Part shown: piece after piece, positions 1-64,000 of the stretch | How positions within the stretch are numbered: position 1 is the stretch's first letter | How the letters are laid out: the number at the start of each line of letters is the position of its first letter | Assembly (NCBI RefSeq): GCF_964204865.1 | Contig: NC_135260.1 | Location: 10,354,001 to 10,418,000, forward strand | Length of the DNA stretch: 64,000 nt | Direction of reading: 5' to 3' | DNA from: Styela clava | Taxonomy: Eukaryota | Translations under genes and position numbers: made by a program | Notes under the pieces: model-generated | Told to the model about the DNA's origin: nothing | The model's database searches: none | Seen by the model: the letters and a program-made list of their open reading frames with translations, nothing else

Positions 1-1561
1 GAGATGGCTTTTTGACTTGCAATGATTTTTTGAACCCCATCCTCAATGGTTAGCCTATTTATCTTTCATTTACAATAAAAAAGTGTTCTGAAATGCCCAT
101 TTTTGATCAGTATGCAGTAGATGAAATAGTCCGAATACTCTTTTTTCGCACCCAGCAGCTCTGCATATTGAAAGGCTAACTTTGCCACTGCCATTTATAG
201 TTATTGTTGGCTCGGCTTCATTTCGTACCTTTTGTTCGTAACAAATACGTCGGGTATTATCCCAAAATGTTGTTTGAATAGACTGCGTGGACAAGCATTT
301 TATCCGACTTCACGGCCGTTTACAAAGCGATAACTTATACCACTAAAACGGTTATAAATAAGACAGTATTGAGTAGAAAGTCATGAATGGCTCTCGCATG
401 CCATACCAACCGCATCAACGGCCAATGCTTATATAAGTTATTTACTTATTGTAACGCCGGCGCGATATCGACAAGGATTAATTCATACGGTGAAACGCCC
501 GCTAACTTCCTGTTGTAGTGGGATCAATTCGTAACCTGAGACCGCGAGCAGGAAAGACTTAGAAAGTATAATATCTTGAATCTTGCAACCCACACGCATA
601 TTCTGCATTATTATTGTCTTATACACTATAGATTATTTCAGTTCGAACTCATATTTTTGATTAAATTTTGCCCGAGGGGGTTTAGTCGACTACTGCCGTT
701 GAATGTCATCAAGCTGGACTGCGAGTGAAAAGTTATGTTCGTAATTTGCAGTTTCTTGGCTTCCAATCATTAGATAATGAGTATACAGCTGGGGAGCTGT
801 TTCCATTTCATTAAGTTGGGAATGGTACTGGCAACCTAATAGGTGGCATGCATGAACGTCGCGGTTATTTGTTTTCAATCAGCGAAAGAAAGTCACTAAA
901 TAATAGACTTTGAGCTTGGCACCTATATCAGTGGCTTCAGTCTTTGGTATATATACCTTGTGGTACTAAGCAGTCGCTTACTTCGCGTTATGTGATATTC
1001 CCATCATGTTCATTTGGCTGTCATGGCAGCATTATATTTCAAGTTGATTTGTGTCGAGTTGCAGTAGGTATCCACGAGCGACAGTTATTCGTGAAGACAT
1101 GCTGATCAATCAGCAGCAGGTTGTAATGCATATGAATGGTTGTTAAGAGTTGCGATAGAAATTATTTCTAACCGCGACGCGTTTTGCTCGCACGCATTTT
1201 GGCGTACTAAACAATAATCCGTGCTGTTGTATTGACGATATTTCATTTCCGGGAATAGTGTCTATGTGGCACAAATATCGTTTGTTCTTACTAGTTTACC
1301 CATTTAAAATTTGATCACCAGGTCAGGAGAGGTAGTTCTGTATTAGCTTGAAGAAATGTAATATTTGAGGCTAGAAATAGCTAGAACCTGGCAGAGTGCG
1401 CCTATGAGAGAACGAATAGGATAAAATAAATAATGGAAAGGGAATGTATGTTCTACAGTTACCTACCTGTGTGCCTGAGCATTCTTTTCGAAAGCTGCAC
1501 TGTTACATAATATATTGTTTATTATACTTGCATTTCTTGACGCTTGTACGTTCTACTTCAG

Positions 1562-1678
1562 AGGATATCGTGATATTGTATAATCATTCAAGGATTTTGC
1601 CATTGGGCGAGTGATTTCCTCATAATTTCTGCATGCTGCCTGACTCAGGACCGATCAATCATTGCACGAATTATCGAT
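1562..1678 (+). other. Probable 5'-UTR exon of the ceramide synthase
   Basis: Acceptor ttctacttcag at 1551-1561 and donor GTAAGC at 1679. The first coding exon has its own acceptor (tttttacag ending 1809) upstream of the ATG, so an upstream exon or trans-spliced leader is implied. Confidence 0.5.
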
Positions 1679-1836
1679 GTAAGCATGGATAATCATTTTT
1701 GAAGTGTTGGAAGATACTTTTCCATATGATATGTAGAGTTTGAGCAGGACCAAATAGCAGAAAGTTTGCCGTGAACAAATCAAATATATTTATGTTGTTA
1801 TTTTTACAGCCTACTTTGGTAGACGTATTACAAAGA

Positions 1837-4800
1837 ATGAGTAGCTTTTCTGAATGGTTTTGGAACGATTCATTTTGGTTCCCTGATGGAGTCTCTTTTC
1901 GAGATTTTGAGGACTCGCCGGATATTACTTATGCTAAGCCACGTGACATGTTGTACGTTCCTGTCATTGGATTGGCGATATTTGGTTTCAGAATACTGTT
2001 TGAACGGTATGTTTAATATTTACATGATATTTTTTTACGGACGATACCTTTTACGTGGGCCATGTTTGATTAATTCATTTACTCGATGGGAATGTAATAG
2101 AATATATAGATAAAACAATATATTGCGTCAGATTATCTACTATAGCAATGCAATTTAGTTTGCAATATAAAAGAACATATATGACATACAATTGAATTTG
2201 GTTTAATCAAACAGAAATGTTTATTGAGCCTGAGGAAGGAAGGATCTTCCAAGTTTTAGTTAGCATCGTAGGCCCTAGAGAGATCCGATTTTTAACCACT
2301 GGTTATTTAACAAGCGTTCATATATATCAACATGCAAAATCAATAGAACACTCCTCGAAAGCAGCATAAATTTTTACAATTCAAATAAACGGCTACGATA
2401 CTGCCGCGTAATTTGAATTACACCCTCCACTATAAGTATAAATATAATAGCTGACGCTCGTTTTTTAAACAATAGTTAAACTCCTGGAGTGTGGGCCTCC
2501 TTATAAACACAATATTTATGACAATTCCCACTTCGTATTTTAATTAAAAGATTTATCGCTCTACCGATTGCCAAGTACCATCAAGTATCTGACGGCAAAG
2601 AACGAAAGCCACCGAAGCCAAATGTAAAGCTAGAAAAATTTTATAAAGAAATATCAAGACATCCGACCGAGGTATGGATACTAAACCACTTAAAATTTAT
2701 CATTTTGTTCAGTCATTATAATCAAATTAAATTATATTTCTTTCATTTTCATTCTGTTACAGACACAAGCAAGCAATATAATTATAACAGTTTCTTCTCG
2801 GTTACCCAAATTGAATATGGAATATTGCGCGTTTGTGATGGAATAATAAAGTACAGACTTCCAATCTGTTGTACCTAAAACAATTTGGAGAATTGTGATT
2901 TATTCTTAAATAAAAAATTTTTCGAAGTAATGGAGAATTATATTACAATTTGCCAACCATAAAATCATGTTGATATAACTTGTTTGATCATGCTTTTAGG
3001 AACAAGTTGACAGTATTTCGAAACGATTCGATATACCACGTTCGTCAGTTCGAAGTTGGTTCAGACGGAAAAGAAATTGGGGAAGACCTGATACCCAAAC
3101 CAAATTTTTAGAAACAAGGTAATTCGTTAAATGGTTAACAATATTGAGATATTAAACTGTATCTCAGGCGCAGGCCCGGTTTATGTGATAACGTATGTCA
3201 CGTGGCCATGTCCGGGATTATTTGTCATTATCCGATTCGGATACCAGAAAGGAAGTCTTGGGACATAAACGTCATAGTATAATCAAACAGCAGATGCGAA
3301 TCCTGGTATGTATATAGGAAAACAATGCGTGCATTGATGAATAATACTGCATCCTTGACTCCTAACTAACCCTAACGTTATGTTATAATGTTTTTATCAA
3401 TACCCGAAGGTACTTGAAATCTCAATGATATCTTTAAGTGATAGTATTTTTCATTTTGTCTACATGCGTTTGAATCCGCTCACTTTATTTCAAAACTTCT
3501 AAGAAAGGGCATTGTTTCATATTAATATATTCCCAGAAAGGTCATAGAATTGTTCTTTGCAATGTCATAATCGTTAAGCAGACATATATACAAACAATGA
3601 ATGAATGGTGTCATTTTTAGAAGACAATATAATTAATATTTGAAATCTTTTTTTTTGCAGCTGGCGATTTGTTTTTTACTCCGGAGTTTTTGCATATGGT
3701 TTTGGATTTCTCTGGAAGGTAATGATATGTTTTTTTTTTCGGGTTTGTATCAACAGTTAGTGCATCAATATCACTAGTCATTTTGATGTGATTGTATCGA
3801 TTTAATCCATTATGATTCATGACTTTACTGTAAATTAACTGCAGTATAAGATATTATGATACATTCACATAATTATTCTATAAAATTGCTTTCAGGCTCC
3901 ATGGTTATGGGACCACGCACAATGTTGGATCGGGTTTCCGCATCAGAACCTTGATAAAGCAACATATATCTATTACATCGCCGAAGCCAGTTTTTACACT
4001 TCTTTGTTACTGTCTATCATGAAAGATGTCAGAAGAAAGGTTCGTTGTTTATTGCACCTTATATTCAATGGTTGAAATTGGAGCCATCTGAAGTTATCGA
4101 AACTAGACTTTTGTTTTGTGAATTTTCGATGCTATACTATTACAGCAATATGAGATAATATACTACTGTACTTCATTAGGGAAATTTGCCGAAGTAAGGC
4201 AAATAAATATTGCGTAGCCGGTTCGTAAATTGTTCATTGGCAAATGCGACGTTTTATCATTAAAATATCTGGTAAACAAACTACAACGGGCATTCTCGTA
4301 AATGTTTAACAAATACACCACTTCCACTGTTTGATCGTTCTCAAGTTGTTCAGCAATATTGACATCAAAAGCAGTGCCAAGACAAAAGCACAAAGATCTG
4401 AGTCAACATACTAAAAATCAACTCAAATACTAAGTTCATTGATATGACGTATTCTTAAATCCTAGTTTTCCAGTAATTATTGCCAGTATCGTTGTTCATG
4501 ATATCGCCGTTCTGGGCACTGATAAACCAGATTAAAAAGTATGACATAAAAAAGTTATACCATCATAGTATTTCCAATTGGGATCTTTTATAAGCGTTAT
4601 GTTTATTAATTACTATGTCGTTAAATTTATAACAAAAAATTGTAAACTTATATAGATTTTCTGGCAACGGGAGCTGGAAACGACATCACATAATGGTACT
4701 TCCATCGCGCCGTTCGTTCATCACGAACTGCTCCTAAATTTGAAAGCTTGATTCTGACTACACATTCATTATACATTTACATACCAATTTACGTATAATA

Positions 4801-6502
4801 TATCATTTGTCTATAATCACTTTCAAGTAGGTTTAATTTTGATTAGAAATCTTCGGAAAACACATTGTTATCAGGATTATTTTGCATTGTTATTCAAAGC
4901 TTTCCACAAACACCCGTGGTAAAATTTCACATTTAAATCCAGCAAGCAACTTGCATTGCATATGATAAGAAACATATGATTTTAAAAGTGTATTCATGAC
5001 GGCCTCTGATTTAATATACGACGAAGTAATATACTTCTTCTGATTAGTATCGTTCAGTATTATATATATATATCCAAAATTTTGGTTTTAATATCGGGTT
5101 ACAAACACACAATAGTCGTAGAACAGTGTTTACCATAGATGCTAAACTTGGTGGGAATGCCTATTTTTGTAATAATATGTATTTATTTGTTCTTTGACAG
5201 GACTTCTTCGAACAGCTGATTCATCATATTGCAACGCTATTCCTCATTATTTTCTCTTATTTTGCAAACTTTGTTCGAGTCGGTACGCTAGTGATGGCTA
5301 TTCATGATATATCAGATATTTTTCTGGAAGGAGCAAAATGTGTTTCATACCTCAAATACGCAAAAACATCGGAGATTCTTTTTATTATATTTGCAATTAC
5401 GTTCATCGTTACAAGAATCATTATTTTTCCGTTTTGGTGAGTTGATCGATTTGATAAAAAAAAACAGTAACAAATATTTGGTGTATTCGTTTAATTTGCA
5501 AGTTAAGTTGAATGTTACGATGTGCTACATTAAAACGTCACAGAAAACAGCCAGGAAATTATAGCCCTCCATAAGATTTTTGTTTCTCGTTCAACTGAAT
5601 AGTTAATATAAATTTTTTTTCGCCATTATGAGTTTACAATGTATATCCGGAATGTAATCTATTGCTGAATTGCAAACATTCCGCTGCTTCAGAAAAACAT
5701 TCCATGCCTTTGCATAATTTTGTTTGCGAATCTTTAAATTCCTTATACTACTTAATAACGAGAAATCAAAATACATTGAATACAATATATATTGCATATT
5801 TTGTATATATTTTATTGTACCATTGCTTGTTTTCTGGTTGACGGAACGATAAATCTCTCTTTCTCTCAATGATTGAACTTATTTGAAGCAAGTTTTGAGC
5901 ATATTCTGTCTTCATATTTGGACTTTTGTTTGACCTAATTGAACTTTTTGGAACATTTTTGCAGGATTATTCACACAAGTGCAATAAAAAGCTTTGCCAT
6001 CATTGGTCCGTTTGCATCTTGCTATTTCTTCAACGCACTATTAGGCGTTTTACAGTGTCTACATTTATACTGGGCATCTATTATATTGAGAATGGCTTGG
6101 AAAATGCTGTTTCCTGTATCAGGCGAGGTATGTTTTCTTCAAATATAAATTATTTAAAATATTGTGTGTTACTCAATATAGTAGTGTGTTACGACGTGAA
6201 ATCTAGGAATGTTTATCATTGCATAAATATCAATGTTTGGTAATAATACCGACTTCGTACTGTCACAAAATTTTTTTAATGTAATGAGATTCAATTTGAC
6301 GTTGGTTTGGGACGATATAGCCCGATTGGTTTCTGATATTCATTGCTTCAACCGAGAGAAGTATAATAGCAAATGGAATGTTTATTTCGTAAAAATCCTT
6401 TCCAACAACAAAAAATTTATCATATTTCAGGCTCTAAAAGACGATCGCAGTGATACCGAAGAATTGTCCGCAGATGACGAAGATCAGAAAAAAGATATAT
6501 AG
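1837..6502 (+). CDS. CERS: Ceramide synthase (Hox-like domain + TLC/Lag1p), CERS5/6-like, 360 aa
   Basis: Exons 1837-2006, 2551-2671, 3000-3118, 3661-3718, 3896-4039, 5201-5436, 5965-6127, 6431-6502, all GT-AG and phase-consistent (1083 nt). Motifs: N-terminal FWNDSFWFPDGVSF, Hox-like VRSWFRRKRN, Lag1p RKDFFEQLIHH...HDISD, C-terminal DDRSDTE and KKDI* (dilysine-type ER signal). Confidence 0.96.
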
Positions 6503-7583
6503 AAACATTTATCAATAATTATATAAAAAAATTATCCGGTACTACAAATACTGGTAAACGGATTTAGAGAGGAATCATGAGGTTATGAATATCCCAACGC
6601 TTTTTTGTGTTTATAATTTATATTTTTATCAAAAAATGTTACTTGGAGGACGTTAATTTGAAGATGCAATTATGATTTACTGAATGAATTTTTAGATTTA
6701 TAATATTTCTATAAATTAAATTATTTGTTTTTACGTAGCCGATTTGAACAAACCACACGACGACACGACGAAATCTATCGTTACGTTAACGTCTTTCAAA
6801 GAAAGAACTTTGCTATGTTTTTTTTTTATAGTGTTTCCATTGTATTTATGCATTTATTGGTGGGAATTGTCATTTTGTAAGATTTATATTGTATATTTTC
6901 CATGGAATCGCTCGAGATAATTCCTTGTACAATCATCCAATTAGAGATTGTTACTTCCCAATTTAACGCTGTATATCTAAATTTTTATACTCTGGGTGAT
7001 GTGGTGGGTTTGTGATTAGCCCGTGAGGATAGGGCTTTTGAAGATTTTACGTATGTAATATGTAGGGGTATAATAATGGTTTCACCATATTCTTTTGCAC
7101 CATTGACGTACTCAAAATCTTGAAGGTATGTAAAATAATTTCCCCCATTGGTATTGGATCTATTCAAAAGTAGATAAATGACGTTTAAGACTATTTGGTA
7201 GGTCTATTTCTTTTATGACAAAATTTTTAAACGTTATTTCCCAAAAGAAATTTTTCGTTTCTTATTTTCAAAAACTGCTTACTCGTAAATATTTACATTG
7301 CATACTCTACTTTTGTATTTCGTTGTGCTTCTTTCACATCAATGGTTTGGTCATGAACCTGTTCATTATTTATTTATTTTTGAATGGATTACATGGAATA
7401 CAAGATTTTTCCTGACGAGTCTTTTAGTGAAATTTGCCATATATTTCAATAATGAACGTCCTTAACGATACCTCCGTTTTTAGTAACGTGAATTACTTCT
7501 AACGAGTTTCTGTCTTGCCTTTTCGCGAAGGTACCATCCAACTAAACACAAGTTCAAGATGCAAAATTCAGAATTGTTTAAAA

Positions 7584-7872
7584 CAGGGGTGGGCAAATCA
7601 AGGCCTGCGGGCCGGATCCGGCCCATCGAAGTGTTTTATTCGGCCCACTCATGTCTGCTGGCATTATGACTAAATTTTCAATAATAGCGTCATAATGAGC
7701 ACAATTGTCAAAATTGTGCTCTTTACGTTGATATTATAAAACGTTAGCCAAGCTGTTGGACTAGATCTTGTAGAAAACCTGTTTTTTATTCATAGTTTTT
7801 CATCTTGAGCCTTCGTACCAGTAACCAATTATCTGTAACCGGCCCACTCGGAAAACTAAACACCCATCTCTG
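7584..7872. mobile_element. hAT (Charlie/SPIN-like) MITE
   Basis: Starts CAGGGGTGGGCAAA, has GGCCCG-type subterminal repeats, ends ...CCCATCTCTG. Exact 8-bp TSD GTTTAAAA at 7576-7583 and 7873-7880. Confidence 0.88.
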
Positions 7873-8028
7873 GTTTAAAACTGAAAAAATGTCACAGATT
7901 GAAAAGGAATACTTTAGATTCGCGCTTAACTATAGGTCAATTTAACTGTGAGTGTGAATTCATTGGCGTTCTTACCCAACTGGCTTACTACGTTAAATAA
8001 CGTTCGAATTATAATCAATGGTAACCCG

Positions 8029-8691
8029 TTAAGCAACCAATATAGAAACGTCGAAGGTGTCCCTAGTCAATTTTACCCCAGCGATGTGTGAAATGCAAAT
8101 CGGAAACGGATAGTAATAAATTTTGTGAGCATCTGTACTTCCAGTACGCTGGTAGGCTACACTGTAGCCTACAGCATCAATATCATACGGAGGAGGTCGT
8201 TCGGTAACTTTGGCGGGGAAATTGTCGCATCTGAAACCAAGGAGCAATACTCAAATATATGAACACAAAGGTCAAATGTCAAAACAATATTCCGATAAAT
8301 TAAAATTGAACCCCAAAATTTAGGATGTAATATCACGACAAGCAGGCTTCCGAAAAAAGGCTTTCCGCAACTTTCTTCATTATTGAGTACTAAATAAATC
8401 AAGTCCAACAATTTAACAAAACATTCCACCTGTACACCTCGTGTTAATTGTGGTCTGCAGCAAGTCTCTATTTGATTGAAACAATCGCTCTTGTTGTCGC
8501 GCTTTCTTTATCTTCTTCACAAAAATCAAAAGTTTAGGTCAAACAATGTCCATCACAACTACAACCATAACAAGTAGAACAACAATACCAGCGGGAATTT
8601 TTATAACAATCCATATATACACCACCCAGTATATATTTTACATAAACGAGCGTCTCAGGATTTACCAGACCGTCTCCGTATATTTGAACAT
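8029..8691 (-). pseudogene. Possible decayed single-pass membrane protein with a PPxY motif
   Basis: One minus-strand frame from ATG 8691 reads MFKYTETVW*ILRRSFM*NIYWVVYIWIVIKIPAGIVVLLVMVVVVMDIV*PKLLIFVKKIKKARQQERLFQSNRDLLQTTINTR. A phase-2 GT-AG intron (8437-8231) would join it to CDNFPAKVTERPPPYDIDAV...*. Three in-frame stops; no homolog recognised. Confidence 0.3.
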
Positions 8692-8835
8692 TTCTACGGT
8701 AATATATAAATATATTTGTGTGTATATTTCGTTTATATATATATATTTAATTTAAGCTTTCAATTTTTTTGGTTATTTTTTTCGTATTGTGTTAGACCGT
8801 ATTAGTATTCATTTACGGTTATACCCCATCTAGGG

Positions 8836-10298
8836 CAGCACCATCTCAACCGGTGGTCCGCGACCCGCCAACGACTCCTGGTGGGCCGCGAACTCGTTGC
8901 CGAAGTATTCGAATTTTTCTATATATTTTGTGTTAGAATTGAAATTATTTTGACTTTTAATAGGATACCAAATCTTTATGATGAGGATCCCAGCCGATTT
9001 CATAAATTCAGGCGCTCGAACGTAACTATCGGATGCGTCGGCGGTCATTCATGTCATTTATTATATGATTGTGGTATTTGAGAATAGTAAGGTTTTTATT
9101 TTTCTGTAAGTATGAGAATACGAATAAAAAATTAAACATAATCTGGTAGCTTAGCATATATACATTTTATTTCCCCAAATTGAAATGGTATTTTATGTAA
9201 GCTTTTATTTTTTTCTCCAGCCGGCGCAGCCATGAGTTACTTTGAACAAAATTAAATTAATATACGGGTTTAAAAGCTGGTATCGGTCATGGATTTGAAT
9301 ATTTTATGCAACACAAAATCATCCTTATGAAAGTCGATACTTTTACCTATCATGGACCTTTGACCCCCCAAAAATTATTCCTATGTATACATCATACTGC
9401 TTAAGTGCTTTTGCGAGTTGGCGCCTGTAAAATAGGGTATTTGTTTCAAACCTTCATTATGATTCAGCACATACAACAATCGGTTTTTTAAAAGTACCGG
9501 TAAGGAATTTCAGCCTAGTTTATCACAGCTACTTTTACACTGATTTTATTATTACTGCAATTAATATTAAAATTCCTAGGAAGACCGAGTGATCATTGAA
9601 TTATCTGATTTTTATTTAAGTTTCCGGAACACTACAGAAAATTAACGAATAAAGTTCAAAAACGCGAAAACGAGGTAATGTTTACCACCACGCTTTAAAA
9701 TCTGCCTGAATGAGAAAAGTGTCTAAGCGGATGCGAAAAGGGAACATTGTTACGTCACATTTTGCATCTTGCTGATTGGCCAATGTCACGAAGTAAACAA
9801 GGAGGTTGATGTTCGGGGAAAGGTCCATTATCAACATTATATGCCAAAAAGCAGGAAAACGTATATATAAACTATTTTTGAGTATTGTAACAATTACGGC
9901 TTTACATAATTTTCACTTTTTCGGCGTACTGGAAATCAATGCGTAAACAGGAAGCCGGGAATGGCCGCAAGGTCCACCACGCAACCACGCAAAATTGTGG
10001 CAACCATATACGCGAACGCTCACACAGAAGGTAACAAACAATTAAAGTGGCGATTCTGTTTTATCATAGTTATTACAGTACGTGAAAAACGCAGAAAATC
10101 GTTTGAAGATTTCTCTCGAACACGAAACACCTAGCTGACGACGAAAAGTGACTATTATTCGGAGTTATTTAAAAATTTGCTGAAACTATATTCGAATACT
10201 TCAAACTTACTTTGATATACGAATATATTAAAATATTCGATTCGTTTTAAACAACCCTACCTCTATGACGCTTGCGGAACACAGCTTGAGAAACGCTT
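8836..10298. mobile_element. Non-autonomous hAT element (about 1.46 kb)
   Basis: Degenerate TIRs (CAGCACCATCTCAACC ... GCTTGAGAAACGCTT) flanked by an exact 8-bp TSD ATCTAGGG at 8828-8835 and 10299-10306. Confidence 0.75.
9354..9826. mobile_element. MITE with GGACCTTT termini (ISL2EU/Harbinger-like), nested in the hAT element; duplicate copy at 11313-11785
   Basis: AT|GGACCTTT ... GGGGAAAGGTCC|AT. The body is visibly homologous to 16961-17459. Confidence 0.7.
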
Positions 10299-10325
10299 AT
10301 CTAGGGTGTCGCTGTTCGGTAACCA

Positions 10326-10364
<39 letters not shown>

Positions 10365-10598
10365 CGCGTCAACCCTCACCCTGAAGTGCTATTCTTCTAC
10401 ACGGCATTTGTATGTTACGCTTTTGGTGGAGAAATAAATTACTGAATATCTAATTAAATCAATAGCGGCTAGTGACATTGTCAGGCCAGTCGGTTTCCAT
10501 GGATTTATAAGTTTCCCCTTTTTTATATGAGATATATGATGGCCATCTGGTGGCGTAGTCGCATTGAATACTGATCGGGGAGATCCCCTGTTTGTTTA

Positions 10599-10612
10599 GT
10601 TACCATGGTGAC
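10599..10612 (+). promoter_or_regulatory. RFX X-box with adjacent forkhead-like site (copy 1)
   Basis: GTTACCATGGTGAC is one mismatch from the palindromic X-box GTTRCCATGGYAAC and is directly preceded by TGTTTGTTTA (forkhead-type). A second half-match GTTTCCATGG is at 10493. Confidence 0.55.
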
Positions 10613-12284
10613 GTTTTATAAACTTGTTTCAGTGCAGTTCGCCTAACGCACTGTACCAAACAAATATTAACAGTTGTATTCAACAATATCTCCAGTCAGA
10701 CAAATAAATTATTTCAGAAAATTGTTCGGTATCATAAAGTTACAAGTCGAATTTGCTGCTGTTTAAAATAGTGGGAGCCCAAATTGCATAGATAAAAAGT
10801 TTGAAATTCTTATGGAAAATAATGCAGGCTTGCAGTATTTTGTAGCAAAATGTCAATATTCCCACTTATAAAAGATATGCATCATCAAATCAAATACAGT
10901 ATTAATTTTTACCTGGATTCAAGGAATTTCGAGAAAAAAGTTATTTCATCCATGACATGGATGTACATTGTATTCGAATTTAGCCGATAAATCCCTAGCC
11001 ACTGGCAAAATCCCAATCGAATTTATATCACATTACTTTAACACAGCAATGCATAAATATTTGTATAAGTATGAGAATACGAATAAAAAATTAAACATAA
11101 TCTGGTAGCTTAGCATATATACATTTTATTTCCCCAAATTGAAATGGTATTTTATGTAAGCTTTTATTTTTTTCTCCAGCCGGCGCAGCCATGAGTTACT
11201 TTGAACAAAATTAAATTAATATACGGGTTTAAAAGCTGGTATCGGTCATGGATTTGAATATTTTATGCAACACAAAATCATCCTTATGAAAGTCGATACT
11301 TTTACCTATCATGGACCTTTGACCCCCCAAAAATTATTCCTATGTATACATCATACTGCTTAAGTGCTTTTGCGAGTTGGCGCCTGTAAAATAGGGTATT
11401 TGTTTCAAACCTTCATTATGATTCAGCACATACAACAATCGGTTTTTTAAAAGTACCGGTAAGGAATTTCAGCCTAGTTTATCACAGCTACTTTTACACT
11501 GATTTTATTATTACTGCAATTAATATTAAAATTCCTAGGAAGACCGAGTGATCATTGAATTATCTGATTTTTATTTAAGTTTCCGGAACACTACAGAAAA
11601 TTAACGAATAAAGTTCAAAAACGCGAAAACGAGGTAATGTTTACCACCACGCTTTAAAATCTGCCTGAATGAGAAAAGTGTCTAAGCGGATGCGAAAAGG
11701 GAACATTGTTACGTCACATTTTGCATCTTGCTGATTGGCCAATGTCACGAAGTAAACAAGGAGGTTGATGTTCGGGGAAAGGTCCATTATCAACATTATA
11801 TGCCAAAAAGCAGGAAAACGTATATATAAACTATTTTTGAGTATTGTAACAATTACGGCTTTACATAATTTTCACTTTTTCGGCGTACTGGAAATCAATG
11901 CGTAAACAGGAAGCCGGGAATGGCCGCAAGGTCCACCACGCAACCACGCAAAATTGTGGCAACCATATACGCGAACGCTCACACAGAAGGTAACAAACAA
12001 TTAAAGTGGCGATTCTGTTTTATCATAGTTATTACAGTACGTGAAAAACGCAGAAAATCGTTTGAAGATTTCTCTCGAACACGAAACACCTAGCTGACGA
12101 CGAAAAGTGACTATTATTCGGAGTTATTTAAAAATTTGCTGAAACTATATTCGAATACTTCAAACTTACTTTGATATACGAATATATTAAAATATTCGAT
12201 TCGTTTTAAACAACCCTACCTCTATGACGCTTGCGGAACACAGCTTGAGAAACGCTTATCTAGGGTGTCGCTGTTCGGTAACCA

Positions 12285-12323
<39 letters not shown>

Positions 12324-12557
12324 CGCGTCAACCCTCACCCTGAAGTGCTATTCTTCTACACGGCATTTGTATGTTACGCTTTTGGTGGAGAAATAAATTA
12401 CTGAATATCTAATTAAATCAATAGCGGCTAGTGACATTGTCAGGCCAGTCGGTTTCCATGGATTTATAAGTTTCCCCTTTTTTATATGAGATATATGATG
12501 GCCATCTGGTGGCGTAGTCGCATTGAATACTGATCGGGGAGATCCCCTGTTTGTTTA

Positions 12558-12571
12558 GTTACCATGGTGAC
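12558..12571 (+). promoter_or_regulatory. RFX X-box with adjacent forkhead-like site (copy 2), about 1.1 kb upstream of the TRP ATG
   Basis: Duplicate of 10599-10612. Confidence 0.55.
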
Positions 12572-13678
12572 GTTTTATAAACTTGTTTCAGTGCAGTTCG
12601 CCTAACGCACTGTACCAAACAAATATTAACAGTTGTATTCAACAATATCTCCAGTCAGACAAATAAATTATTTCAGAAAATTGTTCGGTATCATAAAGTT
12701 ACAAGTCGAATTTGCTGCTGTTTAAAATAGTGGGAGCCCAAATTGCATAGATAAAAAGTTTGAAATTCTTATGGAAAATAATGCAGGCTTGCAGTATTTT
12801 GTAGCAAAATGTCAATATTCCCACTTATAAAAGATATGCATCATCAAATCAAATACAGTATTAATTTTTACCTGGATTCAAGGAATTTCGAGAAAAAAGT
12901 TATTTCATCCATGACATGGATGTACATTGTATTCGAATTTAGCCGATAAATCCCTAGCCACTGGCAAAATCCCAATCGAATTTATATCACATTACTTTAA
13001 CACAGCAATGCATAAATATTTGTATAATATAAGTGATTGGGTCAGGAAAATATAGGCCCTATTGTTTTTGAAAAAATATTTGTCAAATGGTTGCATCTTT
13101 TTTTATTATCGAAACCTGGAATACCAAAACAATACAAGTCATGAAACGAAAAAATATTTTACTTATACAAATCATATTACAAAGACAGAATATAATAGAC
13201 AGATTACCATCCTTGAAAAAGTCTTGTTTTTAGGCCTGCTGAATTTTACAGTCATGCCGCCGAGAAAATATGTAGTACTAGAAAAAGATCCATCAGCAGA
13301 ATATTTTTCATACCTGTTTGGTAAAAAATTGTATATCAATCAATAATAAAATTCATAGTAAATGGTGAAAATGTTGACCTTAATATTAAGTTTTGTCCCT
13401 AAAAAATTTTACGCAATGCAACGCAAAGTATAGCATGAGGTTGTAAATAAGGGTGTGTGTGTGAGTTCTGTCTCCCAAGAGCATTTTAATTATCACGTAA
13501 GTTATTTCTGCCTGTAATGAGGTAATGTTGTGGACATTCCGCAATAGTGGTATATAACGATTTTTACATATTCAATATTATTTTAGATTGATTTACTTTG
13601 AAGAAAAATAATAGGTTAGCTTTTCGCCTGCGACTTTCTTACATTCATTCGAGGCAATGTTTGTTTAATGAAAACAGA

Positions 13679-16600
13679 ATGGCAAAAAGAGTTCACCCTG
13701 GTAAGTCTAAATTGCATATTATTCACATATTGTGACTAAGTTTTGAAGTTTTACAAAAATCTCATTTGAATATAATATGCTGAAAAAAGATAGCAATGGA
13801 ATCATGAAATTCATTTTCATAAAATATTCTGAAATGTCACGTCCGAAATAAGAGTTATTTTATTTTAAAAGGGTATTTAGTATTTACAAAATATTAATTT
13901 TAAAAATGGAAGAAAAAATAGCTATCGAACACACATCAAATGTTTATTTTTGTTCATTTAAAAAATCTTCTATCATATCAAACTTTATACAAAGAAAAAC
14001 AGTCACAAATAAATTCACCCACAATTTATCGTGATACAACATTATCAAAAAATTATGTCAGGGATTACCTAAGCTATGAGCTCTAGGTTAAACTATACAC
14101 TTTATATTTATATGTTGACTTATAAAGTAAATAACAGTCTTCCTTATATTGAGCTTACTTAAAATCTACTCTGAATTAATTCATTTTTTGTAGAATTGTA
14201 TTAACATAAAAACTATCGTACTTTTTCTTCAGAAGGACAAGAAAATGATGCGTTTGAGCATGAAGAAGCCTTTGGAGAAATGGATGTAAAAAAAGAAAAA
14301 AAGGTAAGCAGTTTATTTGGTGAAAAATGGTTGAAGCGCTAAACTCGACTATGATGGCATCGTAGGTTAAAATCTTGAGTACTGGTCCCATGTCCACGAC
14401 CTAAGCTGAGTGTAATAAATTGGATAATACCTACTGAACTGAGAATATTCTGCTCCTTCCAAATTAAAGTAGCTCAATACTGGTAGTGGCTGCTTGTGCA
14501 GAGCCTTGTTCAGAGCAAAAGTCATATAAATACATTGCATAGTACAAAATTGCTCATTCTTATCCATTTTATCATTTATATTTTTCATTTAATTCAGTTA
14601 ATAAATAACATCCGTTTAATATTTTCTTTATTTGTAGTTCTAATGAGTTTTATCACACCTCATTGTACTTGATCAATCAAGTTTACGATATGTGATATGT
14701 GATTGTAAATTAAAGAGTCATTTTTTTGCAGAATGGAAACAAAGTGAAACATACCACATTCCAAGATGTTGTCAATCTTGAACTACAAGCAAAAGCCGCA
14801 GGAAAAGAATGGCATCATTTCATTACGAGAAAAAGAAAATTTTTTCGAAAAGCTGATTCGGGTATGTGTGTGGATGCCTGTGCTAAATTAATCATTAAAA
14901 ATTGAAATTAATAAATACTGTGTCGTTTTTGAATCTCAAGAAAATTCCCTTCACAAGTACAATGATTGGACTTGAATAGAGTAGTCAGTGTTTCCCAAAC
15001 TGTGGGTCGCGACCAAGCGCGCAGCCAGGATTTTCAAAAGGGGGGGTTTCGTAATCATAAATTCCCATTGCGATCTGTAACAGTCTTCGCATTACGCGCT
15101 CGGTAAAGGGACGCCTTTTCAGCGTATAATGATTATTCTTGTCGCGTGAAATATTCAATCTCTGACAACTACAAAATTCTAAAATGTCTTTATATATTAG
15201 TTTAATTGTGTCCAACGTAACTCGCGGTTGCTTTTTCTTACGTCAAAATTAAAACATTAGTTCTCTGAAATGACACGGTGATCGGTGGACATAAAAACAT
15301 GAGATAAACGGTGTATTTAATTTTAATACGTATTTTTGGAATCTTGCCAACTCGTTATCGCCGTTAGAAAAATCTCAATAACTGATATAAAATACCGAAA
15401 AGTACAATTTTATTTCGTACAATGAAAATGCATATGAAGTATATCGTTAAATCAAAAATACATATTCATCGCCGCGATTACGCCACTTGTTAAAAGAGCC
15501 GACGTTTACAACGAAAAATGATTTTTCTGTTGTGCAAAGTAATCAATTCGTGACCGATAAGGGCATATTTAAAATGTCTTGCTTCATTAATTTAATTGTC
15601 TTCGATTTAACCAGCGTTTGCGTCGACAAAACAAAACAATTTTTTACAATTCACAATTTTAAAATACCTCGGCCATTTGCCGACATAAAAATAAAAATTT
15701 GTGGTAACTGCCCGTCGCCTATCATATATTGTTTTGATCCGTATTTTTTCTATTTTGCAAATTCGACAAATTTGAGATGTGCTTGTAACATTGACTCCGT
15801 TCAATCGCAATGCTGACACTCCGATTATTTTTAAAGCTAAAACCTCCTGAAAAATCCGTAAATCTGCTGTAAATTCTCATGGAGTAAAATTTATTTCAGT
15901 TCAATAAAAATTGATGGATATACTTCGGATTAATTATCTTATATATCATCACAAACCGGGAAAAAAATCGCGTTTTCAACCTTGTTTAATGATAACACGA
16001 AAATTTTCTACGACAATTTTAAAGTAATGGATAAAAGGCAAATCCCACCCACAATTAACCGTGTTTCGATTTTAGTGACGGTATGTTCCTAAACGGCGAC
16101 CAAACATAATGTGCGCCGTAGGCACACGAAATTTTGCGATTTTGCGACTAGAAAAGCGTTTTTAGACTGTCGCCGGGACTCAACAAAACTCATTGATTAC
16201 GGTTTTATTTTTAGTATTTTATAATGCCGCTTTTCAATCAAATTTAGATCGCGGTTTTACTCCTTCTTTTGTCTTTAGAACCTCGCCACCGATGAACGTA
16301 TAATAACTCACGAATTCACAATTCCGTGCAAAGTACAAAAATAAAATAACTATCATGTTTATCGTGGCACAAATTTATGATTTAGAAAGAATAAAAACCG
16401 ACGTAAGGGCCCGTGACCCCCATAATGAAGATATTTTGGGGTCGCCAACTTTTATTAAACATGTGCAAACATGTCACTAGAACTTGAAAGTGTAATTTGT
16501 GCTGGTTGGGTATTGTCAAATGCAATTGAATGATAGTGTTACGAGAGTCGATAACATTTTCCTATTTATAGCTTTTTTGCTGATGTTACATCCGATAGTT

Positions 16601-19600
16601 GACCCTATTCTTTATCTTCTCGTGAGTACCTGCAGGCTGAACCAGTGGTCCCAATTCCTTGTCTGCGAACCGAATTTTTGCCAGACTGCAGGAAATTGTC
16701 TTTTTTTATTTATTTTGCTACCAATGTGATCGCTCAGTTATGGAATACAAAGCAGCGTTGCTTTATTTGGCAATTGACCCTAAATTGAGTGTTTGACATA
16801 TATGTTAATATTGAATGTCGAGTAAGCACGCTTTTCAGATTTCTATCCGTTGCGAAAGCGTTTCGTTAATTCTGGGTCAATGTTCAACGTCCACGTAAAT
16901 GTAACAACTACGCACCAACCTTTACCAAACTTAGTCGATACACAGGTACATTGAGATAATGGACCTTTCCCCGACCTTTGACCCCCGAAAACTTCTCCCC
17001 ATACTTTACCATTGGAAATTTTTTCGGTGCTATTTTAAGAGTGCTTTTGCGAGTTGGTGCCTGTGAAATGGGGTATTTGTTTCAAACCATCATTATGATT
17101 CATCGCATACAACAATCTGTTTTTTAAAAGTACTGTTAAAGAATTTTAGCCTAGTCTATCACAGCTATTTCTACACTAATTTTTATTACTGCAATCAAAT
17201 TAAAACTCCTAGGAAGACAGGGTGACCATTGAATTATCTGATTTACATTTAAGTTTCCAAAACACAACTGAAAACTAACGAATAGAGTTCAAAAATGCGA
17301 AAACGAGGTAATGTTTACGACCACGCTTGAAAATCTGTCTGAGTGAGAAAAGTGTCTGAGCGGATGCGAAAAGGGAGCATTGTTTCGTCACTTTTTGCAA
17401 TTTGCTGATAGGCCAATGTCACGAAGTAAACAAGGAAGTCGATGCTCGGGGAAAGGTCCATTGAGGGGAATATATTGATTTTCAAAATTGTAGAACTTTT
17501 CTGGTTTTGGGGACTCCAGTATCTGTAGTCTGAACTGATCCCACACCTTCCATGATTCGGGGGTTGGGCCATGGGTCATCATATGATTAAGCTGTCTAGA
17601 TGGCTTTCCTCGTTCTCAGAATAAATATGTAATTCCTATTCTATTCTATCCAATTTAACTCATGTTTACACCAGTATTCTCGAAGTCACAGGGTCAAGTC
17701 ATGAGTTATTTAGTCCTCAAGTCAAGTTCGAGTCTTGAAGTCAATCAATCGATCTAATCTCCAACTTGAACCCCACATATCGTAGTCGTCACTGTCAATC
17801 ACAGTGATTTTAAAGAATTTTAACATTCCTAGATGTGAGTTCCATGCGTACTTATTCAAGACTGACGGCATTCCAAGAAAGAGAACTTGGACTTGACATT
17901 GAATCAGATGAGGATGATGGACAACTTCCAGCGAGTGCACCAAATGGGGCAATACCCTCAACTTCAAAACAAGGTATTTTATTTTTTCATCGATTTTTGT
18001 ATGTTTTTTATCAGATAGGATAGGATAAGATTTACATATTTATCTCGGGGGAAAGGAAAGCCGATAAGATGGCTTAACCATATGGCGAACCTCGGCCTTT
18101 CGTCCGGTTACCAGTCTATGTCGGGTATGGGATCAGTTTTGGTTATTTGTTTTTCGGAAGCAGGGACTTGATGGTGGAGGAATCCGTAACCGAGCAGCGG
18201 TTACATGAACCACCCTACGACGGCCCACCCTATGAGTCCAGCAATACTCTCGCACATAACTGCCCCGCATGATTATTCGAACCTGCGAACTCACACAGGG
18301 TAATCAGAGATGCGGTAGCGAGCGTATTCCTAACGCTTAGCACGATGAGCCACACCGCCGCGTCTATCGTGCGCAGTGTCACAGATATCTAGTCTGGTTT
18401 CTTCCCTTCCGGAGTAAAGGAATATACTCATAGAAACAGACATAAAATCAACATGTAGTACTTACTTAAAAAAGGCGCTTAAGATTGAAATTTTAAACTG
18501 CTTTCTGCTGTCCTCTTTATAGACGCAATAATCATTGGGAATCACAGAAATATTGATTTGTATCAAAAAATTGATAACAACTGTTGCCTGCATAGATGGG
18601 TTTCTGAAGATGTTTTTCAAAATTCTTGCGGTACTTAACGCCTCTAATATATATATACAATTTTATTTTATACTTATTAATGGTACTAAAAATTTTGATA
18701 TTTCAAAAACTGCTTATTTAGAAAGACTTGATAATAGGAAATGCATAATGTTGTGACTTTTTCCGTTATGTTATGTTGCTGTTGTCTGTGATTATGTATC
18801 ATAACGTTCATTCAAGTTCTGTATGTTCCCATATTCAAATACTTTAATATCATGTATCAAGAAATTAGAATATAATTTTAGTTCCTATTTCCAATTCACT
18901 TTAATGAATATTACCAAATTTTGAAAAGTTTATTGTATAAATATGGTAATTTTAATGATTATAAGATAATTATTCTTGAAAAACATTTTCTTAATATTTG
19001 TCTGGTGCAAAATACTTGTTTTGGTTACTTCTTTTAGTATTCTTTACCTTGTGTGATATCTACATGTAGGCTCTGTAAACACTTCCAATAATAAATAGAA
19101 CGACATAGGGTATTCATAATCTTCAGAATGCGTTCCAAAGCAAACATAGCGATTCATTGATGTTGTGATAGAATGTTTGGATAAGATGTTTACAAAGTTT
19201 CAACACTGTTAAACTTTGTTCAATGTTAAACTAACATAGAAACTCTCAAGCGTTTTTGCCATGTGAACGACCAAACTAAAGCGCTTTCAATTTTGTAATT
19301 CAATGTCCTTTATTTATTGGAATACTCTCCTCATATGGTTCTGAAAGAAAAGTTTTTGCTTGAGATTTCTATTGTTATATTTATTCATACGGATTAATCT
19401 TTGTTACTGTAAAGCTTCATACAATACAAATACTGCTGCCTCATAGCTGAAATATATATAATTATAACAGTAATAACGGTATTCAGGTACCATTATAGTC
19501 AGTCGCCTTTTATATTCATCAGGATAAAAAACCAAAATTGGCAGAAATGAAATTTCTGTAAACTTTTTAACTTTTCCGAATTAGGTATAAGCATCTATAT

Positions 19601-22600
19601 TGTGTTTTGACTGTTAAATTCCTTATCTGTCATTTATTTTGTTCTAGACTATTATCTTAAACACTCTAAACCATTACTTAATTATATTTTTATTAAAGGG
19701 TATTGCAGGCCATCTTTTTTTTTTCTATTTTCTATCAGACTTATGTTATTACTGATTGGAAGTAAGATATAAAATCTGAAAAAACATGGAATTGCAACCA
19801 ATTTCAAAATTAAATTTTTCATCCAACTTTAATAAATCTTTTTTCTTTCTTTCTACTTTTCAGTTGACAGAAGCAAAATAAGGTCATTGAATAAGAAGGT
19901 GATCGGTCATTTTGTATCACTCAATCAACTTCCACATGAAAGTGCAGAGGTAGGTGTGTCATCTTCACATATATTCAATCCAGAAGCGGAACTGTTAGTG
20001 GTACCTGGAATACAAAGAGCTACATTTATTTGCTATCTATTCCTTTTCTGAAGGACTAACTCCTTTTTCTATGCTTGTGTATCTGTATGTATATAATGAA
20101 AGAATGCTGTAGCTGCTGTGAAGATAACTATTTTATGTGATTCAAGAGCCTTGCTGTACATTTTTACAAATATATTTCTCTAACTTCTTTGCCTGACCAA
20201 TGTCAGAATTCTTCAGAATGAACTATATCTGAGAAAGTCTGACTTCGGTCAGACGAAACGTTATAGAAATATGTTTGTGTTAATTGTGCAGCAAGACTCT
20301 TGAATCACTCAGAATAATTATTTGTTCACATGACATTTGAACCAAATTTTGCAATTTAAGCTAACACATATTCCAAACCATGATATTTAGAAAACTAGAA
20401 TTTTGTTTGACACAATAAATCAATAAACTTACAATATTTAAACCACACACAAATTATGATTTACATTATGTAGATTCCATGTTTATGAAATCTTTTCAGG
20501 TAAATCTGGAGCTTTTATCATCATTATTTGCACAAGGAGCTGAGGCTAATTGCTGTGATAGATATGGACAAACGTTATTACACGAGGTAAGATTTCATAT
20601 TTTGTATATAATTTTATCTGCATTTTTTATCCGTTTTTTAGTTTCAACTGTCTACTTGATAAAATTATTCTGAACTAACGTATTTTTATCAAAGTTTAAA
20701 TTATTAATTTATAAATAATCATTAATATTTCATAGTAACGGTTGTCAAAAAAGTGATAAAATCATTCTGAAATTTCCATTTTTACATTATTTTGGGATGA
20801 AGCGAAAAAGTAATACCACTCTCGCTGAATTAGTATATACAGGGTGTCTCAAACGTAAGTATACCTTTTTAATTTTGAATTGCTTCTCAGGTACTTATCA
20901 TAGAGCGTTCATTTCTTCAGAAAACATAGTATGGATAAGTAGTAAAATTTAGGTATTTTTTGCATTTTTTTTATCAACCACAGAATGACAAGGAGAATAA
21001 ACCAAAAATGAGGTGCAAAATTGCTGTTTGGCAGGAAGCTTATGAATCAGTAGGGCAAATTCGCTCCTCTTTAACACAGAATTTGGAATTATTTGGCTCT
21101 GAATGTTTTCCTCAGAGCGGGCTCTCCTTGGTCTTCCTGATCTATGTGCGTCAACTACAGATCCAGTTTTCATAAATTTACGATGAATTGCATAAATTGT
21201 TCGGGTAGGAGCCAAATCAATTCCAAATTCTCTGTTAAAGAGGCGCTGAGTTGTCGGGTAGGAGCCAAATCAATTCCAAATTCTCTGTTAAAGAGGCGCT
21301 GAGTTTACCTCACTGGCACCACATTTCTTGGTTTAATCTCCTTGTCCTTCTGTGGGTTGATGAAAAATGCAAACAATACTAAAATTTTACTACTTATCCA
21401 TACTATGTTTGCTGAAGAAATAAAAGCCCTCTAATAAGTATCTGAAAAGCAAATCAAAATTAAAAGTCTATACTTACTTTTGAGACACCCTGTATATCGT
21501 GTATAAACATCATAAAAATAGTTACGGTAAATGCAATTTTTTATGCGATAAACAAGGCAAACTGCCTTTGCTGGGTAAGAACATACTATATTTTTTGAAA
21601 TTACTGTAATATAGTTTGGTATTGCACACCCAATTGATGACACCCTCGGTAAGACACTGGCGGTTTTCATACTGATTGAGTGCAAGGGATCAAATATGCT
21701 TGATCAAATTTAGGTTTGCTGATGCAGATTTAACAAATTCATCTGTTGTTTGTGACATTCCTTGTGTGAACATTCATATTAGCTCATGAACCTATCTCTA
21801 CTCATGTTTTGGTGCCTCTTTGGTATGCAATCTCAGCGGTTCTGTGATCTCAGTGATTTTAGTTGGGGATAGGAACTGAATTCCATGAGTCTTTATGAGA
21901 TTAAACGCATACGAAAGTGGCTCCACTTGTTATGAGATTGAGATCACGTTAAGCAAGTGGCAACCTCCTATTTTCCTTTTTCTAAAGGAAGTTCTGTTAA
22001 CTTTTATGCATTCTCTATTGTATGATATCCAGGTAGCAAGACTTTGGCATGTTGATGTTGCAGAGTTTCTCATTGCTAAAGGAGCTGATATCAATCGTTC
22101 TGATCGGTTTGTATCATTTTAAGTTATGCGAGTTGTGATCGAGAATATATTTATCTGTACCATCCAGAGAAAATGCATATGACCTATAATTACATTAGAA
22201 TTAAAGTGATTACTCTCCGGACAACATAATTCCATGTATGATTAAGCCATGTTATTGGCTTTCCCTCTTCCCCAAGATTAATATAAAAACCCTATTCCAT
22301 TTATTTATCCGAGAATCTTTAACATCGAATCCTTGAAATTCGAAAACAAAAGTGTTGAGAGTTGATATTTGGATATTCTGCCCCTTTTTGTCAGACACAA
22401 TACAAATATCTTTAATTGTGTGTTTTAAAATGAGTTATGAGAATCAAATTTAATTCAAGACAATTTTTTATAACATTCTCTTTACCCCAACTTTCAACTA
22501 GGCAACTTTTACTTTAGTAAGATACTATTTTTAGAAGAAACAGAATTATTTTCATATTAAATTTTACTTTTTTCTCAATTTTTACTTATGTAGCTCCTCT

Positions 22601-25600
22601 TATTTATAGATACGGTAGGACACCAATTCATGTTGCTGCGGCTACAGATTACCCAGAAATGATAGAATTTTTCGAAAAAAGTGGAGGTCAGTTATTATAA
22701 ACTAAAGATGTAAACAAGATTAATGTGGATTGTACTTTGTATATTACCAAGAAATATCACCCTTCTGACAATATCTAGATTTGTAATCTTCATGCAACGA
22801 ATCGGACTTATTATAGAAAATATGTTACTTATGCTTGGCGCCATTAGTATGCTCGGTGACGTTAGCCAACCATCATAATATTAATTACGATAGTTCGGGG
22901 GACATTTCAGTGCATATTGTTTGTTGCAACAATTTATAATGAGATATCCGTGTGTGGAACGGTGCAGTTTAGCTTAAGATTTCTTTATACAAATATATTT
23001 TATGTTATCATGATTGGACATAAAGGGGACCAATGGATTGTTTTTTTACGCCAACTAGGAGTACTTCTGTCGTGTTGTGAACATGGCCCATATTTTCCAT
23101 GTTAAAATGAAGTTTCATATATTTATCAGCTAATATTGAGGCAAGAACAGCAGAAGAATTGCAAACTCCGCTACATTTTGCTGCTCGGAATGACGCCGTC
23201 GATGCTTGTAAAATCCTTGTTAAACTTGGAGCAAAAGTTGAAACTTATGACTATCGACGAAGGACACCACTTCATACAGCTGCAGAACTAGGTTTGTAGG
23301 TTGTATAACATTTTGGGAGACCAATTTTCAAATTAACAACACTATACTTTTCTGTATTGTGTGCAATATGAATCCGAAATAATATACTTTCAAAAATTGT
23401 CAAATTGCATTTAAATAAATCAATATAACAGTGATGAACTGTGTTTTTTTATCTGTTTTCTATTGAAATTCCAAATAGAAATTGGTAGAAATTTATCTGA
23501 TGGTTTTTTTCAGTCATCTAACTTGACTTCTAGAAACAATACTTACCTAATTAATTTATTATCTATGACAGTGGTTCTCATCGGTGGTTCGTACCCCCAC
23601 AACGAAAATATTTAGGGAGAGGAAGACTTTTTATTTTAAATTTTGCAATTATGAGTTGTAAACAAATTCGAAAATGTATACCTTTGATGCTCTGGTTTGC
23701 AAAATTTAGCTAATTAATGGCAATCCTATACACTAGAACAGCGTTTCCCAAACTGTGTCCCAAACTGTGAGCATCTTCCGTGTGTTCCGTGGAAAAGGGA
23801 TCAAAATTCCTACTAAATTTGCCATGGCCATGTCGGGATTTAGGAGTTGTCGCCCGACGGGCGACCATTCAGTGTTGTGTTTTTGCGACGCATTTGGCAA
23901 CTCACCACGGCGCACAGGGACCGCGCCCCTTGGGAACCGCTGCATAACACTTTTCTTTATCAACTTTACCCTTTCGTTTTTTGGTGTTCCCCGAGGCGAG
24001 ATAAAAAGCGTAAGTGTTCCGTGACCAAAAAAAGTTTGGGAAACGCTGCACTAAAATACAGAGTGACACAATTTAATGCATAAGAATATAGGATAGGATT
24101 TACATATTTATTTCACGAGAGAAGAGTCGATAAGAGGGCTGAGTCATATAGTGAACCACGGCCTCATACAGTTACCAATCCATGTCGGGTATAGGATTAG
24201 TTAGAAAGGTATTTGTTTGGAATGCATGAACTTGATAGTGGAGGAATTTTACGTAATTTATGCAATCCTCTCGCACATGATTATCTCCCACAGGATTCGA
24301 ACCTGTAAACCCACCCAGGGTAATCAGATGTGCGGTAGCGAGTGTATTCCCTCCTAACGCTCAGCACGATGTGCCACACTGCTGAGCCAAAATGTTTGTT
24401 TTCTTCAAAGGAAAATTAATGTTATCATTTATTCAAGTTCAATAGCATATTTTCCAATGTTTCCGTGTTTTTTCCAATCTTATCGATACAAAGATAAATT
24501 TCTGGCAGATAAATTCTCATATCCTCCTCATTTGAAGCAATTTCTGTGTGCAGTTCTTCGCAAGGTTGGGAACCGCTGGTTTACGATATATCAGAATCCA
24601 TGTATGAATCAGTCTTTCTCAAGATAGTTTTATAAAATCCGATTTTTCAATTTATTTTTTGTTAGATCGCAGTGAGACAGCTAGATGGTTGGTGGAAAAT
24701 GGAGCAAATGTTGGAGTTACCGATGATTCTGGTTTGTCTTGCATGACGCACATGATAACAAAGATGGGGCCAGTGGTGAGTTGCTGTGAATGTTTTAAAT
24801 ATCAGAAGTTTATATTAGGGTATTGCATTGATTTTGAAACTTCTGGACTCCTAGCCATCATAGAGTTAATTTAATGGTTTGCTCGATAAGTGTCAGAGCA
24901 ATCACCACTTGATTATATTGGTTATATTGATACATCCTTGATTATACTCACTCGGCAATATGGTGCATCATGCTGAGCGTTAGAAATACGCTTGGTACTG
25001 CATTTTTGATTACCCTGCGTGCATTCACAGGTTCGAATCCTGTGAGAATAATTACGTGCGAGAGCGTTGCGGGACTCCCCCCTCCTTGCAGGGTGGTTCT
25101 AGTTTTTATTCTAGAGGTTTGACAATTAGGAGTTTGAAATATTGACTCCCAACTCTAAAGAATTCTATACTTTCGGTTCCAACCCCCGATAGTTCGAAAC
25201 TTTAGTTTAATATCTTTGTCATGATTAGAATTTTTATAATGTACGTCTCAGCAAAGTAAAAATTCAGTTTTGTCAAATCTCATACTCTTGTTCTTCATTT
25301 ATTTGACAGGCAAGAGATGCATTGGACACATTTCATAAAATGGATAGAACAAATAGAAGACAATATTTTCATCTGAATTTGCTGGAGCATGATATAACAG
25401 GTAAAATTCTAGATTATCATCGTTCATCTCACACGCAATGTCATTAAATTTTGCAATTTGTAGAGTCACACCGTGTGTGATAGATGTTGTCCTTCACAGT
25501 TGCAATTAACTATACCATGTTATTATCATACATGTAATAAACTTAGTTATACATGATACTTTTGAGCCATTATTAATTAAATTCAATTTATAATGTATTA

Positions 25601-28600
25601 GTACAATTTTAATCAAAGTTTAATAAATTCGAACCATGCCCAGGCAAAAATATTAATTTCTTTTTGAAATGCAGCAGAAGCAAACAAAACATTTGGAAAT
25701 GCTCCAAAAAATAGTACGAATAACTAAATTACCATTGTTGTTAGTATTTCAGCATATCTTTGGTGATCTGACTACTCTAAGATCCATTATTTACTTTGAC
25801 TTTTTTGTTACCTCATCATATATAATCTCTGACAAAAGTAAGTAACAGTTAACCAAGTATTTGAAGAAATTAAAACGTGTACCACCAATATCATTTCTTG
25901 TTTCATACCTTTATTGAATTTTGTCTTTCAGTCAATATATTATACCTTATTTAGTTTTTGTTATATTTTGTAAGACGATAAGCGCAATACAAGATCCAAA
26001 GAACAAGGTATGCTGCAAACGAATGACAATATATGTAACCATTACTGCTTTTATACTAAAGTAGTTCTAGACTAACATAGTATTGTCTAAAATGAAATAA
26101 TTAACAATCAACATTGCTTCTATAGAAATTATATATGACTAACCAATACTACCTATATGGTAACCATGCAAGATGCTCTGATAATGCTTGCATCAGGCTC
26201 ATATTATTCAAGCATGTTCTAGTTTATTACTACAGAATTGGACATTATATATTTGGATATCTTTGTCATGAAGTTATCTCGGTATATACATATTTTGGCT
26301 GAGTAAAAATTTGAAGTTTGAATTGAACTCACGACTCTGAGGAGTTGAGAATATGATCTTGGCTACATAGCCTAGAGATGCATTGTCTTGGTTGTGGAGG
26401 AAGTTTCTGATAAGATGCATCACAACCAAAAGAATTACTGATAGAACATAGCAGAAGGCCAATCATGAAATAAATTCTATATTGTAGTTTGTAGCTTCAT
26501 ATGGCAATAATTGAAAATTGTATATTTTCGATAAATTTAACATTAGCTTCAACGAAACAAAATTTTCTGTGCTTGATTGCTGTATAATCATAATTTCATT
26601 TATGCTAACTTCTATGTTGGTATTGTTTATTACCCCTTTTCTCTAAAGTGTCTCAAATTTCAATATCTCCAAATAATTTTTTAATCTATCTACCATGAAT
26701 AAGTATATTAATATTTTCTTAGTACGTTAAATAATTCCACTGGTAATTCAACTTGGGTTTAAAACCATTTGAAAAAATATCGTTGGATCTGGGGTTGTAA
26801 TGAGAACTTTATGCAAAACTGATTCCTAGTATACACTTTTAAAATGGTATTGGTAATTTCACCTGTCAGTTGAAGATACGAGAGACTACTATCACTTATC
26901 TGTGCCTTTAAGTTGGTGAATTTGTATGTTTATTTTGTATCTCAATTGTAGTCAATCCTATGAGCCAACACTCAAAATAGCATTATTTTGCTATGAGCCT
27001 AATTCAGTATATTATAGTTTTACAGTTTGTTGCATGAATATAATTTATAATCCCTAGTTTGGTTTAATTCAGCATTTTTATTTGCATCTGCATATTCACT
27101 TTTTTATTTAGTCATTGATGTTTATTTTTATGATAGGTCAATAATCAAATGGTAATTTCCAAAGGTTTTGGAAAGGATCTCTAGTACGATCACTTGACAC
27201 AAGATTCTAACCTGCAATAAAATTAATTTTCAATTGATGATTATGGTTATTTTATTTCTTTAGATTAAGTTAATTTTTCATGTTGCATTTGGTTGCTAAT
27301 TTTTTATGTTACCCCTTTTCTATCAATTACATCAATTAAATATTGCGCTAAATTTATTGAATATAATATTATAATGACTTCTTTTTAGGTATTCACGGGA
27401 GCCTTGCTAAAACCCCGGTAAGAATTTTATTTGTATATTTATGCTGTCAAGATATGATATGATGTTGGATAAAGTTTTTAATATTTGACCTGGGGAATAT
27501 AGATGGTTTTAACTATGAATTATGTTCATGGTCTATTTACCAATCTAGAATAGTGTCTTCTAACGTGTGGGTCGCGACCCACACTTGGTTTACCTGAAAA
27601 TCTTCATTTTGTATTTGTATTTAATATCGGACTTTTGCTTGATAATATTTGTACATCAATTCTCTATAACTTCCTTATCAATGGAATATCAGAATAACTT
27701 TAGAGATACGGTATTTCTGGAATGGATCTTGAAATTGAAAGATTTCTACACAGTCATATGGTGTCTGAAACACATGCTATTGATAATCTCAACACGAAAT
27801 TCATTTCCAACTGTTTGCTTTTGGTATCACGGTTCTAGTATTTTCATAGTTTAGACTGGGGTGGTCCAAGGTTGTCGGCTCCGCGGGCCGCAAATTTATT
27901 TTTTCATTGTTCGCGGGCCACAATAGTGCTAGGAATAGTTAAACAGTGCAATACAAAACAAACACTTTTATTGTGCAAACACATAGTTATCAGACATAGC
28001 CATCACAGGATAATAGAATTCGCATTCGATTTTTAGTTTTCTATGATGCCTATATTGTTAGCATATATTCCGACCAAAAAGATAGAAAGCCAGATAATAA
28101 TTTAGACTGCCAAGCACATCATTTAACTCTGCTGTTTGCCTCAGCTAGCCATAGCACTAGTTAATTCAGTGACGTTAGTGATGCAACAATATGTCAAAAG
28201 ATTTTTCTGATCAATTTGATTACGAAACACGAAATGCGATTTATTGGTTATACTCCGAATGTGACGCGGGCCACAGATAATGAAAAGGCGTTCACAGGGT
28301 TTGGACTACCCTGGTTTAGACATAGGGAATATACAAAACAACAAAAGTATTTAATTTCTGATTTTTGAATCTTAAGCAAGAGATTGAATATGGTAATTAT
28401 AATATTTAATTTGTTTCAGCTGCAAGTTATAGTCAGTTACAAACAACTAGATATTATTATGCATCCGGTCATTTTGAAAATGCTTGAATTGAAATGGAAC
28501 AAGTTTGGAAGGTAGGCTATGGAATTTATTTAATACGTTACATGTATGCATAAAATAAACTTTAAAACAGAGCTGCGGAATCGGGGATCATTATGCGAGC

Positions 28601-31600
28601 TTCGCTTCGTTTAATTGACGGTTAGGAATGCTTTGTCAACTTAATTTTCCTGAGTTTCTGTAGATAATTTTGACTTTGATTTTATTGCCATGAAAAGTCT
28701 GAAATTACAACTCTGGGAAATGGGGCCGACCATGGGAAGTTTGAAAATACAAATCTGTCTTGAATGAGACTTGCCAAACCTAGACTCTGACTCCACATTC
28801 TGATTTTGAATATACAAGATTCTATAAGTTGTTTCCAACATTTTCATTTTTTAAAACCTTGAGATGTACTTTTAAAATTGAAGATAAAAAAATGAAATTT
28901 CACATTTAGGTATTTGTATTCGCATGCCAGATGTCATTAAACTTTAAGAAATAGCTTTAAAAAGTACTGGCTCACCTGAAGAAAGAAATTGAATACATTA
29001 GGCCAGTTCTTCTGAGCATTTTTTGGCTTCCAATCACCTTCATGACTTTTATATTACTTTTTATTGATTCAGAAATGCAAGACCCGTTTTCACCCCCTAA
29101 ATACTGTTAATATGAATATACATTTCTTTGGAGGCTTTTTAAGGCTATAAGCTAACGTCGAAATATAGCAGGGGACTATTATGCATAAAATAGAAATAAG
29201 TTCATTTTGGCTTTTCTTACGATTTTCTATGTCAGCATAGTTTGGATTTAACATTCAAAAAAATCATCTTAATTATGTATTTTTTCAGGATGGGCGCAAT
29301 CAAATTGACTTGTCTTAATTTACTCTACATATCATTATGGACAGCTCTCGCTGTTGGTGTTCCATGGCAAACAAGATATTTATATATTCTTCCTGGATTG
29401 GTAAATTATCGTATTTGAAGTTTAGTAAATTTTAATCAAGACCAGATAGAATTGTTCCCTTTAGCATCAACTTCTAACTTATTAAGCAATTATTCAAAAT
29501 AAACTAAGCTACAATTCATATGCCTCCTTATATTCAAAAGAAATGAGATATCAGTAGTGTGCAACACTCTCAATGTTGAATATAATTTTTTTTAATTTAA
29601 ATTTATTCTTGATTATTTACAGGATGTTTGGAGAATTGTTATCTGGATATTAGCTTTTGGAATGACATTGTATTATATTGGAATTGAAATTAATGAAATA
29701 ATAACATCAAGACGACGGTTCCATAAATGGAAAGAATGGAGAGTTAATCATATTAATAAAGATATGAGATATACACATCCAAAGTGGCCAGAGGTATGTT
29801 TTTTTTTATGCAAAATGCACTGGTTGTCAGGTGGCGCAATGTTATTTACATAGCAGGATGAATGCTAATTCAATTCAAATCTTCTGAAAAGCTAAACGAT
29901 CGATACATTTGAATCCTGTGGGTATAATTATGTCAGAAGGATTGCTGGACTTTATACCATCTGCTGGGTGACTCACGTAACTGCTGCTCGTAACTTGAAA
30001 TTTTGGAGTGAAAAATTTTCTAATTCAAAAAGTTGGAGTTAGAGCCAAGATTAACTTGAAATATCCATTTTAATTGCCCAAAGTCGAATGGCGGACTAGA
30101 GTCAAAATTTTGTTCTGTCTGGTTCCTGTATGGCTCAGAATCGGATGGAACATATTTATGACTCTTCTTTTCACCTTTGAATCATTCATATATTTAACAC
30201 AATAAAGCGTTATTCTTAACATTATTTGACAAGTTTTATGCATATCCAAGTGTAAAGGCAAGCGGCAAAATATTTTCATGATGCAATATTCATTTTTCAG
30301 GAAAGGAATTATCTTGAAAGAGAGATTGATACACTTGATGATATGTTACCATCATATTTCCAAGATTTCTGGAATTTTTTTGATTGGACTGTTTACTTTC
30401 TAAATTTTGCAGTCCTGGTAAGATCTTTCAATATTACAATTATCAGTTACCGGTACATAATAATATACCAGTTCTAACATCATTTAGGTGTAAGTTGTGT
30501 TCGATGTTCATACGAAGAATTATTTTAAAACTATAATATCTTCTAGTGGGAATGGACGATAAATTTAAAAAAGACATGGTCAACAGTTAGTGGGATTCCA
30601 CTTCCAGCATCCCATACCTGGCATGGACTAGTAACAAACAAGAGGTCATGGTTTGCCATATGATTATGCCATCTCAATGCTTTCTCTCCCTGAGATAAAT
30701 ATGAACATCCTATTCTTCTGCCATTCATATTCTATAGAATTATTTTTCAACAATTCCCATTGTATAAAATAGCTGTCTGTTCTTTATTTGCTCATATCAG
30801 AATAAAATACTTACCGGTATGTAATATAATTACTTATAAAATGAGAATAATAACAAACAATCGGATTTGTACATTTTTTTTAAATTCCTTGACGACCGTT
30901 CTTTGTTATTCCAGGTCACTCATGTATTAAACATCCTAGTATACAATGCTAACAATCGTCCTCCACCTTGCTGTGGTGAAAGTGGTTGTGATATTACTGC
31001 TGAACAGATTCGAAATGGAAGTAAGTTTTATTGGGAGTTATCTCTGAATTGTTCTTTCTTGTATTGTTGACCAATCGTCTTGACCAATGCCTTACTTTTT
31101 TCATTCTGCATTAAATATGATATCATATTTATTTTTACTAAAAGAAGCCAAAAACTGATAGAACATTTGAAACCTTGACATATCATACAATTACCAGTTA
31201 ATGCAAGGCATTAGTGTAAGGCAGTGGTTTTCAACCTTCATGGGGGAACGGAACCGGAACCAATCGAGGTGTGGCTCGGCGGTGTGGCGCATCGTGCTAA
31301 GCGTTAGGCATACGCTCGCCACTGCATCTCTGATTACCCTTCATGGGTTCGCGGGTTCAAATCCCATGTTGCTGGACCCCTCGCCACCGTAGGGTGGTTC
31401 ACGTAACCGCTCGTCGGTTACGGCTTCCTCCACCATCAAGTCCATGCTTCCGAAAACAAATAACTGGCTAACTAATCCCATACCCGACCTGGACTGGTAA
31501 TCGGACGAGAGGCCGTGGTTCGCCATATGATTAAGCCGTCTTATCGGCTTTCCTCTCCCCCATAGGCAATACCACATGGTTTTGTTATTTTTCAATTTTC

Positions 31601-34600
31601 AAGCTATATTTTATTCTTAAAGGTTTAACTGATAAGGGATCATGTGCACTTCCTAATGCATATGTTAACAATGCTTGTCTGAGTGTCTGGGTCAACAGAA
31701 TATTTGTCTTGAACATTATCATGATGTGGCTGAGACTGATGAAAAATATGAGATCTTTCAGGTACCGTAATTATGTTGGTATTTTTTTAATGAAATTGGT
31801 AATAAATGACTTTTGATAAATTTGATGAAAACGCACTCAAATGAAATTTTTTGGGTGCTCCAGAAGTAGCAATATGGAGGTATCTGATTTTGTTCGCCTA
31901 CTTTACATCAAGTTGTGTACAGGGACTGACGTCTAATTCACTTCGCTAACACAGACAGACCCCCAACTAGTATTAAAACTAATATAAAAAAGAAAAATCG
32001 GAATAAAATTATGGCCTAACCCTAATCTGATACACATATTACGAGAGTACCATTTTTTGAAGCTCGCCAGGTGGCGCATCGTGCTAAGTTCTAGGAATAC
32101 GCTTGTGACTACCCTGCGTGTGTTCGCAGATTTTTTGGTATTTTTTTATTTTATATTGAAACTTTTTATGTTTTACAGAACTCTTGGACCGTTTGTAGTA
32201 ATGTTGGGCAAGATATTCTATGACATTCTACGCTTCCTATTCTTATATTTTGAATTTTATATTCCCTACGCTTGTGCGTTTTGGATGATATTTGGTAAGC
32301 TATCTTACTCTGTTAACTTATGAATGCCTAGAACATTTAGTTCCCTATAAACTGGAAGCTGTTTCAGGGTAATTAAATATGCGGTTTTGTGAAATTTGGC
32401 TTTTCAGAAAATTGGTCCGAAAATTGCTCTGTACAAGCAGCCACTGGTATCTCATGATACTTACCGGTAAGGATACTTATTTTGGAAATGCTGAAATTTT
32501 TCCGGTTCAGCATTGCCTACCCAATTTATTACACTATGGGTGAGGCGAGGGCGTGACATTTGAACCTGAGCTGTGTAATCTCGGATGCTTACACAGAACT
32601 GAGCTTTTAACCGCTAGGCCTCATTAGGTAATAAGTCAAGAATTATATCAATCAAGTCAGTAAAAAGTCAAGAAGTCAGAATATATTTCAAATCTACTTT
32701 CAAAATGTGATGTATGAGTGTATTTCTGTTAAAAGTTTCATGACACGTATATATATTTGAGCATTGCTCTCTTGTTGTAGTTACACTTTCAAAGAAAAGA
32801 ATTGTATTCTTCACAAACCACACTTAAATTCATGAAATGATACACTGTATTACAGGAGATGAACCAAGCATACAAAGCATGAGCACTGTGGATCAAATGT
32901 TATTTTCATTGTATCGAATCACATTGGTTGATGAATATGAATATGATCAAATGCATGCCTATGATGTTGTCATGACCTATATATTATGTGGAACATTCCT
33001 TGGTATCAGTGCCATCTTATGCATCAATTTATTTATTGCACTGTTGTCTGATACTTTTCAAAGGTAATTGCATTGAATCCAATAATTTTTTTTTTACAAA
33101 TTTTAAGTTGAACCACAGTTTTTACATTTAGTTAGTATGAATACCATTCAGGGACGTTGGAAATAATTTACTATCGACTCTGACTACGAGATGAAAAAAA
33201 TATTGACTCTCGACAGATTTGAAAATTTTTTTGACTCCAACCCCAGCTACAATCTATCAATTGGTTCCGCGGTGTGCAGCATTGTGCTAAGCGTTAGGAA
33301 TACCCTCGCCACTGCATCTCTGATTACCGTCCGTGGGTTCACAGTTTCAAATTCCATGCCGAGATAGTTATATGCGAGAGGATTGCTGGACTCCTTGCCG
33401 TCGTAGGGTGTTTCACATAACCGCTGGTCGCTTACAGCTTCTTCCACCATCAAGTCCATGCTTCTATAACAAATTACAGCCTAACTAAATATGTAGTTTC
33501 TAGCCTATGTAAATCGTATCCTATCTTATCAAGGAAATCAAATTTCGACAATGAATTTCAACTTTGGCATATGCAAGTCTCATTTAGTAGAATGTTAGGA
33601 ACGCTTGGTCAACATACTTTTTTGTTTGAGTAGAAAAGTTTGCTTTGTTTATCCCCATAAAAACTTTTGGCACCTATTTCTTTCTCTGGGAATGGCAGCA
33701 TTTCGACTGCGGCTCGACCCTGACCCCAATGAAAACATGCCAAACTCAGCAGCCCTGTAATTCATATTTGAGTATAATTTTGATAATTACCTATGTCCAG
33801 AGCTTTTAATTTTTAATAGAATTCAAAACTAATACAATTCACTCAATCCTTGGTGCTATTATTACTAATTTTAGTTTAATTTTTTTAGAAAAAGTACATA
33901 ATATAGGATATTTGGAATCAAAAATGAAGAACAAAATAGCATTTTAGCTTATGCAGTATTTTGATTATAAATATTTCGTACTGTTAATCGCTATGTACCT
34001 TTTTTAGAGTATATGACAATGCGAACGCCAATGCAGTAATGCAACAAGCAATTCAAATTCTGTCAATTGAGGAAAACTTGAGTCATGGACAAAAGGAAAG
34101 ATTCAGGAGGTCGGTTTGTGTATTATTCAATATTGAATGATTCAAATTATTATTTAAAATATGATAATCTATCTATTCATAGGAGACTGCACTGCTCGGC
34201 AGAACGTTGCATCGTGCTAAGCATTAGGAATACGCTTGCCGTTGCACCTCTGATCACCCTGCAAGGGTTCGCAGGTTCAAAACTGGCGGGGGATAATTAT
34301 GTGCGAGATGATTGCTGGGCTTCGATTGGTTATGGCTTTCTCAACCTCCAAGTTCATGCATCTGAAAACAAATAACTAGCTAACTAATCCCCATATCCAA
34401 CATGGACTGGTAACCTGGATGAGAGGCTGTGGTGTGCAATATTATTAAGCTGTCTTATTGACTTTCCTCACCTCGGGATAAATATGAAAATCCTATCCTA
34501 TCCTTCTCGCAATGAACTTAGCTGTGCTTATAACCGGAACACTGACGATATACTAGTAACATGGACCAATCGTGATTTGAAATTTTGTTTGAAAATAAAT

Positions 34601-37600
34601 TATCACAGAGGTATTAAAACGATTCCTTTTTTTTTAGTTTCATTCAAAAGAAATGCAGTCCATTAGAAGAATATTATGACGATGATTTAACGACATCCCA
34701 GGAAGATAATCTGAAGAAAGTTACTTTTCAAATCAAAGATCAAATGGAAGAAGTAATTGAACATTTAAGACTTGATGAAAAAGAAAGACAAGATCTGGTA
34801 AATATAATAATTATTGATCATAAAACACATTCAGAATGTTTATAATTATTTAGATGAGGTGTTCAGCCCTTTGCCACGAACAAGGCTCAGTATTAACAGT
34901 TGATGGTATGAGAGAGCTACCCTATTTTTTAAAAATATTTTTAATTTGATATTGCCCAACCTCTTTACTGTATCCTCTAATTCGATTGTAAACAGATATT
35001 ACCCGTGGACCTAATAATAGCTCGGAGAGCGATTCTTGCTCCATACAAACTTGCATGAAAAATTTGTTGCGCACTGGTTCCAAATTACTTACTCCTTACT
35101 TATTATTATTCTTCTTACTTATTATTACCGTAAGGTATATTGGATTTTAGTAAAGTCATGACAAATATTAGTTTTGTGTTGTATCATATTTTCTTCCCCT
35201 AAGAAAGTACAGGGTGTTCATACAGTCATTTAATTAGTCAACAATTAATTTACAGTCAACTAATGATCGGAATATAAAGATGAAGTAAAGGAATTTTGGT
35301 ACTTTCATAGTGTGTGTGTACCAGGTTAGGGTTAGGTCATAATTTTATTACGATTTTTCTCATTTTAGTTCTATTACAAATTCGGGGACTGCCTGTGTTA
35401 GCCATGTGAATATACCCCTGCTCATAAGTTTCAGTCCTTTTACACAGCTTGATTTGAAATAAACGAACAAAATTAGTTACCTCCATATTGGTACACACAC
35501 TGAATTTCAATAAAACAATCCCGGTTGAGATATATTGAGAAATGACTTTATACAAAATTTTGAATGTAACAGGACTTTATGAATTCTCTATATCAGATAA
35601 CCATTAATGAAGCATATCCTTGTATCTAATTGCAAGGTATATTTCCAAGTATAAGGCATGGCAAATTGTGGTACACAGTTTTCGTTAGGCTGCTACCATA
35701 CTGGTTTATCTATATTCCTCTGCCTTAGATTATGAAGCAAGGTTTATGGACGTTAAAAACTATTTTAGTTATGTTTTTAACAGGTGTTCAACGATTCAAA
35801 GCAAAATCAATAATACATAAAAACAATAATATCAAAATTTGTTTTCTAAATATTGTAGTTTTTGTTGAAAAGTTGATTTTTTGACTAGGAGAATCATCTT
35901 CATGCTGATATTTTGTCTTCAACTGACCATGTAATACAAAATCTGAGACCACGAAGTCGAATGGTATATTGTTGTCCAACTTGATACTAACATATCACAT
36001 GTTTGCTCTTGTTATCTCAATGCAATCATTTACTAAACAATTTATGGATATTTTTTTCTGAACAGTCGGCAAACTTGATTTTTGCTTCAAAATTACTTTT
36101 TTATTTCAGCGATGCAGTAAAATATAAAATAAGTTTTATTCTCTAAAATTTGATTTGAATTATGATTTTACTCTGAGAATAGCAAATTTTACAGCCAAAT
36201 AACAGTGATTTTAATTTGAGTTCTGAATTGAATTTGAATCGTTCGAACATACACCATAATTCTATCTGATTCAATACTTTTATTTTGATACTAGTTAAAA
36301 ATTTATATTGATTTAATAGTTATACGGCTATTTATGGATATTCAATGGTTCATGTTCGGGATAAATATAAATTTTGGGCTTGGTGTATGCGTGTGATGTG
36401 GTCTCATTTTATTAACCTCTACATTTTTGTATTATAATGCTTTCATACTCATTCATTCTAGCAACTAACACATTTTTTCAACTTTAGAAAATTTGATTAA
36501 TATCTTATGCTTGACGGTTGCCCCATTTACTAATTACTAGAAACAATCCATCACACACTGATTTTAGTTCTCAGAGTATGTAGGTGTGAATAGTATATGG
36601 CAGGGGTGCAAAAAATGATGATTTTTTGTCTCCCAGAAATATCTAAAAATCAAGTAGAAATTCTATAAATACCAAATTACTAGTAAGTAAGATGGTACCT
36701 TTTTATCAATGATAGGCTTTAAAATTTTAAGATTTCATTTCAGATTGGATAAAACTGTTTTGATTTATTTGACAGATAATTGTTGGCTTTTAATTTTATA
36801 CCTGGTTTGAATTGCAAATTAAAACTAATACAAATTAAAAATATATTTTATATTATGATTCTGACTATAAGATCTTACTTGATAACTGTCACCTATAGAT
36901 TATAGGGTCGCCTTGATTTACTTTAACATATTTTTTTGTTTAACTCAAATAAAATTAATTTTTAATTTTCAACTCAAAATAAATGTTTCAACTATTGCGT
37001 AGAATTTGAAAAACCCAATTCTTAACACAATATTTTTAAAGTAACAATTTATATACATTCAGGATGAACGAAACTCATCTCGATTCAGTCAATATCAAGA
37101 TTATGGTGAGTGATTTTGATTTATTATATTTTTCTTTTAGATACGTCGTTTACCGCATTAGTCCTGGCTATATCTCTTACCGGGTAAATCTTTTTTACAA
37201 TGGAAAATAAGCTCTTATATATTTACTTCTTTTGATAGTAAAAACGATCATCTTTTAAACCAGGGGCCAAAAAATTTGCCTACCTAGACTGGCGGGTCAA
37301 GTAAGTGTGACGTCAAAAGTTACAATTTATGAACAAAATTTTATTTACAGTGTTACAAAAGCGAAATTGAAAAACAATAAGCCTTGTGCCCAAAGTAAAT
37401 TTAATTGCAATCTCAACTAATTCCCCAAGCTATTTTTTTAGCTGAATCTTCAAAATTTGGTTTTAGTTTGGTTGTGGCAGTATCAGGCGGGCCAGACTGA
37501 ATTACCCAACGGTCCGGATTTGGACGGCGGGTCGTAGTTTGCCCGTGTGAATTCTAAATCATCTTATGCAAGTTTTTATTTTATATTTTGAGTTACGCCT

Positions 37601-40542
37601 CATTTATTTTATTTTATACTACAGATAATAAAAAAGGAATGATGGGAAGAACTGGAATTGCTAGGTTGTCATCTGATATAACCAATATTGTCAGTACAGT
37701 CAATAATATGCAGGTTAGAATATGGTGAAAAACTGATTTGGTTTCATTTAAAGGCTTTCTCTGTGATTGCCTTGTTGTACAATTGGCCCACGAGACGAAA
37801 AAGGTTGGGCAGGCCTGCCTTACCGTATTTCAATTTGAAGTTCATGTAACTTTTTATAAATAAACTAATTGTATTTCAAATATTTTCCAGTATTTTTATG
37901 TTTGAAAGCTGGACATTTATGAAGTTATTAAAATTCTTAACCATGTAATCAAATCCAAAATAGTCAGAACCCATTATTAATCAAATTCTAAATTGTAGTT
38001 TGGCCATGATAATAATCTTGAGAAGGGATCTGAATATGTAAAGGAATCAAGTAATGTCCTATAGTTTTCAACAATTCCTTTATTACAATATTGATAGACA
38101 AATTCAGGAATTGCTTAGAAACGTAAAAAAAAAAAAATTTTAATTTTTATGTATATACCATAAAATAATTTTCAAATATTATCCGCATCAAAATCAATCA
38201 CATAAAATATTTTTGTCACCATATTTTCTTCTACTTTTTCGATAACATGTTTTGTTTCTTTTAGGAAGGAAATGTTGAAACTTTAAATAGAATGCAGAAA
38301 GATTTAAAAGAAATCAAAAGTATTCTTCGCCATTTGATAAGTTCAGAATCTCAACTAAGAAAACCAAGAAAAAAAGATTCGGAAAGTCATCAAAAATCAG
38401 GCAGTCTTCCACCAGCTTCCATTATAGATCCACCAGTGTAAGTTTTTTTATTTAAATACTTGTTTTAATAAACAAGTTTAATTTTAATTTTTAAGTTTTG
38501 ATTTTTTTGTCAAGACTGCATATTTCTAAAAAAAAATTTTTAATTAAAAAAAAGAAGTAGTATTAGGGATAAGAATGAGGTTTCATTTTTTCTCTGGGTG
38601 GGAGAAAGACGATGAGACGGCCTTATCATATGGCGTTCCACGGACTCTCATCCAGTTATGTTGGGTATGGGATTGGGGTTAGTTAGCGAGTTACTTTTTT
38701 CAGATGCATGGACTTGATGGTGGGGGGAGCCGTAACTAACCAGCGGTTATGTGCACCACCCTACGATGGTGAGGAGTCCAGCAATCTTCTCACATAAAAT
38801 TATCCCCCATGGAATGCCCCAGGGTAATCAGAGATGCGATGGCAAGTGTATTCCTAATGCTCAACACGATGCGCCACCCGTTGCGCCATGTAGCCTACTG
38901 ATAATAGTTGGTTATCCATTACTTCAATCAGGCGTGGTTGAGATATATTAATCTATTAATGGGTTAATTTACGGCTCTGATACCAGGCTTTTAAATTTTA
39001 GAAATTTATTTTAAAGGTCTGAGGTGATTACAATTTTTCAATATAACTCCTTTGATATTGCTTTAATGTTTTGTTTTTTGTTTCTTCCCAGCTTCCCTCT
39101 TGAAATTCGAACTCTTCCTCCAATACAAGACCTTCGACAAAAAAGATCTCAAGAATTTGAGCCAATGTATGTAAAACACTGCATAAAATTATGGATCTTA
39201 CACTTTTTATTGTGTTATAATATCTTTTATAATCTGATGTGAATTGGACTTTCTAATGCCGCGATATATCTTTACTGATTTGTTCTGTAAAGACTATGAT
39301 AACGAATGCAAAAAAATTTTAAGATTTTTTTTAAATAAATTGCTGATCTCTAATCTATGAATTTCAACACCTGTGAGTGCTGAAAATTTTTGTCTCAAGG
39401 ATATAAGAGCTCTTGGTACATCAGTCTATGTTCTGTTATGACTACATTTACTTGGGGAACTTGGTCAACTTGAGCCAACTTAGATGTGGAAATGTGTTGG
39501 ATTTGCTGAAAATGCTGAATACTATGGAAATGGTGATTAATAAAGACATAAATTATTTATAATGATAATCTTTATCTACCCTGCAGAAGACATCCATCAT
39601 TGGATAGAGTGACAGCAGATGATGTAAGAAGATCTGTTGAAGATAATTTAATGAGAAGATTAATTCATTCATCACAAGATTCAAGAGCAAGCAGAAAGTA
39701 AGATGTTTTTATAATTTCTGTTGAATACTATGTATGTTTAGTAATTTCAAATGAGTGATATTCAACTTGGAAGCTTTTTTGTACACTCAAGGTTAAAAGA
39801 TAGTAAAGTATATTGTGTATGCTGTATATTTTTCAACTCAATCATCAGAATATACAGCTGAGCATCAGGAAAATTTTATCATGATCACAGTTGGCGTGTC
39901 TACATGACTTACCTACTTGACTCTGTTTCACAGAGATTCTCTTTCGCTTTATTGAGTTTGGGTCAAAACACTATGTGTGTCTATGTATGATGGCGATTCA
40001 TACTATATCAATTCTTTTTTCTAACTTTTCGCTATCCTCTCACTACTCTCTCTACTCTAACTAATTTGTTGAAAAATTGCAGTATTCATCATGATTAAGT
40101 TCTTTTAGCAAGAAACAAGGGGGAAGTTTTTTACTTATTTTAAGAAATTAGAAGTATTTCTGCATACTCTCACAAATATATTTTCGTCTGATTAATGTCA
40201 GACTTCCACAGACAAGCATAAGTCAACAACATGTTCAACAGCATGACATGTACGGTAATTGGTTCAGCATGAAATTTGAATAGTAAAATTTCTAATGATT
40301 GTAATCTTTATTTCCTTGTGAATTCCCTATGACCAGCAATACAACTTTAATTCGATTTCAGTGCAAGACAAGATGACTTAGATTTTGAGATGACTCTGTT
40401 GCCTGGGTCACCTGCTCGAAGCACACCGAGACCAGACCTGTCAACCAGTTCAAGAACGCCACCACCTAATCCAACTGTGGCATTTCAGGATCCAGAACAG
40501 TCTGATTTGAATATTGGAGACAGGGGATCATCAAATGTGTAA
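13679..40542 (+). CDS. Ankyrin-repeat TRP cation channel (TRPV-like / TRPVL-type candidate), about 1051 aa
   Basis: Phase-consistent exons: 13679-13700, 14233-14303, 14732-14861, 17833-17973, 19864-19949, 20500-20586, 22033-22106, 22610-22686, 23130-23291, 24666-24775, 25310-25400, 25975-26007 (optional), 27389-27417, 28420-28511, 29289-29400, 29623-29793, 30301-30417, 30915-31020, 31623-31761, 32179-32294, 32856-33063, 34008-34109, 34638-34797, 37063-37105, 37625-37713, 38265-38437, 39092-39166, 39587-39697, 40202-40249 (optional), 40362-40542. ANK motifs GQTLLHE, GRTPIHVAA, QTPLHFAA, RTPLHTAA; pre-S1 IIMHPVILKMLELKWNKFG; S4-S5 LGPFVVMLGKIFYDILRF; S6 INLFIALLSDTF; TRP helix MQQAIQILSIEE. The terminal low-complexity exons are less certain than the core. 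Confidence 0.93.
14986..16450. mobile_element. Composite DNA-transposon block (hAT left end plus nested sequence); right boundary uncertain
   Basis: CAGTGTTTCCCAAACTGTGGGTCGCGACC (hAT-type end) at 14986, followed immediately by a different terminus AAGCGCGCAGCCAGGATTTTCAAAAGGGGGGG. GGGGTCGCC subterminal motif near 16440. Confidence 0.45.
16961..17459. mobile_element. MITE with GGACCTTTCCCCGA TIRs and AT flanks (ISL2EU/PIF-Harbinger-like)
   Basis: Perfect TIR GGACCTTTCCCCGA / TCGGGGAAAGGTCC, AT on both sides, homologous copies at 9354 and 11313. The superfamily assignment is inferred from the termini. Confidence 0.8.
18014..18362 (-). mobile_element. tRNA-derived SINE, family A (full length)
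   Basis: Reverse complement of the 48876-49223 element, with (TAGGA)n tail at 18014 and head at 18362. Confidence 0.9.
20117..20330. repeat. About 100-bp-arm inverted repeat made of two Penelope-type hammerhead remnants
   Basis: Arms 20117-20217 and 20228-20330 are diverged reverse complements. The + arm has CTGAGAA-A-GTCTGAC-TTCG-GTCAGAC-GAAACGTT. The - arm has CTGAAGA-A-TTCTGAC-ATTG-GTCAGGC-AAAGAAGTT. Confidence 0.7.
20840..21492. mobile_element. Tc1/mariner non-autonomous fold-back element with transposase N-terminal remnant
   Basis: TA|CAGGGTGTCTCAAA ... TTTGAGACACCCTG|TA with long inverted arms. The minus strand encodes QRLFNREFGIDLAPTRTIYAIHRKFMKTGSVVDAHRSGRPRRARSEENI (HTH plus GRPR). 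Internal 53-bp tandem repeat at 21201-21305. Confidence 0.9.
23739..24048. mobile_element. hAT MITE
   Basis: TIR CAGCGTTTCCCAAACT / AGTTTGGGAAACGCTG; TSD CACTAGAA / CACTAAAA. Confidence 0.88.
24088..24387 (-). mobile_element. tRNA-derived SINE, family A
   Basis: TAGGATAGGATTTACATATTTAT tail through to CACGATGTGCCACAC head; reverse of the consensus. Confidence 0.85.
24953..25100 (+). mobile_element. SINE family A, 5' fragment
   Basis: Head with AGCGTTAGAAATACGCT stem-loop and B box GGTTCGAATCC. Confidence 0.75.
27857..28313. mobile_element. hAT MITE
   Basis: TGGGGTGGTCCAA / TTGGACTACCCTG termini, CGCGGGCC subterminal repeats, exact TSD GTTTAGAC (27849-27856, 28314-28321). Confidence 0.85.
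31272..31562 (+). mobile_element. tRNA-derived SINE, family A
   Basis: Matches 48876-49223 with a short internal deletion. Confidence 0.9.
32500..32620 (-). mobile_element. SINE family B fragment
   Basis: The reverse strand reads GGCCTAGCGGTTAAAAGC (A box) ... CAGGTTCAAAT (B box) ... ACCCATAGTGTAATAAATTGGGTAGGC, similar to about 56660-56785, 57093-57225 and 60555-60640. Confidence 0.55.
33262..33530 (+). mobile_element. tRNA-derived SINE, family A
   Basis: Homologous head, core and ATCCT tail; the 3' third is shortened. Confidence 0.85.
34194..34503 (+). mobile_element. tRNA-derived SINE, family A
   Basis: Homologous head to tail (…GGGATAAATATGAAAATCCTATCCTATCC). Confidence 0.85.
37261..37550. 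mobile_element. Degenerate hAT MITE
   Basis: CAGGGG start; GGCGGGCCAGA...CCGGATTTGG...GGGTCGTAGTTTGCCC right end typical of Charlie-type MITEs; TSD diverged. Confidence 0.55.
38565..38885 (-). mobile_element. tRNA-derived SINE, family A
   Basis: Reverse-complement match to the family consensus. Confidence 0.85.
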
Positions 40543-43500
40543 TTTTTGCATGTGAACAAATGGTAGATGTGTTAGTTAGAATAGTGTTTATATTAGAAAA
40601 CTAGATTCAGTGAAATAATGCTCGGTTCTGAAGTTTATATGTTACATCGACTAGAATTTTTAAACCCAAAATTGATAGACCAGGCAACATTTTTTCGTTA
40701 TCCAAGTTTTTCATCTTTGTTGTTGAAGATTGTTTTCATATTTTTTTTACGATGCTCATTTGCGTTGTTCGCTTTCAACAATTTCTGTAGATGCAGCCAC
40801 TGATACCTAAATATATGTGAAGGGTGTGCCAGGGAAGGCCATGTCACCCACAAACTGTGTGATGGGATCGTCTAATCTATATTCGCTTAAATCAAAAGCA
40901 CATTGTTCATGAGATATCCAGTTTTTGAAATCTCAATTTGCTGCTTAAAAATATTATTAGATAGTTTTTACTAAAATTTCTTTCTTACTTTTGTGTTGTT
41001 ACAAATATATGGAATTTTACCCTGTTACACAAAATTTGTTATTGTTTGTGATATATTCCCCTATTAAACATTGCTTTAGAAATGAATTATTTTCAAAACT
41101 CAACAGTTTCGTGATCGGGAACAGTAATTTTTGTTCATTTAGAAATTTGACTTCAGAAATTCAGTATTTCAAAGCTCTATTCCCACTACCTAAATTTCAC
41201 ATCATGGCAATTAACAGTCAAATTTGGTTTAAGCTTGTTTTATTTTTTCGTTTTAGAATTTTCTTACAAATTTATAACAATAATTTTTAGATATATTAGA
41301 TTTCCACTGGTATTTTCTTATCCGTCCTGATATGCACGCATACTATTATCACAATTAGGAATGTACTAGAGATTGAATTGGATGAAATTAATACCTCAAT
41401 TATGATTTTTGCCCTTCATTTTGTTCATGATTATTTATATTCGATTCTATCCCATTATCGCTTGCCAGATAAAATTTGTTTTTATAACATATGTCATTAA
41501 CTTCTTCATTTTTTGAGCATAGCCCATATTATGTATGGTGGTATAAATGTATGGTATGGCATCTAAAACAATTTTCGCTTCTATAACTTAATTAATTTTT
41601 TTCTGGTTTGGACAACTTCAAAACATTAATAGTCTCATTTAAGTGATTGATTTATAGAAAATGAAGTATTGAACAATAAATTAATAAAAAATTGTAATAA
41701 AAAATATTTTGTAAGTAGATATTATTGGGTATTTTTTATATTTCATGGTTGTGATTTATCGCTGTTCAACAATGCAGGAATATTTTTTGAATACATTATT
41801 AAAATATATCGTTAATTCTGACGCTAGGTGTATAAAGCATCGCGTCTGATGTTTTATTTAACAAATTAAATTTTTTGCACATGCTTTATTGCACTATACA
41901 CATTCTTCCAATTTATGCTTTTATATTTTTTTTTTCGAACTCCTTGTGTTTAATTTTATATAATGAAATTGATCACTGTAATATTTTGATTTCTTCAATT
42001 GCTTTATTCATATGATAATTGTAATTATGAATACTATGGAAATAATTTCTATTGCTGTTATATTATGTTCCTAGTTCCATTTTCCGCTAATAATTCGACT
42101 GATAATAAATTTATATTTTCCATTTATAAATTGATTGAAAAGGATATAAAAGATTTAGGCTATGTGTTGAGAGAAGGATCAATGACTCCATCTGTATGTG
42201 TAATAGTCTTTATATTTAAAATTTCTGATTACTGATAGTAAGTACACAGTCAGGGTAAAACTGCCAAAAAGGCAAGACATATACAAGATCTTTTCAACAT
42301 TAGTATTTATCGGCTGGTGGGAATGAGCATGGAGCCTTAACCTCGATAAGGTTTCAACTTGATGAATGGTTGGAAACAGCGAAGCTTGTACCGAGAGAGA
42401 ATAATTAGATATGAAGATTGTTGAAATCAATGCTATTTGGCTAGGGTCATTTACTTAACGAGTCATTGCCATGCATCCAGATTCCAGAACATTTAATCAA
42501 ATTACCATTTGCCTGCAATGATGACAGGACGACAGGCTGTGGTTTGTATATGATTATACTGTTCAATTGAATTTACTCCTCTGGGATGAATATGACCGGT
42601 TCTATCCTATGGATGCTCTACCGCTTGTTGACTCCAAAATTCTATCTGATCAACTTTAGTTATTTCAAAATATTGAACTTGAAATAGGGAGTTTAGTTAT
42701 ATTTAAATGTTTAATTAGTGTTTGTAGACATGCCGTAGCCATAATAAAAACTATTTTGTATCTTAGCAGCAGTTATTTTTCAGAAAGAGTAGCGTTACTT
42801 ATGACCGGAAAATGCTTTGTAAAACCAAAAATCCGTACTTAATTTCTCTTTCTTATTCACCACAATAGTTAGCATAAAAGTTTTCTAGGTATTCAATCAG
42901 TGTTATCGGATACGCAAAAGGGCTTCCGTCGTGAGTGGCGCACGTTCAGCTCAGTCGGGCTGTTCGTGTGGAATCGCTATCAAGAGATTCCGGACGCATA
43001 ATTTTTGTGTTCTTGTGGCTGCTGGCTGTCGTTTACACCGGCGCCCTAACAAAAAAAATCATATGAATCTGCGTTAAGTTGGTGTTTCCACGGCTTCGTC
43101 CAAATGCTGCTTCAAAATTTACACCGCTTACACGTTTCCCGAGTATTTAATATTGATCAAATGTTATATTACGTGGTAGGGGGCGACCCGGCTGCCGATT
43201 AACCACTGCTGACGCCGGCATGGACTTCGCACCGTTGTGGCAGCGCAGTCGTGATGCAAACACATACGAGAGAAATCTTTTAGTCGTGGGCTCAATCGTT
43301 GGTACTGTTTGCATTTACGTAACAATGTTCAAACTTCGTTGAGTGATGAAAGCCGCTTTTGTCATCTTGTGTCGTACACACTTCGTAGCCGAGATTGAGG
43401 TGAGTGCAGTTTTAAGCCAATTCAATTTTGCCTTAGGCCATAAGTTAATTTTTTTAATAATTTATAATATTTAGTCTAAGCTTACGCGGCTTACTTTGTT

Positions 43501-44039
43501 CCCTTCTGTTTTTTGACAAAACAGCTGATATGCGAGAGAATTTTGAGAAAAAAAGGAAAATTGTTATTCAAAACTTGTTTTTGTTTTCGTCGTCTGGTCG
43601 CCGGTATGATTTGGCTTTCTTTGTCGTAAATTTGTTTTCAAATTTAAATATTCATCTGGCCATAAAATTTAACAGCCTTTTGTACGTAATTATAATTCTG
43701 TTACATATATAATTATACTACAAATCGATACTGTTAGTTTTGAATTGATCTGATGGAATGTGACACTGATATTCATGTTCTTAAATACCACGCACCCAGT
43801 GAATGTTCAAATTTTTCGCCAATTCGAAGGGATCAGAGACCATTCTACTTTTAATTTTGATTATGTTGATTATGACTTTTTCATATCTAGTTGTATGAAT
43901 TAAGTCAACTTATATATTTCGGGGTCGAGATAACTCTGGTGTCATGTCATGGGCTGGTTTTGATTTATTTTGTGCTGATTATAATTATGAGTAAATGCAC
44001 CTTAATTTACAGATCGTGTACGAGTAATCTATTGTAAAA

Positions 44040-47000
44040 ATGAAGTTTACCAGAGACATATTACCACAACTTATTCAACTTTATTACCTCGTCCTTATCT
44101 TTACAGGTGGGTAGCATATTCTCAATATATATACTATTATTTTTACAGCTGTAATTTACTTGCCTTTTAACGCGATCCATTCAATCTGACCTTGTACATT
44201 ATTAATTTGGCTAGACCGACAACATAGCACACAGAAAATTAGTCTTATTTATATTTCTGAATTTTGGACCTTTGAAATTTATGTCATAAAAGATGCCATG
44301 AAAGCATTCTGATTTGTGCAATATTGTGCAATGCAAGCCTATAATTACACAATTTACAATGATAATATTTGGCGACACTGCATGACTAATCTGCTATTGT
44401 ATTTTGCGCAGTTATGTGACTTATGATCCATATTTTACTTTGTTATCAATACATTTACAAAGAATGTAATTTTGGCGTTGTTTGAGGTACACGTGGAAGT
44501 AATATGTCGACAGTATTGGCATAGTTTCAAACTTCGACTAAAGCCAGACGCCGGTTGGCAATACTAATACACGATTTCAAGACATGTTCATTCGAGCAAG
44601 GGCGCCAAATACATTACGCCATTAGGTACGGTTTAATCATATCTCGCGCTTGTCCAAACTTGAATTCATAATCCCATTTTACAAAGGAGTTGTTAATTCT
44701 TTCTTATTGTATATATAATCAGTGACTTATCACGAGTTGACCTCATTTGCTGAGCAAACAAATACTTACTACAAAATCGTATTTTTATTGGAGCAAAAAG
44801 AGAACGCCAGTCAGCTAATATGGACTTTGAACTGACATAGGAGAGAGAAAGACTTGTAAGTTACTTGCACACGCCGTTTCAACAAATGAACTTTGTGCAA
44901 TTCCTCCGAGGCTTTTGTGTCGTATCTTGTATGACGAAAGTACCTGAATTTCGTCCAGTTGTTTACTAATCAGAACACAAACCGATGGCAGGCTATGATG
45001 TTGGCGGTAGCCTGTTAAGTATAGTCAATAGCAGAAAGAGTAAACATCGTCAGGATTACCGCTTATCTGTACATTTAGTCAAGCTCATTTCGATAAATAT
45101 CAGCATCGATCAGATTCATAAGGAAGTAATCGTCATTTAAAATTTAGGGCCTGCTACAGTCTGATAGTTACATCATGCTGATTTTCTTTGAAAATGACTA
45201 TTTGGAACATCTAAATTGCAGTTTAAAATACGTTAGTTAAAGTCACCCGAAGTTAGATACAATTGATTACAAATTGTGCAAACTTTCGATTTCATCAAGT
45301 AAAATGAATGTTATTAGACAGTAAGTGACAGAGTTAGATTCACAAAAGCTCGAATTTTGATATATTCCTGTATTCATTTATTGTAATGACCTTGACACTC
45401 AACAGTGTTCAGTGTATTTTACCTCTACTTATCTATATTATAGTAAGTGAGAGAATCTAAGGTATACAATCTGACAATTGGCCATATTTCATTATTTTGA
45501 TCCTTGAATTGAGTAGCCCATATATATGAAATATGGTTAAAAGTGCGAGGTACCAAGCATCTACAATATAGGCCGAACTTTCTTCGTTTTATTTGGTTAT
45601 ACTTTCCAGTGTTCTATAACATTTTGGGACCAAGGATAGAATACAAAAAAGGCAAACAGATGAATATAATCACTTAGTCATGATTGAATGAATTAATGTC
45701 TGACAAAGCAAAATTCCCTACTGAGTTAAAATAGTGACACACATTCGATGAGCTGAATGACTAAATAACAAAGGAGTAAATTTTATGATGTCTTGCATCC
45801 TTGTTATATCATAGACAGCTGAGACCATTAAAGATTTGTGAAGTAGGACATGAGGAGAATGACCGAATTTCACTATTTTCTTATGATGTCAATTAAGTAC
45901 TTTTATTCCCATTCATCAGCCTTGTTTGAAACAGAATTTATTAATAATTTGAGTTTTTGCAATACAGTGGAAAACCGAAATAGCAAATATGGAGAGTAAT
46001 TTCAGTGCTTTTATGCTAACTGCATGTATTATCTACATTCACAATATCCCCTTCAAATATATTTGAAATGTGAAACAAATAAAATGATTTTCCTATAGTG
46101 TTAAATACGGTTTATCGTTACTTTTATCCAGAAAGGAATCTGTGTTGTTTGTACATCTGAAGCACAAAGTAGATACAATTCCACACAGTTCAAAATTGGA
46201 GATCGTATTACGTTTTACAAACTTGAATATCGTCATATCTTCACTGTGAGCATTTGAAAATGCAACATCACTGCAGTAGTACTGTGATCGGTTCATATGA
46301 ATTGTGTCAAGATCAAATTATACAAATGAAAACTATGAAAAATATAAAAATGAATGTAAAAGGTGTAATTACAAGCACGAAGCGGCAATTTAGCATGCTT
46401 CCGATTCAAGTACTTTTTCTAATTGTTATATTGTCACCTACATATCACTGTTTTTCTGTTCGGGGATTTGCTCAAGCAGCCACTCCCGAAGGCGTCTCAG
46501 GACAATCTCTCGATCCATCAAGAATTTATCAATACAGTTATGAAGCAGAAGTGGAATTAAATGAAGCTGATTTACCACAAGATAGTAAAATTCACACACA
46601 ACATGCTGATGTTGGTAAGAATTTTTCTCCTTAGTTTTGTTTTTATTCTCTGTTGTTATTTTCATGGCCAGTATTTTTATGCAATATTTTTTATCTTTAT
46701 TATATACAATGTTATGTATGAACAGCTGCTAATAAGTTTGGAGCTACTGTGTTATAGAAAGACCAAAATATTATTGATTCGCCTCAGATGATCTATTGAA
46801 TACTTAAAATTAGAACCGACATTTGACACACAAATTTATCTGAGACCTCTAACCCGCGAGACTAAAATAGTTAGATGTGATACGCTAACTACAAAATTGA
46901 ACAGAAAGTTAGTTAGCATGTTGAGTAAAGAGTTTGTTTGGGGATAAAAAAATAATCTTCAACTACTTGGGGTATTAATATTTCACATGCATGCTTGCTT

Positions 47001-50000
47001 AGTTAAAGTTGGCTTAGGAGTAAGGCCATTTAACTCTAGTGTATAAAGAAAGCACCCGCCTGCCGAGGGGGTTAACTAAATTTCCAAATAAATAATTATA
47101 GTTCTTAGTAACTAATGTGACGTCAGCCTGGAACAAAATTGTTGATAATTAGGAAACTGCTGCCTGAAGTCCGTCACCATCTCTATAAAATGATAGAGAA
47201 TGATACTTTACCTGAATATTGTTTTTTTATTAATAGTCATTTTTTATATTATTTCAGGAGTTCGAATAAACGCTGTTGTTGAACTAATTGTTCGTTGGAC
47301 GAATCCAGATAATAAATATGATCAAGTTATTGAAATGAGGGTAATTTCTTTATTATTGTAGCAATATCATTGATACTTTCACCCTGAACCAGGCTCTGGA
47401 CTAGACTAGAATATATTTCTATACCAAAAGCATTGAAATTCACAATGTCGTTATGACAAGACATATGCTATGCCATTTTTTAATTTATTTAAATATTATT
47501 TATGCTACTAGTAATACTATTTTCTGTGCTGATTTGGGAATTGGCAGTCGTTATTAGATTGGAATACATTATTATGATATTGCACCGTATATTATAATGA
47601 GTACTAAAGCATTATTGCTGAGCCATATTATCGTCTTTCTCCTCCGCTGGGATAAATATGAAAATCCTATACTAACTGTTATAAGTGTAATGTCTTCCAA
47701 AATCGCTTGGAGAATAAACATTCAAATACGAAGATTCTGTGTTAATATCTTACAAATGCTGTAATTTAGAACTCTAAATCACAAATACATTTTATCAAAT
47801 CTTGTTTTTTCTAAAAATACAATCTCTCTTTCTATTTCTCAGTTTGATGGAGCAGAAGTTTTCAATGTTAGTGACAAAGAAAGAAGAGATCCAAGTTTCT
47901 ATGTGACAAGAAATAGTGTTTCGTTAAGAACTGTCACGAAACCTATAATATTTCGATGGTCAAATGGATATGTAAGATATATTTTTAAATTATTTGACAA
48001 AATATTGTTTATCAATTTCATTAATTTATCTAAATATTAGACTATGTTCAAAGCCGGTTTTAAACCATTTCGTTTTCTGTATTTTTTGTACATGATGGAT
48101 ATAGAAGTTTTTTTATTTAAGAGTACATGCATTTTTTATATTTTTGACTGTTTGTAACTTAAATATCGAAAATGTGATTTATATCACTTCAGCATTCAAA
48201 ACTTCTAAAGTTGTCTTGCATCTATGAAGCACTTATATCATTGCAAGATTTCGTTATAACACAACTTCGTCCAGAAACGAGTGCTATAATTTGCCAGTGC
48301 ATAGGTAGACTAGCTTAAAAAATTATTTGCAGAAAAGGAATAAATGTTTTAAAAATCTTTATTCTCTTATTTTTATTCTTATTTTTTTATTATGATATAA
48401 TTGATATTATATTGATTTTTTCACACTTTACAGATTCAAGAATTTTATGTGAGTTCGGAAGAAACGATCACATCACTTAATATCAAAAGAGGAATTTTAG
48501 GTTTCTTTCAAATACAAACTCAATCAGGGGACAGAGTTGAGGTGATATATATTTTATTCAAATATTATTCTTTGATCAAACTATGCAACAGTTGTTAATC
48601 TTATTGATGTGTTTGTATTTTATGATGCATTTTCGATGTTTAGAAAATCTAGGATTATAAAAAATCATTTTTTTCTCTTATTTTTATCCACAATTTTATT
48701 TGCGGTTAATAAAAAAAACATAATGTCTACTTAAAACAGCTTACAGTTCACAATGATTTTATTTGAATTGTTTTTCAACAAGCTTCTTCAACAAATCTTC
48801 GGTTCAAGCCATCAGCAGTCAACTCATTTATGACTTTAAAATGGTAGTGATTTGTCTTCTTTTTCTGATAGTTGTGGCGCGGCGGTGTGGCTCAACAGGC
48901 TAAGCGTTAGGAATACGCTCGCCACCGCACCTCTAATCACTCTGCGTGGGTTCGCAGGTTCGAATCCCATGCAGGGATGGTTATGTGCGAGAGGATTGCT
49001 GGACTCCTCGCCGTCGTTGGGTGGTTCACGTAACCGCTGGTCGGTTACGACTTCCTCCACCACCAAGTCCCTGCTTCCGAAAAACAAACAATACAGTAAA
49101 AACTAATCCCATACCCGACTTGGAATGGTGACCGGACGAGAGGCCGTGGTTCGCCATATGGATAAGCCGTCTTATCGGCTTTCCTCTCCCCCGGGATAAA
49201 TATGTAAATCCTATCCTATCCTAGTTTTGTCTATAATCCTCCTTTTTTCCATATTGAAATGCATATCTCAGTTATTTTAGGAATCGGCCAAACCATGGAT
49301 ATTCCTAGAAATATCATTGACAATAAGTTAATACCAGCATTAAATGCAATATCAGAACTAATAGCAACAAATTTTATCATAGAAAAATAATAATAAATAC
49401 TTGGATTTTACTGTAAATTTCACTAGAAACAACAACTTAATTGTCATCTTCAATTTGCAGGAAGATTTATCTGGTAAATGTAACGTCACGTATGATGTAG
49501 AAGGTACAGAGGTAAAGAAAGTCAAAGATATATCATCTTGTGTGAATGAGGAAGAAGGGTTTTCAACAATGTCTAAGGTAAAATTTATTATATTTTAAAT
49601 TGAAATTTTAATTCAACATGACTGCGTTTATTATTATACATCAGTATGTATTCCTTTGTCTTATTTAGGATAGATCGGACTGGCTTAACTTTTTGCCATT
49701 ACAGGGTTGCTCATGTAATTACAGGCTTCTTGCAGTTTTCTCTTCTAACCACATATCTTTGGTATGGTTTGATATTCCTACACCCAAGCTGGACCACAAT
49801 CGAAACACTTTGATTATGTTATTATTATTCTATTCTTCGACAGAGAAGCGAGACTGTTATTAAATGATAATAATGCCCAGTGTTCATCATTTCAAGATAT
49901 TGTTACACAGAGAATTAGGTACCTTACAATGGTACAAAAAATTACAATACACATGACAAAAACATAGGTTAGAGGAAAGCGGATAAGAATGGTTAATCGT

Positions 50001-53000
50001 ATAGCAAACCATGGCCTCTCATGAGGTTACCAGTCCATGTCAGGTATGCGAATAGTTAACCAGTTATTTGTTTCGAGTCCAGTTATCTTCTTATACATAA
50101 TCAGCGGTGGGTTTGCAGATTTGAATCTCATGTAGGGATAGTTATGTGCGAGAAGATTGCTGGACTCATTGCCGCTGTAGGGTGGTTCACGTAACCGCTG
50201 GTCGGTTAAAGTCCATGCTAACTGGCTGACTAACCTCATATCCGGCATGGACTTGTAACCTGACAAGAGGTCCTGGTTTACCATATGATTAAGACGTCTT
50301 ATCTCTTTCTGCTCCACTAGAATAAATATGTAAACCCTATCCTCCTTATCTCCCACAGGATTCAAACATGCAAGCTCGAAGATGCCAAAACTTTTTTATT
50401 AACACTATATTATCCACTCCCTTTATAAACAATAATTTTCAACATGATAGAATTATTTATATTGATATTATACTCTAAATATTTTTATACTTTAGGTGCT
50501 CGGTGTTTCGTCCGATTCAACTAGCCAAGGCCTCTACACAATGTCACCTGATAAATCACATATAGTGTATGGAGTCAACCTGGAATCGCATTCTATTCGT
50601 GTTAATGTTCGACAAGAAATTAGCTTGTATTCTCTTGGAAGGTAGTTAGATTTTTATGCAATGTATGTTTTTTTATATCTAACCTTCTTACCGTTTATGT
50701 CTGTGTTAATAAATAGGGTCACGTTGACTATATAATTAGCAATATAGACAATATATACGTGGACGTTTTATTTTTAAATAGATTATAGTTACATATTCAA
50801 AATCCAAAAAATAGTTGCAATATACAATTTTACAATCCCAAAGTAATAATTATATGTGAACATCCCTAAGTATAGCAAGTATTTCCGCTGTATTGCATAT
50901 TGCATGGAATGATCAAGCCTCATTCATTATTAAAGCGACCAATTTTTTCACATAGTTTGGAATTATACTACAAATGTTAGGAACAAATGGATTAGGAGTT
51001 TGGAATATATTTAAATTAATATCTTACAATTAAAATTATACAATATCTTTATGTTTAAAATTAGCTTATTTGATTTATTTAGTACCGGTATGCGGTAAGT
51101 ATATAAAACTAAATGTATCCAAAGTTAAAGGAAAACATATCTTCATTTAGGCAAAAACTTGGCCTGCTCTCAATAGACAAGATTAAATCTATTACATCTT
51201 CAACCAAGGATGAAGCATTGAAGTCGTTTGCTAAAGGTACTCCTATTTTTTATACCAATGTCGCTCCTTTTGAATAAGGCATTTTGTGGAAAAAAGGAGG
51301 TTGAGTAATTTGAGTTTACATAAAGATTTATTCTCAGAATTCCATTACACAGAATCAACCTTTTTGTGATGATTTAATATGTGCTCTCCATATTAGGCTC
51401 TGTGCAAGCTGGGTGTAATATGTATTGAATACTAAATCTCTTTTTATGTGACATAGCCCGTCCAGTTCAATAAATCTTTATTGGCTTGTTGGGTCTAAGC
51501 GACACTCCAGTCTAAAATTAAAAATGAGTTTGGGTGATACTATTGAGGTGGGGCATTCATGAATATTTTTCAGCATGCCATAATTTAAAATATTTCAAAA
51601 GAGTTGAATATGAAATTGTGTTTTGTATTAAAACACATTATAAAACATAACATTATGTTATTACTTATCGATCTTAAGATCGGTAAGTATGTTGATAGGT
51701 ATTTGTCTGTTTGTTTGTCTGTTAGATACGCAATATCTCTTGAAAGCGAGGTTGAATCTGCTCCAAATTTTGCATGTCCATTCACCATAGTTCGGAACAG
51801 AAGCCTATTGATTTTGGATGGATTATGTCGTATAATTAGCGAGTTATCAATTAATTAGTGATGGGACACACGGTGTCACTATGGAGTAAGACCACTGTTG
51901 TGGGGGATCCCCTAACCTTCGATCGATAAGTCTTCGGTTTCCAACCGAATTCTAGTGTTATTCTTATTGGATTATTTCAAATTTAGATAATTACTGAATT
52001 GAAATAACTCTTAATTGAGTTTGCTTCTCTGAAGATATTTACATATATTTTATGCAAAATCACTGTCTTGCAAACTCTATTATGAATACCCTACTATATT
52101 CCAAATGGGAATTTCTCGAAATACTGCTACAATTATTTTGGGATTTTTGGACTCCTGGCTGCTATAGGTTGCTTCACATAACCGCTGGTCGGTTACTGTT
52201 TCCTGCACAAATCAAGTCAATTCCTCCGAAAATAAATTACTCAGTCAGTCGTTCATTTTTCACCAAAATGAAACATACACGTAATGCGAACAAAAATTAG
52301 AGAAAACATAAATAAAGGCATTTCATTACTGCCTAACTAATTCCATACCTGACGTGACATAGACTGATAAACGGTCGAAAGACATCGTTTGCCATATGAT
52401 TAAACTGTCTTATTGGCTTTCCTCTCCCTTATTCTAAATATGTAAATCCTATCATATTGTATTAAGTTGATGTACTACTATTATCTCTGCTCTTTGAGTC
52501 TCACAGAATATAATTAAAAAATGACGCTTTTATTGCAAAGCACAACAATTTTTCACATATTTTATTATGAAACACATTATTTTTGTTAACAGAAAAAAGA
52601 AAATCTGGTGAAAAATATATAAGAGCAAGTTTATTATCTGAACGTGATGTCAAGAATTGTGCGGAAGGATGTCTCGATGTAAGTGTTTGATTAAAACAAT
52701 TAGGCTGCAAATTCGATAGCAAAATTGACATTTAATACAATGCACAACCACCATACGCCATAATTTTATTATTATGACATTTTCCATTACGTGATACATA
52801 TTATATTGCAAACATATACAACCTGATGAAAGCGAAAGTATTTGCAGTCTACCAAGTTAAGAAATATGCTTAGTGGTTCCAGCCAAGAGCAGTGGCCATA
52901 AGATTTGCATACAAAAATTAAAACTACTTGCTATTGTGGTGGTCCTTGCTTGCATAAGACGACTATTCAAGGGAAACTCTGTAAAGCAAGATATAAAACT

Positions 53001-56000
53001 GAATAGTACCACTCAATCAAATTCAAGTTGTCGTTTGTAGATGATTACTAGAGGTATCTTATCACAAGCACAAGTACATTTAAAATTATCACTGTTATTC
53101 CCTAAGTACTTGTACTAGAATGTTTTTTTAACATTTTTCCTGAGTGGAGTGATTTCATTTGTTCTCTGATTGTAAGAGCTACAGGCATTCTTAATATATT
53201 ATATAGCGTGAATATCCATAGATTATTCAGTAACATCAATGTTTGCAAGCAATAAGCGATTTTTCATTATTCTTGTTAAGCAAGCGTCATATTCATAACC
53301 AGGCCGTGCTTTGTTTTACTCACTATCAATAACCCATGTTTGGCTGTACATAAATTGTTGAATATTTTCTTATACATTCATATTCAAGGTTCTTCAAATT
53401 ATAAGTGATTTATCTAAACAACTTTCAAAAGTAAACATGGCCAACATCAGTTCTGCTCAAGCATACATTACAGCAGTACGAGCTGCAAGACAAGCAGATA
53501 AAGACACTCTTATGCAACTCTTAAAATTAAAGGAATTTAAAGATATACAGTAAGTTCAGTCAAAATATTATAACTTTGAAAAGCACACTGGATCAGGGAT
53601 GCATTGGATATACCTGGTTACAGGGATGTTCAAAAACAAATGATTTTTTTTCACAGACCGCTATACGTATTTCATTCTGAAAAAGTCCTGTACTGATACT
53701 GTACTAATATATTTTGGAAAACCTGACTCATGTTGCCCTCCAGATTTATTACACCTTGTGTGAGGCAATGGGCATAGGTCTTAAATCCAAGATTTTTGAC
53801 CAACAATGACAACATACCGGTAGCTGTCCTTTGAATACATTCAAACTTGTTAGATTGATTTTATTTGATAGTTGATTCCCTGATTTTATGAATATTTGAA
53901 AAATAATTCTTGTTGGTGTGACGAGAGGACTGCTGGACTTCCTGCTGCCATACGGTTGTTCACGTAACGGCTGGTCAGCTACGGCTTCCTCCATCATCAA
54001 ATCCATGCATCTTAAACAGATATTTGGCTAACAAACCTCATACCCGACATGAACAGGTAACCACACAAGAGGCCGTGGTTCGTCACATTATCCACTTTCC
54101 TCTCCCATGGGTTAAATATGTAAATCCTACCCTACCCACACACTGTTGACAAGACAAACTTGACAATGCAGACTTGTGCAAAGGGGACTGAATTTTGGAA
54201 TTCTGAAAATTTTCACAATTGGTATTATGACATTTCATATATTTTTCAGGTTTACCATTGTTGATATACTTGCCACTGCTCAAACTGATGCATCACAGGC
54301 AGCCCTTATTGATTTTCTTGATTTCAAAAATAAAGAAAAGGAAGGATTGGTGGAGCGGGCACTCACGGGCATTGCATTTTCATCTCATCCATCTGAGAAT
54401 GTACTCAGAGATCTTTATGTGAGAGACATATTATTATAATTACCATTTTTATAATTGTTGTGGACTTACTTATTAGGATGCATAATATCTATTCATCTGG
54501 TACGTTTAACTCCTAATTCTTCCTATTTATGACCTGACCAGTAAAGTGATGAAATGCTGTTGTTGGTTAGAATAAGATTTTCATACTCATACCAGATAGA
54601 GGAAGGAATATAAGATGATAAATAATATGACAAACTACTGGCCCTCATCCAGTTGCCAGTCCAGATGGTATGGGGATAGCTGATTTACCAGTTTAGGGTT
54701 CCAGCTGCATGAAGCACAGTGTTGGAAGTTGAACTGACCTATGAGCCACCCTGCAGGATCGAGGAGTCCGGCATTTCTTTTGTATTTACATATTTATCCC
54801 GGGGGAGAGGAATGCCCATAAGACGGCTTAACCATATGGCGAACCACGGCCTCTCGTCCGGGTTACCGGTCCAGGTCGGGTATGGGATTAGTTTGCCAGT
54901 TATTTGTTTTTGGAAGCATGGACTTGATGATGGAGGAAGCCATAACCGACCAGCGGTTACGCGAACCACCCTGCGGCGGCGAGGAGTCCAGCAATCCTCT
55001 CGCATCCATACCCGCATGGGATTCGAACCTGCAAACCCACGAAGGGAAATCAGAGATGCGGGAACGAGCGTATTCCTAACGTTTAGCAGGATGCGCCACA
55101 GATTAACTTTATCGATTAGCTTTATCGATGAGTATTAGGATAGATTTTTTGACTTTCATCTTTTACGATATTATTAATTACTGTTAGGCTTGTTATTTTT
55201 CACTTGTTATTTTTCATGAACTAAATATTTATATAAATTTTATTCAGAAATTATACAAAGGTGAGATAGCAAGTCCAAAAGTTCGACAAACTGTGGGTTT
55301 GGCAATGGGTGCAGTTCTAAAGAAATTCTGTGCTTCGGCACCAGGAAATTGTCAACGCGAGGTTTGTATTTTTTTCGCCTCATCTATAAATAACAAGGAT
55401 TGCTTGAATCAAACACTGAAAGTAGTTTATGCTTATTGTTTAATACTCTCAATGTCAAAAGGAAATTTCAAATTCATAGTAGAATTTTGATATGGTCAAG
55501 TCAATGTTGGATTTGTGATATACTCTTTGAGATAATGACTTTCAGGCCCAGAAAAAGTGATTGGCAAAAAATATCTAGGTTACGAAGAACAACTGGCAAG
55601 TGTGTGAGACTTTTGAGTGTCAACACACCATTAGGCAGAATAAAACTGGCTAGAGTTTGAATTGGATTTATTTTTAATCAGTGTCAGAACTGACTTTTAA
55701 ATCACCCATGCAAAGAATATGGTGATCAAAAATGATTAAAACTATGATACAATAAGATTTTTCATGAACGGTTAATAGGGATGTTTTTATGAGTTTTAAT
55801 CCCTATCATTATTGAGTTTCACTTCATCTACATTCAAGGAAATATTCACTATATATTATCATTGCCTTTAATGAACGAAACAAAATTTTATAAAGTTAAG
55901 TTAGTTGTACAATAATGTACAATAATGAACCTTACTTGATGGATACCAAAGTTCACAAGTAGCAAATGAGTGAATCCAATATATGCAATATTACTTTGAT

Positions 56001-59000
56001 AACTCATTAACATTTAGAGTCAGAAGTTCAGAACTTTAAAATTCTAATTTTCTCATATTTAGATTCCTAAAAAAGTCACAAATCTTATTCATCAAGGATT
56101 TATGGAATCAACGACAGAAGATACTCAAAATCTTTATATACTCATCGCAAGAAATACTGGACAACCTGAGTTTATTAATAAACTTGTTAATTTGGCCGAA
56201 CACAGTAAATTCTATCTTGTTTGTCATCATGCGTTAACTGCTTTGACCGTCTTCGATACAAAAGATTTTGGTGAAGAAGTAAGTATATTTAATTAATGAG
56301 CTGAATTGAATAATCTAAATCTGATCATGGTGGCCTAGTGAATAGGGTTTCAAAGTGGCTCAAAGCCCCAGGGTTCTGTGAGGAAGAAACCTAGGGATTA
56401 TCGTTTACTTTTCAAAATCCTGATTTGGCCTTTTTTTGTAACTGTCTAAAGAAGTAAAATAGGTAGCAAAAACGGTAGCATTGAAATGTGGCAACATGGC
56501 GGTTGATAAACCAGATATGTCATATCTACAGGTTCCAAGTAATTTTAATTTACTCAGGGACATTAATCGGTGAATAACATTGTGTTTTTTTTTTTTTTTT
56601 TTGTAAATAAGAGCTTACCTATTCACAGGTCCCATAACACCAAAAGTTTGAGAACCCCTGGTCCAGGGGTCAAAGCGATAGACTTACCATAAATATGATA
56701 GCATCGCAGATTCAAATCTCAGGTTAAAATCCCATGTCCGACACCTCATCCAGGGTGTATGGAATTGGGCAGACAACGCCAAATTAGAAAGATTTGGGTC
56801 AGTGTCGTATTGCGCAGAGACTTGTTAGGAGTGAAAGGCATATGAATGCATCGTGTAACATACTCTTGATATACTAAGTGTTCTGTTTTGGAAATTTGTG
56901 TAAGAAAATGTTTTTACTCTATGACATTGAATGTGTGATTGCATTTCACTGAAAGAAGCTTTTTAAAGTCTACCAGTTTATCTATATAAAAAATTATCAT
57001 AAGTTTTTTAGAGAATTAGAAAAGAGCAGTATCTTTAAACTTGTTTGAATTCTGAGTTTATTTGGATTGTGTTAGATTTTAACACATTACAGCTGTGGCC
57101 TTGTGTTTAAAGCATTAGACTCAATCAATCGTGTTGACGTCATAGATAAAAATCTTGCATTTGAATCCATGCCCACTCCCTCCACTGAGTGTGTATAAAA
57201 TTGGACAAACATCGCCAAAACAGAAAGCTTCTGGTCTTGCCAAACTATAACAGCCCCTTAATTAAAAATCTGGTTATTGAACCCATGGCATGAGTAACAC
57301 ATCTTTAATAAGATTATTTTCATTTCAGTTTCGAGACACGATGAACAGAATATATCATCAGAATTTGAAGAAATACGACAACACAATTCGAGCTGCTGCA
57401 GCTAATAGATTATTATCGAATGCACCTACTGAAATGGATGTTAAAAACCTTATATTGTCATTACCGGATCAAACCTCAAAAGAATTGTCCAATTTCATTT
57501 ATCAAAGAATTTTTGATCTTATCAAGACAAATCACCCATCAAAGTAAGTTAGATCATAACTTTTCAAAGTGCTCTGTGCGGAGCTCCAGGGCGTGGTTTT
57601 CTGTATGAATAAACCATCTCATCGACTTTCCTCTCTTTGGATAAATAATAAAATTCTCCTATAACCCTGATTTTAATAAAAACGTGCGAACATCTGTCAA
57701 CATAGAGTCCTCTTAAGCGAAATCCGATTTCCACTTTTAGGATTTTTCTAACTTCTCTTCAATCCTCCAACATTCATGATCGTTCATGAGTGGGTTTTAT
57801 TCCCCTTTGAGTGAGTTCTTGTGATTCTAATATGATAATATATTTTTATAAAAACCTAATATCCACTGCTAATACATTCTGAAGTAATAATATTGAAACT
57901 GAAATGAAGCAGTATAGCGATAGTATTCCATTTGTTGGTGACTTTTCGAAAAGCACCACAAAGTATCATTTTTTTCATATTTTTAGTTTCTAAAAATGGT
58001 GCGGATACAATTTTATGTTTCAATTTATAATATATTTATTAATGACACGATACACCATTCCACATTATAAACTTTCAATTATTTCAGAGAAATTCTTCAG
58101 AAAGTTTTAAAAGACAACACAGTTTCAAACTACTGGACGATGGCTAATTCAGGAATGGCATCGGCTTTTACAGGATATTTGTTTTCGTAAGTTGTTACTT
58201 GGAAAGGATACAGTAATTTTATTCAACTATTAATTATGTTGTATCACGATCATTAGAATATTACCATGATTAAACAGTTTCTAATGTTGTTTTTGGGGTA
58301 GTATTGAGGAGGCTCGAGTCATTTTCTCAACTTGAGTCGCCTACTCGCCATTCATCAAAGACTCTATGTCAGTCATCTAAACTAAATAGAAACTTGTTTT
58401 GGACTCATTAATTACTCACTAGTGGGGTGTAACTCAGTGAGTGACTCGACTCAAAACTCAGATGACCTGTCACTCAACCTTACTCACAATCAAGGTTCAG
58501 GGGCATTTTCGACATTATCAAATGTATAGAGTCAAAGTCAACTAAATTTCTTTCTGGCACTTGTAACATTCAAGATTAAAACATACTCACCCTCATGTTG
58601 AGAACACAAGTTATAAATAAACTGTGTGAGAACAAATTAGTAGGAATATTCACCATTGTAAAGTGTTTTGTTTCATGAATCTGTTGGACAGTGAGGTCCA
58701 CCATATCAAAACAAATAGAGGGTAGTGGGTACTCATCCCAGAAGCTGACCCGAACTGATAACTCAATAAGAAAATGTGGTTTGGTCCATTTTCCCCGTGC
58801 AAAAATCTAACCTGTTCTAAAATGTTAGGAAGAATAGGTTCATTTTATCGGTTGAAGACTTCTTTAAATATTAATACATTTTGATATTTAATACATTTGT
58901 GTTGATTAACATGAATTTAACTAATATATTTCATTATTTTCAGGACTGATGATTCCCAAGTAACATACGGACTGTTCATGGAATATACAAATGCAGGAAT

Positions 59001-62000
59001 GATGAGAAGGACTGCTTCTGATTTCACTCTTCATAGTCAAGGGCATTCAATTGCTCTAACTGAGGTAATAAACGATTTCGGATAAAGGATTTCATTTGTT
59101 TTCATGACTTTGTCAACACTCATAAATCATAATACCACAGTTTATGTTCAAAAATGTGCACGTATGGGGAGAATGCGACTTATTTGAAAGAATTGTTTTG
59201 TTGATTTATCCACCAACCTTTTTTGAATCTGGAATATTTTATAGTATGCAACACCAAGTGTTCTTCCAGATATGCTAATATGTTTTGATGTGATACTCAG
59301 TATTATTAACTCAGGTGTTATCTGTAAATATTGGTTGTTCTTCGTATGTTTATTTAGTAAGTGCAGTTTATTAAGAAACATTGCCAAATTTTTCTGTGAA
59401 CTCTAATTAAAATTAAAATGGGGTAAAATTTAACAATACAGAAAACATTGGAAAAAATAATAAAACGACAATACTTTTGATAAGACCGATGTCCTTGTAT
59501 ATTGTTGCACAAAAGATCAAATCTTGACTCCATTTTGGTGATGGTGGGTCTCAGTACTGATTCCAAATCTTTCAAATTTGATCGATATTTTGTTTTAACA
59601 TAATATAGTATTGAAACAGATTTCATTACTACCCCCATTTGAGCCCCTTCGCAGGGGTTGCGAGCCCCACTTCGAATAGCCCTGATTTAGGTCACTTACA
59701 AAATAGAAGTCTTTGGTTGTTTCTGATCGCAGCATATGTACATGAATAAAATCGTATTGTTGCAATTTTGATTTGAATCGATACGTTTTGTATATAGATT
59801 GCTCCGGCTCTATAATTTTTGCTACATGCTCGCATTTGGAGTTTTTTCTTAATTTTTTTACTTCGTATATCTATTTATCTTTTTTATGCTTTGTGTTTAA
59901 TATGAACCTATGACTCGGCAAGGTGGTGCATTATGCTATGCGTTAGAATATGCTCCACCGCACCTCTGATTACTCTGCGTGGGTTTGCAGATTCCAATCC
60001 TGTGGGGGATAATTGGGGACGGGTAAGCGGACGAGAGTTCGTGGTCCGCCATATTATTGAGCCATCCTATCCCCTTTCCTCTCGCCTGGGATCAATATGT
60101 AAATCCTATCCAATCCTTACTAAGCATGGGAAATCAAGGGTGATGATAATACTAATATTATTATTATACCAATTTTTTTAAAACAGGCAGGAATCGTTGT
60201 TCAAGGTCTAGAATCGTTAACGGGAAGTGAACCTGATAAAGGAGAAGAAGAATATGATTCGATGGTTGGAATGTCTTCCATTATGATGGGAGTGAAACTC
60301 AGACCACTAACATTTTTCCGAGGTTACGGAGACATGATGTCCTTGATATGGCAAGGAAGCTCTGGTGAACCTGAAGGAGTCGAAGCAATGTTAATGTTGA
60401 TGGATTATCTCCAGGTATTCATCTTAGCCAAAGAAAATTGAACATTTCTGTTTTTAAAAAAAAATGGGTTATGGTCTTTGTTTAACATTTAGTTAATTTT
60501 TTGAGCGCGACCAACTGGGTTAACCACAATGGCATTACAGGTTGGATTGTCGGGGTAAAATTCCATGCCCATCACTCGACCCAGGGTGTTTTAAATTGGG
60601 TGGGTTGTGGCGAAACTGGCAGATTATGGCCCTTACCTATCATGGGCTGCTTGTACAGAGCCTTGGTTTGAGTAAAAGGATATATTTACTTCGTACAAAA
60701 AAATGTAGTCGAGTGAAAATCGAATTTGGTTTTACTGAAATTTTCTTGTTGTTCATTATAGCTTGTACATTTTAAATTTTCTATAACAGGAGAGTCCAAC
60801 AGGTGGTCCGCGGGCCACAACCAGCACGACAAGCCATTTAATGTGGCCCTTGTCAGCACTCATAGATCATCATACGACAGTTTATGTTCAAAAATGTGCA
60901 CGCATGGGGAGAATGCATAACTTTTTTTTCTTCTCGCTGTTTTATATTATTTGCCGTTTTTCTCCGCTGTCCTCGTTAATGTTAATCTTTGTGTTTTTGG
61001 AGAAACTTTTTAAAAAAAATTTAGTGTAGCCCAGATGGATGTCGGAAGTTGGTTATGTATGGCCCACCGATAAAAATATGCTACACACCCCTGATCTAGC
61101 GCAAATATAAGAACTCTATTTTGCTTTTATTCAGCATATACCAATGGCATCAGGATTGCGAGTGAAAGCTGAAGTATTAGGTGCAATATCTACTAAAATA
61201 TCAGTTGCTATTGAATTTTCATTATGGAGCAGAACAGTTGAGATTACTACAACAAATGGGTGAGTATTACAATTCTTGAAGATTCCCCCTGAAGATTTGT
61301 TAGAATGTACAAATGAAAAAGCACGAAGAAACCATCTAGAAATAGATGACAATATGAGAGAAACAAACAGAAAAATTTTACCCTCTGTGGATTGATGGAA
61401 ACACACTGTAACTTGCACAATTGTTGCCACCACATTTTCAGAACTAAGCAGTGGTTCTCAAACGGTGTGGCGGGTCCCGCAAGACAATAATACAATTTTC
61501 GGCAACGAGATACTTGAAAATTGATTCATGCTTATTCTAGAATTTCATAATTATAGATCCACACAATCAAACACCGTCCTGGCGTTAGGAATACGCTTGC
61601 CAACGCACCTCTGATTACCCTGAATGGTGTTCGCAGGTTCGAATTTCGTGAAGAATAATTATGTACGAGAGGATCGCTATACTCCTCGCCGCAGCAAGTT
61701 GGTTCACACCACCGCTGGTTGGTTACGGCTTCCTCCACCATCAAGTCCACGCATCTGAAACAAATAACCGACTAACTAATCACATACCCGACATTGAATG
61801 ATAACCTCGGACGAGAGGCCGTGGTTCGCCATATGATAAAACCGTCTTATCGGATTTCCTCTCCTCTTGAATAAATATGAAAATCGGCGATTTTCATATT
61901 TATCCCAGAGGAGAGGGAAGACGATAAAGCGGCTTAATTATGTGGCGGGCCGCCGCTTCTCGTTTGCTTACTAGTCCGCGTCGGGTATTGGATTATTAAA

Positions 62001-62370
62001 TCAGATATTTGTTTCAGATGGATGATGATGTAAAAATGGTTACTGAACCCCGCTGCGGCTGCGAGTTCTGCAATTCCCTCGCACATATTTATTTCCCACG
62101 GAATTCGAATCTGTGAAAATATCAGAACAAGCCTACTCAGCTATCAAAACAATTACTTTTAGTTTTTTTTATATAATGTTACATTTTATTTTATTTCAGT
62201 GGAGCATTCTCTATTCAATGTCGCTTATCCTTGGAATCACCAATAGTCCGAGCATCGGTTCGTCACCAAGGAGACGCTCAATCGTCGATCGATTTCTCCG
62301 TATTCACTGATTTTTCTTCGCTTCCTCCAAAATCCTGCATCAGAATTTCCTATCCTGATTTTATATTCAC
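44040..62370 (+). CDS. MTTP: Microsomal triglyceride transfer protein large subunit (3' partial; final exon beyond the window)
   Basis: Phase-consistent exons: 44040-44106, 46480 (or 46477)-46614, 47258-47340, 47843-47971, 48434-48541, 49461-49577, 50496-50641, 51151-51236, 52593-52678, 53389-53549, 54250-54418, 55248-55361, 56063-56278, 57329-57543, 58088-58186, 58944-59064, 60187-60414, 61135-61259, 62200-62370 (about 858 codons). Motifs YQYSYEAEV, WTNPDNKYDQVI, NIKRGILGFFQ, EDLSGKCNVTY, ATAQTDASQAALIDFLDF, FSSHPSE, LRPLTFFRGYGDMMS and EFSLWSR match MTP. The first coding exon is less certain than the rest. Confidence 0.95.
44821..44833 (-). promoter_or_regulatory. HNF4-type DR1 element in MTTP intron 1
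   Basis: TGGACTTTGAACT is AGTTCAAAGTCCA on the minus strand and contains the HNF4-specific CAAAGTCCA. Related sites at 44266 and 44887. Confidence 0.45.
48876..49223 (+). mobile_element. tRNA-derived SINE, family A (most intact copy, 348 bp)
   Basis: A box TGGCTCAACAGG at 48888-48899, B box GGTTCGAATCC at 48957-48967, structured core, (ATCCT)n tail. About 20 full or partial copies in the window. Confidence 0.93.
49965..50345. mobile_element. Two SINE family A fragments in opposite orientation
   Basis: Minus-oriented 3' part at about 49965-50075, then plus-oriented body and tail at about 50105-50345. Confidence 0.75.
51661..51956 (+). mobile_element. Non-autonomous Helentron/Helitron-like element (HINE/DINE-1-like)
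   Basis: 5' subTIR CTTATCGATC with local inverted copy, TGTCTGTTTGTTTGTCTG microsatellite, 3' subTIR GATCGATAAG, hairpin TTCGGTT-TCC-AACCGAA, then CTAGT. Confidence 0.75.
52150..52455 (+). mobile_element. SINE family A, degenerate 3' part
   Basis: Core AACCGCTGGTCGGTTAC and tail TAAATATGTAAATCCTATC. Confidence 0.7.
53920..54135 (+). mobile_element. SINE family A, 5'-truncated
   Basis: Core and tail match the consensus. Confidence 0.8.
54785..55100 (-). mobile_element. tRNA-derived SINE, family A (an older fragment lies at about 54570-54770)
   Basis: Near full-length reverse-complement match. Confidence 0.88.
56325..56785 (+). mobile_element. SINE family B interrupted in its A box by a hAT MITE (about 56341-56660)
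   Basis: GGTGGCCTAGTG | AATAGGGTTTTCAAA ... TTTGAGAACCCCTG | GTCCAGGGGTCAAAGCG. The SINE continues to CATCCAGGGTGTATGGAATTGGG. Confidence 0.55.
59138..59683 (-). mobile_element. hAT (Charlie/Buster-like) element remnant with transposase C-terminus
   Basis: The minus frame reads YVKTKYRSNLKDLESVLRPTITKMESRFDLLCNNIQGHRSY, resembling the hAT C-terminal dimerisation region. The end reads ...TTCGAATAGCCCTG. Confidence 0.65.
59914..60115 (+). mobile_element. SINE family A, internally deleted
   Basis: Head and tail present, core missing. Confidence 0.75.
60788..61093. mobile_element. hAT MITE
   Basis: CAGGAGAGTCCAAC...GGTCCGCGGGCC start and ...ACACCCCTG end. Shares CAGTTTATGTTCAAAAATGTGCACG with 59138. 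Confidence 0.6.
61575..62112. mobile_element. Tail-to-tail inverted pair of family A SINEs
   Basis: Plus copy at about 61575-61886 and minus copy at 61888-62112, joined by a perfect 16-bp inverted repeat with a 1-nt spacer. Confidence 0.85.
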
Positions 62371-62774
62371 GTAAGTTAAATATTACCATATAATACGATT
62401 TTAGCTCGTAACCGCAAGAATACGTTCTTTGCTATATACTTGAACAGTCGTATCGGCTTTCCCCTCTCACGAAATAAATTTGACAAAATATTACGATCTA
62501 TATCAACAAAAGTTTGCGATTGTCAAACATTTTTTAGAAAATATTTTGAAATCATCGAATAACTGAAAAAATTTGGTTGTATTACTTGGCGTAAACAATT
62601 GACCAAATTTTCACAAAATATCGAAACCATCATGTGATTTCAATGTTCTTGAAACCTTTTTCATCACGACCCACCAAATTTTTTCGCGACTCTCACGAAC
62701 TAAATGAAAAATAATGTAAAATTTATTAATACAGGAAAAATAAATAATAACAATAATGAATTTGACAACACATT

Positions 62775-62908
62775 TAATGAGACCGATGTGCTAGCATATT
62801 CTCGCACAAAAGATCGAATCTTTGTCCTATTCCGGTTTGCGGATATTATTAGTGTTGGTTCCAAATCTTTTAAATTTAATCAATAATTTGTTTTAACATA
62901 AGTTAGTA
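62775..62908 (-). mobile_element. Fossil hAT transposase 3' end (second copy)
   Basis: The minus strand reads LTYVKTNY*LNLKDLEPTL...(frameshift) RFDLLCENMLAHRSH*, paralogous to 59480-59620. Confidence 0.6.
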
Positions 62909-64000
62909 TGGAAAAAAATTCTTTCGCGATCCTACACGCTCTTTCAGGGATTCCCAGTTCAAAGAGCAGAAAATGGACTTGGGATGGGACGTTTCCATTT
63001 CATCATTCTAATGAACACCCGATACTGTCCTGGAGAACTTTGTTACCCATTAGCGTAAAAACCCCCATCTGCTGTAAAAGTTTTTTTTTTCTATAATCCT
63101 TATCGTGACGCCTTTAAGTATATAAAATATAGTGTTTCTAATTTAATTTATTACAAACATAACACGTGGAGGTAAATTTTTGCGGCGTCTCGTGATTTTA
63201 AAGTATGGCTTAACGATACTTGTATTTTTTTATAAAAAAAGTACTTACGGTACTCAAAACAGATAATTTTTTAAATAATTACCGGCAAGGTACTTTCTAT
63301 TGTTACATCATAATCATGTGTTCAGTGAACCAATAAACTCACGTATCCAGAAAATAGTCACCGTTTTATTGATTTCATTGGAATGTTGTTGTCGTTCTTA
63401 TTTTCGTTCGAGCAATTGGTTATATTTATCTAATATCAAGCTTGGGACATATCTGATTTCTGCCCAAAACAAGGCTATACGGGGATTTCTCTCAGACAGA
63501 ATTATGTGTAAAAATATACAATTACTGTTTCTTACTATTTTTTGACCATTGGGTCCCGTTCCAAGTGTGGATCACGTTTGGCAAAGATAATTCTTTACCA
63601 GTCGATATAACAGATTTTATACTGTCATTTTTCGCCAAAAAAGATAAACATATATGATTCACACTTGCTATCATGTGTCATTTCAATTGTAACTTGATAT
63701 TGTTAATGTTATCAAATGAGTAATGTATTCGGGATCATCTCGTGGTGTTTTGTAGTCATGGTGTTTTCTGATAAACGTAATATTTAGTTGATTTGTGCGA
63801 AACTAGAAATATTCTAGTCATTTTCCTGTCATATAATGATTCACTAATTGAATTTTTGAGACAGTAGAGCGGTACAAAGTGCGTATTGGAGAATCAAAAG
63901 TAGGGTTTTTAAATTACGCATTCAGCTGTTACCAGCTACGAACGAACTAAATTTAGGCTGCAATATTGAATCGGTAATCTTCCAATTTTTTTATCTTTGA

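Follow-up and report, generated by a model that had tools for sequence, protein, structure and literature searches.

Which ion channel does the TRP-like gene at positions 13679-40542 of the window encode, and does it belong to a known family? The window is the whole 64,000-nucleotide stretch of Styela clava DNA analysed here. A sequence-only reading had proposed a TRPVL-like channel that fits no vertebrate subfamily, possibly with a ciliary role. Of the TRP families of animals, TRPVL has been studied least. We conclude with high confidence that 13679-40542 (+) is the tunicate orthologue of the TRPVL (= Trpw) group-1 TRP channels, a single-copy, intact and transcribed gene of 30 coding exons.

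Gene structure and transcript support

One gene spans 13679-40542 on the forward strand, with 30 coding exons totalling 3180 nt and 1059 codons. Its start ATG lies at 13679 and its stop codon at 40540-40542, and the interval delimited by the sequence-only reading proved exact at both ends. Exon bounds were obtained from tblastn alignments to P0197 (Styela clava "TRP channel pyrexia-like isoform X2"), combined with splice sites and phases. All 29 introns are GT-AG with consistent phases, and none of the 30 exons contains an in-frame stop. The window product is identical to P0197 at 1027 of 1041 whole-codon residues (98.7%), the 14 differences being scattered substitutions. The full-length analyses described below (model, structure searches and HMMER) were performed on P0197 as a proxy, not on the window's own joined product. 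The coding exons are as follows.

13679..13700, +, exon 1: start codon, residues 1-7 (tblastn to P0197; joint 13700>14233 in 4/4 runs; 5' UTR to at least ~13585)
14236..14303, +, exon 2 (NAGNAG acceptor: RNA contigs use 14233, one codon more; P0197 fits 14236)
14732..14861, +, exon 3: N-terminal region (joint 14303>14732 in 3/4 runs; the fourth run has 2 extra letters)
17833..17973, +, exon 4: N-terminal, acidic, low-complexity (joint 14861>17833 in 2/4 runs)
19864..19949, +, exon 5: helix before the ankyrin domain (tblastn, splice phases, AF2 model)
20500..20586, +, exon 6: ankyrin repeat (Pfam Ank_4, E=6.7e-4)
22033..22106, +, exon 7: ankyrin repeat (Pfam Ank, E=6.1e-3)
22610..22686, +, exon 8: ankyrin repeat (Pfam Ank, E=2.9e-3)
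23130..23291, +, exon 9: ankyrin repeats (Pfam Ank_2, E=5e-9, above cut-off)
24666..24775, +, exon 10: last ankyrin repeat (Pfam Ank_4, E=7.1e-3)
25310..25400, +, exon 11: linker with beta-hairpin, model strands 328-331 and 336-339 (tblastn, AF2 model)
25975..26007, +, exon 12: linker micro-exon, 33 nt (tblastn, splice phases)
27389..27417, +, exon 13: linker micro-exon, 29 nt (tblastn, splice phases)
28420..28511, +, exon 14: pre-S1 helix with HPVILKMLELKW (W396 invariant in 62/62 family members)
29289..29400, +, exon 15: S1, fingerprint position N411 (tblastn, family alignment)
29623..29793, +, exon 16: S2; conservation of E460 and of E463 at least 90% (tblastn, family alignment)
30301..30417, +, exon 17: S3 start, N520 and D523, WNxxD motif (tblastn, family alignment)
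30915..31020, +, exon 18: S3 end and cysteine-rich S3-S4 loop (tblastn)
31623..31761, +, exon 19: S3-S4 loop and S4 (tblastn, splice phases)
32179..32294, +, exon 20: S4-S5 linker (G619) and S5 (tblastn, splice phases, family alignment)
32856..33063, +, exon 21: pore helix, filter TLVDEY, S6 with N-L-F-I-A (tblastn, Pfam, family alignment)
34008..34109, +, exon 22: TRP helix, A733 at the TRP-box Trp position (tblastn, family alignment)
34638..34797, +, exon 23: post-TRP beta-strand 767-770, start of helix 779-827 (tblastn, AF2 model)
35889..35963, +, exon 24: tail (tblastn, splice phases)
37063..37105, +, exon 25: tail, disordered in the model (tblastn, AF2 model)
37625..37713, +, exon 26: tail, start of helix 860-909 (tblastn, AF2 model)
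38265..38437, +, exon 27: tail helix passing into a low-complexity stretch (tblastn, AF2 model)
39092..39166, +, exon 28: tail, disordered in the model (tblastn, AF2 model)
39587..39697, +, exon 29: tail helix 973-1009 (tblastn, AF2 model)
40362..40542, +, exon 30: Pro/Ser-rich end, C-terminal S-N-V, stop (tblastn)

A single exon at 32130-32294 with a Phe/Leu-rich "S4" was considered and rejected on the basis of homologues and splice phases. Positions 32130-32178 are the noncoding polypyrimidine tract of the acceptor at 32179, and the true S4 lies in exon 19 (31623-31761).

Transcript support came from assembled contigs of four runs, presumed to be RNA, from three studies; these contigs carry no measure of start sites or expression level. 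The GT..AG joints of introns 1, 2 and 3 are present in contigs of four, three and two of the runs, respectively, and one 3403-nt contig covers exons 3-4. The 5' ends of the RNA contigs lie at ~13585-13619.

Searching the animal's own genome with the transmembrane exons returned, beyond the TRPVL gene, only the TRPV and PKD2 loci. For the tail exons, no relatives were found outside P0197. The only Rfam match in the window is U11, at 42915-43048, with no RNA family within the TRPVL gene.

An X-box-like palindrome upstream of the gene

Two perfect copies of a 14-nt X-box-like palindrome lie at 10599 and 12558.

12558..12571, no strand assigned: X-box-like palindrome, second copy (not tied to the TRPVL gene; first copy at 10599-10612)

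These sites raise the possibility that the TRPVL gene is, in addition, an RFX-regulated channel of sensory cilia driven by an upstream X-box. The perfect palindromes are unique to the locus: the 201-nt segment around them is found at only two places in the 377-Mb genome, both here. The expression of trpw1 in catshark olfactory sensory neurons, described in PMC11979771, would also fit. Against this, both perfect copies are a single sequence duplicated in a 1959-bp tandem repeat, and the motif is not enriched in the window when up to one mismatch is allowed (18 matches against 16.9 expected, with 40 of 100 shuffles reaching 18). The nearer copy also lies ~1.0 kb upstream of the contig 5' ends, across a gap (12494-13463) that has no contig depth in any of the four runs and no joint into exon 1. 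The link between the X-box and the TRPVL gene is thus weak, and we consider ciliary regulation of this kind unlikely.

Domain architecture

The AlphaFold2 model of P0197 (mean pLDDT 74.7, pTM 0.66) predicts a group-1 TRP core comprising six transmembrane helices, a pore helix and a TRP helix. The N-terminus is disordered in the model and is followed by approximately six helix-pair repeats at residues ~125-327, which superpose on designed ankyrin proteins (Z 21, rmsd 1.8-2.0, 189-192 residues). This fits the four full and two partial ankyrin repeats counted earlier from the sequence. All five ankyrin-like exon stretches match Pfam Ank models, and only 23111-23296 passes the curated cut-off. The C-terminal tail of the monomer model contains three long helices (779-827, 860-909 and 973-1009), with spacers of pLDDT below 50 between them.

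The pore filter reads T-L-V-D-[D/E]-Y family-wide and TLVDEY in the window gene. The window's pore exon matches Pfam at E=1.1e-4, under the cut-off, and the family members P0011, P0193, P0224 and P0180 match Ion_trans at E 5e-16 to 5e-19. In the TRP helix, VYDNANANAVMQQA, the tryptophan of the TRP box, which the sequence-only reading had reported missing, is replaced by alanine (A733), as in 58 of 62 family members. In S6, A716 is invariant in all 62. The protein ends in the pattern [S/T]-x-[A/C/V/L/I], an ending found in 31 of the 62 members, from cnidarians to tunicates.

Assignment to the TRPVL family

The fingerprint residues, the phylogenetic tree and the architecture all support the initial TRPVL assignment. 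The fingerprint row given for TRPVL in Table 1 of PMC9242649 is W - N G phi F W N F I A A. The window gene reads W. N G Y F F N F I A A, matching at 10 of 11 defined positions, with Phe instead of Trp at position 7. The annelid members from Capitella, Owenia and Lamellibrachia match at 11 of 11, and Phe occupies position 7 in all six deuterostome members tabulated. Across 62 sequences the column counts are W 62, N 55, G 61, N 60, I 60, A 62 and A 58.

The family is broadly distributed. A search with the pore exon returned 174 cluster representatives at E<=1e-3, and P0011 as query returned 1680 proteins at the same threshold among 8000 scored. Named members come from cnidarians, annelids, molluscs, brachiopods, nemerteans, echinoderms, hemichordates, amphioxus, tunicates and non-amniote vertebrates. 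The best 120 of the 1680 matches include no amniote protein, which describes those matches and is no test of absence. Exon-wise Pfam and PDB searches were insufficient to assign a subfamily, with best E values of 0.056 (TRPV4) and 0.006 (TRPC4).

The tree was a quick LG+G4 search over 69 rows and 749 columns with SH-aLRT support, in which long outgroup branches meet. Its outgroups were one TRPV and one PKD2, both from Styela clava; its rows include no TRPA, TRPC, TRPM or TRPN sequence. These outgroups are an Inactive-type TRPV (L001; E=2.4e-150 to Inactive) and PKD2 (L002; E=8e-283), and both fall outside the family clade. Four further loci from a search of the genome for intronless paralogues that might serve as TRPA outgroups (L003-L006) were rejected as other ankyrin proteins, judged by eye from their translations. 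The window gene falls in a tunicate clade (support 99) that is sister to a vertebrate "pyrexia-like" clade (tunicates + vertebrates 97), and Ambulacraria and Lophotrochozoa are each recovered at 99. The clade that contains the window gene also includes proteins from Nematostella, Capitella, Owenia, Lamellibrachia, Scyliorhinus, Lepisosteus and Xenopus laevis, which may not be the accessions published as TRPVL or Trpw.

The proposal that the channel fits no vertebrate subfamily is not supported: sharks, rays, coelacanth, gar, teleosts and amphibians all have orthologues, and the vertebrate clade was published in 2024 as Trpw/Trpvl (PMC11979771). In that paper, Mayeur et al. report TRPVL in sharks, gar, zebrafish, lungfish and Xenopus, propose the name Trpw, and describe four predicted ankyrin repeats and six transmembrane helices. 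The suggestion of undescribed biology is likewise unsupported: the family is published, and public databases already list the 98.7%-identical protein, under a name assigned automatically.

Like vertebrate Trpw1, the Styela protein has a short ankyrin domain, six transmembrane helices and Ala at the TRP-box Trp position. It is longer (1059 residues versus 760-893 in the vertebrate members sampled), its helical and disordered tail with a C-terminal S-N-V is Styela-specific, and its S6 reads N-L-F-I-A where the vertebrates sampled have N-L-L-I-A.

Comparison with TRPA, TRPV and TRPC channels

TRPA ankyrin domains usually contain 14-17 repeats, and a coiled coil at the C-terminus of TRPA channels serves tetramerisation. 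A divergent TRPA member with a short ankyrin domain ("pyrexia-like" or basal TRPA), in which case the gene would have no family of its own, is the closest of the competing family assignments, and we judge it improbable. The automatic names of family members are often "pyrexia-like" or "TRPA1-like", and the best Foldseek matches of the P0197 model are TRPA1 (1.5e-14; TRPV5/6 ~1e-13). HMMER aligns P0197 residues 166-421 with TRPA1 residues 507-773 at E=2e-39, covering the last repeats, the linker and the pre-S1 region, in agreement with the TRPA-like pre-S1 recognised beforehand. TRPA1 structures (PDB 7or0, 6pqq, 7ykr) share the group-1 TRP fold, and both proteins have long helices after the TRP helix, predicted here, and lack a Trp within it. 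Mayeur et al. moreover recovered the family as sister to Trpa, as given in PMC11979771.

Several features speak against TRPA membership. The window gene has ~6 ankyrin repeats, compared with 5 to 17 resolved in the TRPA1 entries matched by Foldseek, and identity in the structural alignments is 14-17%. TRPA1 is absent from the 33 solved-structure matches of the pore exon. In S6, Ala replaces the Gly of the TRPA1 N-L-I-G motif listed in Table 1 of PMC9242649. The clade is also kept apart from TRPA throughout the literature consulted, including PMC9242649 and PMC11979771. The separation of the TRPVL clade from TRPA rests on this literature and on these features.

A divergent TRPV channel is less probable still, and we give it very little credence. 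The S6 had been called TRPV-like on sequence grounds, and among solved structures the pore/S6 exon does match TRPV4 best, but at an E of only 0.056. The transmembrane domain of P0011 matches TRPV6 best (E=1.5e-21), and TRPV6 is also the best whole-architecture match of the P0197 model in VIA-align (Z 22.5, 511 residues, rmsd 7.3). In TRPV5 and TRPV6 (PDB 5wo6, 5iwr, 8fhi), as in the model, the ankyrin domain has six repeats, the linker forms a hairpin, a strand follows the TRP helix and the filter contains an Asp. Peng 2015 and Himmel & Cox 2020, the sources for TRPVL of cnidarians and annelids, placed the family as sister to TRPV, as cited in PMC9242649 and PMC11979771.

On the other side, the Styela protein differs from TRPV5/TRPV6 in carrying extra acidic filter residues and a long helical C-terminal tail, at 19-20% identity, and it shares with 58 of 62 members the replacement of the TRP-box Trp by Ala. 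The TRPV of the same genome, which lies outside the family clade in the tree, scores 505 bits to Inactive and 171 to TRPV5; the TRPVL transmembrane domain (P0011) reaches ~79 bits against TRPV6.

TRPC channels are characterised by a TRP_2 domain and an EWKFAR-type TRP box. No Pfam TRP_2 was detected in the four family members scanned, and the TRP helix VYDNANANAVMQQA lacks a TRPC-type TRP box. TRPC4/TRPC5 are the best solved match of 32132-32293 (S4-S5 linker and S5, E ~0.006), a stretch that includes 16 intronic codons, and overall similarity is weak. None of the canonical feature sets of TRPV, TRPA and TRPC fits the window gene.

A decaying or untranslated gene copy can be dismissed almost outright. 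The lack of tail-exon relatives beyond P0197 was the sole reason to raise it, and no support for it was found. The splice sites are intact and 30 of 30 exons open, spliced contigs are present, and the substitutions that set the product apart from P0197, at 14 of 1041 residues, are scattered.

Proposed channel mechanism

By analogy with TRPV, TRPA1 and TRPC structures, four subunits of the TRPVL protein would form a domain-swapped cation channel, and the conserved acidic filter would confer Ca2+ permeability. The ankyrin domain, beta-sheet and TRP helix may couple cytosolic events to the S6 gate, and the first long C-terminal helix may aid tetramerisation. No solved structure of a TRPVL member was found among the 2026 PDB copies.

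On a looser reading, the conserved E-x-x-E of S2 and N-x-x-D of S3 could constitute a putative Ca2+-modulation site. Ca2+-modulation sites of the S2/S3 type occur in TRPC4/5, TRPM4 and TRPA1 structures, and the pattern in the window gene presumably resembles that of TRPC4/TRPC5. In solved-structure searches the S2 exon gave no match and the S3 exon only three Cav matches (E 0.07-0.18), with no TRP among them; neither exon recovered a TRPC, TRPM or TRPA1 alignment over the Ca2+ site. Equally loosely, a C-terminal [S/T]-x-[A/C/V] ending might tether the channel to a PDZ scaffold, and the analogy of catshark trpw1 would suggest that the channel acts in sensory cells. In the TRPVL literature consulted, no stimulus, current or other functional data were found for any member.

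Significance

What is new here is a tunicate member, with its exon structure, of an already described family, and the picture of that family is unchanged. The mention of TRPVL in PMC9664204 describes no tunicate member. Our results show that a single, intact, expressed TRPVL orthologue has been kept in a tunicate. It is placed as the species tree predicts, next to the fish and amphibian clade, which supports a single TRPVL gene in the ancestor, carried on through the chordate stem, with absences confined to later vertebrate lineages.

A more speculative reading, which we hold to be a long shot, is that TRPVL may represent an ancestral channel serving a sensory compartment, perhaps the cilium: Ca2+-permeable, Ca2+-modulated and scaffold-anchored, it would have been conserved from cnidarians to the olfactory neurons of fishes, with a loss in amniotes. 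The perfect, locus-unique X-box upstream, the conserved S2/S3 acidic site and the C-terminal [S/T]-x-[A/C/V/L/I] ending would fit such a role. With the tunicate gene, this ancestral sensory-channel reading could be tested in the simple larva of a chordate. The sensory neurons of ascidian larvae are few and mapped, and the tunicate orthologue could be a practical entry point to what TRPVL senses.

Gene structure and transcripts

The TRP channel gene lies in an AT-rich window (GC 0.29-0.40; N count 0), where stop-free stretches of the + strand at 13.6-40.6 kb encode ankyrin-like and channel-like peptides. Among the proteins returned with P0011, a starfish family member, as query, P0197 (1059 aa), a Styela clava protein whose source name is 'transient receptor potential channel pyrexia-like isoform X2', matched every exon in the window by tblastn. 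It served only as a ruler for exon placing. For 26 of the 29 introns a script yielded a single donor/acceptor pair that preserved the frame; introns 1, 6 and 7 were fitted manually to splice sites and RNA joints. The resulting model, with 30 open coding exons (no in-frame stops) and 29 GT-AG introns, confirms the channel gene that the sequence-only reading had placed at 13679-40542. The ATG is at 13679, the stop codon ends at 40542, and the coding length is 3180 nt, or 1059 codons. Exon-by-exon translation gave 1027 of 1041 whole-codon residues identical to P0197; the window thus comes from Styela clava or a very near relative, and the gene is already public as an automatic annotation. All full-length analyses of its product were performed on P0197 as a proxy.

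One index search over 28400-35000 identified nine runs containing 7-16% of the sampled words, the amount expected from exons alone, and four more runs, from a single sample, containing 77-82%. The nine runs are RNA, at a guess. Contigs were taken from four of these nine, representing three studies, and compared with window 12300-18100.

Splice joints in the contigs (all GT..AG)
13700>14233 (+), intron 1: four of four runs
14303>14732 (+), intron 2: three of four runs; the fourth run has two extra letters
14861>17833 (+), intron 3: two of four runs

One contig, at 3403 nt, approximates the full mRNA in length. Exon 2 has a NAGNAG tandem acceptor (14230-14236), at which the contigs of the four runs take 14233 (one additional codon) and P0197 fits 14236. 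Contig 5' ends fall at about 13585-13619, and depth is zero over 12494-13463 in all four runs. As contigs, these sequences document that the transcript is present and spliced, but they do not fix its true start or its level.

The introns also carry several copies of one interspersed repeat, recognised by recurring similar peptide strings in six-frame translations.

Examples of the intron repeat (both strands)
18050-18390
23750-24060
24930-25120
31240-31560
33200-33490
34170-34380
38560-38950

Neighbouring genes

1744-6500 (+), upstream neighbour with a TLC domain: Pfam TRAM_LAG1_CLN8, E=6.6e-27, at 5198-5437
42915-43048 (+), U11 snRNA gene: Rfam RF00548, 106 bits, model positions 1-134 of 134
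~46200-61000 (+), downstream neighbour: MTP_lip_bd exon, E=2e-20 (60124-60438); Vitellogenin_N exon, E=7.7e-4, below cut-off

The TLC-domain gene, which we take to be of the ceramide-synthase type, probably encodes a ceramide synthase. The U11 gene is full-length and lies 2.4 kb downstream of the channel's stop codon. The gene at ~46200-61000 encodes the microsomal triglyceride transfer protein large subunit.

The upstream X-box

An uncharacterised ciliary Ca2+ channel system had been suggested from this channel taken together with an X-box. In a pattern search of the window the motif matched perfectly at 10599 and at 12558, and allowing up to one mismatch revealed no enrichment (18 observed, 16.9 expected). 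The two perfect matches are one sequence in a tandem duplication with 1959-bp spacing (9075-12992), identical over 200 columns sampled at the X-box and 95% identical over a 300-nt pair elsewhere; the repeat may stem from a recent duplication, or it may be an artefact of assembly. In the 377-Mb genome the X-box segment occurs at this locus only. The copy at 12558 lies ~1.0 kb upstream of the RNA contig ends, and no connection from it to the contigs was seen in the four runs. We consider a ciliary reading of the gene improbable.

Family assignment and distribution

Twelve fingerprint positions are tabulated for each TRP family in eLife (PMC9242649), where the TRPVL row, sampled from cnidarians and annelids, reads W - N G phi F W N F I A A. 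Among the table rows compared here, TRPVL is the only family with Asn at position 3 and also the only one with Ala in place of the TRP-box Trp, which ties the present family to TRPVL. The Styela gene agrees at 10 of 11 defined positions, with Phe replacing Trp at position 7, as in the other five deuterostome members compared. Members from Capitella, Owenia and Lamellibrachia agree at 11 of 11. Counts over A2, our alignment of 62 TRPVL proteins, were as follows.

Fingerprint columns in A2 (n=62)
First columns: W 62, N 55, G 61, Y/F 62
Position 702: F 37, W 22; next, N 60
Position 714: F 35, L 20; then I 60, A 62, A 58

A search of 1.84 billion cluster representatives with the pore/S6 exon (32858-33061, 68 aa) returned 174 proteins at E<=1e-3, of which 54 reach E<=1e-10. 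The top full-length match was P0011, from Asterias amurensis; with it as query, 8000 proteins were scored and 1680 of them fell at E<=1e-3. The best 120 of these 1680 come from cnidarians, annelids, molluscs, brachiopods, nemerteans and a xenacoelomorph; from echinoderms, hemichordates, amphioxus and tunicates; and from sharks, rays, coelacanth, gar, teleosts and amphibians. Within the same 120, automatic names conflict ('pyrexia-like', 'TRPA1-like', 'TRPV3-like', 'TRPV5-like', 'uncharacterized'), a pattern typical of a family that no name fits. The 69 pore-exon representatives of at least 450 aa are, P0126 excepted, 28-49% identical to P0011. P0126 (1997 aa) matches the pore exon in five separate stretches (E=1e-5), showed no similarity to P0011 by BLASTP, and may be a multi-repeat channel-like protein.

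The family tree (69 rows, 749 columns, LG+G4, quick search) tracks the species tree, with SH-aLRT support of 99 for tunicates, 97 for tunicates plus the vertebrate clade, 99 for echinoderms plus hemichordates, 99 for lophotrochozoans, and 99 for cnidarians plus two unnamed rows. Together with the fingerprint, the tree bears out the TRPVL assignment guessed from sequence. Two other channel loci of the same genome fall outside the family, their long branches meeting each other.

Other channel loci
L001:1819-4263 (-), Inactive-type TRPV: 815-aa ORF, E=2.4e-150 to the Drosophila Inactive chain
L002:1289-3799 (+), PKD2: 837-aa ORF, E=8e-283

Both are apparently intronless, which may mark them as retrogene-like copies or as single-exon genes of ancestral origin. 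In a six-frame whole-genome search with P0011, whose counts are lower bounds, transmembrane-exon matches occurred only in the TRPVL gene and at these two loci, and the TRPVL gene therefore appears to be single-copy.

The gene had also been put forward as a candidate for undescribed biology. This is not supported: the family and its occurrence in vertebrates are published, and the protein itself is public as the 98.7%-identical P0197 (1027/1041). Mayeur et al. 2024 (PMC11979771) describe 'a new vertebrate TRP clade', with TRPVL in catshark, Callorhinchus, lamprey, Xenopus tropicalis, lungfish, zebrafish and gar, four predicted ankyrin repeats and six TM helices. They place it as sister to Trpa, not Trpv, propose the name Trpw, and report catshark trpw1 expression in the sensory-neuron layer of the olfactory epithelium. 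The name is ambiguous, because 2026 choanoflagellate papers give 'TRPW' to a different, WD40-bearing family. TRPVL is also reported from abalone (PMC12980990) and from choanoflagellates, filastereans and an ichthyosporean (bioRxiv 10.64898/2026.06.15.732245). In the library searched, 'TRPVL' and 'Ciona' co-occur in two papers, PMC7312350 and PMC9664204; in the latter, the sole TRPVL mention is in the introduction.

Proposed mechanism and conserved sites

By analogy with established TRP structures, TRPVL subunits would form a domain-swapped tetramer, in which the conserved filter T677-L-V-D680-[D/E]-Y would line the pore and S6 would hold the gate. Filter residues are highly represented in A2 (T 58, L 56, V 60, D 56, D/E 58 and Y 60 of 62), and the filter Asp of the window's pore exon aligns with that of TRPV4. 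This Asp and the adjacent acidic residue suggest a cation channel permeable to Ca2+. In A2, conservation is 90% or more at each of E460 and E463 (S2) and N520 and D523 (S3), a pattern we take to be the Ca2+ site of TRPC4/5, TRPM4 and TRPA1. Searches of solved structures with the S2 and S3 exons did not reproduce alignments to such sites, and the S2/S3 Ca2+ site is therefore a putative one.

The Styela protein ends in S-N-V (40531-40539), a plausible PDZ-scaffold ligand. Endings of the form [S/T]-x-[A/C/V/L/I] occur in 31 of the 62 A2 members, from cnidarians to tunicates, against a background of 3.9% per position in the tails; as the A2 rows are related by descent, a binomial value for this excess cannot be read as a probability. 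The ending is absent from most of the sampled vertebrate members and may be an ancestral PDZ-ligand-like feature.

Predicted structure

An AlphaFold2 model of P0197, with A2 as input, had a mean pLDDT of 74.7 and a pTM of 0.66, with pLDDT mostly above 90 in the blocks ~120-340 and 370-770.

Elements of the P0197 model (residues)
~125-327, ankyrin-type helix pairs
328-339, two short strands
386-424, pre-S1 helix continuing into S1
440-486, S2
518-547, S3
586-612, S4
630-654, S5
666-677, pore helix
692-718, S6
722-746, TRP helix
767-770, strand
779-827, 860-909 and 973-1009, long helices with low-confidence stretches between them

Foldseek placed TRPA1 chains at the top (E=1.5e-14), followed by TRPV5, TRPV6 and TRPV3 at ~1e-13, with 14-17% identity throughout. 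The top VIA-align match was TRPV6 (Z 22.5, 511 residues aligned, rmsd 7.3, model 95-774). By itself, the ankyrin domain matched designed ankyrin proteins (Z ~21, rmsd 1.8-2.0). In sequence, the TRPA1 alignment covers the repeats, linker and pre-S1, whereas TRPV6 is the best match for the transmembrane domain. From these mixed matches, the TRPVL protein joins a TRPV-like ankyrin/beta-sheet/TM core with a TRPA1-like helical C-terminus. This combination fits a separate family near the TRPV/TRPA split, a point of disagreement among published trees.

What the first reader, a model, noticed from the sequence alone, without database searches (positions are those of the whole stretch)
20117..20330. 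Inverted pair of Penelope-type hammerhead ribozyme remnants in a TRP intron
Seen: an inverted repeat with arms of about 100 bp. The sense arm has CTGAGAA (20229-20235), a perfect 7-bp stem II GTCTGAC/GTCAGAC capped by a C(UUCG)G tetraloop, then GAAACGTT with palindromic AACGTT. The antisense arm has the canonical CTGAAGA box but a damaged GAAA. The two-arm consensus CTGAAGAAGTCTGACnTnGGTCAGACGAAACGTT is a canonical minimal type I hammerhead. Known: such minimal hammerheads with palindromic stem III mark Penelope-like element pLTRs, which often occur inverted and cleave as dimers. Inference: each copy here is probably inactive (G8 is A in the sense arm and stem I is weak), but they point to a PLE or retrozyme-like family in this genome and form a long pre-mRNA hairpin.
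Basis: partly seen in the sequence, partly recalled or inferred. Interest (0 to 1): 0.7.

Follow-up and report, generated by a model that had tools for sequence, protein, structure and literature searches.

The report
Dead Penelope ribozyme pair in intron
Two decayed ends of a common jumping gene sit head to head in a spliced intron of a sea-squirt ion-channel gene, each with a likely dead self-cutting RNA motif; the spot itself is ordinary, but its many relatives suggest these elements insert as two DNA copies made at once from uncut, capped RNA.

Summary
Confirmed, and larger than reported: the hairpin is part of a ~285-bp head-to-head insertion (about 20032-20315) of a Penelope-like element (PLE) in an intron of an ankyrin TRP gene (98% to a Styela clava record). 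The family has over 1,000 candidate copies and a parent with an intact 940-aa RT + GIY-YIG frame between two hammerhead-bearing pLTRs. Copies converge on CUGANGA/GAAA (147 of 160 arms), and sister families covary. Both motifs here are likely dead (G8A; G10.1 and G12 lost), are predicted locked in the hairpin, and the UUCG loop is private drift. This architecture is published, and the scan noted another such copy in this genome.

Less ordinary: 38 of 39 two-armed copies pair one tailed with one untailed arm, mostly inside 12-13 bp target duplications; 5' ends pile up just upstream of the ribozyme, not at its cut site; and sister PLE families carry a tunicate-type spliced leader joined at a splice acceptor 16 nt before the core (9 independent loci of 39 fetched, two leader variants). 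Likely mechanism: twin target-primed reverse transcription of uncleaved capped RNA. Four searches found no paper on leader-capped PLEs; the scan earlier noted leader-capped LINEs here.

The parts
20032..20315 (.). Whole two-armed (head-to-head) PLE mini-insertion; ends approximate to a few bases
   Evidence: BLAST of the window against pLTR + 5' UTR of full-length copies
20032..20217 (-). Long arm: hammerhead remnant, pLTR end and tail, ending at the distal family end (E2, about +195 to +205 from core C3); 72-76% identical to young copies
20032..20130 (-). Tail (5' UTR of the parent element, between family ends E1 and E2)
20182..20219 (-). Antisense minimal hammerhead remnant: CUGAAGA intact, G10.1 changed to U, G12 changed to A, 1-nt insertion after the 3' box; predicted dead
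20213..20228 (.). Inversion junction; arms begin at about -3 and -13 relative to their core C3
20224..20315 (+). Short arm: hammerhead remnant and pLTR end, stopping at the proximal family end (E1, about +80 to +90); 82-88% identical to young copies
20226..20265 (+). Sense minimal type I hammerhead remnant: stem I 3 bp, core with G8 changed to A while C3 stays C, extra base 9/10.1, 7-bp stem II, GAAA, palindromic ACGU, would-be cut after 20262; predicted dead
20024..20034 (+). Candidate left copy of a decayed target site duplication (9 of 11 identical to 20316-20326, read by eye; weak on its own)
   Evidence: family duplications, whose automatic test did not recover this one
20316..20326 (+). 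Candidate right copy of the decayed target site duplication
19950..20499 (+). Host intron (GT..AG, 550 nt) of an ankyrin-repeat TRP channel gene, spliced out in RNA-guess contigs

Best explanation
This is an old, decayed two-armed insertion of a Penelope-like retrotransposon in a TRP-channel intron, whose two minimal hammerheads are likely dead and which likely arose by twin target-primed reverse transcription. Shown: family membership, the RT + GIY-YIG parent, two fixed 3' ends (E1 and E2, about 115 nt apart), one arm ending at each, 12-13 bp target duplications in relatives, 5' ends piled just upstream of the ribozyme, and splicing of the intron. Inferred: the endonuclease nicks both strands 12-13 bp apart; one nick primes at E1 and the other at E2 near the 5' end of the element's RNA; both cDNAs run through the uncut hammerhead to or near the capped 5' end (a start about 19 nt upstream of the core in this family) and are joined head to head. 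The hairpin in the pre-mRNA is then a passive by-product, spliced out with the intron.
For: 1,245 and 1,796 first-look candidates (lower bounds, 40 scored each); 42 exact 54-nt copies, 0 in the reversed control. L081: pLTRs 99.6% identical over 238 bp around a 940-aa frame with RVT_1 (E 8e-10) and GIY-YIG (E 1.4e-4, 0.1 bit under the cut-off; above it in 2 of 3 subfamilies scanned). Of 69 independent loci (from 90 given to the script) 39 are two-armed: 31 fall in strict E2+E1 bins, 38 when arms whose BLAST match stops at +162 to +177 or +69 are included and one mis-picked partner is read by eye; 1 is E1+E1, none E2+E2; exact duplications of 9 bp or more in 30 of 39, mode 12-13, against 22 of 1,482 shuffled pairs. 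The same pairing in 14 of 14 two-armed family D loci and 6 of 6 long inverted copies with both hammerhead arms resolved. In the tail-selected set 12 of 25 independent arms start at -7 to -19, 8 further upstream, 5 downstream. Non-parental G next to the start: 10 of 32 stopping arms against 0 of 29 continuing (family A); 5 of 6 arms stopping at -19 (family C, 35 arms examined). Both arms carry the leader in L146, L150 and L177, as two separate cDNAs would. Four stem pairs change on both sides across 6 subfamily representatives plus this arm, including the palindrome ACGU to AGCU. Stem II of the sense arm has pair probabilities under 0.001 in the folded intron. Published in vitro work: both strands cut and extended, two internal start sites bounding the tail, G8C abolishes cleavage, unprocessed RNA is the main template (PMC11167929, parts 1-2 read).
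Against: Nothing was assayed; G8A and G12A inactivity rests on established hammerhead chemistry (G8C tested in PMC11167929; G8A and G12A recalled). The samples are the best BLAST or pattern hits, so young and biased; set S2 and the family C set could not start downstream of -16 or -18. Two of 25 tail-selected arms start at +33 and +36, beside the cut site (+34), so some templates may be cleaved. In vitro the two strands showed no difference in start site (PMC11167929), which does not predict strict pairing. This copy's arms start at -3 and -13, so its own template 5' end cannot be read, and its target duplication is only 9 of 11. The covariation count rests on 7 related sequences and a structure drawn from them.
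Confidence: 0.85

Rival explanations
1. The inverted arm arose by fold-back or self-priming of a single cDNA or antisense template (the reading offered in PMC3846280), not by two primed cDNAs.
For: Junction palindromes and head-to-head order are what that paper explains this way (passages); several junctions here hold short mirrored pieces.
Against: A single fold-back gives no reason for the second arm to stop at the fixed site E1 against a 12-13 bp duplication, and a spliced leader is added to sense RNA only, yet sits on both arms in three loci.
Confidence: 0.15
2. The element is a self-mobile non-autonomous unit (retrozyme, SINE or MITE-like) copied as a hairpin.
For: Many short copies of similar size; a 360-bp tandem array of hammerhead-bearing units exists in family C (L270-L272).
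Against: Every junction differs and either arm can be the tailed one; arms grade into kb-long pieces of the parent frame; this locus is not tandem.
Confidence: 0.05
3. The hairpin or the sense-arm ribozyme has been co-opted to regulate the TRP transcript (splicing, editing, or cleavage).
For: Strong hairpin; sense arm keeps stem II, GAAA and a compensated stem I pair found in only 1 of 160 arms; no joint skipping the element was listed in 2 DNA-like runs (contigs show presence, not absence).
Against: G8A with C3 unchanged; stem II is predicted sequestered; arms have drifted apart with no sign of kept pairing beyond common origin; the intron is spliced normally.
Confidence: 0.05

Closest known systems
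Minimal hammerheads (min-HHR) in pLTRs of metazoan PLEs (Cervera and de la Pena 2014, PMC4209133; parts 1-2 of 4 read)
   Same: 7-bp helix II, extra base between 9 and 10.1, G10.1-C11.1, palindromic 15.2-16.2, short helix I; opposite-strand pairs 100-700 bp apart reported there in Schistosoma
   Different: Here the pair is about 13 nt apart at the cores' 5' sides, both cores are mutated, and the host is an ascidian; helix I core is 3 bp
Inverted pLTR + tail + TSD architecture of EN+ PLEs (Arkhipova et al. 2013, PMC3846280, passages; Craig et al. 2021, PMC8557442, passages)
   Same: Head-to-head inverted 5'-truncated copy, tail on one arm only, target duplication
   Different: Tail about 115 nt (30-40 there), duplication 12-13 bp (8-10 there); here the one-tail rule is counted as near invariant and the whole insertion is only ~285 bp
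Poseidon of Anolis (PAc) in vitro (Frangieh et al. 2024, PMC11167929; parts 1-2 of 4 read)
   Same: Two internal start sites bounding the tail, both strands extended, uncleaved RNA as template, AT-rich targets
   Different: This family has the CX2-5CxxC linker that Poseidon lacks; genomic pairs use one site per strand, which the in vitro assay did not show
Non-LTR retrozymes (Li et al. bioRxiv 10.64898/2026.07.22.740005; part 1 of 5 read)
   Same: Type I hammerhead derived from PLE pLTRs, no protein
   Different: Retrozymes are head-to-tail tandems with intact motifs; this is one inverted pair of dead motifs with a target duplication
Relict spliced-leader retrogenes of dinoflagellates (PMC12014239; search listing and abstract start only)
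   Same: DNA copies tagged at the 5' end by a spliced leader (sister families D and E, not this copy)
   Different: There host genes; here the retroelement's own RNA, with the leader 16 nt ahead of a hammerhead core

Membership tests
EN+ Penelope-like element (family of this copy) | Single frame with RT followed by C-terminal GIY-YIG endonuclease in a parent copy | tested here: met
   L081 940 aa, L086 977 aa, L088 960 aa; RVT_1 in 2 of 3, GIY-YIG in 3 of 3; 653 homologues at E<=1e-30
EN+ Penelope-like element (family of this copy) | Pseudo-LTRs in direct and inverted order carrying a hammerhead | tested here: met
   L081 direct pLTRs 99.6%; tandem and inverted copies L086-L090
EN+ Penelope-like element (family of this copy) | Tail at one end and target site duplication | tested here: met
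   38 of 39 and 30 of 39 two-armed loci; this copy has the tail, its duplication is decayed (9 of 11)
Neptune clade | CX2-5CxxC linker before GIY-YIG and CCHH motif (shared with Nematis, per PMC8557442) | tested here: met
   CX4CxxC, two cysteines between GIY and YIG and two later histidines read in the translations
Neptune clade | Phylogenetic placement of the RT against named Neptune and Nematis references | not tested
   No named clade references came back; Neptune versus Nematis stays open
Minimal type I hammerhead (family consensus form) | CUGANGA, extra base, G-C closed helix II, GAAA, palindromic helix III, NUH, helix I | tested here: met
   147 of 160 arms with canonical core; covariation across subfamilies
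Active hammerhead (the two copies at this locus) | Intact C3-G8 pair and G12 in the same motif | tested here: not met
   Sense arm C3 with A8; antisense arm lacks G12 and G10.1
Active hammerhead (the two copies at this locus) | Self-cleavage in vitro or in vivo | not testable with these tools
   Needs a bench assay
Non-LTR retrozyme | Head-to-tail tandem units each with a complete hammerhead | tested here: not met
   Single inverted pair; no tandem unit around it
Spliced-leader trans-spliced PLE RNA (sister families D, E) | Leader joined exactly after a pyrimidine tract + AG of the parent, absent from the parent, and encoded elsewhere in tandem genes ahead of a GT donor | tested here: met
   two variants, both in arrays followed by GT; 15 of 16 letters match the Ciona leader printed in PMC7986045 (by eye)
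Spliced-leader trans-spliced PLE RNA (sister families D, E) | Leader seen on host mRNAs and on element RNA | tested here: inconclusive
   Only contigs were available; one search listed no leader at the TRP 5' region
Spliced-leader trans-spliced PLE RNA (this copy's families A-C) | Leader at the 5' end of arms | tested here: not met
   None in 49 stopping arms (read by eye) or 34 (one loose flag, L251, is not a leader); 0 of 43 dispersed leader loci continue into A-C

The most novel reading that the evidence does not exclude
These ascidian PLEs insert by obligately asymmetric twin priming, one target strand at each of the two start sites, on capped and uncleaved RNA, and sister families let the host's spliced-leader machinery make their 5' end 16 nt in front of the hammerhead. 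The thousands of tiny hairpins are abortive products primed near the mRNA's 5' end, and the conserved hammerhead does not make the template's 5' end.
Probability: 0.6. Interest if true: 0.65.

Novelty: new member of a known kind. Interest (0 to 1): 0.42.

Why it matters
The locus itself matters little: a dead transposon scrap. Its family bears on an open question that PMC8557442 names, how PLEs make their tandem/inverted structures and tails. Counting copies gives a near-invariant rule (one tailed arm, one untailed arm, 12-13 bp apart on the target) and a natural tag for the RNA's 5' end (a spliced leader or an extra G), which together make twin priming by an asymmetric complex and the role of the hammerhead directly testable, with young intact elements at hand.

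Tried and rejected
Rfam: no hammerhead or leader model hit at the locus, on L081, L127 or L189; the mir-199 hit (E 0.019, 24 bits against 60) is the hairpin and was rejected. A loose CUGANGA..GAAA scan of the window gave 13 matches against 4.95 expected, with several overlapping, and was not used. UUCG tetraloop as a selected feature: rejected, 1 of 160. A TIR-type MITE: rejected, junctions vary and arms are asymmetric. Spliced leader on families A-C: not found. No RNA holder was listed for the locus; the RNA label of runs laid is a guess. Laying four such runs on 16400-19200 to see the leader on the TRP mRNA showed none among listed loose ends: no verdict. One row of alignment A2 (L011) had wrong coordinates and was dropped in A3. 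Summed contig depth over the motif was not used as a copy number. An unbiased genome-wide tally of 5' ends was not obtained. Literature: four searches joining Styela, Penelope, tunicate or non-LTR with spliced leader or trans-splicing, and one for twin priming with Penelope-like, listed no paper on leader-capped PLEs or on twin priming in PLEs by title or abstract start; subscription papers and supplements (such as the alignments of PMC4209133) were not seen.

Full report
Observation. The region 20110-20335 folds into one long hairpin (-94.6 kcal/mol, z -13.7) and its arms share 79 of 114 aligned columns. It lies in a 550-nt GT..AG intron, 19950-20499, skipped in contigs of two runs of two studies whose RNA label is a guess. 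Flanking exons encode ankyrin repeats, later ones weak Ion_trans matches, and one exon is 98% identical to a Styela clava 'pyrexia-like' TRP record, so the host is very likely that ascidian.

Family. A genome search with the hairpin gave 1,245 first-look candidates, 40 scored; a search with the tail 1,796. Aligned copies show a minimal type I hammerhead: CTGAAGA, one extra A, a 7-bp stem II, GAAA, palindromic ACGT and a 3-bp stem I. Walking upstream from exact copies led to an RT + GIY-YIG frame, and a protein search to intact frames of 940, 960 and 977 aa. L081 is a complete element: two 238-bp pLTRs 99.6% identical, each with the hammerhead, around a 940-aa frame. The linker has CX4CxxC and the nuclease the CCHH pattern, which PMC8557442 (passages) gives for Neptune and Nematis; the clade was not tested by a tree. 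Among 196 arms anchored downstream of the cut site, 160 run in register through the core and 147 of these have a canonical core. Across subfamilies A, B, C, D, E, E2 and this arm, 92% of cells pair and four pairs change on both sides, among them the helix III palindrome (few, related sequences). Rfam finds none of these motifs.

This copy. It spans about 20032-20315: a long minus-strand arm with tail and a short plus-strand arm, 72-88% identical to young copies. The sense core has A at position 8 with C3 unchanged; the antisense core has lost G10.1 and G12. C3 and G8 are required in a PLE hammerhead (G8C and C3G tested in PMC11167929); that G8A and G12A also disable is recalled knowledge. In the folded intron stem II of the sense arm has pair probability under 0.001. 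UUCG occurs in 1 of 160 arms, this one. A decayed duplication (9 of 11) flanks the element, read by eye; the automatic test missed it because the match to family A stops at +162.

How such copies arise. Counting from core C3, arms end at two fixed places, E1 (about +80 to +90, the pLTR end) and E2 (about +195 to +205, end of the tail). Of 69 independent loci, 39 are two-armed; 31 are E2+E1 in strict bins, 38 with relaxed bins and one partner read by eye, one is E1+E1 and none E2+E2; 30 of 39 have exact duplications of 9 bp or more (mode 12-13) against 22 of 1,482 control pairs. Single arms use both ends (10 E1, 9 E2 in the pattern set). The rule repeats in 14 of 14 two-armed family D loci and in six long inverted copies; among B and C loci two partners stop short of E1 (+54, +14) and none seen reaches E2. 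In the set chosen by tail only, 12 of 25 independent arms start at -7 to -19, 8 upstream, 5 downstream; a cleaved template would start at +34 and two arms (+33, +36) fit that. A G not in the parent precedes the start in 10 of 32 stopping A arms against 0 of 29 continuing ones and in 5 of 6 C arms that stop at -19, as a copied cap would give; untemplated additions in the stuttered junctions are an alternative. I infer twin target-primed reverse transcription on uncleaved capped RNA, primed near its 5' end. This fits the two start sites, two-strand extension and unprocessed template shown in vitro (PMC11167929), though that assay saw no strand difference. The architecture itself, inverted pLTR, tail on one arm, duplication, is described in PMC3846280 and PMC8557442, and opposite-strand min-HHR pairs in PMC4209133.

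Spliced leader in sister families. In family D (56% protein identity to A) many hits began at -18. Of 39 D loci fetched, some picked for that start, 11 (9 independent) carry an 18-nt leader within 3 mismatches, joined right after the AG of the parent's pyrimidine tract, 16 nt before the core. The leader has 1,022 exact matches, 0 in the reversed control; the first 100 listed include tandem arrays on C4 and C6, where it is followed by a GT donor, and a second variant in the same array is the one on L139-L142. It matches 15 of 16 letters of the Ciona leader printed in PMC7986045. Both arms carry it in L146, L150 and L177. Of 43 dispersed leader loci, 5 continue into D- or E-type hammerheads and none into A-C; of 8 read further, 6 hold a LINE-type RT frame. 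RNA proof is missing. None of this is shown for the window's own copy.

Verdict. Interest comes from the family: the one-tail rule with a 12-13 bp stagger, uncleaved capped templates, and leader-capped sister PLEs, for which my searches listed no paper. Papers seen: PMC4209133 and PMC11167929 parts 1-2 of 4; 10.64898/2026.07.22.740005 part 1 of 5; PMC8557442, PMC3846280, PMC2377424, PMC7986045 passages; PMC12014239 listing only; no supplements.

Noticed in passing
L189-L194 (G000:C4 about 23.30-23.48 Mb) and L214 (G000:C6 about 19.29-19.30 Mb): Tandem arrays of likely spliced-leader RNA genes: 18-nt leader followed by a GT donor; two leader variants side by side in the C4 array; about 490-bp period on C6. 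No Rfam hit.
   Followed up: partly
L139-L154, L175, L177, L178, L187: PLE families D and E with the spliced leader joined at an AG acceptor 16 nt before the hammerhead core; family D core begins with U instead of C3 and has AGCU in helix III.
   Followed up: yes
L275-L282 and L165-L213: Many dispersed leader matches head full-length LINEs (RT in 6 of 8 read, APE in 4) of several families.
   Followed up: partly
L270-L272 (G000:C3:14331840-14332640): Head-to-tail array with 360-bp period of family C pLTR + 5' region, one hammerhead per unit: a retrozyme-like locus.
   Followed up: no
L101, L105, L112, L034, L150 junctions: Inversion junctions hold short stuttered copies of the template's first bases, as if the telomerase-related RT re-primes repeatedly at the RNA 5' end.
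   Followed up: partly
L233/L234/L251 (G000:C9 about 12.249-12.251 Mb): A two-armed family C insertion nested inside a two-armed family B insertion.
   Followed up: no
window 40141-40231, minus strand: A second old copy of the same PLE family (72% identity), hammerhead region included.
   Followed up: no
window 20835-21497: Element with 135-nt inverted ends (88%), an internal 53-bp tandem duplication and a DUF4817 helix-turn-helix remnant, in the next TRP intron; looks like a Tc1/mariner-derived relic.
   Followed up: no
window 61752-62020: Another near-perfect palindrome (arms 76 nt, 1 nt apart, extending outwards) from a different repeat family; no match to the PLE references.
   Followed up: no
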